Assembly (NCBI GenBank): GCA_963665715.2 | Contig: CAXXPR010000002.1 | Coordinates: 1,670,516 to 1,710,515, forward strand | DNA: 40,000 bases | From: Desulfatiglandales bacterium | GTDB lineage: Bacteria > Desulfobacterota > DSM-4660 > Desulfatiglandales > HGW-15 | Reading direction: 5' to 3' | Shown: in pieces, positions 1 to 40,000 of the stretch | How the letters are laid out: every line of letters starts with the position of its first letter | How positions within the stretch are numbered: position 1 is the stretch's first letter | The notes under the pieces: model-generated | Database searches by the model: none | What the model saw: the letters and a program-made list of their open reading frames with translations, nothing else | What the model was told of the DNA's origin: nothing | Made by a program: the position numbers and the translations under genes

Positions 1-2
1 GG

Positions 3-335
3 ATTCGCCGGCTAAGTCAATTGGGTTATGCTGTAAAAGGCTTCACTAATCCGCTTGAAGCGCTTGAAATATTTAGAACCAATCCCTATGACGTCGACTT
101 GGTTATTACAGATATGTCCATGCCTGAAATGACCGGAGACCAGTTAGTCCGGGAAGTCCTTAAAATAAGACCCGGGATCCCCACCATAGTGTGTACAGGC
201 TACAGCGAAAATATTTTACATAAAGAAGCCGGTGAATCCGGAATTTCTTTTTTTGCCATGAAACCTATGGATAAATATGATTTTGCTGTCTGTGTGAGGA
301 ATGTATTGGATGAAGCGGAAGATAAAGCCATATAA
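3..335 (+). CDS. Response-regulator receiver (REC) domain, 5'-truncated by the window edge
   Basis: The frame is open from base 3. CheY-like motifs: DLVITDMSMPEMTG (phospho-acceptor Asp), VCTGY (conserved Thr), AMKP (conserved Lys). The ORF track starts at an internal Met at 21. Confidence 0.7.
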   Translation: MRRLSQLGYAVKGFTNPLEALEIFRTNPYDVDLVITDMSMPEMTGDQLVREVLKIRPGIPTIVCTGYSENILHKEAGESGISFFAMKPMDKYDFAVCVRNVLDEAEDKAI

Positions 336-437
336 AAAGAGAAATCAGCTTATGGTACTGACAAATGAAAAATACAATGGCATAGGCTAATCCCGATGCT
401 ATCCGCTCCATCAAAAATATGTGTTTTAAAAATTAAA

Positions 438-812
438 TTATAAAAAGATTCCTGCCCATAAAAGTATAGAAACAAAAAAAAGCAGCCCTGACGGATGTCT
501 GCCTTTAGAACGGATAATGCCTGAAAACCCAATAACTGCCATTGGTATAGCTATTGCGTTTACACTTAAAAGAGAAGGGTTCTCAACTCTTGCCAGATCG
601 ATTATTATTACTCCTATGGTCCACCATGCAAGAGTAGTGAGATGCCAGGCACGTCTAAGTTTTTTGCCCCAGTTTATCCTTTTGTCTTTATAAATTGAAT
701 CTAATAGATAACTGTTTACCAGCGGCCCTATAGTTCTTTTTTCTCCAAGTATTGAATGGAACAGGCTGACTATGAACAAAAGAATTGCTGATATAATAAA
801 ATAGATATTCAT
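438..812 (-). CDS. Small integral membrane protein, unknown function
   Basis: 124-aa ORF with about four hydrophobic segments (IISAILLFIVSLF, LTTLAWWTIGVIIIDL, AIAIPMAVIGFSGII, LLFFVSILLWAGIF). No family recognised. Confidence 0.45.
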   Translation of the reverse strand: MNIYFIISAILLFIVSLFHSILGEKRTIGPLVNSYLLDSIYKDKRINWGKKLRRAWHLTTLAWWTIGVIIIDLARVENPSLLSVNAIAIPMAVIGFSGIIRSKGRHPSGLLFFVSILLWAGIFL

Positions 813-1180
813 GCCTCACCTCCTGAAATCAAGTTGTTACATTGATAAAAATAAAATGCTGACCTGTTTTTCGCTTTAACCGTGCTGAAAAAATTGAATG
901 ATAAAAAACCTTAAGTTGAGCTTCCTATCTGTCGATAAATATACATTGTCCCGCACAGGCGGGTCATTAAAAAAATATAAAGGATAAAAAGTAAATTGTT
1001 TATTATGTTTTTTGTTGCCGGTTTTACCAAAACGGCAAATGTCTTAAATGTTTTACCGCTATGTATTGCACCATGAAATCATCTTCCGGAATTACCTCAC
1101 AGGGTGACTGCCCTGATTGCCTTAAAAACGATTTGCCGATAACTTTTCTTTCTCGACTTTTCCTGCCTCCAAAGTTTGTT

Positions 1181-2590
1181 ATGGCCTCAACAGCTGTTGA
1201 ACACATCGCCGGCATGGCTATGTCCTTTTCCTTCACAAACAGTGAAATAACAGGCATAAAAATAGCAGCAGAAGAAGCTTTCTTAATTGCCGTTGCCCAG
1301 AATCAGGAAAACGACGAACCAATATGCATCGAAATTTCACTTAAAGCCGATTCGCTCTGCATCTCTTTCTGGGATAAAGGGATTCCCTTTGACCAGAAAC
1401 AGGTTAAGCGTTTTACCGAAAGCGATAGCAATAATCAAAACCCCCTCGCCATGAACCGTTTTATGGACAAAGCTGAGCTGATTCAGCATGGCAAGAACGG
1501 CCGTGAAATGCGGCTTTATAAAAATATACAGGCCGATAACATCCCTGTATCGCTGATAACATCAAATCATAACGCTAAAAAGCATATTCTGCGTAAAACA
1601 GTCAAAAATCCTTTAATAAAGTTTACACGCCGTTCCGAGGACATAAGTGAAATATGCAGACTGGCATGGCGGTGTTACGGATTCAGTCATGAAGAACTGC
1701 TTTATGATCCTGATATCCTGTCCCGTGAGATTGACAGTGGAGCTCTCAAATCGGTTATTGCTATCGATCCGCTGGAAGGCAGTATTATCGGTCATATTGC
1801 CCTCAAGTATCACCTGCCGGAAAAGTTTGTTCCGGAGCTCAGCCTGGCTTTTGTTGATCCCGATGTCCGCTGCCCTGGGCTTCCGATGAAAATGGCCCGG
1901 ATACTGCTTGAATCGGCAGGAGAGGGGGGAGCCAAAGGCATGTTTGACTGTTCCGTCACCTCTCATCTTTTTTCCCAGAAAGGAATACATGAGCTGGGTT
2001 CAAGACCATGCTGCATCATGCTGGGTATTGCAGCTTTTGACATGCAGGCCAAAAAGCTGAAAACAACACACCAGAGAAAAGGATCAACTGTTAATCATTT
2101 CTATGCATTGGACCGTTCATCAAAAAAAATATTCATTCCTTCACGCCACATGTCTATGGTGCAGAAGATTTACGGCTGGCTGCAGTTACCCCGGGAATAC
2201 GGCAAACCTTTGGAAGCAATTCCTGAGGCAAAGTCCCTCGTAGAAATCATTGACCTTCCGGCATCCCTTAATGCGTCATTTATAGTTGTTCAGAAAATAG
2301 GTAATGACACTGCTCAGCAAATCGCCGATGCATTCGGGCAATGTTTACGTGCTGCAAAAGATGCTGTCTACATTTTTATTTCAACAGAAAACCCGGCATC
2401 CCCGCAGATCGTAGAATACTGTGAGCATCTGGGCTTTTTCTTTTCCGGTATTATGCCCCTTATACATAATGGAGAAGACAGAATAATGCTGCAGTACTTA
2501 AATATCCCGCTCGACATAACATCCATCAAACTATATGGAGAAATGTCTAAAGAGCTTTTTAACTACATTATTGAGCAGCAGGCGCTCTAA
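1181..2590 (+). CDS. Fusion protein: RsbW/SpoIIAB-like HATPase (anti-sigma kinase-like) N-terminus plus GNAT-like acetyltransferase region
   Basis: N-terminus IKIAAEEAFLIAVAQN...ICIEISLKADSLCISFWDKGIPFD resembles anti-sigma regulatory kinases. The middle region (GHIALKY...LSLAFVDPDVRCPGLPMKMARILLE) resembles a GNAT core. The start is uncertain: track gives 1061, and ATGs at 1181 or 1214 are more plausible. Confidence 0.5.
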   Translation: MASTAVEHIAGMAMSFSFTNSEITGIKIAAEEAFLIAVAQNQENDEPICIEISLKADSLCISFWDKGIPFDQKQVKRFTESDSNNQNPLAMNRFMDKAELIQHGKNGREMRLYKNIQADNIPVSLITSNHNAKKHILRKTVKNPLIKFTRRSEDISEICRLAWRCYGFSHEELLYDPDILSREIDSGALKSVIAIDPLEGSIIGHIALKYHLPEKFVPELSLAFVDPDVRCPGLPMKMARILLESAGEGGAKGMFDCSVTSHLFSQKGIHELGSRPCCIMLGIAAFDMQAKKLKTTHQRKGSTVNHFYALDRSSKKIFIPSRHMSMVQKIYGWLQLPREYGKPLEAIPEAKSLVEIIDLPASLNASFIVVQKIGNDTAQQIADAFGQCLRAAKDAVYIFISTENPASPQIVEYCEHLGFFFSGIMPLIHNGEDRIMLQYLNIPLDITSIKLYGEMSKELFNYIIEQQAL

Positions 2591-2715
2591 ATTGTATACT
2601 GCAGCTTTTCCGGCAGTAATGCTCCCGGCCTTTTTTATTAAAATGCAGCAGAAATATGATATAGCGCAGGTAAAAAAAAAGAATGTTTTATCTCTTAACC
2701 TGCGCCCGCTTAAAA

Positions 2716-3867
2716 TCAGATTTTATGTATCAGACCAGGACGGTCCGGATATTTACCCGCAATTTCTTTCACAGCTGGCTCATCAAGACATGTCAGGTAT
2801 CCCTTGTCATATACAAGAGTATCACCTACCTTAAGGGTTGCCGAGCGGATATCTCCGGTAATATGCATCCAGTATGGATATTTTTCACTGGATTTCGGCG
2901 AGCCTATATGCACATGAATATTTGAACTGTGTGAATGTTCTATGATGCGTCTGTGCAGAATATTGGGGCACTGGTGCTCCATGATAGACGCCTGTGGATG
3001 TACGCCAAAATGAAAGATATCAAATGCATACACATCATCGCCCACCTTTTCTTCCATAGATTTGAGGTATCTTTTAAGGGCGTCGGCTTCCAGTCCTCCC
3101 CTGATATCCGTGATACGGCAGTCCTTTATTGTAAGCCTTACCGGGTCAGTAAAATAGGGTGATATACCGATATAGCGGGACCACCAGCTCAACATGCAGT
3201 CAAAGACAAATTCTCCGCTTGTATCTTTTATATTAATAGGCGGATGCACCCATTCGGGCCAGGGCAGGTAGGGGGCCGCTTTATGGCGCCTCATAGAATA
3301 AGGTCCTCCGGGTATCCCGTCCCTTCTCTGATGTTCAACTATCACACCTTCCAGACAGGTTCCGTTCTCATCGGTCATTTTAAAGTTCTTGCTCCCTGTA
3401 AATACTTTAGAGCTCTGGTATCGTATTTCACTCACAAGTTCATATGGAGTCAGTGCCCAGTCAGAACACAGCAGCGCGCTTGTGGTGGCCATATTGCGGA
3501 CCATCCATATATTTTTATCCAGAACAAAATCTCTAAACTCAGCTATCTCTTCAAATACGAGATCAAAGGAGTGGTTTATCATTACATCGCAGCCGGACAT
3601 GGCGGCCTTCACCACCGGAGGAAACCTCCATTCATGCTGTTTAACAGGTTCGTCAATCCACAGGACAGATGCGTTGGCGCCTCTGGTCCTCACTTCCGAT
3701 GCTATCCATGATACAGCTGTTTCATCCACCATATTGTCGCTGCCGTAAAGGCCGTCAATATGGGCAACCAGAAGCACCTCCTGGCCCGGCTGAATTTTTG
3801 CGCAGTTATCAAGCATGTCACCAATAGAAGTGACTGCCGCCCTTGGTATACCGGCTTGGTAAGACAT
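2716..3867 (-). CDS. NicX / aminopeptidase-T (M29)-like fold protein; function uncertain
   Basis: 383-aa uninterrupted ORF. The C-terminal half (FHFGVHPQA...HVHIGSP...MHITGDIRSATLKVGDTLVYDKG) recalls 2,5-dihydroxypyridine dioxygenase/M29-family architecture. Assignment is from memory only. Confidence 0.4.
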   Translation of the reverse strand: MSYQAGIPRAAVTSIGDMLDNCAKIQPGQEVLLVAHIDGLYGSDNMVDETAVSWIASEVRTRGANASVLWIDEPVKQHEWRFPPVVKAAMSGCDVMINHSFDLVFEEIAEFRDFVLDKNIWMVRNMATTSALLCSDWALTPYELVSEIRYQSSKVFTGSKNFKMTDENGTCLEGVIVEHQRRDGIPGGPYSMRRHKAAPYLPWPEWVHPPINIKDTSGEFVFDCMLSWWSRYIGISPYFTDPVRLTIKDCRITDIRGGLEADALKRYLKSMEEKVGDDVYAFDIFHFGVHPQASIMEHQCPNILHRRIIEHSHSSNIHVHIGSPKSSEKYPYWMHITGDIRSATLKVGDTLVYDKGYLTCLDEPAVKEIAGKYPDRPGLIHKI

Positions 3868-4237
3868 AATATCCTCCTCTTTAAATTAAGATTTTACCAA
3901 TTGATAGGAACAGGCGGCTGTAAAGTCAAATTAAATTTAAATTTTTTTATGAAAACAAAACGCAGGGCATCAGAGCATATATTTCAAATCCGTCTGTAAT
4001 CCATGCTGATCTGTGCACGTCCTATGGAAAAACCGATGATTTTGAGACTTTCTGCTGAAAACAAAAAGAGTTTTCATGTAAAATCAAATATTCTATAACT
4101 ATGTTTAATTGTTGCCGGTGGCACTTTCTCTCATTAAAATGGATTAAAGTGCCCCTCTGCTCCGTATCAGCTTTTGATAAATGTTTATCCAGAGGCCGGG
4201 AGTTTTTCTGCTGTAGTGAATTAAAAGGGAGTATACA

Positions 4238-5608
4238 ATGAAAAGAATTAATATCCTTGTAACACTTTTACTGATTTTTATTTTTACAGTATGTTCTGCA
4301 CCTCATTCAAAAGCGGAGATAAAAAGCACTTTTGTCTCTCTCGGCAACGGCGTGCATGGTGTGCTGTATGAACCGGCCGCACCCGGTGAGAAGAGCAGGA
4401 CAGGTATTCTCTCCATGCATCCCATTGTCGACAACCTGACCCAGCCTGCAGGTATAGAACTGGCAAAAAAAGGGTACAGTGTATTGTGCGCCAACCCGGC
4501 TGCAATTGGAACCGGCACCCTCTTTGAACAGGATGCCGACAAGTTAATGCTGGATATCAAGCTGGGAGTTCAGTATCTTCGGAAACAACCTGATATCAAA
4601 AGAGTAATTATTATGGCTCACAGCATGGCCGGAGGAATGGCAACAGCATATCAGAACATTTCTGAAAACGGTCTCAGCGCCTGCCAGGGTCCTGAAAAAA
4701 TTGCAAAGTGTTCTGATGAACTGGCAGGTCTGCCGCCTGCCGACGGTCTTGTTTTACTGGATGTAACTCTCGGTACGCCGGTCTTCACTCTTCTGAGCAT
4801 GGATCCTTCAGTTGTCAGTGAAGATAATGCACAGGCGCTTAACCCGTATCTGGATAATTTTAACCCTGAAAACGGATTCAATCCTGAAGGTTCTGCATAC
4901 AGCGATGAATTTATGAAACGATTTTGGGGAAAGGTTAGAGAAAGAAGTAACAGGCTCATAGAAAAAGCGCAGTATCGCCTTGAAAGAATTAATGCAGGTA
5001 AAGGAGAATTTAAGGACGATGAACTGTTTATTGTTCCGGGGGCACACCTTGCGCCTTTTAACAACCGTCTTTTTCCACAGGATACAAGACTGCTTTCACG
5101 CACCCGAAAAGCATACCCGCTCCTCTGTTCAGACGGATCGGCAGATACAAAAATAATTCACTCTGTCCGGGTTCCGGAAGGCACACTGAATACGACACCA
5201 ATGCTCGGAGCAAAGGGGATGACCTTAACCGGGACCCTGACAACTACGGTTCGCAAATTTCTCAGCACTTTTGCAGTGGGGACAACTAGCGACTTCGGTT
5301 TTGATGAAACATCCATATACGGCATTGATTATAATTCAACATATTCCAGTACTCCAGGAAGCGTGGAGGGCGTTACTGTTCCCATGGTCCAGCTGGGAAT
5401 GACCGGTCACTATGAGGCATTTTTACAGGAGACTATTTTTGAACATGCTGCAAGCAAAGATAAAACTCTGGTCTTTGTAGAAGGTGCACTCCATGATTTT
5501 ACGCCATGTGAAAAATGCGCTGAAAAGCCGGGGCAATTCGGAGATACTTTTATGAGAACCGTCGATTTTATAGACAGCTGGCTGAGCCTGCCGGGACGGT
5601 TTCAGTAA
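4238..5608 (+). CDS. Secreted alpha/beta-hydrolase-fold protein
   Basis: SD GGGAG lies upstream. N-terminal signal peptide MKRINILVTLLLIFIFTVCSAPHSKA. Nucleophile-elbow-like IIMAHSMAGG. C-terminal EGALHDF may be the His of the triad. Confidence 0.6.
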   Translation: MKRINILVTLLLIFIFTVCSAPHSKAEIKSTFVSLGNGVHGVLYEPAAPGEKSRTGILSMHPIVDNLTQPAGIELAKKGYSVLCANPAAIGTGTLFEQDADKLMLDIKLGVQYLRKQPDIKRVIIMAHSMAGGMATAYQNISENGLSACQGPEKIAKCSDELAGLPPADGLVLLDVTLGTPVFTLLSMDPSVVSEDNAQALNPYLDNFNPENGFNPEGSAYSDEFMKRFWGKVRERSNRLIEKAQYRLERINAGKGEFKDDELFIVPGAHLAPFNNRLFPQDTRLLSRTRKAYPLLCSDGSADTKIIHSVRVPEGTLNTTPMLGAKGMTLTGTLTTTVRKFLSTFAVGTTSDFGFDETSIYGIDYNSTYSSTPGSVEGVTVPMVQLGMTGHYEAFLQETIFEHAASKDKTLVFVEGALHDFTPCEKCAEKPGQFGDTFMRTVDFIDSWLSLPGRFQ

Positions 5609-5625
5609 AACAGTGAGAAATAAAG

Positions 5626-5889
5626 GCAGAATCCATGTGTCAGTGAACTCCTTAAAAGGGGAGTTCGAAAAGAAGATGCTTTAAAGACCGGGTGTGCTCG
5701 AAAGGGACCATAGAGAATGAGCCGAGTCTTATGGGTTCAAATGGCCCTTCCTGATAAATACTTCTCATCACTTGGGCTTGTGTTCCCCTGGAACTGATTA
5801 CTGCCTTGGATCAGACGATCCGCGCATTACGGACCCGTATGATGCGTGTTGTGGGAGGGGGTAGCTGTGAGGCTACTCCCTATCCCGAT
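5626..5889 (+). mobile_element. 5'-truncated, degenerate remnant of the group II intron (3' end of IEP ORF, domains V-VI, 3' splice end)
   Basis: Aligns by eye to 8223-8485 of the full copy with scattered substitutions and a small indel. It ends with the same ...ggctactccctatcccgat, followed by agcgg (the AGC half of a GTT|AGC core). It begins 18 nt after the hydrolase stop codon. Confidence 0.85.
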
Positions 5890-5931
5890 AGCGGTTTTTT
5901 TGTTACCGGTCAGTAATAAAACTTACCCTGT

Positions 5932-6285
5932 TTACTCTAATTTATTGTGTTTAATTTTTATTTTGTCTTGTTGTTTTTGCATTTCCGCCATCATACTTTG
6001 TAGTTTAGGACGGATTTGTGTCTGATAGTAATTCATAGCTTCGTCTTCTGTTTGAAAAACTTCAGTTGCATGCCATTCCTTGGGTATGCCAATACAATCA
6101 ATATTGTCCCAAGTATGAACTATGGCAATATATCCATTGACTGTCTCATCAAAACGAACACCGCCTTTCATCCGAATAGAAGGAGATAGCCCATTAAATT
6201 GAGATTGATTTGATTTCTCACAGCACTTTTTATATTTTTTGCCACTACCACAAGGGCAGGGATCATTCCGGCCTATTTTTGTCAT
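5932..6285 (-). CDS. Cassette ORF: SEC-C metal-binding motif protein
   Basis: The N-terminal [15 protein letters not shown] is the classic SEC-C Zn-binding motif. A GTTAGC core lies 29 nt upstream of the start (minus orientation). Confidence 0.7.
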
Positions 6286-6313
6286 TACTTAATTTATACC
6301 TTTTTGTTCATTC

Positions 6314-6376
6314 AGCTAACGCGCTGCATAAGCGGATTGGCAAGCTTTTCGCCAATTCCGACTTGATGCAAATGTT
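6314..6376 (-). other. attC (short class), interrupted by intron copy 1; the remainder resumes at 8486
   Basis: agctaacgcgctgcataagcggattggcaagcttttcgccaattccgacttgatgcaaatgtt is nearly collinear with the intact attC at 23099-23165. Joining 6376 to 8486 restores gtt|agca. Confidence 0.75.
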
Positions 6377-8485
6377 GTGTGCCGGGCTGGTCCGGCTGCT
6401 AATTGGTGATGCGGAGATATTTATGACACAAATACTCTGCAAAGTCCATATCCAGGCTGACGGAGCCGAAGGATAGTCGGAGGCAAGGGTGTTCCAGTAA
6501 TGTGCGCCTGAAGGAAGCCTAAGACAAAAGCGTGGGTTGACGTACAGGTATGCCCCGTACCTATGAGGTAGAGGGCAGGCAGATTTGAGGCCGGGTGAAG
6601 CCGGGACGAGTCCGCAACACAGGACAAAGTCCTATATCCGTTACATGGCTGAGCCAGGTATATCTGACAATCGTGCGCTGAAAGTAGCCGAGGCTTACCC
6701 CGGGAGGTCCGCTGTGTCTCAAAGGGTCTATCGCTGTAAGCTACCGGAATATTGGGGAAACCGGTAAAAAAAAAATCCCGGCATCAAATGACCGGGCGTC
6801 CCGGTCAATGATGAGCCTGTTCTTAAGAGCGGGGCAAACAAACAGAGGGCGCAGGCGGTAGAAACCGGCGAGTGATCAAACCGCAAGGGGAGATTATCGC
6901 ACAGCGGAAGTCAGCAGAGGGCATAATAGTTCCCGAGTACAGTCGGTACTAAGGAATAAGGCCCGAACGGTGCCACCTATCGAATGGTAGGGGTAAATGA
7001 GAGCGGTTATTAGGAGACGAGTCTAATGAAATCATTGCGGCAGTGGAAACAACTTGAGTTGTACTCTATAGATCCCGAGCCCAGGGCTAAGACGGATACG
7101 AGTTCCGAAGATTTTATTGCGTCACGTTTATCTGAAAGCCCGACAGGTCAGATCCGGCTCATGGAGTCAATCTGTGAGCGGAACAACATGAGACGCGCTA
7201 TCAAGCGGGTTATTAAGAACAAGGGAGCCCCCGGTGTGGATGGTATGACTGTCCGAAAGATAGAGAAGTATTACAATAGGCACCGGGATAAAATTGAAAA
7301 GGCATTACTTGAGGGAACCTACATGCCGACCCCGGTACTGCAGAAGGAGATACCCAAACCAAATGGCGGTGTCCGCCTTCTGGGAATACCAATAGTGCTG
7401 GACAGAGTAATACAACAGGCTGTAGCCCAGATTCTGACAAGTGTCTGGGATCATACCTTTTCAGAGAACAGCTTTGGCTTCCGGCCTAAACGGTCCCAGC
7501 ATGGCGCTATGCGCAGGTACAGGGAGTTCGTGAAGGCTGGAGGAAAATATGTGATAGACATTGATCTATCCAAATTCTTCGACCGGGTAAACCATGATCG
7601 TTTATTAGCAAGGTTATCCACCCGGATAAAGGATAAGAGGGTACTAAAGCTGATTCGCAGGTTTCTTACATCCGGAGTAATGATAGATGGAATGGAAGAA
7701 CCAACAGAAGAGGGAACACCTCAGGGAGGGCCGTTATCTCCTTTACTGAGTAATATCGTTCTTGATGAACTGGATAAAGAGCTTGAAAAGCGTAGTCTTC
7801 GCTTTGTCCGATATGCTGATGACTGTGTCATATTTGTCAAAAGCAGAAAGGCGGCGAATCGAGTAATGAGCAGTATAAGCCTGTTTATAGAAAATAAACT
7901 CAGGCTTAAGGTGAACAGGGAAAAGAGCAGCATTACACTTCCATGGAAAAGTAAATATTTGGGGTTTTGTGTGACCAACTCGAAAGAGAATCCTAAAATC
8001 CGAATTCACTGGAAGTCTATTAAGCGGTTTAAAGAAAGGGTAAGAGAAATAACCTCCAGACGCCGTGGTAGAAGTATTAAACAGGTGATCTGGGAGTTAA
8101 AAGTCTATATGAACGGCTGGTGGAATTATTATGGTTTAACCGAATCCTACAACCGTTTGAAACCCCTTGACCACTGGATAAGACGACGCCTGAGGGCTAT
8201 TATCTGGAAACACTGGAAGAACCGCAGAACCCGTGTCAGTGAACTCCTTAAAAGAGGAGTTCGCAAAGAAGAAGCTGTTACTACCGGGTGTGCTCGAAAG
8301 GGGCCATGGAGAATGAGCCGAGTCTTATGGGTTCAAATGGCCCTTCCTGATAAATACTTCTCATCACTTGGGCTTGTGTTCCCATGGAACTGAATACTGC
8401 CTTGGATCAGCCGAACCGCGCATTACGGACCCGTATGATGCGTGGTGTGGGAGGGGGTAGCTGTGAGGCTACTCCCTATCCCGAT
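6377..8485 (+). mobile_element. Group II intron, class C (IIC-attC type), full-length copy 1
   Basis: 5' GTGTG. About 650 nt of structured, ORF-poor RNA, then an RT/maturase ORF. Domain V-like hairpin at about 8415-8446 with a CGC triad and a 2-nt 3' bulge. Domain VI-like stem with a bulged A 8 nt from the end; 3' end ...cccgat. Inserted directly after an attC hairpin. Confidence 0.9.
7026..8393 (+). CDS. Group II intron-encoded reverse transcriptase/maturase (no endonuclease domain)
   Basis: RT motifs: GVDGMT, RLLGIPIVLDRVIQQA, FGFRP, DIDLSKFFDRVNHD, TPQGGPLSPLLSNI, YADD in RYADDCVIFV. Maturase X-like C-terminus (GWWNYYG). At 455 aa it ends without a D/En domain, as expected for class C. 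Confidence 0.95.
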   Translation: MKSLRQWKQLELYSIDPEPRAKTDTSSEDFIASRLSESPTGQIRLMESICERNNMRRAIKRVIKNKGAPGVDGMTVRKIEKYYNRHRDKIEKALLEGTYMPTPVLQKEIPKPNGGVRLLGIPIVLDRVIQQAVAQILTSVWDHTFSENSFGFRPKRSQHGAMRRYREFVKAGGKYVIDIDLSKFFDRVNHDRLLARLSTRIKDKRVLKLIRRFLTSGVMIDGMEEPTEEGTPQGGPLSPLLSNIVLDELDKELEKRSLRFVRYADDCVIFVKSRKAANRVMSSISLFIENKLRLKVNREKSSITLPWKSKYLGFCVTNSKENPKIRIHWKSIKRFKERVREITSRRRGRSIKQVIWELKVYMNGWWNYYGLTESYNRLKPLDHWIRRRLRAIIWKHWKNRRTRVSELLKRGVRKEEAVTTGCARKGPWRMSRVLWVQMALPDKYFSSLGLVFPWN

Positions 8486-8703
8486 AGCAAAATAGGTTAT
8501 TTATGACACTTAAACTTAAATTAAAAATAAAAAAACAAGAGCATAATAAGTACGATGGTTCATTATCTTTTTATCATAGTAATGGAGCTGGTTGTTCTGT
8601 CATTACTATAATGGAAAACAGCCCTCATGATACTATTAATACGCTTATTGATGGACTCATGAATGTCACCCCTAATTTTATGCAAAGAGAAATTGATGAA
8701 TAT

Positions 8704-8967
8704 TTAAAGGATGCGCGTAAACCGTATCAATGGCATATTTTTTTTAGATGGTGGAGTTATTTCAGGCGCAGGTTTAGCGCTCCATCCTAACTCTTTTGCC
8801 CAAGGCTGTAGAGTTTCGGAATCAATGCGTTGAATATCAAATGTGCATTCATGATCGTCTCCAGGGAAAGCTTGCGCTACTTTACGATAAGGAATAACGA
8901 TATCATTTTCCTTGCATTCAATAAGGTTTTTCTCTAAGGCTTTACGATGTGTTATTGTTTCATCCAT
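8704..8967 (-). CDS. Cassette ORF, hypothetical (87 aa)
   Basis: Preceded, in minus orientation, by GTTAGCAAATAAGAGGAGATAACCATCATG (core plus strong SD). The 3' part overlaps a plus-strand ORF and its true end is uncertain. Confidence 0.45.
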   Translation of the reverse strand: MDETITHRKALEKNLIECKENDIVIPYRKVAQAFPGDDHECTFDIQRIDSETLQPWAKELGWSAKPAPEITPPSKKNMPLIRFTRIL

Positions 8968-8987
8968 GATGGTTATCTCCTCTTATT

Positions 8988-9118
8988 TGCTAACGTTTAA
9001 GTTAAGGAGCCCGGCGGTTTAATGGTGATTAGCCTCATGCTCCTAAGATGCTTGTTAATGTTGACTGTGCTCCGCCCGGCAAGATAGTAGCTGGGTCCCC
9101 TTGAACTTTTTGTTATAA
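8988..9118 (-). other. attC (long class)
   Basis: Bounded by tgctaac and gttataa. The arms aagttaaggagcccggcgg and ccgcccggcaagatagtagctgggtccccttgaactt are largely complementary. Paralogous to 13072-13200. Confidence 0.7.
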
Positions 9119-9122
9119 AAAA

Positions 9123-9467
9123 TTACTCCTCGGTTTTAATTGATAGTATATTTTTAATTTCTTTTAATGTCTTTTTGTCTGTACGAAAATTGATTTTAAA
9201 AATAACGTCCTTTTCAAGGATTAATACTAAATTGTTTTCTGTGAGATCATATTCTCTTATACCTACTCCGCCATCGTATTCTTTTCCATCATACCATTCA
9301 ACTGTTGGTCTGAAAGGCGGAATCTCGTATTGAGCGCTGATCATAAGGTATATTGATTGGTCCTCATTAGGATTAGGATATACTTCGGAATCAAAATCTA
9401 TCTGAACATACTCTCCATCACCTGCTTCAGTATATTCCACTTTCTTTGCTTCAAATTTTATTTCCAT
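9123..9467 (-). CDS. Cassette ORF, hypothetical acidic protein (114 aa)
   Basis: Fills the cassette exactly, with its stop 5 nt before the TTATAAC core and its start 15 nt after a GTTATAA core. No family recognised. Confidence 0.6.
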   Translation of the reverse strand: MEIKFEAKKVEYTEAGDGEYVQIDFDSEVYPNPNEDQSIYLMISAQYEIPPFRPTVEWYDGKEYDGGVGIREYDLTENNLVLILEKDVIFKINFRTDKKTLKEIKNILSIKTEE

Positions 9468-9481
9468 TAATTACCTGGTTT

Positions 9482-9568
9482 TTATAACGGCCAAGCTCAC
9501 CAGCCCCGCCATGATATTTTATATCAAGCAAGGAACCCACCGGGGTCTGGTGTAGCTGTTTGTTAGCG
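9482..9568 (-). other. attC (87 bp)
   Basis: Bounded by ttataac and gttagcg, with internal complementary arms caccagccccg / cggggtctggtg. The stop codon of the upstream cassette ORF lies inside the GCTAAC core. Confidence 0.65.
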
Positions 9569-10174
9569 GTTGTTTTCTTGACTCATTTCTATAATAGCAT
9601 TGTATCTTGAAAGATATTGTGAGTCGCTTTCAGGATCGATATCGCACCAATTATTTTGTATTACCATATCATTGACACTAGAAAAAGATGGACTAACAAC
9701 ATATTTCTTTTCGTCTGGATCTTTCATAAGTGATAAATCAGCCAGCCAAACATAAGATTCAAAAATGCCGTCAGTAGTTTCATTTTCAGCTATATATGAT
9801 AATTTTTCAGTATCTTCTTCAAAGAACTTTCTTATAAAATAAACACCCCTTGGACCACATTTAATGCCTGCAAGTGAAACTTGAGTGTTGTTTTCTAAAA
9901 TGAAGATGCCATTATCTGTTATAGATTTGACAGCAAATATTTTTTTGTTCCAAGGCGTTGGAGGGGTAGGATATTTACTGTTTATTTTGTCCATCATTTT
10001 AAACCCCTCATTCAAAGAATCAATTTCTTTTTGGGTAGCGTCCCTTACAACAATTTCACCTTTCGCATTTTTATATGCTGTTTCAGAAAATGATATAGAT
10101 TTTTTGTCATTATTATCACAGCCAAGTAACGTAATAATAATTAATATCGTTGGTATTGATTTACACAATTTCAT
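9563..10174 (-). CDS. Cassette ORF: predicted lipoprotein (203 aa)
   Basis: Signal peptide with lipobox IIITLLGC|D. GTTAGCGGTATAAGGGAATG (core plus SD) is at the start. The segment ITDNGIFILENNTQVSLAGIKCGP weakly recalls SNase-like OB-fold proteins; this is not asserted. Confidence 0.65.
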   Translation of the reverse strand: MKLCKSIPTILIIITLLGCDNNDKKSISFSETAYKNAKGEIVVRDATQKEIDSLNEGFKMMDKINSKYPTPPTPWNKKIFAVKSITDNGIFILENNTQVSLAGIKCGPRGVYFIRKFFEEDTEKLSYIAENETTDGIFESYVWLADLSLMKDPDEKKYVVSPSFSSVNDMVIQNNWCDIDPESDSQYLSRYNAIIEMSQENNR

Positions 10175-10191
10175 TCCCTTATACCGCTAAC

Positions 10192-12009
10192 GACGCTGTC
10201 GAAAAACCCACTTTATAAAAAAATATTAATCCTGGGAAATGACAGCCTGAAAAAAATATATTTATTGTAAAAATAAAATGATTAAAAAAGAAAAACTAAA
10301 ATCCGGTAAGAAAAATCGATCTACAGGCCTATATGGCCTTCATTCGGCCTTTTCTATGTACCTTGTATTGCGTAGCTGGTGCCATAGTTGCATATTTTCT
10401 CGATATTGTGAACTATACAATACAGCATCCACTGAATATTCACCTTTACCTTTCCTCTCAGGGTAAATCTGTCCATTCTCTTATTGGCTCTGATATTTCC
10501 AAAAACCGGCTCAACAATCCCCAGGCGCTTACTGTATGTCTTCCGACCTTCTGGTGTATCTATCTTGTTCCTCATTTCATCCAGAACACTTCCAGGTCGG
10601 TTCCCATCTATTATGGTTACTTGCCTCGATACTGTTTTATCAGGTTTTCGTAAACATTTTGCTCTAAGTTCACAGTTTCCACATGCTTTCTTTGTCCCCT
10701 GGTAAATTATCCCCTTATTACCTTTTTTATCTGCCCAGTTTCTGCTTCGGACGTAAAGGCTGTGACCTGCAGGGCAGATAAGTTTGTCCTTTTCATCATC
10801 ATAACTAAAATCTTCAACTGAAAAATATTTTTTACTCTTATCCGTTTTATTCTTATCAATAGGCCTGCGATATCGGCCTGCATCTGCAAACCTTATATCT
10901 CTCTTTCTGAACTGCTGGTCAGGGACATAAGCATCAACTTCATACTCTTTGCATGCTTTCAGGTTATTAATGCTGTAGTATCCTGTGTCTGCACTTACAG
11001 TCTTATTTTTTAAAGGGTCTTCAATACCAACTGCCTCGAGATTTTGCTTTGCGCCTTCCAGCATAGATTCCATTAGGCTGGTGTCATCACCTTTACCATA
11101 GGCCTCTGCATTAACTATTACCTGATGCTTTTCATCTACCATGGCATTGGCGTTATATCCCTGCAATACTCCATGTGATGTGGCTGCCATTTTTGCAGAC
11201 TCATTATCTGTTACATTACTCTGAATCTCTTTGCCTGTAGAACCTATCTTTGGTTTATTGCTTGAAAGAAATTTATCTATTCTGTCTGCTTTTTGCTTCA
11301 GACCCTTTATTCTTTTTTCTCTCTTTTGTTTTTCTGAAGTACTATTTTTGCTCTCTATTTTATCGGCAGATTGATGTTCTGCTATGGCCTCTTTAACTTT
11401 TTTCTCAAGCTTTTCTTTTTTCTTCTGAAGATCGCTGAAAGTCCCACTCCATTCCTTTGATGCATTTGAGGAGGCCTTCATTCCATCAAGACTGAAATGA
11501 GTGTTACCAAGTAACCCTTCTTCTTCACATATTAATAAGACTTTAGTGAAAAGGTTTCCAACTGTTTCATCCATTGAATTTACAAATGATGCTATCGTGC
11601 TGTGATCAGGCTTTTGACAGCAGGAGAGGGCCATGAAGGTGATATTTTCTTTACACGCTCTTTCAAGTGGTCTGGTAGAAAACATTCCTCGTGAATAGCC
11701 GAACAAAATTATCTTTAATAAAACCTTAGGATCAATTGCCTTACGACCAGTGTCATCATTCCTGTATCGTTTATCAAAGAATCTCAGGTCAAGCCTTTCT
11801 TCAATGATGTAATGTATTGCATACTCAAGGGTGCCAGGTTCTAACTGGTCCTCAAGAGATAATGGTATCATCCTTAATTGGTCATAGTCGGTTGGGGTGT
11901 AGCGTGCCATCAAGTAAGCTCCGTGTGATGAAGAGGTTAATTGCAATTTAGCACACTGTGTTATATCTTCAAGTATTATTAAGTCCTTTTTTACTTTTTC
12001 GACACCGTC
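10192..12009 (-). mobile_element. IS1182-family insertion sequence (copy A) inserted in an attC core
   Basis: 15-bp terminal inverted repeats GACGCTGTCGAAAAA (10192-10206) and GACGGTGTCGAAAAA (reverse complement of 11995-12009). Flanks read gctAAC|IS|AACgtg, an apparent 3-bp duplication. Single transposase ORF. Confidence 0.8.
10354..11910 (-). CDS. IS1182-family (IS5/DDE-type) transposase
   Basis: The N-terminus MARYTPTDYDQ...LEPGTLEY...RYRNDDTGRKAIDPKVLLKIILFGYSRG...R.LERACKENI.FMAL is characteristic of IS1182-family transposases as I recall them. The track start at 11946 probably over-extends. Confidence 0.9.
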   Translation of the reverse strand: MARYTPTDYDQLRMIPLSLEDQLEPGTLEYAIHYIIEERLDLRFFDKRYRNDDTGRKAIDPKVLLKIILFGYSRGMFSTRPLERACKENITFMALSCCQKPDHSTIASFVNSMDETVGNLFTKVLLICEEEGLLGNTHFSLDGMKASSNASKEWSGTFSDLQKKKEKLEKKVKEAIAEHQSADKIESKNSTSEKQKREKRIKGLKQKADRIDKFLSSNKPKIGSTGKEIQSNVTDNESAKMAATSHGVLQGYNANAMVDEKHQVIVNAEAYGKGDDTSLMESMLEGAKQNLEAVGIEDPLKNKTVSADTGYYSINNLKACKEYEVDAYVPDQQFRKRDIRFADAGRYRRPIDKNKTDKSKKYFSVEDFSYDDEKDKLICPAGHSLYVRSRNWADKKGNKGIIYQGTKKACGNCELRAKCLRKPDKTVSRQVTIIDGNRPGSVLDEMRNKIDTPEGRKTYSKRLGIVEPVFGNIRANKRMDRFTLRGKVKVNIQWMLYCIVHNIEKICNYGTSYAIQGT

Positions 12010-12071
12010 AACGTGTTGATAACCAGCCTGGCGAGCTTTTTGCCAGGTCTGAGTTTATTAAATTGTTGTGT
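12010..12071 (-). other. attC (short class), separated from its GTTAGC core (10186-10191) by IS copy A
   Basis: aacgtgttgataaccagcctggcgagctttttgccaggtctgagtttattaaattgttgtgt has a central palindrome cctggc..gccagg, the same architecture as 23099-23165. Confidence 0.6.
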
Positions 12072-12074
12072 AAT

Positions 12075-13049
12075 TTATTTAAATTTATCCCCTTTGAGGG
12101 AGCATAGCTCTATACACCTATCTAGCCAAGATTGATACCAATACCAGCAACCTGCGACATCAACTCCATAACCTTTTCCTGGTTTTTTTGCATCCTCAGA
12201 TTTCCACATTTCAACATGTTCAGGATAAACTCGGAATTTTGGAAAACCAGCACCCCTCACTGCAGCAGCAATATCACTCGGCCTATATTTCTTTCTCTCA
12301 ACTTCCTTTTTTACCCAGTATTCTTTATCAATTTTTTTAGCTAGATCTGATTTAGGGTCTATAAATTCAACAACTTTATCTGCTTGGCCGGGCCTATTAA
12401 CAAGCTTCTTTTTAAAGAGAAGACGGTAGGAAAAATTGGGGCTATTATACTCATCATGGTTTAATGCATCATCAAATTCAACAATGTATGCTTTAAGTCG
12501 CTTTGGAATATCAGCTTCTAACTTTTTACCTTGTAATTGTTCCTCTGATAGTTCTATGAATTGCAATGAATAACTTAAATATTCGTCCAATGAGTGTCTA
12601 GTCCCGAAATATTTTTTAATATAATAGTTGTAATTTAAAATGCATGCTTGATACCTACCACTTAAATATTCATCAAGTGATAATGTCATTTGGTGCTCAA
12701 TTTCATGGCGAAGACCGATTAGAAATCTTAGATTATTTGCTGTATTTTTATCAATAGGCGATAAAATATCATTTAGGCACCTTTCAAGTTCCCAATATTT
12801 ATATGCGCCTTTTTTTGTTCTATCGAAAAACCTTCGTTTCCCATGTTGTTGAAAATACCTGTACTCAACTCCATTTGAGCGAAAATATGCATGTAGTAGA
12901 TAAGTCCATGCTATTATCATTAATACAATAAATGTTTCTGATTTAAACTTTATGAGTGGATCATTAAATATTTTTACTGCTGATAAAGAAGCTTCCTTAG
13001 ACTTAGCGAGCAGTTCATCCTTAATAGATCCAATTCTACGCTTTGTCAT
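12075..13049 (-). CDS. Cassette ORF: DUF3644-like / HEPN-like (Rx4H) protein, candidate RNase or abortive-infection-type protein
   Basis: 324 aa from ATG 13049, after GTTGTGTAATAAATAAAGAGGATAAAGTAATG (core plus SD). The N-terminus SLSAVKIFNDPLIKFKSETFIVLMIIAWTYLLHAY and the motif FLIGLRHEIEH (R-x4-H) resemble DUF3644/Abi-like HEPN proteins. From memory, not searched. Confidence 0.55.
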   Translation of the reverse strand: MTKRRIGSIKDELLAKSKEASLSAVKIFNDPLIKFKSETFIVLMIIAWTYLLHAYFRSNGVEYRYFQQHGKRRFFDRTKKGAYKYWELERCLNDILSPIDKNTANNLRFLIGLRHEIEHQMTLSLDEYLSGRYQACILNYNYYIKKYFGTRHSLDEYLSYSLQFIELSEEQLQGKKLEADIPKRLKAYIVEFDDALNHDEYNSPNFSYRLLFKKKLVNRPGQADKVVEFIDPKSDLAKKIDKEYWVKKEVERKKYRPSDIAAAVRGAGFPKFRVYPEHVEMWKSEDAKKPGKGYGVDVAGCWYWYQSWLDRCIELCSLKGDKFK

Positions 13050-13071
13050 TACTTTATCCTCTTTATTTATT

Positions 13072-13200
13072 ACACAACGTGAAGTTAAGGAGCCTAGCGG
13101 TTTAATGGCAACCAACTTCACACACCTAAGATGCTTATAATATTGATTTTGTTCCGCACGGCAAGATAGTAGCTAGGTCCCCTTGAACTTATGGTTAAAT
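13072..13200 (-). other. attC (long class)
   Basis: Bounded by acacaac and gttaaat. Contains aagttaaggagcctagcgg...cggcaagatagtagctaggtccccttgaactt, collinear with 8988-9118. Confidence 0.7.
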
Positions 13201-13221
13201 GTTTAGATGGTATATTTCCCT

Positions 13222-13635
13222 CTACTTCTTTAGTTGCACTAAATTGATTTTATATTTTATCTTCTCAAGATTTTTTATTTCTAATGTCAGACTATTAATG
13301 CAAGCACAAGCTGCAACTGAACGCTTGAAAAAGCCATCGTCTGGATTGGTGGCCAAATATTCTATATTGAGTACGTCCTCTTTAATGTCAATATTACACT
13401 TTGTTATTTTATAGGCACAATTTATTTGTACGAACGCCTCAATCTTTAGAGTGTTAGGAGTCGTCCATTGAACCGTAGATACACCATAATTTGAAAATTC
13501 ATAAGGATTCTCATCAAAACGTTCACAGGATGATGAATCAAAACTAAAGTCATACTTATTATGGCTAGTGCTACAGGACAATAGGGTTGTCATCAAAAGA
13601 GATATTAAGATCACAGCTAGTTTTATTTTATTCAT
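13222..13635 (-). CDS. Cassette ORF: predicted lipoprotein (about 137 aa)
   Basis: Signal peptide with lipobox TTLLSC|S. ATG at 13635 (track uses GTG at 13644). Several Cys residues. No family recognised. Confidence 0.6.
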   Translation of the reverse strand: MNKIKLAVILISLLMTTLLSCSTSHNKYDFSFDSSSCERFDENPYEFSNYGVSTVQWTTPNTLKIEAFVQINCAYKITKCNIDIKEDVLNIEYLATNPDDGFFKRSVAACACINSLTLEIKNLEKIKYKINLVQLKK

Positions 13636-13644
13636 ATTTTTCAC

Positions 13645-13760
13645 ATTTAACGCTTACGCTAACATGCAAGCGGTGCAGCTACTAAAAGATTATTGAAGCA
13701 CCGAATATCACAAACCTAAAAAGGTTGATTCGGCAAGATAGTAGCTTGTCATTGTTGAGC
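13645..13760 (-). other. attC (long class)
   Basis: Low-coordinate core atttaac (or gctaac at 13658-13663); high-coordinate core gttgagc. Carries the conserved ttcggcaagatagtagc block. The upstream ORF stop lies inside the site. Confidence 0.6.
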
Positions 13761-14336
13761 GTGTGGTTCGGTGTCTCTTCTATTATCTACTGGTATACGT
13801 TCCTTACCATCGCGCCCATTTATCCATTCAATTGCATCTTCAGCTTCTTCTGCCACATACCACCAGCCAGGACAAACCTCTTTATCTTTCGCTTTTAACT
13901 CAAGTAAAGTAGGAAGAGCCTGCCTAAATTTCATTTGGCCAACTGCATAACATGACCAAAATCTCACAACTGGTGAGGTATCATTCAGGCTTTTTAGCAA
14001 AGTGGTTTCTGCCAATTTTCTATGTTTATTTTTTTTTGATGGCTCTATAATGCCAATTCCTTCAGCCGCCTGCCCTCGAACATATTCATTAATATCTGAA
14101 TTAGCCAATAGGTTAATTAATATACCCAAGGTTGAATCACTATTCTCGACCCAAGAAAGAGCATAAGTTGCAGATTCTTTGTTATGTATTTCATTTCCAT
14201 TTAAAGCAATTTTCGCCAATACGTCGATATATTTTTGTGAAAGAGCATTAGTAGCAATCGATTTTGCGGCCTCAAATGCCTCAACAGCATTTCCAAACTC
14301 AATATCATTTATTAATTTAGAAATATTTTCTATCAT
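13749..14336 (-). CDS. Cassette ORF: HEAT/PBS-lyase-like repeat protein
   Basis: 195 aa from ATG 14336, after GTTCGGTGTAAGGAAACAATG. Repeated helical units with ...VRGQAAEGIG... and ...SPVVRFWSCYAVGQM... are typical of HEAT-like repeats. The track N-terminal extension reads through the attC. Confidence 0.6.
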   Translation of the reverse strand: MIENISKLINDIEFGNAVEAFEAAKSIATNALSQKYIDVLAKIALNGNEIHNKESATYALSWVENSDSTLGILINLLANSDINEYVRGQAAEGIGIIEPSKKNKHRKLAETTLLKSLNDTSPVVRFWSCYAVGQMKFRQALPTLLELKAKDKEVCPGWWYVAEEAEDAIEWINGRDGKERIPVDNRRDTEPHAQQ

Positions 14337-14347
14337 TGTTTCCTTAC

Positions 14348-14477
14348 ACCGAACGATTGCGATAAGGAGTTTGCGGGTTAATGGCACCGATGAACTATTA
14401 AGTATGAAGGCCATTGAAACCTTTAAATCCCAATCGGCAAGAAAAACCAGCAAATCACCTTGATTGCTTGGTTAGCA
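14348..14477 (-). other. attC (long class)
   Basis: Bounded by accgaac and gttagca. Highly similar along its length to 20017-20146, sharing gcgataaggagtttgcgggttaatgg...caatcggcaagaaaaaccagcaaatc.ccttgattgct. Confidence 0.7.
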
Positions 14478-15180
14478 CGTTTTGGAGATACTGTTTACGT
14501 GCCTCATAATCTCCCATATTTAAGGGGAACGGTTCTCTACATTTTGAACATATTGCTCTATGTGTCGGACCTTTTTTAAAAATCATCCGATACAATTTTA
14601 CTGGTATCCATGGCAAATCTATTCTTTCTAATTTATGCTTTCCAATATTACCACATTTTTGGCACACACTGAGTTGGAAAAAACCCTTAGGTAGCTCTAC
14701 GCTGATTAGTTTAATAAATTGAGAAGCAACATTTGTTATATATTGGTCAATGTTATTTGCTGATAGCCCAGTATTGAAATAGGATGTTTCTCTTTCTTTT
14801 ATACTCCATATGTCATCGTTAAGTTCATCCCAGATACTATAGATGGGTTCATAATCGGATTTTGAATAGAGGCTATCAAGAGTAGCTACACCATCTTGAG
14901 GTGAGATCTCACCTTTAATAATTTCACGGCAGATATGTGCAGCATAGTTCAAAAAACTCTTTTCCTCGGATGGTAACTCCAGTTTAAGGTCAATAATGCT
15001 TTGCTTAAAATAGTATTTAATTTCTTCTAAGTCAGGATGTTTATCCATATCAAGACCTGCAAGGATTGCAACATTCTCTGATTCAACTCCATTGTTAAGC
15101 ATATCTATTGCCCATTCAGAGTAGTCCTTTGGCTGTGCTGCTCCTACCGCTATTTTTCCTGCAAGGTAATTGAATTCCAT
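14455..15180 (-). CDS. Cassette ORF, hypothetical with C-terminal Cys4 zinc-ribbon-like motif (241 aa)
   Basis: CQKCG...(29 aa)...CSKC near the C-terminus. A GTTAGC core lies 14 nt before the ATG. The last 7 codons run through the attC core. Confidence 0.6.
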   Translation of the reverse strand: MEFNYLAGKIAVGAAQPKDYSEWAIDMLNNGVESENVAILAGLDMDKHPDLEEIKYYFKQSIIDLKLELPSEEKSFLNYAAHICREIIKGEISPQDGVATLDSLYSKSDYEPIYSIWDELNDDIWSIKERETSYFNTGLSANNIDQYITNVASQFIKLISVELPKGFFQLSVCQKCGNIGKHKLERIDLPWIPVKLYRMIFKKGPTHRAICSKCREPFPLNMGDYEARKQYLQNVLTKQSR

Positions 15181-15200
15181 AGAAATCTCATAGTGCTAAC

Positions 15201-17107
15201 GAGGCTGTCGAAAAACCCCGTTCAAAAACCATATTATTCTGAGTTAAAGTTCTACAGCCGGATAAAAATAATATTTAAAATTAAAACCGATTTTTTTGTG
15301 AGATAAGAAATCATGAAGCAAGGTTTATAAAAAGGCGCTAAAACCCTTGTATAGGGCCTTTCAGGCCTCTTTTCCTACGCTCCCTGAGATGAAACCATTC
15401 CATAATTGCATATTTTTTCAATATTGTGAACTATGCAGTATAGCATCCACTGTATATTTACCTTAACTTTGCCTCTTAAGGTAAATCTATTCATTTTTTT
15501 ACATGCCCTTATATTACCAAACACCGGTTCAACTATCCCTAACCGTTTGCTGTAAGTCTTTCGGCCTTCAGGTGTATCTATCTTATTCTTCATTTCATCC
15601 TTGAGACTGCCAGGTCTGTTTCTATCCAGTATGGTTACCTGTCTTGCTTCTGTTTTGTCAGGTTTGCGCAAACATTTTGCTCTCAGTTCGCAAGCTCCAC
15701 ACGCTTTCTTCGTCCCCTGGTAAATTATCCCCTTATACCCATCTTTAGTTAAATAGTTTCGGCTTCTGACATACATGCTATGCCCGGCAGGACAGACTAA
15801 TTTATCCGTTTCATCATTATAGTTGAAATCTTCAACTGTAAAATATTTTTTCCTCTTATCAGTCTTTCTCTTATCAACAGGCCTGCGGTGTCTCTCTGCA
15901 TCTGCAAATCTTATATCTCTTTTTCTGAACTTTGGGTCAGGTATGTAAGCATCTACTTCATATTCTTTGCATGCTTTAAGATTCTTTGCACTGAAGTATG
16001 CAGTGTCAGCACTTACTGTTTTATCTTTTAACGGCTCTTCAATTCCGATAGCTTCAAGGTTTTCCTTTGCTCCATTAAGCATCGGTTCCATAAGGCTGCC
16101 GTCATCTCCTTTTCCGAATACCTCAGCGTTTACTATCACCTGATGCATTTCATCTACCACAACATTAGCGTTGAATCCCTGCTGAACTCCGTGAGATGTT
16201 GTCATCTTGGCAGATTCATTGTCTGTTATGTTACTCTGTACCTCTTTGCCCTGACTGCCTATCCTTGGCTCACTCTCAGATAAAAACTTCTTTATTTTTT
16301 CAGATGCCTGTTCAAGCTTCTTTATCTTTGCTTCCTGTCTCTTCTCCCATGAGATATCTTTCTTCTTACCTGATACTTTGTCCGTTGCTCTATGTTCTTT
16401 GATTGCCTCATCAATCTTCCGCTCAAGGGCATCCTGCTTCTTTTTTAAATCATTCAGCTTTCCGCTCCATTCCTTTGAAGCATTAGAGGATGTCTTCATT
16501 CCGTCAAGACTGAAGTGTGTACCGCCAAGAAGATCACATGCTTCACAGGTCATCAATACTTCTTTAAAAAGATCTTTTGTCTCTTTACCTATCGATGAAA
16601 CAAAGGATGCTATTGTGCTGTGATCCGGAGTCTGAAAATCTGCCAGCAGCATAAACTTAACGTTTTCCCTGCATGCCTGTTCTATAGGACGTGATGACGT
16701 CATACCTCGCGAGTAACCGAGAAGTATTATTTTTAGAAGTGTTTTGGGGTGTATTGCCTTGCGACCGGTATTATCGTTTTTATATCTTTCGTTGAAGGTA
16801 CTCAGATCAAACTTTTCTATTACAAAGTCTATTGTATGTTCAAGTGTGCCTGGTTCCAGTTCTTTGTCATGTGATACTATAACCAGCTTGCTCTGGTTTC
16901 TGTTCGTGGGTTTGTAGCGTGCCATCCGGAGCTCCTCTTAAGGGAAGTTTTTATCAAATGGATGGCAAATATATAGCATAGTACGTGATAAGTGTAAATT
17001 GATTAAATTAAAATAAAGCTATTAAAAAAGGCCTAAATTAAATCTAGTAATGAGTCTATTGTTTTCTCAAGTGAATGGATGGATCAGGGTACTTTTTCGA
17101 CAGCCTC
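15201..17107 (-). mobile_element. IS1182-family insertion sequence (copy B, diverged from copy A) inserted in an attC core
   Basis: Perfect 15-bp terminal inverted repeats GAGGCTGTCGAAAAA (15201-15215 and reverse complement of 17093-17107). Flanks read gctAAC|IS|AACgta, the same position and orientation in the core as copy A. Confidence 0.8.
15375..16925 (-). CDS. IS1182-family (IS5/DDE-type) transposase
   Basis: 516 aa, collinear with the 10354-11910 protein (MARYKPT..., shared C-terminus KVNIQWMLYCIVHNIEKICNYG) but with many substitutions. Confidence 0.9.
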   Translation of the reverse strand: MARYKPTNRNQSKLVIVSHDKELEPGTLEHTIDFVIEKFDLSTFNERYKNDNTGRKAIHPKTLLKIILLGYSRGMTSSRPIEQACRENVKFMLLADFQTPDHSTIASFVSSIGKETKDLFKEVLMTCEACDLLGGTHFSLDGMKTSSNASKEWSGKLNDLKKKQDALERKIDEAIKEHRATDKVSGKKKDISWEKRQEAKIKKLEQASEKIKKFLSESEPRIGSQGKEVQSNITDNESAKMTTSHGVQQGFNANVVVDEMHQVIVNAEVFGKGDDGSLMEPMLNGAKENLEAIGIEEPLKDKTVSADTAYFSAKNLKACKEYEVDAYIPDPKFRKRDIRFADAERHRRPVDKRKTDKRKKYFTVEDFNYNDETDKLVCPAGHSMYVRSRNYLTKDGYKGIIYQGTKKACGACELRAKCLRKPDKTEARQVTILDRNRPGSLKDEMKNKIDTPEGRKTYSKRLGIVEPVFGNIRACKKMNRFTLRGKVKVNIQWMLYCIVHNIEKICNYGMVSSQGA

Positions 17108-17218
17108 AACGTAGAATTAACGAGCGTGCGATGCCTGCCAATAAAGGCTCTTAGAAGATCGAACGTTGCGAACCTTTAAAGACCGATTTGGCAAGATAGT
17201 AAGCACGTCACGTTGAAT
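17108..17218 (-). other. attC (long class), separated from its GTTAGC core (15195-15200) by IS copy B
   Basis: Begins aacgtagaattaacgagcg, contains tttggcaagatagtaagc, and ends gttgaat just after the stop of ORF 17233-17463. Confidence 0.6.
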
Positions 17219-17232
17219 GAATGGTTGGGAGC

Positions 17233-17463
17233 CTAATACTCCTCCTCTTCATCATCAGTAATATATTCCCACATTTCATTTTGATGCAACCAGATTGGAT
17301 CAGCGTTTCTTCTTATGAATTCATCAACATCCATTCCATCAATTGTCGGCGGGCGTTTTACTCGCTTCTGTTTTCCATTTATGAATATGGTTTCATATTC
17401 TTTTTTCCGCTTCTTCTTTGCAGCTTTTTCGGCGGCAGTAAGTTTTCGTTTACGTTTTGCCAT
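17233..17463 (-). CDS. Cassette ORF, small protein with Lys/Arg-rich N-terminus and acidic tail (76 aa)
   Basis: ATG at 17463 (MAKRKRKLTAAEKAAKKKRKK...DDEEEEY). The track start at 17508 reads into the attC. No family recognised. Confidence 0.5.
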   Translation of the reverse strand: MAKRKRKLTAAEKAAKKKRKKEYETIFINGKQKRVKRPPTIDGMDVDEFIRRNADPIWLHQNEMWEYITDDEEEEY

Positions 17464-17483
17464 TATATTTATTCTCTGTTCAC

Positions 17484-17607
17484 TCCCAACGCCCAAAATA
17501 ACAGGCATGCGGTGCTTACCTTTAAAGTTTATTTAATTTGAAAACTTTGCGAACCACGAAAGATCGATTCGGCAAGATAGTAGCATGTCCTTGTTGATTT
17601 AAATGTT
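17484..17607 (-). other. attC (long class), interrupted at its high-coordinate core by intron copy 2
   Basis: ctcccaac...ttcggcaagatagtagcatgtccttgttgatttaaatgtt|intron. Joining 17607 to 19718 gives gtt|atttt. Confidence 0.7.
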
Positions 17608-19717
17608 GTGTGCCGGGCTGGTCCGGCTGCTAATTGGTGATGCGGAGATATTTATGACACAAATACTCTGCAAAGTCCATATCCAGGCTGACGGAGCCGA
17701 AGGATAGTCGGAGGCAAGGGTGTTCCAGTAATGTGCGCCTGAAGGAAGCCTAAGACAAAAGCGTGGGTTGACGTACAGGTATGCCCCGTACCTATGAGGT
17801 AGAGGGCAGGCAGATTTGAGGCCGGGTGAAGCCGGGACGAGTCCGCAACACAGGACAAAGTCCTATATCCGTTACATGGCTGAGCCAGGTATATCTGACA
17901 ATCGTGCGCTGAAAGTAGCCGAGGCTTACCCCGGGAGGTCCGCTGTGTCTCAAAGGGTCTATCGCTGTAAGCTACCGGAATATTGGGGAAACCGGTAAAA
18001 AAAAAAATCCCGGCATCAAATGACCGGGCGTCCCGGTCAATGATGAGCCTGTTCTTAAGAGCGGGGCAAACAAACAGAGGGCGCAGGCGGTAGAAACCGG
18101 CGAGTGATCAAACCGCAAGGGGAGATTATCGCACAGCGGAAGTCAGCAGAGGGCATAATAGTTCCCGAGTACAGTCGGTACTAAGGAATAAGGCCCGAAC
18201 GGTGCCACCTATCGAATGGTAGGGGTAAATGAGAGCGGTTATTAGGAGACGAGTCTAATGAAATCATTGCGGCAGTGGAAACAACTTGAGTTGTACTCTA
18301 TAGATCCCGAGCCCAGGGCTAAGACGGATACGAGTTCCGAAGATTTTATTGCGTCACGTTTATCTGAAAGCCCGACAGGTCAGATCCGGCTCATGGAGTC
18401 AATCTGTGAGCGGAACAACATGAGACGCGCTATCAAGCGGGTTATTAAGAACAAGGGAGCCCCCGGTGTGGATGGTATGACTGTCCGAAAGATAGAGAAG
18501 TATTACAATAGGCACCGGGATAAAATTGAAAAGGCATTACTTGAGGGAACCTACATGCCGACCCCGGTACTGCAGAAGGAGATACCCAAACCAAATGGCG
18601 GTGTCCGCCTTCTGGGAATACCAATAGTGCTGGACAGAGTAATACAACAGGCTGTAGCCCAGATTCTGACAAGTGTCTGGGATCATACCTTTTCAGAGAA
18701 CAGCTTTGGCTTCCGGCCTAAACGGTCCCAGCATGGCGCTATGCGCAGGTACAGGGAGTTCGTGAAGGCTGGAGGAAAATATGTGATAGACATTGATCTA
18801 TCCAAATTCTTCGACCGGGTAAACCATGATCGTTTATTAGCAAGGTTATCCACCCGGATAAAGGATAAGAGGGTACTAAAGCTGATTCGCAGGTTTCTTA
18901 CATCCGGAGTAATGATAGATGGAATGGAAGAACCAACAGAAGAGGGAACACCTCAGGGAGGGCCGTTATCTCCTTTACTGAGTAATATCGTTCTTGATGA
19001 ACTGGATAAAGAGCTTGAAAAGCGTAGTCTTCGCTTTGTCCGATATGCTGATGACTGTGTCATATTTGTCAAAAGCAGAAAGGCGGCGAATCGAGTAATG
19101 AGCAGTATAAGCCTGTTTATAGAAAATAAACTCAGGCTTAAGGTGAACAGGGAAAAGAGCAGCATTACACTTCCATGGAAAAGTAAATATTTGGGGTTTT
19201 GTGTGACCAACTCGAAAGAGAATCCTAAAATCCGAATTCACTGGAAGTCTATTAAGCGGTTTAAAGAAAGGGTAAGAGAAATAACCTCCAGACGCCGTGG
19301 TAGAAGTATTAAACAGGTGATCTGGGAGTTAAAAGTCTATATGAACGGCTGGTGGAATTATTATGGTTTAACCGAATCCTACAACCGTTTGAAACCCCTT
19401 GACCACTGGATAAGACGACGCCTGAGGGCTATTATCTGGAAACACTGGAAGAACCGCAGAACCCGTGTCAGTGAACTCCTTAAAAGAGGAGTTCGCAAAG
19501 AAGAAGCTGTTACTACCGGGTGTGCTCGAAAGGGGCCATGGAGAATGAGCCGAGTCTTATGGGTTCAAATGGCCCTTCCTGATAAATACTTCTCATCACT
19601 TGGGCTTGTGTTCCCATGGAACTGAATACTGCCTTGGATCAGCCGAACCGCGCATTACGGACCCGTATGATGCGTGGTGTGGGAGGGGGTAGCTGTGAGG
19701 CTACTCCCTATCCCGAT
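17608..19717 (+). mobile_element. Group II intron, class C (IIC-attC type), full-length copy 2
   Basis: All ORF translations are identical to copy 1, and the coordinate offset is constant except for one extra A in a poly-A run (A11 at 17997-18007 versus A10 at 6766-6775). Same 5' exon heptamer aaatgtt. Confidence 0.9.
18258..19625 (+). CDS. Group II intron-encoded reverse transcriptase/maturase (identical to 7026-8393)
   Basis: The 455-aa translation is identical to copy 1. Confidence 0.95.
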   Translation: MKSLRQWKQLELYSIDPEPRAKTDTSSEDFIASRLSESPTGQIRLMESICERNNMRRAIKRVIKNKGAPGVDGMTVRKIEKYYNRHRDKIEKALLEGTYMPTPVLQKEIPKPNGGVRLLGIPIVLDRVIQQAVAQILTSVWDHTFSENSFGFRPKRSQHGAMRRYREFVKAGGKYVIDIDLSKFFDRVNHDRLLARLSTRIKDKRVLKLIRRFLTSGVMIDGMEEPTEEGTPQGGPLSPLLSNIVLDELDKELEKRSLRFVRYADDCVIFVKSRKAANRVMSSISLFIENKLRLKVNREKSSITLPWKSKYLGFCVTNSKENPKIRIHWKSIKRFKERVREITSRRRGRSIKQVIWELKVYMNGWWNYYGLTESYNRLKPLDHWIRRRLRAIIWKHWKNRRTRVSELLKRGVRKEEAVTTGCARKGPWRMSRVLWVQMALPDKYFSSLGLVFPWN

Positions 19718-20003
19718 ATTTTCGTCTTTTCGTCTTTTTATTGTATTTTGATATTAAATAATTTTCTCTGAGTTTAATGAATATTTTAACAACAAAACCG
19801 ATAATTGAAACAATGAACATGATACAAACAGTTATTAAAACTCCGATATAATTCATTTCAACGCCATGGCCTGTTTTATAATAATCTAAGCCGTGACCAG
19901 TTATTACTTTATGAATGAGTAACAAAACGAAACCTAGAAACCCAATGGTAATTGAGCATCCAAAAATTACACTGAAGAATTTATTTAGTTTACCTTTTGC
20001 CAT
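19701..20003 (-). CDS. Cassette ORF: small membrane protein; C-terminus altered by intron insertion
   Basis: Two hydrophobic helices and a basic tail. The last 5 codons plus the stop (YRDRE*) are encoded by the reverse complement of the intron 3' end. Without the intron the frame would stop at T|AA within the core. Confidence 0.55.
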   Translation of the reverse strand: MAKGKLNKFFSVIFGCSITIGFLGFVLLLIHKVITGHGLDYYKTGHGVEMNYIGVLITVCIMFIVSIIGFVVKIFIKLRENYLISKYNKKTKRRKYRDRE

Positions 20004-20016
20004 TTATCCATTCGAA

Positions 20017-20146
20017 AAATAACGTTTGCGATAAGGAGTTTGCGGGTTAATGGTGCCGATGAACGATTAAGTAAAAAGCGCCTTAAAGCTGTTGAATTCC
20101 AATCGGCAAGAAAAACCAGCAAATCCCCTTGATTGCTTTGTTAGCA
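20017..20146 (-). other. attC (long class)
   Basis: Bounded by aaataac and gttagca. Close paralogue of 14348-14477. Confidence 0.7.
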
Positions 20147-20154
20147 TTAAATGA

Positions 20155-20454
20155 CTATTCTACTGAACATATGAACTCAAACTCGATATCAGGATATTCA
20201 GCCAACAAACTAAACATTGAATCAAATTCCTGTTTATGTTCATTATTATGCGAGCGCCATATGGCATTGGTATCTCCAAGTTTTAGAGTAACCGCACTTG
20301 CCAATTGAATTGATATTAAATTATTTCCGTTCGCATTAGAAAATATTTGATTTAAATTATCTGAAGAGCTTTTAATTGCTATCTGTTCCTGATTAATTGC
20401 CATTTTCATTTGAGCAATGACCTTCGATGTAACTTTTAAAAAAACTGTTTCCAT
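20155..20454 (-). CDS. Cassette ORF, hypothetical (99 aa)
   Basis: GTTAGCATCCGAAAGGAACTATATTAATG (core plus SD) at the start; the stop is 8 nt before the attC core. No family recognised. Confidence 0.5.
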   Translation of the reverse strand: METVFLKVTSKVIAQMKMAINQEQIAIKSSSDNLNQIFSNANGNNLISIQLASAVTLKLGDTNAIWRSHNNEHKQEFDSMFSLLAEYPDIEFEFICSVE

Positions 20455-20474
20455 TAATATAGTTCCTTTCGGAT

Positions 20475-20545
20475 GCTAACGGTGAGGATGACCGGCGAAC
20501 GGGTTAAAAAAGAAAAAAGGTGTTGCACCCCAGTGGCCGTTATCC
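20475..20545 (-). other. Possible attC or attC fragment at the IS91-like element boundary
   Basis: gctaac...gttatcc cores at the right spacing, but by eye the arms pair poorly. The site may be disrupted by the adjacent IS91-like element. Confidence 0.3.
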
Positions 20546-20802
20546 CACATTAAATTGTTTGCCTCCATAGTCCAGTTCGACCGGTCCATCCATTTGTTGG
20601 ACGGCACTCTTGGTACTATGGATTTTTCTGACACCCTATTTTTGTGCCCCTACAATTAGAAAACTACACTTCTGAACAATGATTCCGAAGATACAAGGGG
20701 TTGTGATCCTAAAATGTACATTGAATACGTTTGAAAATGGTTGTTATTTTGGCTTAAAGGTATACTTCACCATAGAAGCTATATATTATCATTTAAATTT
20801 TA

Positions 20803-21993
20803 TCAAGCAGCCATCCTAAGAGGTGGTGGCTTGGCGTATCTTATTACCTTTTCTGTTACAAGCAGTGATCCGCATTCAGGACAAAAGATCCCTTCCCATT
20901 CCGGAAACATACTTTGCAAAAGTTCCTGTGCATGGGGTAGATCAGTGAGCGGTTCATATGGCTTCTGGCCCAGTTGTAAACGGGCTGTGTTAAGCTTTTT
21001 AATACAGTTGGGATGAAACAGCCCGTATGCTCGAACCATATGTGTCCCTTTTTCCGGAACATGATTCAGTATCCTGTGTATGAATGTCCCGGCATTAAGA
21101 ACAAAGCTCCGCTTCTCATGTTTATCACGATGGGCATATGCTATTCTTATGTTTTCCCCATCGTATGACATGATCCGCTTTTCGGAGATCGGACCTCTTC
21201 TGATATACCTTCCGACATACTTGAATACGCCATTGGAGTGTTCATAGGGCGGTTCTACCCTCACATTCCATTTCTTTCTGCCAAGTTTGTTCAGGAGATT
21301 AAGACACTGCTGTTTGCTCTTATCCGGTGGAATAGTAAAAACCTTGTTATCCGGCTTTTGATTTCCTGTTTTCGTTAAGCTGTTAAAAGCTTCACGAAGA
21401 TAGGCAAGGAACTTGCCTTTGAACTTTGCTGACAATACCCGGCTTGGTATAAGAAATCCATCGTCCACGCTTTTCCATTTGCCGTCAGCTCCTAAACCTC
21501 CGCCTGTTACAACAAAGTGCAGGTGACAGTGATTCTGCATCTCATCGCCCCAGCTCTGGAATACCCCGATAACTCCGGGATAGCCTCCCAGCCATCTGGC
21601 ATCTCCAAGCAGTTCCCTTAACGCATGCCAGGCTGCCATAAACATGATGTTTGTAAACAGCTTCCGATTATACAGCCATATGAAATGAAGGTCATGGCTT
21701 ATTGTAAATGTAACGTGATGGTATTTGCAGTTAAGGGCTTGTTTCTTGCGACGCTGCAGCCAGACCTCGGTTTCTGTAGAACCGCACTGGGGACAGCTTC
21801 TGTGTTTGCATGAGTTGTTGAGGATGATGCTGTAATGCCCCTTGGGGCATTTATCAATATGGTAGCCCTGTGCTCGGGTGCGACAGGTCATTATGTTCCA
21901 TGATGCCTTCCTCTCCCGCTCACTCAATTTATGATGCTTGCGGTAGGCTTCATAATGGTCATTAAATATCTTCTGAACTATCCCCGCTTTCAT
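20803..21993 (-). CDS. IS91-family (HUH/Y2 rolling-circle) transposase
   Basis: N-terminal Zn-binding Cys cluster (CKHRSCPQCG), HUH-like HCHLHFVVTGGG, and a double-Tyr motif FKYVGRYIRRGPISEKRI typical of IS91/ISCR transposases. Confidence 0.85.
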   Translation of the reverse strand: MKAGIVQKIFNDHYEAYRKHHKLSERERKASWNIMTCRTRAQGYHIDKCPKGHYSIILNNSCKHRSCPQCGSTETEVWLQRRKKQALNCKYHHVTFTISHDLHFIWLYNRKLFTNIMFMAAWHALRELLGDARWLGGYPGVIGVFQSWGDEMQNHCHLHFVVTGGGLGADGKWKSVDDGFLIPSRVLSAKFKGKFLAYLREAFNSLTKTGNQKPDNKVFTIPPDKSKQQCLNLLNKLGRKKWNVRVEPPYEHSNGVFKYVGRYIRRGPISEKRIMSYDGENIRIAYAHRDKHEKRSFVLNAGTFIHRILNHVPEKGTHMVRAYGLFHPNCIKKLNTARLQLGQKPYEPLTDLPHAQELLQSMFPEWEGIFCPECGSLLVTEKVIRYAKPPPLRMAA

Positions 21994-22201
21994 CAGATAA
22001 TGGTCCTGTCTTGATATCAGCCTTTATATCATTCAATAACTCTTCCGCTCTTTCCTCGCCAAACTCTTCAACCATCTGATCCCATATCTCAGACTTCTGA
22101 AGTTCCTTACGAAAGTTAACTGCAAATCTACTGCTGAACTCATCTTCAAAACTTCTTTGTTTCTTAACTTTGCGCCCCTTCAGTCGTTTGCCTTTACCCA
22201 C
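21962..22201 (-). CDS. Small basic/acidic ORF upstream of and overlapping the IS91-family transposase
   Basis: 79 aa with a GTG start, co-oriented with tnpA and overlapping its start by 32 nt. No family recognised; may be an accessory ORF or non-coding. Confidence 0.3.
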   Translation of the reverse strand: MGKGKRLKGRKVKKQRSFEDEFSSRFAVNFRKELQKSEIWDQMVEEFGEERAEELLNDIKADIKTGPLSDESGDSSEDI

Positions 22202-22671
22202 GATCTCTCAACCTTCTTCCTGTTTTTTCAAAAACATTAGTCCAACGTAAACATTACAGGCCGTGCGGTGTAAACCTACTTGCCATATTAAATGTGCTGA
22301 GGTTTGAACTTGGCAGATATTTAAAAAAGCGGAAAAAAATAGCACGGTCCTTGTAGATGTACTTGTTGGCAGTGTTCAACCAACCTGTATAGTTTGTTTT
22401 TAACTGCTTACTTCCTGATCATTGTCTTTTAATGCTTTTTTGTTTTTTTAAATGATTTGATGCATTTAAATATTATGTCTTTTTGATTTTTCTTTTTTAT
22501 GCTTTTTCAATTTTAATTTCAAAAGAATTTCCGGGGAGCAAAAGACTTCCGGATAAAAATAGAGACATTTCTTATTCAATAATTTAAATATTCAATTCTC
22601 ACGCCTTTGAGTTACATGTTTTGCAACATCACTTCCGATTTCACCGGGATATTTTTTATGCACTATTAAAC

Positions 22672-22738
22672 TGCCAACGACACGATAACCGGCCGGGCGG
22701 CGTTTTATCGCCCGGTCGGGTTTATTGATTGGTTGTGT
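22672..22738 (-). other. attC (short class)
   Basis: Bounded by tgccaac and gttgtgt, with internal palindrome ataaccggccgggcg / cgcccggtcgggtttat. Overlaps the 3' end of ORF 22705-23049. Confidence 0.55.
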
Positions 22739-23049
22739 GTTTTTTTTCCTTTGTCCGAAGGGTCCAAATGCAAACCACATTTTGGACAGTTACCTCCAAC
22801 AATAGGAGTTCCCCAAGAGGAACACCTTGGACATTTCTTTAATAATGCGACGTTTAATCCTAAATAGATTGTTACCACGAATAATAAAAGCAATAATGCT
22901 ATACCTAATATTAGATTATGATCTGAAATGATTTTTACTATTAAACTAAAGCCACCAAGACAAAGAACATAAAACGGAAGATGCTTATAAAATTTACCCA
23001 TTTCCTGAAGTCTTTTTCTCTCTTCATCATTTGGAATGTTTGTGTTCAT
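22705..23049 (-). CDS. Cassette ORF: membrane protein with C-terminal zinc ribbon (114 aa)
   Basis: Two hydrophobic helices followed by CPRCSSWG...CPKCG. Confidence 0.55.
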   Translation of the reverse strand: MNTNIPNDEERKRLQEMGKFYKHLPFYVLCLGGFSLIVKIISDHNLILGIALLLLLFVVTIYLGLNVALLKKCPRCSSWGTPIVGGNCPKCGLHLDPSDKGKKTHNQSINPTGR

Positions 23050-23098
23050 GACTTTTTCCTACATGTGAGTTCTATAGTTTCCTTACTTTTCAATTCAC

Positions 23099-23165
23099 AC
23101 ACAACGCGCTGCATAAGCTGTTTGGCAAGCTTTTCGCCAAATCCGACTTGATGCTGATGTTAGCG
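23099..23165 (-). other. attC (short class, intact)
   Basis: acacaacgcgctgcataagctgtttggcaagcttttcgccaaatccgacttgatgctgatgttagcg, with central palindrome tttggc..gccaaa. The stop of ORF 23160-23525 lies in the GCTAAC core. Confidence 0.7.
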
Positions 23166-23525
23166 TTTCCACCTTGGTAGTTTAAAATACCGCAACATCC
23201 CCATTAATAATTGATGGGGCCAGACTGTTTTATAGTTTTTTATATGTTCTACTACTTCCTCAAAAATTGATTCTGGTACATCGGGTGAGTTTGCCGATAT
23301 CCATAAAAAAGCGAAAGGACTTGTTATAATAAATGGATGTTCCTTGTACAAAAATTCTATTTGAACATCATCTGTCATTGCTGAAGATGCTTTTGATAAA
23401 ACTTTAATCTCTTCAAGTCTTTCAAGATGAGTTAAAATCATTGTTGCGTCCGGCCAATAACCTTGTAGTTCAATGCAATATGGTTCTTCTTTTGTACCAC
23501 CGAGTCTTTTGAATTTTATTGCCAT
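23160..23525 (-). CDS. First cassette ORF, hypothetical (121 aa)
   Basis: ATG at 23525 after GTTAGCGTTGTAGGAAATATG. The track start at 23642 reads through the candidate attI. No family recognised. Confidence 0.55.
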   Translation of the reverse strand: MAIKFKRLGGTKEEPYCIELQGYWPDATMILTHLERLEEIKVLSKASSAMTDDVQIEFLYKEHPFIITSPFAFLWISANSPDVPESIFEEVVEHIKNYKTVWPHQLLMGMLRYFKLPRWKR

Positions 23526-23536
23526 ATTTCCTACAA

Positions 23537-23660
23537 CGCTAACATATAGTAGGTTGCCGAAAAGCCGTGTTATTTCACGGCTAATACGTAATACTAAATT
23601 TTTTATACTGCTTATTAGTCGTCTAAACCGCAAATATGTCATATTAGACGACTTTTTAGT
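23537..23660 (-). other. Candidate attI region
   Basis: A GTTAGC core (reverse complement of 23537-23542) sits at the junction with cassette 1, between the array and intI. Contains inverted repeats agccgtg/cacggct (about 23562-23582) and agtcgtcta/tagacgact (23617-23653). Boundaries are inferred. Confidence 0.4.
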
Positions 23661-23692
23661 TTGCTAATTATTTTATTTTTAGTATCATCGGT

Positions 23693-23710
23693 GTGAACAA
23701 ATGATCACAG
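23693..23710. promoter_or_regulatory. Palindromic candidate operator upstream of intI (TGTGAACAAATGATCACA)
   Basis: TGTGA-N8-TCACA dyad containing GAAC-N4-GATC, one mismatch from the Cheo-type LexA box GAAC-N4-GTTC. Lies 94 nt upstream of the intI ATG. Function is inferred only. Confidence 0.3.
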
Positions 23711-23803
23711 TAAAGATTTGTATTAATTCTTTCTTTTTAGCTTCAATTTGGAATGTTGTCAAATAAATATTACTAAATTAAAATTAAAAGGAGATGTTAA
23801 GCA

Positions 23804-24835
23804 ATGGAAGAATTAACTGATAATAATAAAGGTATAAAAGAAAATAAAAAGAATAATATCGCCAACAATAAGGCTCCCAGATTATTAAACCAGGTCCAGA
23901 ACAGGATTAGAGCTAAGCATTACAGTATTCGTACTGAACAGGCTTATCTTGACTGGATAAAAAGGTTTATCCTTTATCATGGAAAGCGACACCCTGCCGA
24001 TATGGGTGACGTAGAGATCTGTGATTATTTAACACACCTTGCAGTGAATAGAAAAGTGGCTTCCTCCACTCAAAACCAGGCTTTGAGTGCTATTCTTTTT
24101 ATGTATAGAGAAATTATCAAGAAAGACCTGGAAGAATTTGATGATCTTATCAGGGCAAAGCGGCCATCACATTTGCCGGTGGTTTTTACTCCCGAAGAAA
24201 CCAGGAAGATACTTGTTCAACTGGAAGGTACAAACTGGCTGATGGGGCATCTGCTTTATGGTTCCGGCCTGAGAGTAATGGAATGTACCCGGCTTAGAGT
24301 CAAGGATATTGATTTTGAATATAAGCAGATAGTTGTAAGAGACGGTAAAGGTAATGTTGATCGTGTAACCATGCTTCCCAGGATAATTATTGAAAACCTT
24401 AAGACCCACCTGGAAAAAATAAAAATACAGCACAAGAGCGATCTCGATGAAGGGTTTGGGACAGTTTATTTACCCTATGCTCTTGATAAAAAGTATCGCA
24501 ATGCCAATAGAAGCTGGATATGGCAGTATGTATTTCCTGCTGCCAGACGTTCGGTTGACCCCAGATCGGGTGTTGAACAGAGACATCATATTTCTGAAAC
24601 TGTTATCCAGCGGGCTGTGAAAAAGGCTATTCGTAATGCAGGGATTACCAAGGCAGGGTCCTGTCATTCATTAAGGCATAGTTTTGCAACTCATTTACTT
24701 GAAGACGGGTATGATATACGAACAGTTCAGGAGCTGCTTGGACATAAGGACGTAAGAACTACCCAGATATACACTCATGTTCTCAGCAGGGGAGGAAAGG
24801 GCGTAAAAAGTCCCGGAGACAAGCTTTTTGAATAG
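23804..24835 (+). CDS. intI: Integron integrase (tyrosine recombinase IntI)
   Basis: [25 protein letters not shown]-terminus. Catalytic GLRVMEC (R), [10 protein letters not shown] (H-x-x-R), [13 protein letters not shown] (Y). The IntI-specific insertion [38 protein letters not shown] is present. Confidence 0.92.
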
Positions 24836-24846
24836 GAGATATTATT

Positions 24847-25458
24847 TTGGAACTGACAAAAAGACAGAGAGAGGTACTCGAATATATTAACAGCCATCAG
24901 GAGAAAATGGGCATTACACCCACTGTACGTGAAATATGCGATCATTTTGGAGTTAGCGCCCCTGCAGGGATACATCGCATACTCCATGTCCTGATAGATA
25001 AAGGTTATTTGATTGCTGCAAAAGGTAAAAAGAGGGCATGGCGCATACCCGGAGGCTCAATAAAGAAAACAATTCCCATCCTTGGTCAAATTGCCGCAGG
25101 GGCGCCAATAATGGCGGTTGAGAATCGTGATGATGAATTGGCTGTTGACCCATCAACATTTGGGGCGGAATCATGTTTTGCTCTTCGTGTAAAAGGGGAT
25201 TCAATGATTGATGCCCATATCAAAGACGGTGATATTGCGATTATTCAGGAGCAGGCATGTGTGGAAAATGGACAGATTGCTGCGGTAATGATTGAAGATA
25301 TACTTGATGAGGCGACACTTAAAATATTTAACAAGAGTAAAAGCCTTACTAAATTAATCCCGGCCAATAAGGCATATGCCCCGATTGTTTTAAAGGGGGC
25401 TCAACAGGAAAAAATAAATATTCTAGGGAAGTTGATTGGCGTTGTAAGAAAAGTTTAA
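24847..25458 (+). CDS. lexA: LexA-family repressor (S24 autopeptidase)
   Basis: N-terminal wHTH (LTKRQREVLEYI...TVREI), Ala-Gly cleavage site (GQIAAGAP), Ser in VKGDSM and Lys in EATLKIF. TTG start 8 nt after an AGGAG that overlaps the intI stop codon. Confidence 0.88.
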   Translation: MELTKRQREVLEYINSHQEKMGITPTVREICDHFGVSAPAGIHRILHVLIDKGYLIAAKGKKRAWRIPGGSIKKTIPILGQIAAGAPIMAVENRDDELAVDPSTFGAESCFALRVKGDSMIDAHIKDGDIAIIQEQACVENGQIAAVMIEDILDEATLKIFNKSKSLTKLIPANKAYAPIVLKGAQQEKINILGKLIGVVRKV

Positions 25459-25462
25459 CTGG

Positions 25463-25715
25463 CAGACAGAAGTCATTTTAGAAAATAGAAAAGAGGAAAG
25501 CAGAAGTCAGAAGTCAGAAATCAGAGGTCGGAAGTCGGAAAGCAGAGGTCGGAGGTCCGAAGTCAGCGGTCAGCAAAAATAGTAATTAGGAAAGAGAAAC
25601 TAGAAAAGAGGAAAGAGGAAAGCGGAAGTCAGTGGTCAGTGAAAAGCCAGAAGTCGGAGGTCAGAAGCCATAAGGCAGAGGTCTGAGGTCTGAGGTCAGA
25701 AGTCGGAAGTCAGAA
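25463..25715 (+). repeat. Purine-rich degenerate heptamer tandem repeat (RGARGTC)n in two blocks
   Basis: Block 1, 25501-25574: agaagtc agaagtc agaaatc agaggtc ggaagtc ggaaagc agaggtc ggaggtc cgaagtc agcggtc. Block 2, 25621-25715, is similar. Each block is preceded by gaaaa(t)agaaaagaggaaag. Confidence 0.85.
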
Positions 25716-25817
25716 AAAACTTATTAAAAACAAAAAGCCGGGCAGGCACACAGGCACTGCCCCTACATATAGGTATGGACTTCTGGCAATTTAAAATAAT
25801 TTTAAATCGACGCGGGA

Positions 25818-25838
25818 AGACAGGTTAAAAACCTGTCT
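25818..25838. repeat. Palindromic element agacaggttaaaaacctgtct (second copy, opposite orientation, at 34479-34501)
   Basis: 9-bp stem. The 23-bp unit at 34479-34501 (gagacaggtttttaacctgtctc) is its reverse complement apart from one base. Confidence 0.7.
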
Positions 25839-25886
25839 CTACAAAATACTGGATTCCCCGGTCGGGGCCTTGGAATGACGGCGGTG

Positions 25887-27188
25887 TTATTTCACAAGCC
25901 CTGGCAGAAACAGCACAATATCCGGAAAAAGAATAAGTACCAGCAGCCCTATCAGCATTGCCCCTAAAAATGGAAATATTCCTTTAAATATGGTGTGGAG
26001 ATCCACATCATGCGCGATTCCTTTTATTACATATACGTTAAGCCCTACCGGCGGTGTTATTGACCCGGCCTCCAGCAGTATTACTATTATTACGCCGAAC
26101 CATATGGGGTCAAAGCCTGCCTTTGTAATCATCGGGAAAAATATATCTATTGTGATAATCAAAAAAGAAAGCGGGTCCATTATACAGCCGCCTGCAAGAT
26201 AAATCCCCATGATGCACAGAAGAATTATATAGGGTGATGCATTAAGGCTGCCTACCCATTCTGCGAGACCCTGGGGCAGACCGCTTGCTGTTAAAAACTT
26301 GCTGAAGATCATGGCGCTTGCCAGGATTATAAGCACCATTGATGATGTCCGTGTTGTTCCCTGCAGCGCTTTTTTAAAACCTTTTATACTCAGGCTTCGC
26401 TTTACAACACCTATTACTATTGCTCCTGCCGCACCGATACCTGCCGCCTCGGTTGGTGTGAAAAAGCCTTTCAGGAGTCCTCCTATAACAAGTATAAATA
26501 AAAGCAGCATCTCTATTGTACCGGAAAGCGCTTTTATTTTTTCTTTAAAGCCGGTGCCCGGTATGGGTGACCCGAGCGAGGGTTTTAAAAGGCACATTGC
26601 AATTATCATTGCAGTAAAAAGCCCTGAAAGCAAAAGCCCAGGGACAATGCCCGCAATAAAAAGTTTGCCTATGGACAGTTCTGTCTGAATACCGTAAATA
26701 ATCAATACTATGCTTGGAGGTATAAGTATCCCAAGTGTACCTCCTGCCGCAACTGTTCCTGTTGCAAATGCCGGGTCATAGTTGTGTTTTCTCATTTCAG
26801 GAAGTCCTACTGTCCCCATTGTTGCTGCTGTGGCTGTGCTTGATCCGCATATGGCTGCAAAGCCTGCACAGGCTCCTATGGTTGCTACTGCAAGTCCTCC
26901 GGGTATAAACCCGAGCCACGCGTGTGCTGTTTTGTATATCCTTTTACTAATACCCGAATGAAAGGCTATCTCGCCCATGAACACAAACAGGGGAATAACG
27001 AGCATGGTATATGAAGAAAACTGGTAATAAAAACTGTCGCTCAGTAAAAATAACCCGCCGTCAAGAGAGGTAAGGTATGAAAAACCCATAAAGCCTACAA
27101 GTATCATTGAAAAGGCAATGGGCATTCCAAGGATCATGAGCAGCACCATAATTATAATTCCGCAGGCTCCTGCAAGTTCGGGACTCAT
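25887..27188 (-). CDS. dctM: TRAP transporter large permease subunit (DctM family)
   Basis: 433-aa polytopic membrane protein, overlapping the upstream small subunit by 4 nt, in the typical DctP-DctQ-DctM gene order. Confidence 0.88.
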   Translation of the reverse strand: MSPELAGACGIIIMVLLMILGMPIAFSMILVGFMGFSYLTSLDGGLFLLSDSFYYQFSSYTMLVIPLFVFMGEIAFHSGISKRIYKTAHAWLGFIPGGLAVATIGACAGFAAICGSSTATAATMGTVGLPEMRKHNYDPAFATGTVAAGGTLGILIPPSIVLIIYGIQTELSIGKLFIAGIVPGLLLSGLFTAMIIAMCLLKPSLGSPIPGTGFKEKIKALSGTIEMLLLFILVIGGLLKGFFTPTEAAGIGAAGAIVIGVVKRSLSIKGFKKALQGTTRTSSMVLIILASAMIFSKFLTASGLPQGLAEWVGSLNASPYIILLCIMGIYLAGGCIMDPLSFLIITIDIFFPMITKAGFDPIWFGVIIVILLEAGSITPPVGLNVYVIKGIAHDVDLHTIFKGIFPFLGAMLIGLLVLILFPDIVLFLPGLVK

Positions 27189-27676
27189 TTTTTGAACTCC
27201 TTTACTGTAAGTTTAAGGAGATCAACAAAAAGAACCAGCGTAAGTACGGCCGAACCGACTGTTACAAACCCTGCAAATGGCGTGAGGGGTATCTTTAAAA
27301 CCTCGGAGAGTTCTCCTACCCGGTATGTGTTTTTTGCAAAAAGGAATGTCTGCCATGACATGACTGCAAACATGATAATGCCTATAATATCGACTATACA
27401 GTTAACTGCGGTTCTGTATGGATTGGGAACTCTGTCTATGAACAGGGTGATCCTGATATGACCTTTAAGCACCTGGGTGTAGGCCAGCGCACAGGCAATG
27501 ATAATTACCCCGAGCTGGCTTACTATATCTACAGTGCCCTTGAGAGGTATTCCGAAAATGCTTCGGGATAAAACATTTATGCATACGATGAGCATAACTG
27601 CCACAATGGCAATGGCTGAAAGCCAGTTAAGCCATCGGGCAACAGCATTTGTTATTTTTTCAATTGAAAACATCAT
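27185..27676 (-). CDS. dctQ: TRAP transporter small permease subunit (DctQ family)
   Basis: 163 aa with four hydrophobic helices, lying between the DctP-like and DctM-like genes. Confidence 0.8.
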   Translation of the reverse strand: MMFSIEKITNAVARWLNWLSAIAIVAVMLIVCINVLSRSIFGIPLKGTVDIVSQLGVIIIACALAYTQVLKGHIRITLFIDRVPNPYRTAVNCIVDIIGIIMFAVMSWQTFLFAKNTYRVGELSEVLKIPLTPFAGFVTVGSAVLTLVLFVDLLKLTVKEFKK

Positions 27677-27681
27677 AATAT

Positions 27682-28710
27682 TTAATACTGCGCGTTATAT
27701 TTTTCAAGCAGCCGGTTGAATTCATCCAGCCATTCCTGTGCAGGAAGACCCTTTGCACTGTTTTCCTCTACCCAGTCCTTTGTCATGGATTCCAGAATCT
27801 GCATCATCTTTTCTCTTTCTTCGGGCGTGACCGATGTTTTTTTAACACCGTTTTCTACCGCATAGTTAAGCCCGTCCTCTGCTGCATTATGGGCAAAGTC
27901 TGCGGCCCATAAGCTGTGCTCCATTTTCATGTCCTCGATAACTTTTTTTACATCTTCGGGCCAGGAACTGAATCTTTTTTCTTCTACTATGGTAAACATA
28001 ACAGCGCCAGGTGCAGGGAAGGGGGTGATGTATTCTATTACCTCGTTAAACTTGAAGGGACGGATAATCTCAAATGTTGTATAGTTGCCTTTTATAATGT
28101 TTTTCTGCAGGGCTTCGTATATTTCTGATACAGGCAGAAACACGGGTGAGGCTCCCAGTTTTTCAAGTGCAGGTACACCTGTTCCTGTTGCCCTTATCTC
28201 TTTTCCCTTTAAGTCTTCCATTGCAGTTACCGGGAATTTTCCAAAAAATCCGCAGCCGTTATCTCCCAGTCCGTTACAGCTGAATGAAATAACCTTTACC
28301 CCTTTAAACTCGGGAGGATTGAATTTATTGTACATGTCCCATGCGATCTGAACAGGAACCTTTGTATGCTTATATGGATGGGGATAGTTTAAAAGCGCCA
28401 TCATGGGAAACCGTTCGGGTCTGAATGATGAAACATTCATGCCTACATCGGCAACACCCCTTAAAATTCCTTCAATCGTGTTTTTCCCGTTTAAAAGTGT
28501 TGCACTGTACATGGGCTTTACTTTTACTTTGTTATTTGTCCGGGCCTCAACCATTTCTATCCATCTGGCAGTTGCCTTTCCGGGAGGAGAGGTTAAAGAT
28601 GTCCAGTTTGTAAAGGTGATTTCCATTTGAGAGTTATCTGATGAGCAGCCTGATATGAAAAATGAAAATATAGCTGCTGTTACAATGCTGTAAAAAAATA
28701 TTTTTTTCAT
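27682..28710 (-). CDS. dctP: TRAP transporter substrate-binding protein (DctP family), lipoprotein-type signal
   Basis: 342 aa with signal peptide and lipobox FFISGC|S. Size and position are typical of DctP-type solute receptors. The ligand is unknown. Confidence 0.82.
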   Translation of the reverse strand: MKKIFFYSIVTAAIFSFFISGCSSDNSQMEITFTNWTSLTSPPGKATARWIEMVEARTNNKVKVKPMYSATLLNGKNTIEGILRGVADVGMNVSSFRPERFPMMALLNYPHPYKHTKVPVQIAWDMYNKFNPPEFKGVKVISFSCNGLGDNGCGFFGKFPVTAMEDLKGKEIRATGTGVPALEKLGASPVFLPVSEIYEALQKNIIKGNYTTFEIIRPFKFNEVIEYITPFPAPGAVMFTIVEEKRFSSWPEDVKKVIEDMKMEHSLWAADFAHNAAEDGLNYAVENGVKKTSVTPEEREKMMQILESMTKDWVEENSAKGLPAQEWLDEFNRLLEKYNAQY

Positions 28711-29008
28711 GTTGAAATGTTGTCCTCCTTTTTATTGATCTGAGATTTATATCGCAAATTAGAGTTTGAATCAATGTCCTGAAGCTGCAGATATCTTAAT
28801 AACATTAAAATAGTTATATGTTGTTATTATTTATTATAAAAGGAATATTTTATGATATTGGGTTATATTAATGATAAAAAAAATTTATTTACATATAAAA
28901 AAAAGGTTTTATTTTTAAAAAAAAGGTATAATAAAAAGGCTTTAAAAAAGGGTACTTAAGTATTAGGCCCTTGTAAAAAAGGGCAGAAGAGTAATAAAGG
29001 GAATGGCC

Positions 29009-30277
29009 ATGGAAATAACAGGCGCCTATACAAATTATCTTAATATATCAAATCTACTTGCACCTCTAGGTGTGTCCGGTTCAGCCAATTATGTAACCCA
29101 GGTTTTTTCCTCCAGTGTAGCCGAACTTCAGGATAAGATTGATCAGCAGATATTTTCCAGGGAGTCATCCGTTGCTCTTTCCGAATTATACGGCCAGGTA
29201 ACAAATCTTTCTCTTCTTGCAGATAGACTGGCCGTAACCGACACCAATTCCGTTTTCAATAACCGTACAGCACAATCCTCCGACAGCGGGGTTTTGACTG
29301 CCACTGCATGGGATTCTTTCTCGCCCGGTACCGGGGCGGCAGAGGCCACATATGATATTTCTGTTTCCCAGCTTGCCCGCGGTCAGGAAAATACCGGTAC
29401 AGCTCTGGCCGGTTCTGATCAAAGTGCTGTTGAAGCCGGAGTAAATGTTTTTACCATCACTGTAGAAGAGCAGGACTATGTACTGGATATTACAGTTGCG
29501 GCAGATGATACTAACGGGGATATTCTTTATGAAATATCAAGGGTAATAAACGAAAGGGTTTCGGGCTTATCAGCTGAAATGACAGATGATGAAGGTACAG
29601 TGAGTCTGAACCTTACCTCTGATGCTACCGGGGCGGAGGCCGCATTTACTGTTTCCGATATATCCGGAAATGCGGTTGCTGCAACGGGCATTGATAATGT
29701 ATCGGTAGAAGCTGCTGATGCGGTTTATTCTGTTGACGGAGCCAGTCTGGTTTCGGAAGCAAACTCAGTATATCTTGATGACGGGGCTGTCCAGGTAAAT
29801 CTTTACGGAACCGGTGATGCAACGCTTGAGGTCGGGCCGGATGAGACAGCGGTGTATAATGCAGTAACGTCCATGGCAAACGGCATCAACAGTTATATCG
29901 ATTTTTATAATGATAACAGTGATTATTTAAGTGAGGATCTTCTTACTTCACTTAACAGTGTATTGAATGATCAGAAATCGGATCTGGCATCCATAGGTAT
30001 AACCCTTAACAGTGAGGGGTATCTCCAGATCGATGAATCCACTCTTACCAGTGCAGTTAATAATAATCCTTCTGCTGTAGAAAATATTTTTTCTTCATTT
30101 GACGGGTTTGCGCAGGAGATAAGCAGTTATACCTCCGGTATAGCCTCAGAATCCCCGCTTTCCTATGCAAAAGAAGCCGAAACTTTGAGCGGGCAGTTTA
30201 TAGACTTTATCTACAATTCATCTGCCATGCGTTTACAGAATCTTCTTTCCGGTTCATTACTTAGCGTGTACGTTTAA
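29009..30277 (+). CDS. FliD-like (filament-cap / hook-associated protein 2-like) protein, paralogue 1
   Basis: ATYDISVSQLARGQEN, VYSVDGASLVSEANSV, the YIDFYN region and GITLNSEGYLQIDESTLTSAVNNNPSAVENIF recall FliD central and C-terminal regions. It lacks the usual N-terminal GLGSGLD segment. Start 29009 chosen by alignment with the paralogue. Confidence 0.5.
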   Translation: MEITGAYTNYLNISNLLAPLGVSGSANYVTQVFSSSVAELQDKIDQQIFSRESSVALSELYGQVTNLSLLADRLAVTDTNSVFNNRTAQSSDSGVLTATAWDSFSPGTGAAEATYDISVSQLARGQENTGTALAGSDQSAVEAGVNVFTITVEEQDYVLDITVAADDTNGDILYEISRVINERVSGLSAEMTDDEGTVSLNLTSDATGAEAAFTVSDISGNAVAATGIDNVSVEAADAVYSVDGASLVSEANSVYLDDGAVQVNLYGTGDATLEVGPDETAVYNAVTSMANGINSYIDFYNDNSDYLSEDLLTSLNSVLNDQKSDLASIGITLNSEGYLQIDESTLTSAVNNNPSAVENIFSSFDGFAQEISSYTSGIASESPLSYAKEAETLSGQFIDFIYNSSAMRLQNLLSGSLLSVYV

Positions 30278-30349
30278 TCAATTTTCCAGTAAAAAAAATT
30301 AAAGACTTATAAAGTCCGTGCCGATGAATAAATATCGGGGAGTGTAAAA

Positions 30350-30445
30350 CTCTCTAATAACGGGCAAACCTTCCGAAAGGATGGGGCGCAAAGCTTCCGG
30401 CCTAAATCTCTGTTTATGGGATATGGCAGCGGGGTTGCGGCATAT
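30350..30445 (+). promoter_or_regulatory. c-di-GMP-I (GEMM-I) riboswitch
   Basis: acGGGCAAACCttCCGAAAGGatGGGGCGCAAAGCtUCCGGCCUAAAtc...GGCAGCGGGGUUGCgg matches the Vc2-type consensus GGGCAAACC..CGAAAG..GGGACGCAAAGCCUCCGGCCUAAA...GGUAGCGGGGUUACC almost block for block. About 70 nt upstream of the 30517 start. Confidence 0.85.
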
Positions 30446-30516
30446 TATGTTTATAAACCTGCTTCCATCTGTGTATGGCCGATTATTTTTTACGGATTAA
30501 AACAGGAGGGCATATT

Positions 30517-31788
30517 ATGCAGATATCAGGCTCCTACAGCAATTACCTGAGCATGACCAGCCTATTGTCATCTATAGGCGTTTCGGATTCCAGCAATTAT
30601 ATAATGCAGGTCTTTTCATCAAGTGTTTCCAATCTTCAGGATAAACTTGATCAGCAGCTCTTCTCTGAAGAAACATCAGATGCGCTTACCGGCCTTTACA
30701 GCCAGATCTCCAGCCTTTCCTCTCTGGCGGAAAAACTTACAGCAGCCGGTTCAGATTCCATTTTTAATGATCGTTCGGCCGTGTCTTCGGACAGCAGTGT
30801 TTTAACAGCAGCTGCATGGGATGCATATTCACAGGATACCGGTGCGACAGAGGCTGCATACGAAATTTCTGTGTTACAGACAGCACAGGGCCAGGAAAAT
30901 GTGAGCACCCTGTTAATCGGTTCGGAAGCAAGTGTTGCTGGTACAGGAACAAATACATTTAATATCAGTACAGAGGGACTGAGTTATGATTTAAGTATTG
31001 ACGTTTCTTTCGGAGATACAAATGAGGATGTTTTAAATAAGATTGCAAATGCCGTGAATGAAGCCGGTATAGGTATAACCGCCGATATCAGTGCCGGCGA
31101 CGACGGTACCGTGAGTTTATCCCTCAGCGCCGATAATACTGGCGCGGATGCATCTTTTACTGTTTCGGATATTTCCGGGAATGCAGTTTCTGCAGCAGGC
31201 CTTGATGTAATATCATCAGAGGCGCAGAACGCGGTTTATTCAATAGACGGGGTGGAACAGACTTCCGGTTCAAATACTGTGTATATTGATAACGGAGCTG
31301 TGGAAATAAGCCTGAATGGTACAGGTGATGCAACCCTTGAGGTTGGTACCGGTATTACCGATTTTTATGATGCCGTAACATCTCTTATAGCCGGCGTTAA
31401 CTCCTTTATCGATTTTTTTAACAGCAGCAGCGATTATTTAACGGATGATATTGCCGCATCCCTTAATAACATAATAGACGATAAATCCTCAGAGCTTAAA
31501 TCAATCGGCATAACCGCTGATGACAGCGGAAAACTCCAGGTAGATGAAGAGCAGTTGTTATCCTCAATAGAAAATGACTCTGCGGGGGTAAAGGATATCT
31601 TTGCATCATTTGACGGGTTTGCTGTTCAGGTAAACAGCCTTGTATCAAATATAGCCACGGACTCACCTTTGAATTACGCAAAAGAGTCGGACAGCTTAAG
31701 CCAGGAATATACTGACCTGATCTATGATTCCTCGGCGACCCAGTTAAAACAGCTTCTTTCCGGATCAATGCTGGATATGTTTGTGTAG
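30517..31788 (+). CDS. FliD-like protein, paralogue 2 (riboswitch-controlled)
   Basis: Collinear with 29009-30277 (MQISGSYSNYL.. versus MEITGAYTNYL..). AGGAGGG SD lies 7 nt before ATG 30517; the track start at 30475 lacks an SD. Confidence 0.5.
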   Translation: MQISGSYSNYLSMTSLLSSIGVSDSSNYIMQVFSSSVSNLQDKLDQQLFSEETSDALTGLYSQISSLSSLAEKLTAAGSDSIFNDRSAVSSDSSVLTAAAWDAYSQDTGATEAAYEISVLQTAQGQENVSTLLIGSEASVAGTGTNTFNISTEGLSYDLSIDVSFGDTNEDVLNKIANAVNEAGIGITADISAGDDGTVSLSLSADNTGADASFTVSDISGNAVSAAGLDVISSEAQNAVYSIDGVEQTSGSNTVYIDNGAVEISLNGTGDATLEVGTGITDFYDAVTSLIAGVNSFIDFFNSSSDYLTDDIAASLNNIIDDKSSELKSIGITADDSGKLQVDEEQLLSSIENDSAGVKDIFASFDGFAVQVNSLVSNIATDSPLNYAKESDSLSQEYTDLIYDSSATQLKQLLSGSMLDMFV

Positions 31789-32499
31789 TTACCTGCAGTC
31801 ATACCTGTAACCAACCCTGTGAACAGTCTTTATAAAGCATGGGGTTGATGGATCCGGTTCAATCTTTTTTCTGAGCTGTGCAATATGCTGGTCAAGTGTA
31901 CGGGTGGTGCCGTAGTAGTCGATACCCCAGACGGTATTTAAAAGCTGATCCCTGCTCAGCACTTCGTTGGGGTGAGTGTAAAACTGCTGAAGCAGCATGA
32001 TTTCCCTTTCGGACAGGTCAGTGATCTTATCATCTTTTGTGATTCTGTATTTTTTCGTATCTACCTGACACTCCCCAAAGGTAAAGGTTTCCGGTATATC
32101 TGCTTTATTCTCATTAACTGTACTGTTTCTTTTACAGCGTCTGATCACAGCCTGTATTCTTGCCAGCAGTTCATGCACGCCGAAGGGTTTTGATATGTAG
32201 TCATCTGCGCCCATCTTAAGGCCTACAACTTTATCAATCTCTTCACTCTTTGCAGTCAGCATTATAATGGGAATATCTTCATCAATGGCCCGGATCTGCC
32301 TGCAGACATCATATCCGCTTATTTCAGGCATCATGATATCCAGAAGCAGCAGATCAAATTTATCTGCTTTAAATAATTTTAATGCCTCGTTACCGTTAAC
32401 TGCCGAAGCAACCCGGTAGCCTTCGCTTTCAAGTATGTCTACAAGGCCTGTCAGAATATTGGGGTCGTCTTCTGCAACAAGTATGGATAAGTCTGTCAT
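31789..32499 (-). CDS. OmpR/PhoB-family response regulator
   Basis: REC domain (LLLLDIMMPEISG, LTAK, SKPF) plus winged-helix C-terminus (LTxxEfxLL, RTLDQHIAQLRKKIE, IKTVHRVGYR). Confidence 0.9.
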   Translation of the reverse strand: MTDLSILVAEDDPNILTGLVDILESEGYRVASAVNGNEALKLFKADKFDLLLLDIMMPEISGYDVCRQIRAIDEDIPIIMLTAKSEEIDKVVGLKMGADDYISKPFGVHELLARIQAVIRRCKRNSTVNENKADIPETFTFGECQVDTKKYRITKDDKITDLSEREIMLLQQFYTHPNEVLSRDQLLNTVWGIDYYGTTRTLDQHIAQLRKKIEPDPSTPCFIKTVHRVGYRYDCR

Positions 32500-32520
32500 T
32501 TTATAAAACCTTTTTTGAAG

Positions 32521-34194
32521 TTACCTTAAGGGCAGCTTAACAACAAAAGAACTTCCGCCGCCTTGTCTCTGTTCATAATAGATATCTCCGCCTGTAGCAT
32601 TTATCATCTTTTTTGCAATACTCAGCCCGAGACCGGAGCCCTGTGTTTTTGAGGTAAGTGTGTCATCCACCCTGTGGAATTTTTCAAATATCTTTTTTCT
32701 GTGAGCTTCCGGTATGCCCGGTCCCCTGTCTTCCACCCTTATCTCTATATCTGCTGTTCCCTGCTTCATTGATATTAATATTTCTTTACCTGCGGCTGCA
32801 TATTTTACTGCATTGTCTATAAGGTTAAGAATAACCTGTTCCAGTGCATCACGGTCTGTTTTGATTTTTATCTCTTCATCGGGAATATCTATAACACATT
32901 CCATTTCCGCATCTTTTATCCTGGGGCTGTGAAACTCTACTGTTTCCTTTAAAAAAGCCGCAGCATCAATATCTTCAAAATGATATTTCTTATTTTCCTG
33001 TTCAAGCCTTCCAAAATCAAGAACGTTATTAACAAGCCTGGTAAGACGTCTGCTTTCCGTAACAATTATGCCCAGATATTTTGAGGTTTTTTCCTTATCC
33101 TTCACTCTTCCTTCCATAAGAAGTTCTGCAAACATCCGGATGCTTGTAAGAGGCGTTTTCAGCTCGTGTGATACGTTGGATACAAATGATGTTTTCTGCT
33201 GTGCATCAAGCATGTTCTGTTTTGCGTGTCTCATTAACAGAAATCCTCCGGATGCGATTGCTGCAATAAAGATAACCAGCAGAAGGCATGCGAGTATCAT
33301 AAAGCTGTTATTGCTGCCCGATGCTGCGGCTGTATATACTGCAAGGGACCAGTGAGGGAGATGCGGAGCAAGTGATATTGAAAGCTCGGGTGTGCTGTCT
33401 TTTAAACTGTCAATGTTCCCTACCTGGTGAAGCATGCGGCCCGAGTCATCCACCAGGGCATAACCTGAAGCGCCTGAGGGTATTTCAGGAAAACTGTTGA
33501 TAAGCCTTGAAAGAAGCGTCATAAGCTCAAGCTCAACGCCGTATACAGGTTTGTTTTCTCCCCTGTTAACCCATCCCAGGATATACAGTTTGTTTTCAGC
33601 AAACCAGGGTATCCATCCGCTTTTTGATGGTTCCTTATTTAGTGAGTCCAGATCATTCCGGTATGAAGCCGTGGTTTCTGTTTTTGCAATCTCCAGAAGC
33701 TCTTTTCTGCTGTTCGATAAAGACTGTACGTCCTTAAGCAGGCCTGAATTACTGCTGCCTGACCGGTTATCATCACTGTCCGGGTTTTTATAGGGCCACT
33801 TTATTCTGCCCGAGAATAACCCGTCAAAGCGGGCAATAAAGTTTCTTTCTTCGGATATGGAGGCAAGACCTTTTTCCGGATATATAAGGCCCTGGTTTTC
33901 ACTCCATATAAATACGTTTCTTACAAGGGGATTGTTTTCTTCCCAGTCTAAAAGGGTTGTATTTAATTGAGCCTCCGGGATTTCCTGCATTGCCCTGGCA
34001 AGCTGATCTTCCACTGCCTGCACAGTAACCTGGAGCGTATCTGCTATTGCCCTGGTGCGTTCTTCAACAGCCGCTGATTCAAGAGTGTTGATTCTTTCCT
34101 GCTCATGATAGATGAGCCGGAATGCAGCAGTGCTGATAATTATCGCAGGGATAAGAATCAGCAGCCAGTAAAATTGGATAGAACGTTTTTCCAT
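32521..34194 (-). CDS. Sensor histidine kinase (two TM helices, periplasmic sensor, HisKA + HATPase_c)
   Basis: H-box FVSNVSHELKTPLTSI. N box LNLIDNAVKY. G boxes VEDRGPGIP and GSGLGLSIAKK. Hydrophobic segments near residues 8-28 and about 295-320. Confidence 0.9.
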   Translation of the reverse strand: MEKRSIQFYWLLILIPAIIISTAAFRLIYHEQERINTLESAAVEERTRAIADTLQVTVQAVEDQLARAMQEIPEAQLNTTLLDWEENNPLVRNVFIWSENQGLIYPEKGLASISEERNFIARFDGLFSGRIKWPYKNPDSDDNRSGSSNSGLLKDVQSLSNSRKELLEIAKTETTASYRNDLDSLNKEPSKSGWIPWFAENKLYILGWVNRGENKPVYGVELELMTLLSRLINSFPEIPSGASGYALVDDSGRMLHQVGNIDSLKDSTPELSISLAPHLPHWSLAVYTAAASGSNNSFMILACLLLVIFIAAIASGGFLLMRHAKQNMLDAQQKTSFVSNVSHELKTPLTSIRMFAELLMEGRVKDKEKTSKYLGIIVTESRRLTRLVNNVLDFGRLEQENKKYHFEDIDAAAFLKETVEFHSPRIKDAEMECVIDIPDEEIKIKTDRDALEQVILNLIDNAVKYAAAGKEILISMKQGTADIEIRVEDRGPGIPEAHRKKIFEKFHRVDDTLTSKTQGSGLGLSIAKKMINATGGDIYYEQRQGGGSSFVVKLPLR

Positions 34195-34670
34195 AGGGCT
34201 TTTTTCCGCAATTAATTTTAATAAAACTATTGGACCTTACAACTGCAAAAATCAAATGTAGGGTCGGTGTTTATTCCTGATGTTGTTGACTTAAGCACCA
34301 AACCAAACCCCTCTCCCTTGACGGGAGAGGCTGGGTGAGGGTGGCAAAATAGAAACTCAATACTGCATTGCTGTTTTATCCCCCTCCCTTAATCCCTCCC
34401 GCCAGGGGAGGGAAATTTTCAAAAACAAATTGCTTAAAACAACGGCATGGGGATTTATTCCCGGCCGGGTTTTGTGCAGAGACAGGTTTTTAACCTGTCT
34501 CATGGCGGGATGTAATCTGTCTTCGAACAAGGCTGCGCCGAGACACGAATCCCGCCCTGCAAAAACATAATACTGCTATCAGCAAAATGCTTTTAAAGCA
34601 AGACCCCGGCTGAAGACTGACATCAATTCGACTGGCTCATTGCATTGAGTAAATCGAAAGGCTGAAAGCT

Positions 34671-34699
34671 CCATCCAGAATTTATCTCTTTCTGGATGG
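34671..34699 (-). terminator. Hairpin immediately downstream of the VWA gene (candidate terminator)
   Basis: ccatccagaa/ttctggatgg 10-bp stem with a 9-nt loop, 8 nt after the stop at 34707. No clean U-tract follows on the minus strand. Confidence 0.35.
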
Positions 34700-34706
34700 A
34701 TACTAT

Positions 34707-36224
34707 TTAATTCGATTTTTTTAATTTTTTCTCCAGTCTGGCGATCTCTTTTTTTATCTTTATTATCTCAGGGTGACCGTCAGAATACTGTTTGCGCAGT
34801 TCTTTAAGTTTATTTTTAAGTGTATTTAATCTTGAATCATCTCTGTCAATGTACTGCGGGACCTGCTGAAGCTGGGCCTGGGTGGATACTGATCTCAGGA
34901 ATTTCCTCTGTTCATTGCTCATTCCTTCCATCTCCAATATTTCTGCTTCCTGTTCTATCTGCTCAGCTTTGGCATGCATATCGTCATCGCCATATTTTGC
35001 AGCGAAATTTCTCATGCTGCGGGCTGATGTTTTTAATACACGCACGGCATCAAGCTCTCTTCCCTCATCAGATAATGCTATGGCTTTTTCCTCAGCCAGT
35101 GCATTTTGTGTGATAAATAACTCTTTTTGAACATGGATGTTTGCTGACTTTTCTATTTCCTGTGCATTATTACTGAAAGATGCTATGACGTTTCCTCCTG
35201 TTCTTCCTTCTTTTTCTGTGAATGCGTTTATGTAATTAATTTCAGCTGTTGCTACATTGAGTATCTCTCCGTCTTTTCTTTTTGGTATTTCTACTTCAAT
35301 AAGCGCATATTTTTCCTGACCGCCGTATAGCTGATTCAGCGTAAGTTCAATTGTTCTGCCCTTTATTCTTCCCTCTCTTCCTATAATACTTTTAGGAGTA
35401 ACGCCTTCCGGGCATTCAACAACTACTTTTACTCTTTTTGCTACAACATCCAGAACATCTCCAAGTTCAGTTGAAAATATATCCGGAAGATCGCGGCTTG
35501 ATTCTACAAAATAGGTGTTGCCGTCACTGTTACGGGACAGGCGGGTCATCAGGTCTTCGTTATAGTCTGTGCCTACACCGATTGTTGTTACTGCAATTTC
35601 CTCCTTGATCAGCGCAGCGCCAAGCCTACCGAGTTCTTCCGGAGAGCTTGGGCCTACATTTGCTATACCGTCAGATAAGAGGATTATGCGGTTAATATAT
35701 CCGCCGTCGAGGTTTTTGCGTATTTCCGATGCTCCCTGGCTGACTCCCCCGAAGAGTGCAGTGTTGCCTCCCGGTCTGATATTTCTTATTCTTGATTCAA
35801 TCCATTCGATGTTGGCAGCGCTTTGTGCCGGGACTATTGTTTCTACATTATGATCATATATGACAACGGAGCATTTATCTCGGGGCCCGAGCCTGCGAAG
35901 AGCCTCTATTGCGGCCTGTTTTGCCTTTTCGATCTTCTGACCGGACATGGAACCGGACCTGTCAAGAACGAGAGCAAGGTTTACCTTTGGTCTTTTTACC
36001 TGGTTCGTTCTTTCATATGGCTTTTCCGCATCAAGCGTGACCTTTATTATTACATTCTGAGACCTGTCCGAAGGAAGAACATTTCTGTCGAGCTCCACCC
36101 GGCACTTTACCGGTGCGACGGTTTCCTTTGCAATGACGTTACCTGAAAATACTGAAGTGACTGCGAACAGTGTAAAAATAGCCGTCCATACCCTGTGTCT
36201 TATTATCTGTTCTATTGTTTTCAT
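34707..36224 (-). CDS. Secreted von Willebrand factor type A (VWA) domain protein with C-terminal coiled-coil
   Basis: Signal-like N-terminus. MIDAS motif LVLDRSGSMSG, ...NTALFGG..., LLSDGIANVG. Lys/Glu-rich helical tail. Confidence 0.8.
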   Translation of the reverse strand: MKTIEQIIRHRVWTAIFTLFAVTSVFSGNVIAKETVAPVKCRVELDRNVLPSDRSQNVIIKVTLDAEKPYERTNQVKRPKVNLALVLDRSGSMSGQKIEKAKQAAIEALRRLGPRDKCSVVIYDHNVETIVPAQSAANIEWIESRIRNIRPGGNTALFGGVSQGASEIRKNLDGGYINRIILLSDGIANVGPSSPEELGRLGAALIKEEIAVTTIGVGTDYNEDLMTRLSRNSDGNTYFVESSRDLPDIFSTELGDVLDVVAKRVKVVVECPEGVTPKSIIGREGRIKGRTIELTLNQLYGGQEKYALIEVEIPKRKDGEILNVATAEINYINAFTEKEGRTGGNVIASFSNNAQEIEKSANIHVQKELFITQNALAEEKAIALSDEGRELDAVRVLKTSARSMRNFAAKYGDDDMHAKAEQIEQEAEILEMEGMSNEQRKFLRSVSTQAQLQQVPQYIDRDDSRLNTLKNKLKELRKQYSDGHPEIIKIKKEIARLEKKLKKSN

Positions 36225-36360
36225 ATTTACGCCTCCTTTATGGATGTCATGATTTTGTATGACATTATAGAGGGTTCAAAATTTGAGTTGTCAGCGGCAG
36301 GTAAAACTTATGTAAAAAAGTTGTAAAAATAAAGGAATTTAATTTGAGGAATATCTGCAC

Positions 36361-36528
36361 TGCAGGGGCGATACCTTTAAAGCTCGAACACCCAACATCC
36401 AATAAAAGACAACGTATTTTGCCTTCTATTGAACGTTGAATGTTGGATGTTGAGCGTTGGTGCGTTCATCTTTTTTATTAACTGTTATGCTTAACTCAAC
36501 AACATTGCAGGCAAGGCCCGCCCCTGCA
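36361..36528. repeat. Nested inverted-repeat (MITE/REP-like) element
   Basis: Perfect 10-bp outer inverted repeat tgcaggggcg (36361-36370) / cgcccctgca (36519-36528). Imperfect inner inverted repeat aacacccaacatccaa (36387-36402) / ttggatgttgagcgtt (36443-36458). Confidence 0.55.
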
Positions 36529-36542
36529 ATTATTATCTCCCT

Positions 36543-37202
36543 TTATTCAAGTAAATCTTTCCGGTATTCACGTCTTTCTTCAGGCGTCATGCTCCGTAAT
36601 TTATCCTTTAACTCTTCCCGTTCTTCCGGAGACATATCATCAAGCTTTTCCCGGATCATCTGCCTTCTTTTTGATGATATTTCCCTGAGCTTTCTTCTCA
36701 TTTCCTGTTTCTGTTCAGGCGTGGTTTCTTCCATTATTTTCCGTATTTTCTCTTTCTGTTCGGGTGAGAGATTACGGAATCTTTCGGCAAGTCTTTCACG
36801 TCTTTCGGCTGAAGCCTCTCGGTATTTCTTTCTTGCTGATCTTATTTTTTCCTTCTGTTCTTCTGTCAGATTCTGGTATCTTTTAAAATTGTTTTTTATC
36901 TGTTGTTTTTTTTCTTCCGGAATATCTTTCCAGCGTTTCATTTTACTTCTGATTTCCCTGCGTTCAGCAGGCGACATGCTGAGCCATTTATCTGTTCTTT
37001 CTATCATCTTATTTTTCTGATCAGCAGACAGGGTTTCCCAGTCTATCTCGAACCGGTTTAATATACGCTGCTGTTTTTCTGAAAGGGATTTCCATGAAAT
37101 ATCTTTACCATCCAGAGAGGCATAGGAGCCAGGGGCAAAGAAAAGCAGTGCTGTAAGTATGTATAATATTAATGTGTATTTGTTTTTATATGTTTTATTC
37201 AT
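36543..37202 (-). CDS. DUF3106-like secreted repeat protein (ECF-sigma cluster)
   Basis: Signal peptide, then repeated helical units of the type W..LSxExR/K.. (RWKDIPEEKK, FRNLSPEQKEK, LRSMTPEERRE), as in DUF3106 proteins that follow ECF sigma/DUF3619 genes. From memory. Confidence 0.6.
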   Translation of the reverse strand: MNKTYKNKYTLILYILTALLFFAPGSYASLDGKDISWKSLSEKQQRILNRFEIDWETLSADQKNKMIERTDKWLSMSPAERREIRSKMKRWKDIPEEKKQQIKNNFKRYQNLTEEQKEKIRSARKKYREASAERRERLAERFRNLSPEQKEKIRKIMEETTPEQKQEMRRKLREISSKRRQMIREKLDDMSPEEREELKDKLRSMTPEERREYRKDLLE

Positions 37203-37232
37203 GATACACCTCTTTAAGTATAGAACAGGCTC

Positions 37233-37589
37233 TTAGCCTGCATTGTTTTCATCTTCTGCAAACCATGTATAAAATTCCAGGTTTTCATACAGCTCAAGCT
37301 GCTGCTCATCTGACAGCATTTCCACAAGCATAAGTTCTTCCGGGCTTATCTCCAGGCTGTCATTTGAAGTGCTGTTAAACTGGCTGAGCGTTATAAGCAT
37401 AACAAGTGCTGCGGCTGCTATACCGCCTGCAGGAAGAAACCATGATATGATGCCTTTACGGCCCCGCTCTGCTGCCACAATTCTGGATGCCCTGATTTTA
37501 GAAAGAGTTTTTGTATCAAGCTCATCTATGCTCTGGTCCAGATGATCCTTTATCTCTTCAATAAAATCTTTTTCAATTTTTAAGGCCAT
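37233..37589 (-). CDS. Single-pass membrane protein, probable anti-sigma factor (DUF3619-like)
   Basis: 118 aa with one TM helix (WFLPAGGIAAAALVMLITL). Overlaps the sigma gene stop by 10 nt. Confidence 0.5.
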   Translation of the reverse strand: MALKIEKDFIEEIKDHLDQSIDELDTKTLSKIRASRIVAAERGRKGIISWFLPAGGIAAAALVMLITLSQFNSTSNDSLEISPEELMLVEMLSDEQQLELYENLEFYTWFAEDENNAG

Positions 37590-38113
37590 GTTCCCTCCAG
37601 TTCCTGTTTAAGCCTTCCCACTGCACGAAAGTAATGGGTTTTTACTGTTCCTTCCGAGCATTTCATTGCCAGGGCTGTTTCTTTAGTGCTCAGGCCTTCC
37701 CAGGCTCTCAGCAGAAATGCCTGCTGCTGTTTATGCGGAAGTTTTTTTAATGATTCATCCAGTTTTTTGATTGCCTGGCTGTTTTTAAGTTCTGTAAGTG
37801 CATCCGGATTTTTCATGTCTTCTACTGATTCAATCGGATGCTGTATAATTTCTGATTCAGGTTTTGCAGTGCCGGGCAGATATCTGAAAATAAGGTTTTT
37901 AAGTTTCTGTTTTCTGTACCAGTCCCTGATTTTGTTCCTGACCACCCTGTAAAAGAGGGGCTTTAATTCCGGCTCGCTTTTATTTGAGTAGTGCCGGACA
38001 AATGCCATCATGCTGTCCTGGAGGATATCAAGCGCATCATCGCTGTTTCCTGTAGCAATCTGAATTATCCGGAACGCTTTTTTCTCAACTGATTTTAAAA
38101 AGTCATCCATCAT
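37580..38113 (-). CDS. ECF-type RNA polymerase sigma-70 family factor
   Basis: Region 2-like DALDILQDSMMAFVRHY...FYRVVRNKIRDWYRK. Region 4 HTH LPHKQQQAFLLRAWEGLSTKETALAMKCSEGTVKTHYFRAVGRLK. Confidence 0.85.
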   Translation of the reverse strand: MMDDFLKSVEKKAFRIIQIATGNSDDALDILQDSMMAFVRHYSNKSEPELKPLFYRVVRNKIRDWYRKQKLKNLIFRYLPGTAKPESEIIQHPIESVEDMKNPDALTELKNSQAIKKLDESLKKLPHKQQQAFLLRAWEGLSTKETALAMKCSEGTVKTHYFRAVGRLKQELEGTWP

Positions 38114-38366
38114 ACTGTTTTTCCGCTTAAGCTTTATTCAGTAAACCGGAGCAGGGTGGCCGTTTCAGGATTGCAGTTACCTTACAATCCTGTTTTATTC
38201 ATTATCCTTTTTTTTCATAATTCCGGCAGACTTTGAGCTGAAATAACTGTAAAAATATTCAGGGCATTTAAAGTATTGTAATGTAAACACTGTTTTTTGT
38301 AACATATTTTCCTCCGTTTTTATTATTTCCCATTTTATTTAGTAAAACGAATAAAGGAGGTTTTGG

Positions 38367-39260
38367 TTGACAAAAAAAATGATATTTGTGATGGCCTTTA
38401 TGGTATGTTTCCTTTTGACCTTAACTTTATATGCACAGGACAGTATGTCAGACAAGATAAACACCGCAGAAGCCCTGCTGGTTCAGCCTTCAATGAATGT
38501 TTTCAGGCGCTTTAATTCTGACCCGGAAGCCATGTATAGTTTTTACGGCAATGTTCTGGGGTTCAAACAGCTGGATACATACCGGGTAGAAAACGGTATT
38601 GGTGTAGCCCGTTTCCAGATCAATGACTCCCAGGTGAAACTGTCAGGTTTTGTACCCGGACGGTCCTACAAAAGAGGTGATGTTGCTGATGCAACCGGTT
38701 TGAGGCTCCTTACTTTTTTCTATACTGACAGAGATAAACTTGAAAAAAGGTTTAAAGAAAGCGGAATGCCTGCGCCTGTGTTTAAACCTGCACTAAAACC
38801 TGGCCGAAGTCATGGATTTGTTAAGGACCCTGACGGTCAGTGGGTAGAGCTTGTTATTGTACCTGAAAAAGAAGCTGCTTTATGTAATGGAATAGAAATA
38901 GGTCTTGTTGTTTCTGATATAGAAAAGAGCAGGGCGTTTTACGGCGGTTTTATCGGGCTTAAAGAGCTGCCTGTTCAGGATGATCCTGTCTTTAAAACAA
39001 AAAAGTACAGCTTTAAGCACGGCTCAACAGTTATCAGTTTAAGATATTTTAAAGAGGGGCTTCCTGCAGATACCGGAACCGGCGGAATTCAGTATGTTGT
39101 TTCCGATGCGAAAGAGATAGAAAAACTTGCTCAGGAAAATGGCGTTAAGATTGATCAGCCCCTTAGAAAACTGGAAGGGTTTCCGTTGTTAACAGTATGG
39201 CTTGATGATCCTGACGGGATTATAAACTATTTTGCGCAGATTGGAGCAGGTGAGAAATAA
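38367..39260 (+). CDS. Secreted tandem VOC (glyoxalase/bleomycin-resistance/dioxygenase fold) protein
   Basis: AAGGAGG SD lies 6 nt before TTG 38367. Signal-like N-terminus. Two modules with F.KDPDGQWVEL and WLDDPDGIINYF, typical VOC C-terminal strands. Confidence 0.6.
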   Translation: MTKKMIFVMAFMVCFLLTLTLYAQDSMSDKINTAEALLVQPSMNVFRRFNSDPEAMYSFYGNVLGFKQLDTYRVENGIGVARFQINDSQVKLSGFVPGRSYKRGDVADATGLRLLTFFYTDRDKLEKRFKESGMPAPVFKPALKPGRSHGFVKDPDGQWVELVIVPEKEAALCNGIEIGLVVSDIEKSRAFYGGFIGLKELPVQDDPVFKTKKYSFKHGSTVISLRYFKEGLPADTGTGGIQYVVSDAKEIEKLAQENGVKIDQPLRKLEGFPLLTVWLDDPDGIINYFAQIGAGEK

Positions 39261-39452
39261 TAACTGGTTCGGCAGTGGATGGTTTATAGCTGTTATGTCT
39301 TTCACTTGAATCCTGGACCACTCGAACCCTTGAATCCTTTTAAAAATTTGGAGATGATTTTAAACCACTCTTGTCCAAAAACAATATTTTTGAATTTTAA
39401 AATACAATAATGATAGAGCATTCATAATTTATTAATATCGTGAACTTGTTTT

Positions 39453-39532
39453 CGTCATTCCCATGAAGATGGGAATCCATTTTTGTTTTTAAAGCAAAAG
39501 CCAATGGTTACCCGCCTTCGCGGGTATGACGG
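39453..39532. repeat. Inverted pair of REP-like hairpins (CGTCAT-hairpin family)
   Basis: cgtcattcccatgaagatgggaatcc (39453-39478) and, in inverted orientation, ggttacccgccttcgcgggtatgacgg (39507-39532). A related unit, ggattccccggtcggggccttggaatgacg, is at 25851-25880. Confidence 0.55.
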
Positions 39533-39630
39533 TAGGCGAGGTTCATTTATTTTAAAGAATATTCTATTTCTACACTTTATTTTGGACTCTTATGATTTTA
39601 AACATATATTAAAAAATGGAGGGCTTGATT

Positions 39631-40000
39631 ATGAAACATAGTAGACTGTTTTTTGTCATGGCTTGTATGTTTTTAATGTTGTGTGTTTCTTCTCTTACAG
39701 GTGTTGCATCGGAAAAAGAAGCAAAACCTGAAAAATCTGACTTTATACCGTCTCCTGTATTTTCCCCGCCATACCCGCCGCTGCCCCATCATTTCAGTGA
39801 TGTGTTTACCATTCAGATTCTGTGTAAAGCCCCAAAGGGTGCGATAAAAAAGGCTCTTCCTCCCCACATGAAAACCGTGGGTGACGGTGACACCTTTGTG
39901 CTGCTTTTAGGCTGGACAAAGGATGTTGAAGAAGAAGGCTACAACGTACATGAGATTGCCATTAACGCCCCTGTAAAATGGAAGGATAAAGTCGGAAACA
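39631..40000 (+). CDS. Secreted protein, 3'-truncated by the window edge; possibly acetoacetate decarboxylase-like
   Basis: GGAGG SD lies 8 nt before the ATG. Signal peptide MKHSRLFFVMACMFLMLCVSS. Frame open to the window end. The ADC-like call rests only on weak N-terminal resemblance. Confidence 0.35.
   Translation, partial: MKHSRLFFVMACMFLMLCVSSLTGVASEKEAKPEKSDFIPSPVFSPPYPPLPHHFSDVFTIQILCKAPKGAIKKALPPHMKTVGDGDTFVLLLGWTKDVEEEGYNVHEIAINAPVKWKDKVGN

Follow-up and report, generated by a model that had tools for sequence, protein, structure and literature searches.

A chromosomal integron with lexA beside its integrase gene and mobile elements in its cassette array

An integrase gene facing away from a long run of small reading frames raises the question of whether the locus is a true integron, and what else has entered it. 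Within the window, the whole 40,000-nt stretch of DNA that was analysed, we conclude with high confidence that the interval is a genuine chromosomal integron, complete and belonging to a bacterium of the Desulfobacterales type, colonised by mobile elements and with a probable intI-lexA operon. The integron itself is ordinary; it is three kinds of mobile element that have colonised the array. The introns, the IS elements and the linkage to lexA are the more unusual features of the locus, and they were overlooked in the first-pass annotation, which missed about 40% of the content of the interval.

The integrase, the cassettes and their attC sites

The integrase gene and the adjoining recombination site are as follows.

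23804..24835, plus strand: intI, integron integrase, 343 aa (TIGR02249, VchIntIA alignment)
23537..23650, minus strand: attI region (provisional upstream extent), crossover core GTTAGCG at 23543-23537 (R'' match to cassette 1)

The IntI protein scores 469 bits on the integron-integrase profile TIGR02249 (cut-off 265, 315 of 315 positions aligned) as compared to 152 bits on the XerC model, which speaks for IntI and against XerC/D. Congruent with this, it aligns to VchIntIA (PDB 2A3V) end to end and free of gaps at 309 bits, with Xer proteins far lower; the IntI-specific segment is part of the alignment, as are all catalytic residues (R, K, H-x-x-R, H, Y), and the gene is full length. A divergent intI had been proposed, and an intact gene indeed stops at 24835, facing away from an array on the minus strand whose far end is near 5890. 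The nearest named relatives of the integrase come from Desulfobacterales, Desulfobacteraceae and Desulfosarcina, so the suggested proteobacterium-like host fails in current taxonomy, while the flanks were read correctly as a TRAP DctPQM transporter, a c-di-GMP-I riboswitch and an ECF sigma factor. In the closest relative locus found, L081, IntI is 90% identical and the genes past lexA are different. The chromosomal location is deduced from an identical transposase of the second IS1182-family element (ISb, below), recorded on a 6.48-Mb contig.

The attI core GTTAGCG and the R'' box of cassette 1, CGCTAAC, are exact reverse complements of each other, and the crossover, G|TTAGCG, is at 23543. From here, fifteen cassettes follow on the minus strand down to 5890. 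Several long listed reading frames begin within attC or attI, and the true starts of four of them are given with their cassettes.

23105..23542, minus: cassette 1, orphan ORF, 121 aa, start MAIKFKR at 23525; attC1 23165-23099
22678..23104, minus: cassette 2, 114-aa membrane/CxxC protein, stop codon inside the attC2 loop; attC2 22738-22672, z = -2.5
22246..22677, minus: cassette 3, non-coding, no credible ORF; attC3 22371-22240
20480..22245, minus: cassette 4, 79-aa ORF and IS91-family Y2 transposase gene; attC4 20602-20474
20023..20479, minus: cassette 5, 99-aa orphan; attC5 20146-20017
17490..20022, minus: cassette 6, small membrane protein, R'' AAATAAC supplying its native stop TAA; attC6 19721-19718 and 17607-17484, with intron 2 between
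17110..17489, minus: cassette 7, 76-aa basic protein, start MAKRKRK; attC7 17230-17108, R' at the ISb junction
14354..15199, minus: cassette 8, 241-aa CxxC protein; attC8 14477-14348
13651..14353, minus: cassette 9, HEAT-repeat protein (Pfam HEAT_2), start MIENISK; attC9 13772-13645
13078..13650, minus: cassette 10, 140-aa lipoprotein; attC10 13200-13072
12012..13077, minus: cassette 11, DUF3644 protein, start MTKRRIG; attC11 12071-12010, R' at the ISa junction
9488..10190, minus: cassette 12, 203-aa lipoprotein; attC12 9568-9482, z = -3.0
8994..9487, minus: cassette 13, 114-aa orphan; attC13 9118-8988
6320..8993, minus: cassette 14, 87-aa orphan and about 215 nt; attC14 8489-8486 and 6376-6314, with intron 1 between
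5890..6319, minus: cassette 15, SEC-C motif protein at 5932-6285 (Pfam SEC-C); of its attC just an R'' stub, CGCT (5893-5890), is left

The count is thus 15, one without a credible ORF, rather than the roughly 14 announced, and of the described 18 kb of co-oriented small ORFs the minus-strand array stands, while about 7.9 kb belongs to two introns and two IS elements. The named products hold (two lipoproteins, two small membrane, two CxxC, one HEAT-repeat and one SEC-C protein), as does the orphan character, most proteins being without a Pfam match. The notion of a reservoir of defence cassettes gains one concrete support in cassette 11, the protein of which matches Pfam DUF3644 at 188 bits and, over its full length, PADLOC PDLC04948 at 504 bits, representing a candidate defence protein PDC-S19. 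A cassette promoter Pc was not established by a consensus scan of the region, where matches were at chance level.

As anticipated in the first-pass annotation, RYYYAAC/GTTRRRY cores and imperfect palindromes bound each unit. The boundaries are fixed by the cores: the R'' box is the exact reverse complement of the preceding R' core at 14 of the 15 junctions (0 of 100,000 permutations), complementarity to the preceding R' extending to 59 of 60 variable positions, whereas R'' matches its own R' at 16 of 56 only. A covariance model, R1, built from 10 attC sites of the array itself, finds attC at every cassette boundary and recovers four sites on which it was not trained at the predicted coordinates (attC4 at 19 bits, attC6 at 51, attC7 at 41.8 and attC9 at 37). 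Its sole match in the window away from the array and its sites is marginal (27665-27700, 12.4 bits, E 0.65), and three other weak matches on the plus strand mirror attC3, attC5 and attC8. R1 also matches attC arrays adjoining intI in unrelated phyla; across 82 integron loci of other phyla, 47 of 51 matches lie on the strand opposite intI, and all are upstream of it.

The sites display the expected architecture, with 97% of cells paired in the L-box helices (25-41% in slid registers), eight pairs with compensatory changes, the canonical extra base (GTTCAAG versus CTTAAC) and an unpaired spacer of 4-6 nt. In minimum-free-energy folding, on the other hand, about a third of the sites fare no better than shuffles (z about 0 for attC1, attC10 and attC13, and -0.7 for attC4), while attC14 forms a canonical hairpin once the intron is removed (z = -3.2). 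The block GGCAAG, which reads CTTGCC in cassette direction, is indeed shared, by 9 of 14 sites. High homogeneity of the attC sites was overstated however: pairwise identity averages 0.52, with no more than four pairs at 70% or above, lengths lie at 66-67, 87 and 127-132 nt in two length classes, and the sites make up four or five families, leaving the label of a sedentary, VCR-like homogeneous array unsupported.

The locus nonetheless resembles the Vibrio cholerae superintegron in that intI diverges from attI and promoterless cassettes each end in an attC with the R''/L''/L'/R' layout, an extrahelical base and an unpaired spacer, and it shares with sedentary chromosomal integrons its chromosomal setting and mostly orphan cassettes, including one candidate phage-defence gene. 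It differs in having only 15 cassettes, a Desulfobacterales-type host, several attC families instead of one species-specific repeat, and an intI that is probably co-transcribed with lexA. IntI, a tyrosine recombinase, would insert circular cassettes at G|TTAGCG in attI and excise or reshuffle them via the folded bottom strands of attC sites, and fifteen cassettes have gathered on the strand opposite intI.

The intI-lexA pair and its candidate operator

A lexA gene lies directly beyond intI, and a palindrome and a promoter-like sequence precede the pair.

24847..25458, plus strand: lexA, 11 nt past the intI stop, AGGAG upstream (TIGR00498, Pfam)
23693..23708, no strand: candidate LexA operator GTGAACAAATGATCAC, GAAC-N4-GTTC type, conserved upstream of intI
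23661..23688, plus strand: candidate intI-lexA promoter, TTGCTA-16-TATCAT (consensus scan)

The LexA protein scores 175 bits on TIGR00498 (cut-off 111), carries Pfam LexA_DNA_bind and Peptidase_S24, and has a recognisable Ala-Gly cleavage site as well as the serine of GDSM and the lysine of ATLK. In 6 of 6 loci of the Desulfobacterales type, lexA comes directly after intI, as against none of 68 other loci with sequence downstream of intI; besides the window, the adjacency is seen in L081, L082, L113, L114 and L115/L116. Across the six, the genes are separated by 11-12 nt or overlap by 4-11 nt, while the genes beyond lexA are different in each. This fixed arrangement with changing outer genes suggests that the pair has been inherited or moved as a unit, and intI and lexA likely form a two-gene operon with intI first.

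Each locus has a single copy of the candidate operator, upstream of intI without exception, which holds for the window and for all five relatives' loci covering that side, compared to a background of two matches in 1.08 Mb of other loci. It starts 0-4 nt past a -10-like hexamer in every locus, and an equivalent -35/-10 pair stands ahead of the box in L081, L113, L115 and L082, although promoter-like matches of the consensus scan are at chance level in the region. That GAAC-N4-GTTC serves as the LexA box of the host lineage is an assumption taken from other phyla. A sigma-70-type promoter is predicted to read the operon, with the palindrome in its start region; LexA bound there would, through the shared promoter, repress both genes. 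DNA damage would then stimulate LexA self-cleavage via RecA, switching the integrase on and subsequently restoring the repressor.

Autoregulation is normal for lexA genes and the LexA protein is of the standard cleavable type, so it is conceivable that a housekeeping lexA merely neighbours the integron, the palindrome being its ordinary autoregulatory box without special relation to the integrase. We consider this unlikely, as intI stands between box or promoter and lexA in all six loci and the far-side genes of lexA vary in every one; the position of intI would moreover place the integrase under the lexA operator whatever the origin of lexA. Guerin in 2009 and Cambray in 2011 reportedly described how the SOS response controls the integrases of class 1 and Vibrio integrons, with a LexA box in PintI, and Cambray and colleagues are said to discuss the absence of LexA motifs outside the beta/gamma type at integron integrase genes. 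The present locus is alike in having a palindrome of the LexA type that overlaps the promoter region of intI, and differs in the box, GAAC-N4-GTTC rather than the beta/gamma-proteobacterial CTGT-N8-ACAG, and in that lexA itself appears to lie inside the intI transcription unit. The linkage of lexA to intI may be undescribed.

Mobile elements in the array

The insertions, and the IS91-family gene of cassette 4, are located as follows.

6377..8485, plus strand: group II intron copy 1, 2109 nt, IEP at 7026-8393 (Rfam D1-D4, DV-DVI)
17608..19717, plus strand: group II intron copy 2, 2110 nt, IEP at 18258-19625 (Rfam D1-D4, identity to copy 1)
5626..5889, plus strand: third intron copy, 5'-truncated, 264 nt, marking the array end (identity to intron)
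10192..12009, minus strand: ISa, IS1182-family, 1818 nt, GTT on both sides (NF033551, 310 bits)
15201..17107, minus strand: ISb, IS1182-family, 1907 nt, ends GAGGCTGTCGAAAAAG ... CTC, GTT on both sides (NF033551, 312 bits)
20803-21993, minus strand: IS91-family transposase gene within cassette 4 (NF033538, 346 bits)

Copies 1 and 2 of the intron are 99.95% identical, with one indel in 2110 nt, pointing to recent activity in the array, and the remnant matches intron positions 1848-2109 at 93.6% identity. Copy 1 begins with GTGTG at its 5' end and its Rfam DV-DVI match stops exactly at 8485 (33.9 bits, E = 2.5e-4). The IEP of copy 2 scores 415 bits on TIGR04416 and holds RVT_1 and GIIM without an endonuclease domain; among plasmid-borne IEPs, even the nearest share only about 50% identity. 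Both introns and the remnant sit in the bottom-strand GTT|A of an R'' box, and in copy 1 a loop, GCAACACA, shows complementarity to TGTT of the 5' exon. IIC-attC introns are known to insert into the bottom strand, antisense to the cassettes, frequently close to an array's distal end (PMC3001079). Here, an IIC-attC-type intron has likely retrohomed three times into 5'-GTT|A, with the attC hairpin plus TGTT as the presumable target, splitting those attC sites. It shares with S.ma.I2 and G.s.I1 (Leon, Quiroga, Centron, Roy) the bottom-strand attC location antisense to cassettes, an IEP with reverse transcriptase and maturase but without endonuclease, and a remnant at the distal array end, while three insertions in one array set it apart; "-type" denotes site and IEP domains, not phylogeny.

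The two IS1182-family elements sit exactly at an R' GTT, in cassette orientation. Among relatives 65-78% identical, GTT ends 16 of 16 distinct left flanks and opens 13 of 13 right flanks, and covariance-model attC matches end at the IS junction at eight distinct sites, all on the transposase strand; in L105-L111 the elements are at GTT with no attC recognisable by the covariance model. Members of the family target the foot of hairpins (PMC5678879, PMC4923244). We propose that the R' GTT received two distinct members of a single IS1182-family lineage, with the attC and the next gene left intact, a targeting that may be undescribed. The IS1111-attC group (IS110 family) is similarly orientation-specific and found almost only in integron attC sites, yet uses a seekRNA-guided DEDD enzyme, unrelated to the IS1182-family DDE transposase here, where the element instead enters at the cassette boundary, in the GTT of R', is flanked by GTT and leaves the attC intact. 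IS1272/TnSha1, of the same IS1182 family, likewise goes for an inverted repeat or hairpin at its foot; IS1272 however shows no preference for a sequence, inserts without duplication and removes part of the hairpin, unlike the present lineage with its constant GTT, retained hairpin and fixed orientation.

As every copy is bracketed GTT...GTT at the IntI crossover triplet in cassette orientation, IntI rather than the transposase could have placed the elements, by recombining an IS circle with a GTT junction with an attC R'. The same IS and right-hand cassette do occur behind different attC sites (L098 versus L103), and the same attC and IS ahead of different cassettes (L098, L100, L101), but these mixed flanks come from short-read metagenome contigs, in which a repeated IS can generate chimeras. 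The GTT of such a circle would lie in a loop between two perfect inverted repeats and not in a paired R box, hence it would not resemble an attC, and L105-L111 still have the GTT flanks while lacking a detectable attC. A 3-bp duplication by the DDE transposase is simpler, and the choice of a hairpin foot is already known for the family, rendering placement by IntI highly improbable.

So many insertions could also signify a decaying relic, with IntI or the array inactive and the fossil filled by mobile elements. Indeed, five mobile-element insertions fall within 18 kb, and the search for a Pc found none. Introns split three of the 15 attC sites and a deletion has cut the last one short, so the array may be frozen in part; the lexA linked to intI in Desulfosarcina ovata has fallen into fragments of 79 aa and 75 aa. 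Against this, intI is full length with its catalytic residues aligned to VchIntIA, eleven attC sites are whole, the exact R''/R' complementarity leaves cores without drift, the IS insertions keep attC sites whole, and the near-identical introns argue for recent activity. We therefore hold decay to be decidedly unlikely, and favour an integron in which IntI, intron and IS elements are presumably still active.

Finally, cassette 4, 1.8 kb long, is a true cassette, its R'' GTCCAAC matching the preceding R' core GTTGGAC. The same unit, which starts with GTTGGAC, is present in two copies in the array of Desulfosarcina ovata; the IS91-family transposase gene travels like any ordinary cassette.

Integrase, attC sites and cassette boundaries

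The stretch 5890-24835 is a real, complete chromosomal integron, with intI, attI and attC-bounded cassettes, and as such belongs to a known kind. Two of its features are perhaps undescribed, an IS1182 lineage specific for attC boundaries and an SOS-wired intI-lexA platform, and we give this reading about an even chance. That the IS1182 elements are specific for the attC R' boundary and that one clade of Desulfobacterales has an intI-lexA operon is well supported by the sequence comparisons, and neither an attC R'-specific IS1182 lineage nor an intI-lexA operon was found in the accessible literature. The integron also contributes a well-resolved array from anaerobic sulfate reducers, a lineage whose integrons have been surveyed but rarely dissected.

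The 343-aa integrase (IntI, 23804-24835) matches the model TIGR02249 with 469 bits over 315 of 315 positions (cut-off 265), while XerC and XerD reach 152 and 144 bits on the same protein, both matches being broken into two stretches. The best solved structure is the Vibrio cholerae integron integrase 2A3V (309 bits, gap-free, residues 28-340), with an alignment that runs unbroken across the extra segment absent from Xer proteins and includes the catalytic residues; solved Xer structures attain at most 117 bits. As TIGR02249 (469 bits, against about 150 for the Xer models) and 2A3V, aligned through the extra segment, far outscore Xer, the recombinase does not side with XerC/D, and its identification as IntI in the first-pass annotation holds. 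The closest homologues with a named source in a large protein collection (from 90% to about 65% identity) belong to Desulfobacterales, Desulfobacteraceae and Desulfosarcina. The location is chromosomal: the transposase of ISb, one of two IS1182-family elements of the array, is on record in identical form on a 6,482,100-bp contig, and housekeeping-type genes lie beside the array.

Each gap between the minus-strand ORFs holds an imperfect palindrome, with ...AAC at its start and GTT... at its close. Since a cassette is a circle opened between the G and the TT of the core, the R'' box of attC(n), the site closing cassette n, should pair with the cassette's own 5' core, which equals R' of the preceding site. 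This complementarity is exact at 14 of the 15 junctions (59 of 60 variable positions), among them the attI core GTTAGCG (23543-23537) against R'' CGCTAAC of cassette 1, while R'' matches the R' of its own linear site at 16 of 56 positions only; none of 100,000 permutations attained the observed count of exact matches. The rule fixed the places of attC4, attC6, attC7 and attC9, with which the covariance model agreed, and by it four long ORFs start within attI or attC sequence. It yields base-precise cassette boundaries and exposes automatic ORF calls that run over attC or attI. A strict search for RYYYAAC...GTTRRRY at 40-170 nt spacing failed, its single pair proving to be the L box of attC9; the cores of this array are degenerate.

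We custom-built a covariance model from the array's own sites, trained on ten of the attC sites and with a structure limited to the AAC/GTT pairs and two L-box helices. With filters off across the 40-kb window, it recovered the ten training sites and four untrained ones, all on the minus strand, the latter at exactly the predicted coordinates (51, 42, 37 and 19 bits); the expectation that a covariance model would recognise attC sites here was thus borne out, with 14 sites on one strand. Four weak plus-strand matches were also returned (12-15 bits, E 0.17-0.65), three mirroring attC3, attC5 and attC8 and one located outside the array at 27665-27700. As a control, 82 loci around IntI homologues of other phyla (at most 66% identity), oriented with intI on the plus strand, gave 51 hits at E <= 0.1; 47 are minus-strand hits, every one upstream of intI. 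The window's repeats are thus members of the general attC class. Pairing in the L-box helices of the training alignment is 97%, compared with 25-41% in slid registers, with compensatory changes in eight pairs. The L boxes carry the classical extra top-strand base (GTTCAAG versus CTTAAC, an extrahelical G on the bottom strand), and the unpaired spacer between R and L boxes measures 4-6 nt. Upon bottom-strand folding, 7 of 12 sites were at least 1.8 sd better than shuffles and attC1, attC10 and attC13 no different from them; thermodynamic folding by itself is the weaker evidence.

The first-pass annotation had also described a sedentary array of highly homogeneous attC sites sharing a GGCAAG block. 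The block is indeed there, as CTTGCC in 9 of the 14 sites, but the high homogeneity is not: pairwise identity averages 0.52, with no more than four pairs at 70% or above, and lengths are mixed (nine sites of 127-132 nt, four of 66-67 nt and one of 87 nt). The set mixes four or five families, unlike the uniform repeat of VCR arrays, and the sedentary label, which calls for highly homogeneous, species-specific attC sites, is not established.

On the attI side, a minus-strand candidate for the cassette promoter Pc, TTCACA-16-TAAAAT, is found at 23697-23670 upstream of attI, such promoter-like matches occurring at chance level. On the cassette strand, 17 nt ahead of the attI crossover, there is a hairpin, GCCGTGAAATAACACGGC followed by TTTT (23560-23581, minus), and a 10-bp inverted repeat, AGTCGTCTAA...TTAGACGACT, lies farther upstream at about 23614-23652. 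Hairpin and repeat may be IntI-binding or terminator-like elements of attI.

Mobile elements at attC sites

The interval 5890-24835 had been read as a uniform run of small ORFs. The ORF list and Rfam instead show introns as well as IS1182 and IS91 transposase genes, so that the earlier inventory overlooked mobile elements filling much of the interval. The array displays three different routes by which such elements exploit attC hairpins.

Group II introns and IS1182-family elements of the array
5626-5889, plus strand: third group II intron copy, last 264 nt only, 93.6% identity
6377-8485, plus strand: group II intron copy 1, Rfam D1-D4
10192-12009, minus strand: ISa, IS1182 family, NF033551 310 bits (cut-off 270)
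15201-17107, minus strand: ISb, IS1182 family, NF033551 312 bits (cut-off 270)
17608-19717, plus strand: group II intron copy 2, Rfam D1-D4

Intron copies 1 and 2 are the same but for a single base of a poly-A run, and carry two identical 455-aa reverse-transcriptase/maturase genes (the intron protein, IEP) on the plus strand, each behind Rfam D1-D4 matches and with RVT_1 and GIIM as the only domains, without an endonuclease domain. The 5' end reads GTGTG, and the DV-DVI match to RF00029 (33.9 bits, E = 2.5e-4, under the gathering score) stops exactly at the last intron base. All three introns sit in the cassettes' bottom strand between GTT (...TGTT) and the A of the R'' complement, directly behind the attC hairpin and antisense to the cassettes, and the D1 loop GCAACACA is able to pair with the final exon bases TGTT. 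Group IIC-attC introns insert in the bottom strand, antisense to cassettes and often in the last cassettes (PMC3001079), and the present introns resemble them in strand, orientation, post-hairpin site and an IEP without endonuclease. Judged by insertion behaviour, Rfam boundaries and IEP domains, they are probably introns of the group IIC-attC type. A plasmid search with the IEP returned no integron-borne close relative, the best matches being about 50% identical. With intron 2 removed, the cassette 6 ORF reaches a stop, TAA, inside its own R'' box, and the last five codons of the ORF as listed are intron sequence.

The two IS1182-family transposase genes (516 and 530 aa, minus strand) belong to ISa and ISb. 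Across the 300 nt compared, these elements have about 80% identity; their terminal inverted repeats are GA(G/C)G(C/G)TGTCGAAAAA and their ends GA(G/C)G(C/G)TGTCGAAAAAG. ISb is located at the R' core of attC7 and ISa at that of attC11, both in cassette orientation between ...ACGTT and GTTAGC..., with GTT on either side of each. The same arrangement recurs on contigs encoding transposases 65-78% identical to ISb, where all 16 distinct left flanks end with GTT (14 of them with CGTT) and all 13 distinct right flanks open with GTT followed by R'-like bases. The neighbouring genes are small, co-oriented and of cassette-array type (GNAT, ParDE, MazE/PIN, PemK), a covariance-model attC ends at the IS junction at eight distinct sites, and all 21 attC hits of these loci share the strand of the transposase. 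One group of loci (L105-L111) keeps the GTT flanks, with no attC detectable by the covariance model. Members of the lineage are seen at the attC R' end, in cassette orientation, in the window and at 14 other independent sites (loci L084-L112). A more distant, 5'-truncated Pseudoalteromonas relative (40% identity) offers only a suggestive right end, CTACAGGCTC abutting GTTAGAG, and a metagenome-contig search with the transposase retrieved one, irrelevant, locus.

We infer that these insertions are transposase-driven, specific for structure as well as sequence and accompanied by a 3-bp duplication. Other IS1182-family members, IS1272 and TnSha1, choose hairpins (PMC5678879, PMC4923244). Capture of the elements by IntI, instead of insertion by their own transposase, is the weaker alternative. 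IntI may yet act on the elements once inserted: on four metagenome contigs (L098, L100, L101 and L103) one attC plus IS is found ahead of different cassettes, and one IS plus cassette behind different attCs. These mixed flanks may reflect IntI shuffling of the IS together with its downstream cassette; recombination between IS copies or assembly chimeras may also give rise to them. Returning to transposase-driven insertion, the lineage would be specialised for integrons, entering in fixed orientation at the exact GTT of the attC R' box, at the cassette boundary, and duplicating this GTT. As the attC and the neighbouring gene are left undamaged, the IS could ride along whenever IntI moves the downstream cassette. 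Next to IS1111-attC, the lineage would form a second class of attC-specific IS, with an unrelated mechanism. No description of attC targeting by the IS1182 family was found in the papers searched, a weak absence as few subscription journals were covered. If confirmed, the lineage would represent a tool-like new case of structure- and sequence-specific DDE transposition, and would repeatedly give rise to mis-annotated 'cassettes' in metagenomic surveys of integrons.

The IS91-family transposase gene is of another kind. It encodes a 396-aa protein on the minus strand (NF033538, 346 bits; Pfam Zn_Tnp_IS91 and Y2_Tnp), that is, an HUH Y2 transposase with the N-terminal zinc-binding domain of IS91. 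Its unit (22245-20480) opens with the core GTTGGAC, includes a small ORF upstream of the transposase gene and is closed by an attC of its own, with an R'' (GTCCAAC) that matches the core; no IS91-type ori/ter ends were identified in 20480-22245, and cassette cores bound the unit instead. In Desulfosarcina ovata (L113), two 2104-nt repeats, 94% identical and each with such an IS91-gene unit, start at this GTTGGAC too, directly behind two different attC sites. The transposase gene thus travels as a cassette. Recurrences of this cassette are located at 4775-6581 and 7606-9709 of L113 and in the right flank of L112, one of the loci around the IS relatives.

The intI-lexA arrangement

A gene for a standard cleavable LexA follows 11 nt after intI. 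Five related loci (IntI 72-90% identical) were examined and all share the arrangement, their lexA either starting 11-12 nt past intI or overlapping it by 4-11 nt, whereas lexA was found past intI in none of 68 other-phylum integron loci that extend at least 700 nt beyond intI. The genes beyond lexA are different in every intI-lexA locus, and those of the nearest one (L081, IntI 90% identical) differ from the window's.

Upstream, the palindrome GTGAACAAATG(T/A)TCAC is kept before intI-lexA in every Desulfobacterales-type locus examined (L081, L082, L113-L116 and the window, 23661-25458). A candidate operator 16-mer, GTGAACAAATGTTCAC, allowing at most 3 mismatches, occurs exactly once per locus in 6 of 6 loci with upstream sequence, always upstream of intI, with two matches in 1.08 Mb of other loci, and the box is placed 0-4 nt after a -35/-10 pair. 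The bare pattern GAACNNNNGTTC shows no enrichment in the window (11 found versus 12 expected); the extended 16-mer alone carries information. In Gram-positive bacteria the LexA box is GAAC-N4-GTTC, and phylogenetic footprinting makes this motif a candidate operator in the Desulfobacterales-type loci too. In the Desulfobacteraceae/Desulfosarcinaceae IntI clade, intI and lexA would then form one SOS operon that regulates itself through a GAAC-N4-GTTC operator.

A literature search on intI-lexA linkage returned nothing relevant, again a weak absence given how few subscription journals it covered. Cambray et al. discuss that LexA motifs other than those of the beta/gamma type are absent at integron integrase genes. 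If the operon is real, the integron would carry its own stress switch, which would make the link between SOS and cassette shuffling directly testable outside Proteobacteria, and would explain the lack of LexA control in earlier motif searches there. In Desulfosarcina ovata the linked lexA is broken into two fragments.

Cassette content, array end and flanks

Beyond the mobile elements, the cassette proteins are mostly orphans, as the first-pass annotation had it: the other minus-strand ORFs are small, the majority without a Pfam match. Cassette 11 (DUF3644, 12075-13049, minus) matches the PADLOC phage-defence candidate PDC-S19 over its full length (504 bits), and no other cassette product gave a convincing match to the defence models. 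Cassette 3 (22246-22677, minus) is AT-rich, with a longest ORF of at most 37 aa inside its boundaries, and is a non-coding cassette without a credible ORF. In cassette 14, an 87-aa minus-strand ORF (8704-8967) overlaps by 87 nt with a convergent 95-aa plus-strand ORF (8503-8790), and about 215 nt are without a minus-strand ORF above 40 aa.

At the array end, the 264-nt 3' intron remnant begins 17 nt past the stop codon of a chromosomal gene for a secreted hydrolase-like protein (4238-5608). Because the remnant abuts the 3' end of this gene, a deletion ended the array, removing the rest of the last attC and what lay beyond. The G+C content is 34-38% over much of the array versus 42-46% in the flanks. 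The latter harbor the DctPQM genes, c-di-GMP-I riboswitch and ECF sigma factor reported earlier, along with two FliD-like genes, a histidine kinase and a VWA protein. The FliD-like (flagellar cap) genes are in tandem (29003-31788, plus), with the c-di-GMP-I riboswitch (30353-30442, 74.6 bits) directly before the second.

Follow-up and report, generated by a model that had tools for sequence, protein, structure and literature searches.

The 40,000-nucleotide stretch of DNA analysed here (the window) carries ~13 attC sites between 6318 and 23165, all on one strand and with an integrase gene adjacent to them, and thus contains an integron. Two full-length copies of a group II intron, A and B, and a truncated remnant lie within this array (Table 1). 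The remnant retains the last 52 codons of the intron-encoded protein (IEP) together with domains V and VI, lies at the array's distal end, and is followed from position 5890 by the 3' exon AGCG, 42 nt past the stop of a cassette ORF at 5932-6285. The attC hairpin that precedes copy A, with bulges on its 3' arm as judged from sequence and fold, is part of a cassette with an ORF at 8704-8967 on the minus strand and is 92% identical to an unoccupied attC at 23103-23161; the empty paralogue of the copy A site reads gatGTTAGCG.

Table 1. Intron and integron features of the window (a slash in motifs here and in the text marks the insertion point).
Feature	Position	Strand	Description
5'-truncated intron remnant	5626..5889	+	264-nt 3' fragment, 93.6% identity to the intact copies
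attC bottom-strand hairpin, 5' exon of copy A	6318..6376	+	AAC...imperfect palindrome...aaaTGTT; from sequence and fold
Intron copy A	6377..8485	+	2109 nt; 5' GUGUG ... 3' GAU
EBS1 loop GCAACACA	6614..6621	+	AACA at 6616-6619, predicted to pair with IBS1 UGUU; Rfam D1D4-3 alignment
Terminator-like hairpin and T-run inside intron	6777..6796	- (cassette sense)	Consensus match; putative function
IEP, copy A	7026..8393	+	455 aa; RT (YADD) and maturase/X domain, no endonuclease domain
Domain V	8416..8449	+	CGC triad at 8417-8419 (replaces AGC); Rfam RF00029 alignment
Domain VI	8452..8485	+	Bulged branch-point A at 8478, 7 nt from 3' end; 3' splice site after 8485
3' exon of copy A, remainder of R'' box	8486..8492	+	AGCAaaa; IBS3 = A
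attC bottom-strand hairpin, 5' exon of copy B	17552..17607	+	...gatttaaaTGTT
Intron copy B	17608..19717	+	2110 nt; IEP at 18258-19625
Integron integrase IntI	23804..24835	+	Divergent from cassettes; TIGR02249 469 bits (cut-off 265); Pfam matches

The original prediction described two copies identical but for one A, plus a third, dead copy, with all three antisense to the cassettes and at the same attC position. Base-level alignment of A and B agrees: the single difference is an extra A near 17997, in a poly-A run of copy B, a difference that sequencing error in the homopolymer might explain, and the two mismatches given by BLAST are in the 5' flank, outside the intron. Chance is far too weak to account for a 2.1-kb repeat of 99.95% identity. 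All three elements are on the plus strand and the cassette ORFs on the minus strand, and the exon sequences that had been reported (5' ...gcaaatgtt and ...ttaaatgtt; 3' agca, attt and agcg) are all correct. The third element is indeed dead, a truncated fragment that has diverged by 6%. A common attC position holds for copies A and B; for the remnant, which has neither 5' exon nor attC arm, only the 3' side can be compared.

Several lines of evidence place this intron in class C. The IEP contains only the RVT_1 and GIIM domains and scores 415 bits against TIGR04416. Its best solved relatives are IIC reverse transcriptases (GsI-IIC, 432 bits; E.r., 351 bits), compared with 152 bits for LtrA and 136 bits for TeI4h, and rooted trees nest the IEP within the class C ingroup. 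Rfam models match copy A at 6491-6694 (RF02001, 66 bits), 6872-6963 (RF01998, 36.3 bits) and 8414-8485 (RF00029, 33.9 bits, under the gathering score of 40). The intron termini, GUGUG...GAU, have the class C form (GUGYG at the 5' end, AY at the 3' end), and at each of the 11 copies TGTT/A comes after a hairpin, opposite an EBS1 loop with AACA, in keeping with the stem-loop, short IBS1 and IBS3 of class C targets. The CGC triad in domain V and the missing En domain, the two traits on which the class had first been predicted, are both present, and the IEP groups with class C introns.

Genome-wide, we found 11 intact copies that are at least 99.8% identical and vary at two sites only, the length of the poly-A run and one SNP common to three of them; each retains an intact IEP ORF of 455 aa. 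Every copy is inserted at an attC hairpin, on the bottom strand, as the predicted hairpin preference requires. Ten of the targets are clear AAC...GTT attC sites with 3'-arm bulges, and the last (I11) is an attC-like hairpin within an attC cluster. These copies occupy one integron, a further array next to an integrase gene, and four attC clusters that lack an integrase. TGTT/A occurs at all 11 occupied sites versus 50 of the 92 attC sites detected (hypergeometric p 7e-4) in a census by iterated nhmmer with curated seeds, which is incomplete, two occupied attC types being absent from the seeds. An energy-based scan for AAC...GTT attC sites was too noisy, and the nhmmer census was used instead.

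GC skew and dnaA place the replication origin at ~0.25-0.3 Mb on C1 and the terminus at ~3.05 Mb on C2. Relative to this axis, the lagging-strand template coincides with the attC bottom strand at 11 of 11 copies. Among eligible sites, 11 of 36 on the lagging template and 0 of 14 on the leading template are occupied (Fisher p 0.022). This statistic is modest: the copies cluster in six loci, for which a locus-level sign test gives about 0.03, copy I3 is within ~15 kb of the inferred terminus, and the attC census is incomplete. Introns without En are primed by nascent strands at replication forks (PMC3898094). Because the IEP lacks an endonuclease, we propose priming by nascent strands here too, and the strand bias, absolute among these copies, together with the behaviour of other En-less introns points to the fork as their source. 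Local spread combined with chance might instead have produced the same exclusivity: there are only six loci, 25 of the 36 eligible lagging-template sites are also empty, and the p values are 0.01-0.03. However, the six loci are dispersed over both replichores and the strand of the copies switches with the replichore. Matching targets on the leading template are also unoccupied: the last 60 nt of the copy B site match an empty attC at C2:6293783 with 100% identity, and a second empty attC shares 95% identity with the I6 site. The same bias has been established in other En-less introns (PMC3898094). We consider local spread and chance unlikely, though still a serious alternative to fork priming.

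We compared EBS1 and the insertion point with those of published introns. The AACA near 6613-6621 that had been proposed as EBS1 is complementary to UGUU, and its loop, GCAACACA, is invariant across relatives. Canonical IIC-attC introns carry GCACAAGA or GCACAACA as the EBS1 loop, with an ACAA:UUGU pairing; these loops occur in TTGT/T introns of blaIMP-4 and dfrA12-orfF cassettes and of Desulfobacterota chromosomes. TTGT/T (IBS1/IBS3) is the majority pattern for IIC-attC introns but not an absolute rule (PMC7923331). We checked this published rule against real plasmid introns, and the reference introns examined do use TTGT/T, whereas (T)GTT/A is found in 11 of 11 copies and in most relatives. 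In at least 15 relatives from other species (72-86% identity) the 5' exon likewise ends in GTT, mostly with A at +1 and after attC-like AAC...GTT palindromes, and some of them adjoin intI or shared attC types. As read from these alignments, the predicted register is one base later than the published TTGT/T, and the EBS1 change matches it (AACA versus ACAA). The prediction that the insertions split the core stands for copies A and B as regards GTT/A, but the box concerned is R'', the inverse core, which occupies the ORF-proximal end of attC, and not the R' recombination core. An internal-loop position considered as EBS3 (U here, A in L084) was rejected, as its covariation is inconsistent in a sub-clade of relatives (L012, L016 and L017).

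We also placed the lineage by IEP phylogeny. Its RT forms a clade of its own (100/100 support), which ML trees (a careful LG+G4 search and a quick LG+C20 PMSF tree) put beside terminator-targeting IIC introns (96/99; SH-aLRT 99). Canonical IIC-attC introns such as S.ma.I2 and G.s.I1 were represented by stand-ins, TTGT/T introns from class 1 integron plasmids and Desulfobacterota genomes that were located by plasmid tblastn and a phylum-wide genome search; an AU test of a joint clade of these with the present lineage gave p 0.27, which does not reject one common attC clade. On this sequence evidence, the lineage appears related to, yet distinct from, published IIC-attC introns.

The apparent one-base shift could in principle be a boundary artefact in an ordinary published IIC-attC member whose true site is xTGT/T. 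From DNA alone the exon junction has a 1-nt ambiguity, since 5' exon and intron both end in T: GT/T with an intron UGUGUG...CGA gives an identical ligated sequence, and the AU test does not reject a single clade with canonical IIC-attC introns. Against this, the shifted intron, UGUGU...GA, would break the GUGYG...AY pattern, and the Rfam alignment of domains V and VI ends at AU. In all relatives, even where the exon reads CGTT or GGTT, the GTT faces a complementary AAC(A), and the shifted register would leave only 2-3 bp of EBS1 pairing. Canonical introns also have ACAA at the equivalent loop positions and a GUACG 5' end, and both ML trees join the clade with terminator-type introns (UFboot 96). 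We therefore regard an ordinary member with a misplaced boundary as improbable.

Integrase shuffling does carry cassettes across arrays, attC families are common to several arrays, and I4 and I7 adjoin paralogous cassettes, but it is very unlikely that old insertions spread at the DNA level, by IntI-mediated cassette duplication or shuffling, homologous recombination or gene conversion, as there are at least 10 different flanking cassettes, the similarity of at least 99.8% ends exactly at the intron boundaries (flanks at most 94%), all 11 ORFs are intact, the strict TGTT/A and strand rules fit reverse splicing rather than conversion, and the remnant in the same array is still at 93.6%, never homogenised. 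Similarity between flanks is only attC-length, and the sole shared 3' cassette is 94% identical versus 99.9% for the introns; the flanks being unrelated, we take the 11 insertions to be independent. Gene conversion, rather than recency, could contribute in part to the near-identity of the copies.

We propose, with a probability of about 0.8, that this element is a currently or very recently mobile class IIC group II intron that homes to the folded bottom strand of attC. The intron would be transcribed antisense to the cassettes and, with ribozyme and ORFs intact, would splice with the aid of its own RT/maturase. A lariat RNP would recognise the attC hairpin followed by (T)GTT/A through 3-4 bp of EBS1-IBS1 pairing (AACA:UGUU), a pairing evident from the sequence and from its covariation against the canonical lineage, and the single IBS3 base A, seen in the targets, may add to recognition. 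Reverse splicing would then insert the intron into the R'' box, after GTT and before A, and cDNA synthesis would probably take its primer from the nascent lagging strand at the fork. The outcome would be the 11 independent, near-identical insertions and the older, truncated copy at the end of the array.

Close counterparts are the IIC-attC introns (S.ma.I2, E.c.I7, Kl.pn.I1/I3, G.s.I1 and N.e.I1), which share the class C ribozyme, an En-less RT/maturase, and insertion into the R'' box of the attC bottom strand, antisense to the cassettes and right behind the hairpin; like the present lineage, they also occupy integrase-less attC clusters (PMC3001079, PMC7923331; examples examined: L084, L087, L089 and L094-L099). 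The intron described here differs in its target and EBS1 (GTT/A with AACA, versus TTGT/T with ACAA), in its 5' end (GUGUG versus GUACG) and in an IEP identity to this lineage of just 42-48%. The original prediction of published IIC-attC behaviour was accurate for hairpin targeting and opposite orientation, but the predicted insertion point is one base off and the IEP clade appears distinct. Its contrast with a behaviour known mainly from mobile integrons does not stand, as chromosomal cases are published from Geobacter, Nitrosomonas and Desulfurivibrio (PMC3001079, Table 3). What is unusual is the copy number here, not the chromosomal location: this one genome has 11 near-identical copies, while published accounts comment on how few an integron carries. 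IIC-attC introns had been considered sparse and poorly mobile owing to their antisense placement relative to cassette transcription (PMC3001079).

Terminator-targeting class C introns (B.h.I1 type) share the IEP architecture and targeting by a hairpin plus short IBS1, are nearest in the ML tree, and have the 5' GUGUGCCGGGC and 3' CUAUCCCGAU termini in common with the present lineage (L001, L003). The examples examined, E. coli, Klebsiella, Providencia and Pseudomonas plasmid introns (L001-L003, L085, L086, L088 and L090), follow a GC-rich stem and T-run, usually sense to the upstream gene, whereas the lineage here uses attC imperfect palindromes that end in GTT, antisense to cassettes. RmInt1 and En-deficient Ll.LtrB likewise lack an endonuclease; both go into the lagging-strand template and are primed by nascent DNA (PMC3898094), and the strand bias here fits their pattern. 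They belong to classes IIB/D and IIA, however, and recognise long homing sites via EBS1, EBS2 and EBS3 rather than a hairpin.

A role in forming cassettes and in causing polar effects within integrons has been proposed for IIC-attC introns. The present lineage has clearly proliferated in one sulfate-reducer-type genome, in which identical attC targets in both replication orientations provide a built-in control. This makes two questions directly testable: how IIC introns read hairpin targets, the register shift being paired with an EBS1 change, and whether mobility depends on lagging-strand single-stranded DNA, which controls attC folding and cassette excision as well. Identical 2.1-kb repeats are, in addition, substrates for deletions within arrays and inversions between replichores. 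Tentatively, and at well below even odds, we suggest that attC homing may have arisen twice in class C, from terminator-targeting ancestors via retuning of EBS1/EBS3 to R'' GTT/A, with invasion gated by replication orientation. If so, arrays with attC bottom strands on the leading-strand template would be effectively immune. In large sedentary chromosomal integrons, the attC bottom strand is usually on the leading-strand template. Intron load would then count among the costs of an "inverted" array and might exert selection on integron orientation.

In some IIC-attC introns an outward promoter, Pout (TTGCCA-17-TNTAAT), lies within domain I or II on the complementary strand, and some members have no predicted Pout (PMC3001079). 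A consensus scan of the intron's complementary strand gave no sigma-70-like Pout above the shuffle background; a TTGCCT opposite ~6480-6486 has no acceptable -10 element. The scan for a promoter driving the intron likewise gave none above shuffle background. The T-run of the terminator-like hairpin inside the intron is the sole site of length variation among the copies.

The window intron is genuine: an intact, recently proliferating group IIC intron with the behaviour of known IIC-attC introns. It represents a distinct lineage in which the insertion register is shifted and EBS1 matches the shift. Repeat search and BLAST recovered its two full copies as direct repeats of 2.1 kb, A and B (table below). 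The near-identity claimed for them in the original prediction was confirmed by base-by-base alignment, in which the sole internal difference is an extra A near 17997, within a poly-A run; the mismatches between the copies that BLAST reported fall in the 5' flank. The exon sequences quoted in that prediction are also correct. Rfam models of group II intron domains I-IV match both full copies, and the domain V/VI model matches one full copy and a shorter fragment at a relaxed threshold.

Several features identify the element as a complete class C intron. The 455-aa intron-encoded protein (IEP) contains YADD, passes the NCBIfam group II RT/maturase equivalog (415 bits, cut-off 300) and has the class C IIC RTs of GsI (432 bits, full length) and Eubacterium rectale (351 bits) as its closest solved relatives, with weaker matches to LtrA (IIA, 152 bits) and TeI4h (IIB, 136 bits). 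Both class C traits originally put forward are present, namely a domain V (C-CGC-GCAU...) in which CGC replaces the usual AGC, and an IEP made up of RVT_1 and group II maturase domains with no further domain. The bulged A of domain VI lies at 8478, 7 nt upstream of the 3' end, and the intron termini are GUGUG...GAU. In a promoter scan of the intron, neither a promoter for the intron itself nor an outward promoter like the published Pout stood out.

Features in the window (positions in nt)
Feature	Position	Strand	Remarks
Intron fragment	5626-5889	+	
Intron copy A	6377-8485	+	
Poly-A run in copy A	6768-6777		
IEP ORF in copy A	7026-8393		RVT_1 and group II maturase domains
IS1182-family element	10186-12005	-	transposase 10354-11946
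IS1182-family element	15190-17100	-	transposase 15375-16925; the two elements ~80% alike
Intron copy B	17608-19717	+	
Cassette ORF beside copy B	19701-20003	-	
IS91-family (Y2/HUH) transposase	20803-21993	-	cassette slot between attC-like sites
Unoccupied attC paralogue	23103-23165		...gatGTTAGCG
Integron integrase ORF	23804-24835		divergent from cassettes; TIGR02249, 469 bits, cut-off 265
Purine-rich repeat tract	25480-25671		downstream of intI-adjacent ORF
c-di-GMP-I riboswitch	30353-30442	+	RF01051, 74.6 bits; upstream of ORF 30475-31788

The cassettes of the host integron, ~13 in number, are on the minus strand. Between them lie imperfect AAC...GTT palindromes, which fall into two length classes; on the plus strand their bulges sit in the 3' arm, the arrangement expected of attC bottom strands. 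Both full introns lie on this bottom strand, immediately 3' of the hairpin, and comparison with the unoccupied paralogue places them between GTT and AGC (GTT/AGC; a slash marks the insertion point). The position originally proposed holds; the box that is split is R'', at the ORF-proximal end of attC, and not R', the integrase cut site. The cassette ORF beside copy B now stops 17 nt inside the 3' end of the intron, the insertion having replaced an original stop that had overlapped the R'' box. The fragment matches the last 264 nt of the full intron at 93.6% identity, versus at most 85% for any relative in other species, and is therefore an earlier member of this intron lineage. Of its exons it retains only the 3' one (AGCG, 42 nt past the last cassette ORF's stop codon); immediately 5' of it is an unrelated hydrolase gene, so the array ends at this fragment.

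Across the 7.63-Mb genome (two contigs, C1 and C2) we found 11 full copies of at least 99.8% identity, all with an intact IEP ORF, plus the one fragment in the window; this copy number is unusually high. The copies vary at only two sites, the length of the poly-A run (A10-A13) and a SNP common to three copies. The poly-A run is the sole length-variable site, and this variation may represent real slippage or homopolymer sequencing error. Read on the opposite strand, the run is the T-tail that follows a terminator-like hairpin; judging from sequence, this hairpin and T-run, present on the cassette-sense strand of each copy, would be predicted to stop transcripts that start at Pc. The 2-kb flanks of the copies are similar only over the size of an attC, and in the one pair with a paralogous 3' cassette the cassettes are 94% identical versus 99.9% for the introns, indicating separate insertions and not segmental duplications. 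As congeneric genomes contain only copies at 83-85% identity, the 11-copy burst is specific to this genome.

An attC census by iterated nhmmer, seeded with the attC sites of the window, yielded 90 sites in about 10 clusters, only two of which adjoin an intI gene. Ten of the 11 introns occupy clear attC sites and the remaining copy, I11, an attC-like hairpin within an attC cluster. All 11 are preceded by ...TGTT and followed by A, an end found in just 50 of 92 attC sites (the 90 detected plus two occupied attC types absent from the seed set), so that insertions are enriched there (p = 7e-4).

The distribution of copies points to mobility that depends on the lagging strand. Cumulative GC skew is lowest at ~0.25 Mb of C1, beside two dnaA-like genes, and highest at ~3.05 Mb of C2, as would fit a single circular chromosome. 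Of the 11 copies, the two on the plus strand are in the right replichore and the nine on the minus strand in the left, including one that is ~15 kb from the inferred terminus; as strand tracks replichore, every copy is in the lagging-strand template. Eligible TGTT/A sites were occupied in 11 of 36 cases where the attC bottom strand is on the lagging-strand template and in 0 of 14 where it is on the leading-strand template (Fisher's test, p = 0.022; all attC sites, 11/61 versus 0/31, p = 0.014). Among the leading-template sites are arrays of 12 sites (6.29 Mb) and 7 sites (0.16 Mb); one empty attC on this template matches the occupied site of copy B with 100% identity across 60 nt, and a second has 95% identity to the site of copy I6. 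This pattern fits the established use of nascent strands at forks as primers by endonuclease-less introns (PMC3898094), and the fact that attC bottom strands fold best when in the lagging-strand template (PMC8946536). In large sedentary integrons the orientation is usually the reverse of this (PMC8946536); the integron in the window has the rarer, 'exposed' orientation. Given modest statistics and clustered copies, a lagging-strand rule for insertion is probable but not proven.

Published IIC-attC introns form a monophyletic group within class C and are known from both mobile and chromosomal integrons (PMC3001079); they insert in R'' with the consensus TTGT/T (PMC7923331). Our reference examples are plasmid introns antisense to blaIMP-4, blaIMP-1 and dfrA12-orfF cassettes (L084, L087 and L089) and six introns in Desulfobacterota chromosomes (L094-L099). 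Where the junction is within the locus, they start with GUACGCCC (L084, L089, L094-L096) and end with ACCCGAU (L084, L087, L089, L094-L099); the window intron starts with GUGUGCC. Whereas the reference introns insert at ...TTGT/T, one base earlier in the R'' GTT, the window intron inserts at GTT/A, and their EBS1 loop reads GC-ACAA-xx where equivalent positions of the window intron read GC-AACA-CA. The change in EBS1 corresponds to the shift in target. This correspondence argues against a boundary artefact, although from DNA alone the junction is ambiguous by one base, a T being the final base of both the 5' exon and the intron.

Relatives at 72-86% identity from Desulfatiglandales, Desulfobacteraceae and other sediment MAGs have the EBS1 loop of the window intron and 5' exons ending in GTT, with A at +1 in most. 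They follow attC-like palindromes, several near intI fragments or attC types in common with the source genome. Some relatives form exact head-to-tail tandems (L014, junction 2036/2037; G553:C1:2178813-2183026), in which the first base of the second intron directly follows the last base of the first intron and the 5' 'exon' CCCGAT breaks the GTT rule. Close relatives (IEP 74-86%) at L004 (JASFHP010000022.1), L008, L009, L014 and L015 come from short contigs assigned by binning to Bathyarchaeota, Pirellulales, Bacteroidales and Gammaproteobacteria, reflecting either horizontal spread or mis-binned repeat contigs.

In an IQ-TREE phylogeny of 57 IEPs rooted on three non-C proteins, the GTT/A and TTGT/T clades had support of 100/100 and 100/99. 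The GTT/A clade joins two sets of terminator-targeting introns (96/99), whose targets we verified by eye, and a site-heterogeneous quick tree left this arrangement unchanged (SH-aLRT 99). In agreement, terminator-type introns L001 and L003 have 5' GUGUGCCGGGC and 3' CUAUCCCGAU termini in common with the window intron. As an AU test did not reject a tree joining both attC-homing clades (p = 0.27), the trees suggest, but do not demonstrate, that attC homing arose independently in the GTT/A clade.

Each IS1182-family element is inserted in an attC beside the AAC box and has terminal inverted repeats GGCTGTCGAAAAA / TTTTTCGACAGCC. A tyrosine-recombinase gene with 29.5% identity to IntI occurs as four identical copies (C2:1565037, 3068310, 4179173 and 6155790); three of these lie in attC clusters that contain intron copies too, and the gene may be another attC-associated mobile element. 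A second intI (60% identity; C2:4163342-4164322) adjoins a 16-attC array (C2:4167573-4191682) whose bottom strand is minus and whose cassettes are co-directional with this intI, not divergent. The purine-rich tract in the window consists of degenerate short repeats with AGAAGTCAG-like units.

Follow-up and report, generated by a model that had tools for sequence, protein, structure and literature searches.

To our knowledge, only two kinds of mobile element have been reported to target attC sites, namely IS1111-attC elements and group IIC-attC introns. Both find attC through RNA, which in the IS1111-attC elements is a seekRNA that guides a DEDD transposase. IS1111-attC elements (ISPa21, ISPst6 and ISKpn4) constitute a monophyletic subgroup of the IS110/IS1111 family with a fixed position and orientation in attC (PMC3001079, PMC11187229); their insertion point lies close to the 5′ end of the site, and they run antisense to the cassettes (PMC3001079). 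Group IIC-attC introns (e.g. S.ma.I2) likewise form a monophyletic lineage, specific for attC, within a broader class of mobile elements. These retroelements home to the R″ end of attC, where they enter the bottom strand after ...TGTT and lie antisense to the cassettes. Among DDE-type insertion sequences, the IS1202 family (ISAjo2 group) inserts at a fixed distance and in a fixed orientation from XerC/D sites, dif/pdif (PMC10132070). For the classical members of another family, IS1182, a 4-bp duplication has been described in the case of ISPse1 (PMC3281130), and no attC specificity is reported in the literature searched.

The window (the whole stretch of 40,000 nucleotides analysed) contains two IS1182-family elements, IS-A and IS-B, which very probably are members of an IS1182 subgroup whose specific transposition target is the R′ core of attC. 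We call this subgroup the IS1182-attC group, a name coined here. The lineage is apparently undescribed so far; targeting of attC by IS1182-family elements is not described in the full-text literature searched, a search outside which ISfinder lay.

Both elements reside in a cassette array on the − strand (6314–23165) with 14 attC sites. These sites were located with a covariance model (R1) trained on 12 foreign target sites, none of them from the window, and an R1 scan of the window gave nothing convincing outside the 14. All 14 matches are co-oriented on the + strand, which corresponds to the attC bottom strand; the matches at the two interrupted sites span 12006–12071 and 17104–17230, and the 12 further ones all fall within 6314–23165. 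The integron integrase gene intI (23804–24835, + strand; TIGR02249, 469 bits, cut-off 265) lies next to the array and diverges from it, and R″-L″...L′-R′ attC hairpins mark the cassette boundaries, as expected of an integron. Two full copies of group IIC-attC introns are present in the same array (6377–8485 and 17608–19717).

IS-A (10192–12009, − strand) is 1818 bp long and is bounded by 15-bp terminal inverted repeats at 10192–10206 and 11995–12009 (GACGCTGTCGAAAAA / GACGGTGTCGAAAAA). Its transposase of 518 amino acids, counted from an ATG, is encoded at 10354–11910 on the − strand; the mechanically called open reading frame has a TTG start and extends to 11946. IS-B (15201–17107, − strand) measures 1907 bp, has perfect 15-bp inverted repeats (GAGGCTGTCGAAAAA) and encodes a transposase of 516 amino acids (15375–16925, − strand). 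Assignment of both to the IS1182 family, and a clear divergence between their transposases, had been proposed in the original prediction, and both proposals hold. The two proteins are 70% identical. They score 310 bits (IS-A) and 311.6 bits (IS-B) against the NCBIfam IS1182 equivalog NF033551, for which the cut-off is 270, and each combines an N-terminal DUF772 with a C-terminal DDE_Tnp_1_6 domain in a single ORF. Repeats and lengths fit the range of the family (about 1.3–2 kb). All Pfam and NCBIfam matches of the two transposases are to DDE models of the IS1182/IS5 type, and none is to a DEDD model (IS110/IS1111). An alignment of the transposases (A1) reveals invariant residues D141, D307 and E466, which may represent the catalytic triad, together with a Y-x2-R...E motif.

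The junctions of the two elements are equivalent. The sequence gctAAC directly precedes IS-A (10186–10191) and IS-B (15195–15200), and a second AAC follows each of them (12010–12012 and 17108–17110, respectively). The AAC copies at 10189–10191 and 15198–15200 read GTT in cassette orientation, where they belong to intact R′ cores kept by the downstream cassettes: GTTAGCG for IS-A (cassette ORF 9563–10174) and GTTAGCA for IS-B (cassette ORF 14455–15180). The other copies, at 12010–12012 and 17108–17110, are the GTT that closes the upstream attC. At IS-A this is attC-A (12010–12071, − strand), which belongs to a cassette with a DUF3644 gene (12075–13121), and at IS-B it is an attC of about 123 nucleotides (17108–17230, − strand); in both, the R′ end is interrupted by the element. 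The − strand carries the cassettes as well as both transposase genes. Thus the exact coordinates and the adjoining R1 matches bear out the prediction that both elements occupy the identical nucleotide of the attC R′ core, in cassette orientation and with GTTAGC left intact in the downstream cassette. On these positions, coincidence is excluded as the cause of the shared insertion point, because the window array offers just 14 R′ positions in a contig of 6.48 Mb and because 65 independent relatives have the same junction.

These relatives were collected by transposase similarity only (36–68% identity), and comprise 79 loci plus two Pseudoalteromonas chromids. Among them, 65 distinct insertions have the arrangement cGTT/IS/GTTRRRY (slashes mark junctions), with both ends visible in 51, and six further relatives carry the element inverted at the same R′ position (AAC/IS/AAC), bringing the number of R′-triplet insertions in unrelated genomes to 71. 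The conserved junction reads attC-GTT followed directly by GAGNCTGT[C/A]GAAAAA. R1 matches were co-oriented with the transposase gene in 55 of 55 cases in one scan of the loci and in 44 of 50 in another, and in at least 19 events outside the R1 training set the attC match ends exactly at the element boundary. In the close clade the direction of the transposase gene is always that of the cassettes. One nested subclade, with the same termini, duplicates other 3-bp targets (GCT or TTT), and these insertions lie away from attC. The IS1182-attC group is a deep, widespread subgroup of IS1182-family DDE transposons, with hosts in the Desulfobacterota, Spirochaetota, Gamma- and Betaproteobacteria and other groups, including cultured Pseudoalteromonas, and is common in environmental chromosomal integrons. 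A plasmid collection held no close relatives (best matches 39–41% identity, on Pseudoalteromonas and Catenovulum replicons), and clinical class 1 integrons gave no test case. The suspicion that an unrecognised attC-targeting IS1182 lineage was at hand is upheld by the 71 R′ insertions, by covariance modelling of attC, by two empty sites and by the transposase tree.

The two empty sites bear on the 3-bp GTT/AAC duplication that had been predicted from the window. At one foreign locus (L082), an uninterrupted attC is identical to attC-A at 59 of 60 positions, has a single GTT, and loses its similarity to the window precisely at the start of IS-A. At another (L023), a paralogous uninterrupted junction likewise has one GTT. 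The duplication is therefore 3 bp long, as predicted. An exact-protein look-up of the transposase and three flanking cassette proteins, for other strains or empty sites, returned no match. Judging by the junctions, the duplicated triplet is derived from the target, since inverted elements have AAC on both sides and the nested subclade has GCT or TTT next to the same termini. Two other readings of the junction were discarded. A 4-bp duplication of CGTT is ruled out, as the element itself ends in the C that precedes the right-hand GTT, and ...CTC/GTT is also seen where the target has T, A or G at −4. The inverted AAC flanks, the other triplets of the subclade and the single-GTT empty sites likewise rule out GTT as a part of the element without any duplication.

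The apparent specificity could have a simpler origin, in a preference for a short motif (CGTT or CGTTRK), with the link to attC reflecting abundance of the motif and survival in a gene-poor, neutral array. Such a preference would agree with the C at −4, GTT and +4/+5 being the most conserved target positions, and with the presence of C-GTT at R′ in all 14 attC sites of the window. One relative (L052) has apparently inserted at a CGTT outside any attC, inside a long open frame, and L023 and L063 are among a few sites that are not canonical attC. Tandem IS-GTT-IS arrangements at three loci (L001, L031 and L056) show that an element end followed by GTT is usable as a target, but recognition of the upstream attC together with GTT predicts these arrangements just as well. 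Against a short motif, nearly all 65 events are at the R′ end of attC with single-nucleotide precision, and placement this exact is beyond what selection can do. A 28-nucleotide weight matrix of the targets contains about 15 bits; with the threshold set to retain 75% of true sites, it finds ~68 background matches per Mb per strand, which extrapolates to roughly 800 equally good sites per 6-Mb genome versus tens of attC. Target flanks also fold far better than CGTTRK control sites by hairpin energy (p = 1e-13). We therefore consider a short-motif preference very unlikely as the whole explanation, while insertions lost elsewhere could have inflated the apparent specificity through survivorship.

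Transposition aimed at attC itself would call for more than linear sequence. Since some 15 bits are too little for the observed exclusivity, some structural reading of attC in target choice is likely. When reconstituted, the target sites fold into canonical hairpins of the attC bottom strand, in which the L-box pairs covary. (Choosing the R″ partner by fewest mismatches or lowest total energy often selected a wrong AAC; both procedures were replaced by energy density and then by the covariance model.) The transposase may recognise a folded form of attC, and use of the same folded single-stranded substrate as IntI, suggested in the original prediction, is conceivable. However, the duplicated 3 bp imply that strands were transferred into duplex DNA.

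The integrase might alternatively have placed the elements, by capturing an IS circle at G/TT in the manner of a gene cassette. Cassette boundaries are at G/TT, so that DNA inserted by IntI would be flanked by GTT on both sides, and the elements share the orientation of the cassettes. But neither IS-A nor IS-B possesses the attC of a gene cassette: an R1 scan of the two gave no credible match, the only hits being two weak ones on the wrong strand of IS-B (E = 0.7 and 6.7). Moreover, relatives with identical termini duplicate GCT or TTT away from attC, the six inverted insertions are not expected from IntI, and the predicted circle junction would put GTT in a hairpin loop instead of an R box. 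We regard capture by IntI as barely credible.

Targeting could also be indirect, with the transposase recruited by a protein bound to attC (IntI or a host factor) instead of reading the DNA. In favour of this, the elements insert at a point that overlaps the triplet of the IntI crossover, and there are precedents for transposons exploiting bound recombination proteins or the sites of such proteins, as in the IS1202 family next to XerC sites, dif/pdif (PMC10132070). This too appears highly improbable: the hosts belong to several phyla and, where present at the loci of the relatives, IntI is divergent (33–56% identity to the IntI of the window). Homologues of intI adjoin six of the loci (L076, L071, L050, L018, L004 and L058), and at most loci none was seen within 3 kb.

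Targeting by the IS1182-attC transposase itself is hence the reading we develop here, and we infer the whole case from static insertions. The junctions show that the transposase inserts with a 3-bp stagger around the conserved GTT of 5′-C/GTT/RRRY-3′, the triplet that holds the IntI crossover point, and duplicates it, leaving attC...GTT upstream and an intact GTTRRRY with the downstream cassette. Recognition would involve the C at −4, GTT, the L′ box and some feature of attC that lies in its palindrome or in its fold. We speculate that the element end GAGNC provides the upstream attC with a new GTTGAGN core, close to GTTRRRY; the array should then stay recombinogenic, and IntI might move the element and the downstream cassette as a unit. 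In the window the regenerated R′ is imperfect (GTTGACG at IS-A and GTTGAGG at IS-B). It is possible, albeit doubtful, that a DDE lineage has evolved to read a folded or cruciform attC like IntI does, rebuild a usable R′ and then travel between integrons at the front of a cassette mobilised by IntI.

Being widespread, IS1182-attC elements would be expected to affect cassette expression, by polar insertion upstream of a cassette, and the rearrangement of arrays, as well as the formation of attC clusters without integrase and the annotation of integrons. They also offer a tractable system for studying structure- or palindrome-dependent target choice by a DDE transposase, and the conserved attC-GTT/GAGNCTGT junction is a simple metagenome marker for the elements and for new integrons.

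Among the known systems, the classical IS1182 elements (ISPpu20, ISPmo1 and ISPse1) share with IS-A and IS-B an NF033551 transposase, a single ORF, terminal inverted repeats and a length of 1.3–2 kb, but are only 25–28% identical to them in transposase sequence. The likeness to the IS1202 family is conceptual, as a transposon homing to a site-specific recombination site; IS family, recombination system (Xer/dif) and position all differ. The IS1111-attC elements are similar in being a subgroup of a larger IS family with a fixed position in attC and a fixed orientation. They have subterminal repeats and no duplication of the 3-bp GTT kind, in contrast to the DDE transposase, terminal inverted repeats and GTT duplication of the IS1182-attC elements. 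Their insertion near the 5′ R″ end in antisense is not what is found here, where the elements occupy the 3′ R′ triplet in sense. Compared with group IIC-attC introns, the IS1182-attC elements use C-GTT at the R′ end, the sense strand and DNA transposition. The opposite end of attC and the opposite strand are therefore targeted relative to the two known lineages, and a third independent attC-targeting lineage, equipped with a DDE transposase, would show that attC can be recognised by protein only, at nucleotide precision.

The region of the window that carries the two insertion sequences is a chromosomal integron, read on the reverse strand. The integron integrase gene (intI) lies at 23804-24835 on the + strand, and its product contains the Pfam domains Phage_integrase and SAM_4 and scores 469 bits against TIGR02249 'integron integrase' (cut-off 265). 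Left of intI, the ORFs are on the - strand, and the cassette ORFs are separated by repeated imperfect palindromes reading RYYYAAC...GTTRRRY on the + strand. A purine-rich degenerate tandem repeat (25480-25671; units AGAAGTCAG / GGAAAGCAG) is found just past intI, 3′ of ORF 24847-25458. Outside the integron, a c-di-GMP-I riboswitch (Rfam RF01051, 74.6 bits) is present at 30353-30442 (+ strand), directly 5′ of a 437-aa ORF at 30475-31788.

IS-A occupies 10192-12009 (...ccGCTAAC/GACGCTGTCGAAAAA...TTTTTCGACACCGTC/AACgtgttgataacc; slashes mark the IS boundaries here and below) and IS-B occupies 15201-17107 (...gtGCTAAC/GAGGCTGTCGAAAAA...TTTTTCGACAGCCTC/AACgtagaattaacg), exactly the boundaries of the original prediction. 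In both, the - strand carries a single intact transposase gene, whose product has DUF772 and DDE_Tnp_1_6 domains and scores above the NCBIfam IS1182 equivalog cut-off. As the two proteins are 70% identical, IS-A and IS-B are independent elements and not duplications of one another, in agreement with their earlier description as two diverged IS1182-family insertions. In cassette orientation, each IS is preceded by ...C-GTT, with which the upstream attC ends, and followed by GTTAGC(G/A), which is the downstream cassette's intact R′.

The attC assignment was evaluated with foreign sites, leaving out the window's own repeats. Relatives were gathered from 185,579 species genomes by transposase protein similarity only, yielding 79 loci. 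Because the inverted-repeat core GAGNCTGT(C/A)GAAAAA is conserved, IS ends could be placed in most of them, and target sites were reconstituted by taking the IS and one GTT out of each locus, and then folded. Most of these foreign sites are textbook attC bottom strands (RYYYAAC-G-N6-TCACC, a stem with bulged bases, GTG-N6-T-GTTRRRY). The consensus of 12 aligned sites contains the R-box and L-box pairs, six base pairs of this consensus covary, and the alignment was converted into a covariance model, R1. Searched over the entire window with filters off, R1 gives 15 + strand matches, 14 of them within 6314-23165, immediately left of intI; the fifteenth (1027-1056, E = 7) and three - strand matches are weak, all R1 E-values being rough. 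On the left, all 14 window attC sites have RYYYAAC-G, and on the right (T/G)GTTRRRY. Matches at 12006-12071 and 17104-17230 abut IS-A and IS-B, respectively, so a model trained elsewhere bears out the placement of both elements at an attC R′ core.

The target duplication was examined at uninterrupted sites. A metagenome collection was scanned for the final 22 nt of attC-A, the site split by IS-A (12010-12071), and returned one contig, L082, with an attC 59/60 identical to attC-A among unrelated neighbouring genes. This attC is uninterrupted (...GGTTATCAACAC-GTT-ATTTTAAAAG), and its similarity to the window stops right after GTT, exactly at the start of IS-A. A second locus, L023, contains an uninterrupted junction, CGCCGGTAAGGGGCGGC-GTT-ATCGGGGGATCGCAGTAGCGG..., and ~134 nt further the same junction split by an IS with GTT on either side. 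The single GTT in both empty sites upholds the predicted 3-bp duplication. Inverted insertions have AAC at both flanks, one subclade has other triplets with unchanged IS termini, and the right junction remains ...CTC/GTT where position -4 is T, A or G. Together, these observations establish a 3-bp, target-derived duplication and IS termini of GAG... and ...CTC.

Targeting of attC R′ is a property of the lineage. Counting distinct events with duplicates removed, 65 insertions read GTT/IS/GTT in transposase orientation, with both junctions visible in 51. A further six read AAC/IS/AAC, the R′ position being unchanged and the IS inverted (L039, L045, L048, L068, L070 and L077); at L077, the IS end is precisely where the R1 match begins. 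A few insertions are flanked by other triplets (L037, GCT/GCT; L040, TTT/TTT; also L038, L041, L042 and L046). In at least 19 insertions outside the R1 training set, including both in the window, the attC match ends exactly 4 nt into the IS, and several loci have an integron integrase homologue no more than 3 kb away. Among the hosts are Desulfobacterota, Spirochaetota, Phycisphaerae, Caldisericota, Nevskiales (Hydrocarboniphaga, Nevskia) and Burkholderiales, and two cultured Pseudoalteromonas strains carry ggCGTT/GAGGCTGTAGAAT...CTACAGGCTC/GTTATAT within an attC array. In a neighbour-joining tree of 52 transposases, GTT targeting is found throughout the sampled diversity, to ~36-40% identity, and the non-GTT-targeting elements form one nested subclade. 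R1 matches fall on the strand opposite the transposase in 55/55 cases (E <= 1) at close-clade loci and 44/50 at distant loci, so arrays and transposase genes are co-oriented; this bias could reflect mechanism or selection.

Conserved linear positions of the target comprise C at -4 (1.1 bits), GTT, A/G at +4, G/T at +5 and the L′ box (-15 to -12). A 28-nt weight matrix holds ~15 bits and, at a threshold retaining 75% of true sites, hits 17 of 250,828 background positions, equivalent to ~68 per Mb per strand or ~800 per 6-Mb genome, where attC sites number in the tens. End-paired hairpins also form far better in target flanks than at CGTTRK control sites (p = 1e-13). Linear sequence therefore seems insufficient for specificity. 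Since attC length varies, from 52 to ~140 nt, both arms can be read together only when folded. The targeting is read here from static insertions, and we infer that recognition depends in part on the structure of attC. Strand transfer itself, as the 3-bp duplication implies, takes place on duplex DNA.

Target sites at L023, L063 and L052 are not canonical attC. L052, one copy of a multicopy Hydrocarboniphaga element (chromosome NZ_OZ257125.1, at ~3.10 Mb), has junctions ...cccaccCGTT/IS/GTTgctgtg; a search for attC nearby gave no match, and long open frames span the empty site. This is probably an off-target insertion retaining the CGTT core only, which suggests CGTT as the minimal requirement. 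At L049 (~1787-1891), an IS flanked by GTT/GTT has T at -4 and a weak + strand R1 match (E = 0.046), and may be inserted at an attC R″ end instead of R′.

Within the window array, R′ is always C-GTT and the R″ side T/G-GTT, distinguished by the -4 C. Two group II introns, ~99% identical to each other (6377-8485 and 17608-19717, + strand; 455-aa RT with maturase; Rfam group-II-D1D4), sit after ...AAATGTT at the R″ ends of attC 6314-6380 and 17484-17611. They run antisense to the cassettes, as is classic for group IIC-attC introns. Of a third copy, only a 3′ fragment is left (5637-5889). Thus, two different attC-homing lineages occupy opposite ends of the site in one array, and the -4 C may explain the choice of R′ by the IS, as opposed to ...TGTT at R″ by the introns. 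An IS91-family transposase gene (Y2_Tnp and Zn_Tnp_IS91; 20803-21993, - strand) also lies in the array, between attC 20474-20602 and attC 22240-22371.

Because the IS starts GAGNC, the upstream attC would end GTTGAGN, near GTTRRRY, and R1 still scores both interrupted window sites. Given this end and retained score, the upstream cassette should stay excisable, and the IS and downstream cassette, bracketed by attC sites, could be mobilized together by IntI. Head-to-tail IS copies with only GTT between them occur at L001, L031, L056 (...CTACAGCCTC-GTT-GAGGCTGTAGAAAAA) and L068, consistent with recurrent insertion at the regenerated CGTT junction or, alternatively, with IS dimers/circle junctions. 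At L019 (~2850-2895; Desulfosarcinaceae MAG CAXXYD010000002.1), the left flank is a group IIC-type intron 3′ end (...GGGAGGGAGGGGCCGTGAGGTCTCTTCCTATCCCGAtt/IS), not attC, and the flanking triplets mismatch (ATT vs GTT), which may reflect recombination between IS copies or insertion beside an intron-occupied site.

The accessible literature names only IS1111-attC elements and group IIC-attC introns as attC-targeting, both inserting antisense to the cassettes and close to the attC 5′ end (PMC3001079; PMC11187229; PMC11089894). No IS1182-attC link was found in accessible full text, and an earlier description in ISfinder, TnCentral or subscription journals is possible. Classical IS1182 elements, among them ISPpu20 and ISPmo1, share only 25-28% transposase identity with the lineage. 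Among DDE elements, the nearest conceptual parallel is the IS1202 family, found beside dif/pdif sites (PMC10132070). We classify these elements as a new subgroup within a known IS family, site-specific and converging on a known target class.

Follow-up and report, generated by a model that had tools for sequence, protein, structure and literature searches.

A candidate autoregulated, SOS-inducible intI-lexA operon in a chromosomal integron of a Desulfatiglandales bacterium

Control by LexA is seen as a central feature of integron biology, in which the repressor has always been treated as a factor supplied by the host. In 2009, Guerin and colleagues reportedly described that integron integrase promoters are controlled by LexA as part of the SOS response. 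The locus described here raises the question of whether an integron may carry the repressor itself. In the window, that is, the whole stretch of 40,000 nucleotides that was analysed (contig CAXXPR010000002.1, positions 1,670,516 to 1,710,515), we found an intact integron integrase gene, intI, followed 11 nt further on by an intact lexA gene, here called lexA2 (Table 1). We propose that the locus is a chromosomal integron platform with a self-contained, autoregulated and SOS-inducible intI-lexA operon encoding an integron-dedicated repressor, a reading to which we assign a probability of about 0.7. The first-pass annotation had already read the pair as an autoregulated module, and the comparative evidence on box, gene pair and phylogeny given below supports it.

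Table 1. Features of the intI-lexA2 locus, in positions of the window
Feature	Positions	Strand	Basis
attI crossover point 5'-GTT-3'; the first cassette starts here and runs leftwards	23541..23543	-	end of homology to L094
attI region: inverted TTAGACGAC / GTCGTCTAA repeats and GCCGTG...CACGGC hairpin	23544..23660	-	L094 identity
Candidate PintI: -35 TTGCTA (23661-23666), 16-nt spacer, -10 TATCAT (23683-23688)	23661..23688	+	promoter scan 9/12
Predicted LexA2 operator, Cheo-type box TGTGAACAAATGATCACA	23692..23709	.	30-site matrix, standalone lexA promoters
Candidate cassette promoter Pc: -35 TTGACA (rc 23757-23762), 17-nt spacer, -10 TAAAAA (rc 23734-23739)	23734..23762	-	sequence reading
intI, integron integrase, 343 aa, intact	23804..24835	+	TIGR02249, PF13495, PF00589, catalytic motifs
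lexA2 Shine-Dalgarno AGGAG, overlapping the intI TAG stop	24834..24838	+	sequence; TAGGAG(G) junction conserved
lexA2, integron-borne LexA paralogue, 203 aa, TTG start	24847..25458	+	TIGR00498 175 bits

Both products were assigned by profile matches and motifs. IntI matches TIGR02249 with 469.2 bits (cut-off 265) over model positions 1-315 of 315, a full-length match that takes in the IntI-specific extra domain; it also matches PF13495 and PF00589 (125 bits for the latter), and the tyrosine-recombinase catalytic residues R...HxxR...H...Y, including IYTH, are legible in its translation. LexA2 scores 175.4 bits on the equivalog model TIGR00498 (cut-off 110.95), with the domains PF01726 (LexA_DNA_bind, 54 bits) and PF00717 (Peptidase_S24, 103 bits), and its nearest solved structure is Thermotoga LexA (3K2Z). 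The motifs IAAGAP (A84-G85), GDSM (S119) and EATLK (K159) are present; across 33 relatives G85, S119 and K159 are invariant and A84 nearly so, so that both the site of cleavage at Ala84-Gly85 and the catalytic Ser/Lys residues are preserved. At the junction, the intI stop TAG occupies 24833-24835, and 8 nt separate the AGGAG from the lexA2 start; a TAGGAG(G) junction is kept in four of the related loci compared. No terminator-like hairpin, which would speak against an operon, was found when the intI/lexA2 gap was scanned. What the first-pass annotation had claimed here, a lexA right behind intI with its Shine-Dalgarno sequence on the stop codon and a TTG start 11 nt on, thus holds in each point.

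Upstream of intI, the same annotation had noted an 18-bp dyad 94 nt before the ATG and proposed it as a Cheo-type operator. The dyad and its distance stand and only its start changes, since it begins at 23692, one base further left. Against a matrix derived from 30 orthologous sites, which themselves score 17 to 26.7, the box TGTGAACAAATGATCACA reaches 22.7 bits. One box and no more is present at each of the 30 related intI-lexA loci for which upstream DNA is available, with the consensus TGAACAAATGTTCA, also written yrTGAACAAATGTTCAyr, and in the copy of the window GATC replaces GTTC in one half-site. The exact 18-mer occurs once in the 7.63-Mb genome and, judged by this uniqueness together with the homologous box in 30/30 related loci, the dyad is more than a chance palindrome. 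In all 30 loci the box overlaps or abuts a promoter facing intI. Here it starts 4 nt past the -10 of the candidate PintI; other subclades have it on the -10 or between -35 and -10. A TTGCTTGATAAAA...TAGTATTAT element homologous to PintI lies directly 5' of the box in ten related loci.

None of the linked loci has a box directly 5' of lexA. Among 12 standalone relatives from sister clades, the same box is found at -29/-30 of lexA in 11 and at -91 in the other, a placement that, read from position, is the classic pattern of LexA autoregulation. In this sense, the box would be the predicted operator of this LexA family, and the proposal of a Cheo-type operator is borne out by its conservation at the linked loci and in the standalone lexA promoters. 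A large Cheo-box regulon of these standalone (group-C) LexAs, or their control of an intI in the same genome, was rejected: in the two genomes scanned (G528 and G482) the only good box was that of their own promoter, one site each.

The pairing of the two genes extends well beyond this genome. Of 82 classified LexA2-like loci elsewhere, a full intI immediately precedes lexA in the same orientation at 21, and remnants of intI are left at 20; most gaps measure 12-70 nt, the genes overlap at three loci, and at six linked loci 150-830 nt lie between them. All 42 linked and remnant-linked LexAs fall within one clade of 47 rows in the LexA tree (SH-aLRT 86), with the host-type LexAs far outside it, and the IntI tree groups the 21 linked IntIs in a single clade (SH-aLRT 93), set against 41 unlinked IntIs, among them IntI-2, the second integrase of this genome, and those from its genus, family and order; both trees are quick searches and not exhaustive ones. 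The IntI and LexA distance matrices co-diverge (Mantel r=0.54, with 0/5000 permutations as high), and this lineage is spread over Desulfobacterales and Desulfobulbales-type genomes. A second linkage, with another LexA clade, is possible at one locus (L107). The survey of adjacency in relatives that the first-pass annotation had suggested supports its module: the pair is conserved, monophyletic and co-diverging, and even overlapping in some lineages.

The package of intI, lexA and box is kept in dozens of sulfate-reducer genomes, and loci with a decayed intI still have promoter, box and lexA; several of them also keep the last 30-80 intI codons beside lexA. Two decayed loci that keep the intI 3' end (L022 and L026) have no detectable box. 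This frequent decay of intI with box and lexA kept raises the question of what role an orphan repressor may play later. Two MAGs (G154 and G155) yielded no full LexA other than the integron-linked one, so LexA2 may not be integron-dedicated everywhere.

In the host genome the first-pass annotation had considered a second, integron-dedicated LexA paralogue, and we found that a housekeeping-type LexA1, 34% identical to LexA2, is indeed also encoded, as a separate housekeeping LexA also is in Desulfosarcina. The named relatives of LexA1 belong to Desulfobacteraceae, Thermodesulfobacteriota and Desulfatiglandales MAGs. Its orthologues share a different promoter motif, TTACAGT-N5-TTACAGT, built from 20 orthologous promoters and taken as the probable LexA1 operator. 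Within 500 bp upstream of intI this motif is absent (best score -3.2 bits). Control of intI by the host LexA was rejected, as the LexA1-type motif was found near neither intI-1 nor intI-2. The IntI-2 gene, whose product is 61% identical to IntI, has no lexA and neither type of box.

A matrix scan of the 7.6-Mb genome gave two LexA2 box sites of at least 17 bits, at this locus and in an orphan attI/cassette-array region. The first-pass annotation had counted absence of the dyad from other SOS-type promoters as a refutation of its reading. No LexA2 box was indeed found in the upstream regions of recA, both uvrA genes, lexA1 and intI-2, and with two strong sites genome-wide a general SOS role for the box was discarded. 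This absence points to a repressor dedicated to the integron and not to a general SOS regulator, and leaves the module model standing. The LexA2-operator pair thus appears separate from the host SOS system, and we infer from the two distinct motifs that LexA1 and LexA2 would not cross-talk. Among 150 other genomes of the same order, LexA1 is the sole type of LexA matched in 113, and none has the LexA2 type, for which reason the module looks horizontally acquired here.

On the other side of the box lies the recombination platform. The attI region is 90-95% identical to an orphan copy elsewhere in the genome (L094:3050-3170), and homology between both stops exactly after ...CTATATGTT, with the crossover at ...ATATGTT. 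On the cassette side stands GTTAGCG; its reverse complement, CGCTAAC, is the R'' in the attC of that first cassette (~23099-23165). Two attC sites were read, with R'' CGCTAAC and ACACAAC and R' GTTGTGT and GTTGGCA, and within the first cassette R' and R'' are complementary. The gene pair adjoins an attI and attC-bounded cassettes, as expected of an IntI. Repeats of the TTAGACGAC type are also found 5' of the promoter in related loci. Between box and intI, the minus-strand TTGACA-17-TAAAAA may be Pc, aimed at the box, attI and the cassettes; a minus-strand TTGACA or TTGACT occurs there in most long-leader loci. The promoter scan lists at this place a plus-strand site, TTGTCA-17-TAAAAT (23756-23784, 10/12), and not the minus-strand Pc; this plus-strand site, if active, would escape repression. 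The orphan copy L094 keeps this candidate Pc (TTGACA-N17-TAAAAA), box and attI and has lost intI-lexA. In one Desulfosarcina genome, a decayed second integron retains the box beside small co-oriented ORFs.

We propose the following working of the module. PintI would drive a bicistronic intI-lexA2 transcript, and LexA2 dimers bound to the box, just past the -10, would repress the operon, including lexA2 itself. RecA filaments on single-stranded DNA, formed upon damage or entry of foreign DNA, would stimulate self-cleavage of LexA2 at Ala84-Gly85 through Ser119 and Lys159, and the derepressed operon would produce integrase and fresh repressor together. Once the signal is over, new LexA2 would close the operon, with a short pulse of cassette shuffling as the outcome. 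Since a lexA gene of its own behind intI and a predicted site of its own in front are both conserved, the element is probably independent of the host LexA, and probably does not need it to switch on gene shuffling under stress. More tentatively, with chances that we put a little under even, the lineage would have freed itself of its last host factor: an orthogonal LexA-operator pair would spread horizontally with the platform and make intI SOS-inducible in any RecA host, it may also gate Pc, and it could act in trans on orphan attI/cassette arrays that keep the box.

Other explanations have to be weighed against the intI-lexA operon. lexA2 might be transcribed from a constitutive or separate promoter of its own in the 3' end of intI, the box controlling intI and/or the cassettes only. 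The intI 3' codons that often remain next to lexA at decayed loci, the two such loci where the box was not detected, the long gaps at six linked loci and a weak promoter-like GAGACA-18-TATTAT from the promoter scan (24816-24845) would fit this; however, the -10 of that site ends 1 nt before the start codon and leaves no leader, gaps of 11-33 nt, a Shine-Dalgarno sequence on the stop codon and gene overlap in three lineages point to coupling, and linked loci never have the box directly 5' of lexA whereas standalone relatives always have one. We consider a separate promoter unlikely. The standalone lexA genes, which carry the box as a predicted autoregulatory site, also speak against the idea that the dyad belongs to another regulator, such as one of the CRP/FNR type. 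CRP consensus half-sites are TGTGA...TCACA, which the TGTGA-N8-TCACA of the window resembles, but the spacing is N8 and not N6, and over the 30 loci it is GAAC-N4-GTTC that is invariant while the outer TGTG/CACA vary (ATGAAC, GGTGAAC, CATGAAC). With the wrong spacing and conservation limited to GAAC-N4-GTTC, the CRP-type reading was rejected, and a site unrelated to LexA2 seems to us barely conceivable.

LexA2 might also be a second general SOS regulator of the host, with the integron adjacent by vertical synteny and without functional coupling. Sedentary chromosomal integrons can hold one chromosomal position for a long time, and the two MAGs whose only full LexA is the linked one would agree with it. 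Yet the downstream flanks vary, with a TRAP transporter here, a helicase and an enoyl-CoA hydratase at two related loci (L011 and L012), and radical-SAM/PPK2 genes in Desulfosarcina ovata, and some genomes have two or three copies of the module; on these grounds, and because the LexA2 type is absent from the 150 same-order genomes, vertical synteny was rejected. As the host and Desulfosarcina have separate housekeeping LexAs, and the box is confined to attI regions in the genome and missing from recA, uvrA and lexA1, we hold a general regulator to be very unlikely. The box may instead mainly target Pc, with LexA2 acting as a roadblock ~25-45 nt downstream of the Pc start, the cassettes being SOS-inducible and the control of intI secondary. 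The orientation of the minus-strand promoter towards box, attI and cassettes, its retention with box and attI in L094, and the box kept by the decayed Desulfosarcina integron speak for this possibility; on the contrary, at roughly half of the linked loci only ~60-70 nt lie between box and intI start, too little to fit Pc in, and there the box overlaps the intI-facing promoter. We give it a slim chance as the main role of the box, and it is compatible with the autoregulated operon, which it does not exclude.

In the literature searched, no description of an intI-lexA arrangement was found, and LexA is treated there as a host factor. If the autoregulated operon is confirmed, an integron with its own LexA and operator would solve the matter in another way, by a stress sensor that is part of the platform and portable with it, and would offer a naturally orthogonal LexA-operator pair alongside the host SOS system.

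A close comparison is with class 1 integrons and the Vibrio cholerae chromosomal integron, whose integrase promoters are under SOS (LexA) control (Cambray 2011, PMC3108266; PMC8946536). As in these, a LexA box lies on or right next to PintI, between intI and attI; PintI and Pc are face to face, and cleavage of LexA, stimulated by RecA, presumably releases the integrase from repression. There LexA is a host factor, whereas here the repressor gene lies in the platform, downstream of intI, and the operator is of the Cheo type, the host's own LexA appearing to use another site. By the measure of the Guerin and Cambray studies, a LexA box was found at the integrase promoter, and host LexA acting through a host SOS box was not. 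LexA has been called the only host factor conserved across integron families (PMC8946536), and integrases are regarded as prone to inactivation when a transfer leaves them with no compatible host LexA (PMC3108266, PMC8946536). Only the beta/gamma-proteobacterial motif CTGT-N8-ACAG has been found at intI, no other LexA motifs regulating integrases (Cambray 2011, PMC3108266); the present box, if functional, would be the first candidate for another LexA motif at an integrase promoter. Its consensus is longer, TGAACAAATGTTCA, it occurs in Desulfobacterota integrons and its predicted regulon is very small and element-specific. These traits set it apart from the Cheo box, the operator GAAC-N4-GTTC of the Gram-positive LexA (DinR), to which its core is identical.

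LexA paralogues with their own targets are known. In Pseudomonas putida, lexA2 is co-transcribed with its targets imuA-imuB-imuC (dnaE2), and it makes that operon, and no other, inducible by damage (PMC5261740). The integron host is likewise predicted to contain two LexA regulons with distinct operators, but the P. putida operon begins with lexA2 and has translesion polymerases as its cargo, whereas in the integron lexA is last and the cargo is a site-specific recombinase for gene capture. Leptospira interrogans LexA2, horizontally acquired, binds a palindrome that is found only in its own promoter and is unlike the host SOS box (PMC3789691). The integron LexA2 would likewise be an acquired second LexA with a palindrome distinct from the host box, but that of Leptospira lies in a prophage-like region without a link to an integron integrase, and it has not been reported as part of a module conserved across genomes. 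Among mobile elements, lambda CI and SXT SetR are S24 repressors that sense RecA*. In a similar way, the integron is predicted to tie its recombination genes to the host SOS response through a self-cleaving repressor of its own; whereas those are CI-type proteins with an HTH_3 domain, here the repressor is a bona fide LexA by the TIGR00498 equivalog and LexA_DNA_bind matches, and the element is an integron.

The first-pass annotation described an integron integrase gene (intI) followed closely by a lexA gene, here lexA2, and this observation is confirmed. Both genes are intact, the TAG stop of intI (24833-24835) is overlapped by the AGGAG SD motif (24834-24838), and the TTG start of lexA2 at 24847 follows after an 8-nt spacer. 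A terminator between the two genes had been named as evidence against a common unit; we found no terminator-like hairpin at the junction. In LexA2, G85, Ser119 and Lys159 are invariant across the clade and Ala84 is nearly so. Downstream, lexA2 and dctM face each other with their 3' ends, and the interval between them (25463-25715) is filled by a purine-rich array of degenerate heptamers (CAGAAGT/CAGAGGT-like), resembled by short GC-rich repeats that flank a four-helix-bundle gene near lexA1, the housekeeping lexA of the host. No terminator-like hairpin was found downstream of lexA2 either.

Features of the intI-lexA2 region in the window, with the evidence for each
Feature	Position	Strand	Evidence or remark
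Candidate PintI -35, TTGCTA	23661-23666	+	Promoter scan
Candidate PintI -10, TATCAT	23683-23688	+	Promoter scan
LexA2 box, dyad TGTGAACAAATGATCACA	23692-23709		94 nt before intI ATG
Candidate cassette promoter Pc, TTGACA-17-TAAAAA	23762 to 23734	-	Conserved; faces box, attI and cassettes; kept in orphan attI copy L094
Promoter-like site downstream of box	23756-23784	+	Promoter scan; caveat to the model
intI, integron integrase, intact	23804-24835	+	TIGR02249 469 bits (cut-off 265); PF13495 and PF00589 matches
lexA2, intact	24847-25458	+	TIGR00498 175 bits (cut-off 111); LexA_DNA_bind and Peptidase_S24 matches

Judged by its recombination sites, the integron in the window is real. The stretch 23500-23810 has a paralogue elsewhere in the genome (locus L094, 84% identity), and the homology stops exactly at ...CTATATGTT, which places the attI crossover at 23541-23543. 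The first cassette begins with GTTAGCG, the reverse complement of CGCTAAC, the R'' core of its own attC (~23099-23165), and the next attC cores are ACACAAC and GTTGGCA. A mechanically called ORF of 160 aa (23160-23642, minus strand) over-extends through attI; most likely the real first cassette ORF starts at ATG 23524 (MAIKFKRLGG..., 121 aa), just inside the crossover point. The minus-strand TTGACA-17-TAAAAA element may be Pc.

The synteny survey proposed by the first-pass annotation revealed over 40 loci in which the adjacency of intI and lexA is kept. The nearest LexA2 relatives (50-87% identical) belong to Desulfosarcina, other Desulfobacterales, Desulfobulbia and unclassified bins. An integrase lies directly before lexA on a 17-kb NCBI contig (IntI 92% and LexA 82% identical, with the same 11-nt type of junction) and before the LexA2 relative of Desulfosarcina ovata, and on a third contig cassette-like toxin-antitoxin genes are present while intI is reduced to a C-terminal remnant. 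Scanning one genome per species gave 80 loci which, with three context loci added and one with a truncated lexA removed, left 82 for classification: a full-length intI immediately before lexA on the same strand in 21, intI fragments in 20, a standalone lexA in 12, more distant LexAs (41-50% identical) with nothing upstream in 25, and missing upstream DNA in 4. Estimated gaps between intI and lexA are mostly 12-70 nt; the TAGGAG junction is kept within the window's own subclade, and three loci of another (L048, L050, L059) have overlapping genes, with intI terminating within the fourth codon of lexA. For two MAGs, no full LexA other than the linked one was detected. In an even phylum-wide sample, 143 of 401 genomes have intI and only two others have the pair, one decayed and one frameshifted; intI-lexA integrons are thus a minority lineage and not a general feature.

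Trees from quick searches indicate that the two genes share a history. By maximum likelihood, a tree of 90 LexAs gathers the 42 proteins linked to intI or to an intI remnant, without exception, in one clade of 47 (SH-aLRT 86); of the other five members, three have no upstream DNA and two (L019, L096) have a rearranged region there. The sister groups of this clade are standalone LexAs bearing the box, and far outside lie LexA1 and the housekeeping LexAs of those Desulfosarcina genomes that carry one to three LexA2-type copies as well. The 21 linked integrases form a single clade (SH-aLRT 93) against 41 unlinked ones from a phylum-wide sample, among them integrases of the same genus, family and order and IntI-2, the second integrase of this genome. 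IntI subclades mirror those of the LexA tree, and the distances correlate (Mantel r=0.54; none of 5000 permutations reached this value). A second, independent linkage may be represented by L107 (G153:C231:16252-19127), where a truncated intI (residues 25-189) is followed ~65 nt on by a LexA with 33% identity to LexA2 that clusters with the housekeeping LexAs of Desulfosarcina; this locus lacks a Cheo-type box.

The dyad upstream of intI is present as claimed, 94 nt before the ATG, with its start one base to the left of the position first assigned. It scores 22.7 bits on a matrix built from 30 related sites (range 17 to 26.7), its sole departure, GATC for GTTC, being common to two relatives. 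Exactly one box (consensus yrTGAACAAATGTTCAyr) occurs in 30 of the 30 loci having the intI 5' end and upstream DNA; the GAAC-N4-GTTC core is (nearly) invariant, and the outer positions vary. Every one of these boxes touches or overlaps a promoter-like element that points towards intI. Within the window's subclade the box directly follows conserved TTGCTTGATAAAA...TAGTATTAT, in a second it overlaps the -10 that follows TTGACA, and in a third it sits between TTGACA and TACAAT. The same box precedes the 12 standalone lexA genes of sister clades (at -29/-30 in eleven, at -91 in L045), and a box just before its own lexA is the classic autoregulatory arrangement. Such comparison supports the dyad as the predicted operator of the LexA2 family, and with it the claimed autoregulated module. 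Standalone group C lexA genes (L111, L112 and 10 other loci of the sister clades, e.g. G528:C23:116374) have a perfect GTGAACAAATGTTCAC box at about -30; two group C genomes had no further good box sites, their own intI included, and these LexAs seem to have tiny regulons.

In the linked loci no box was found directly before lexA, so that autoregulation would depend on the promoter of intI and thereby imply co-transcription. LexA2 would bind at the transcription start and repress PintI; RecA* would provoke LexA2 self-cleavage, integrase and new LexA2 would then be made together, and repression would be restored once the signal ends. If the minus-strand promoter is Pc, bound LexA2 could impede cassette transcription too. 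Where intI decays it does so by internal deletion, with promoter, box and lexA kept (the box persists in 13 of 20 remnant loci). The decayed loci also keep the intI 3' end beside lexA, two of them without a box, which leaves room for an internal lexA promoter inside that 3' end.

As the first-pass annotation had asked, we looked for another lexA, and lexA1 (C2:3468092-3468682) encodes a protein 34% identical to LexA2. Among 150 other genomes sampled from the same order, 113 have a LexA, always of the LexA1 type with 34-41% identity to LexA2, and none has a LexA2-type gene; close LexA1 homologues (72-91% identical) are very many in Desulfobacterota-type metagenome bins. From this distribution, LexA1 looks like a vertically inherited housekeeping repressor and LexA2 foreign, and this genome appears to have acquired intI-lexA horizontally. 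The product of intI-2 (L004:1423-2936; G000:C2:about 4163300-4164800) is 61% identical to that of intI-1, without an adjoining lexA; it has 390 aa with a C-terminal extension of ~50 residues, and intI-2 overlaps a downstream 114-aa ORF by 4 nt.

The exact 18-mer occurs once in the 7.63-Mb genome, and just two sites reached 17 bits in the whole-genome matrix scan: the window box and CGTGAACAATTGTTCATT at C2:155385. The latter, a 24-bit box, lies in the paralogous Pc/box/attI copy (G000:C2:155310-155560; L094:2925-3170). There intI-lexA is lost, a PP2C phosphatase gene stands on that side and five co-oriented small ORFs follow, which makes it an orphan attI with a cassette array on which LexA2 could still act in trans. 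Another decayed integron with the predicted operator still in place is L195:2490-5240 (Desulfosarcina sp. G152:C1:about 1750673), where a 23.8-bit box adjoins an intI fragment of 24 residues and four small ORFs that share one orientation. LexA1 orthologues of 20 relatives have a different promoter motif in common, TTACAGT-N5-TTACAGT, usually in two copies, found here ~300 bp before lexA1 (29.7 and 26.3 bits). Between the two boxes (L001:2094-2450) a four-helix-bundle ('23S rRNA IVS protein') gene fragment is inserted with inverted repeats on either side, and lexA1 is directly followed by an intact gene of the family. Within 500 bp upstream, intI-1 has only the LexA2 box and lexA1 only the LexA1 box, and neither was found at recA (C1:1083648), both uvrA genes (C2:3011111, C2:5245988) or intI-2. 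The dyad sought at recA, uvrA and lexA-type genes is absent from these 500-bp regions, an outcome that the first-pass annotation had listed against its model but that points instead to a repressor dedicated to the integron. The host SOS regulon may be small or unusual; a similar picture has been reported for Geobacter recA. The LexA2 regulon is apparently dedicated to the integron and orthogonal to the host SOS system, in line with the suggested integron-dedicated paralogue, and overall the comparisons support the initial interpretation.

The CI/SetR repressors of mobile elements are one analogue of this arrangement. In class 1 and Vibrio integrons, PintI is under LexA control, LexA being a host protein and CTGT-N8-ACAG the only motif so far seen at intI (Cambray 2011, PMC3108266); the lack of any other LexA motif at integrases is taken up explicitly by Cambray et al. 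(PMC3108266), and a 2022 review names LexA as the one host factor that is conserved between integron families (PMC8946536). Whereas those integrons use the host LexA, here the LexA repressor and its predicted operator belong to the platform itself. A full-text search of the literature on integron regulation did not find the intI-lexA arrangement described, and what is new is a predicted SOS-controlled integron with a LexA repressor and putative operator of its own. Its nearest functional analogue is lexA2-imuABC of P. putida, an operon controlled by a second LexA whose gene is transcribed as part of it (PMC5261740). Leptospira provides a further one, a LexA2 acquired laterally that binds no promoter but its own (PMC3789691).
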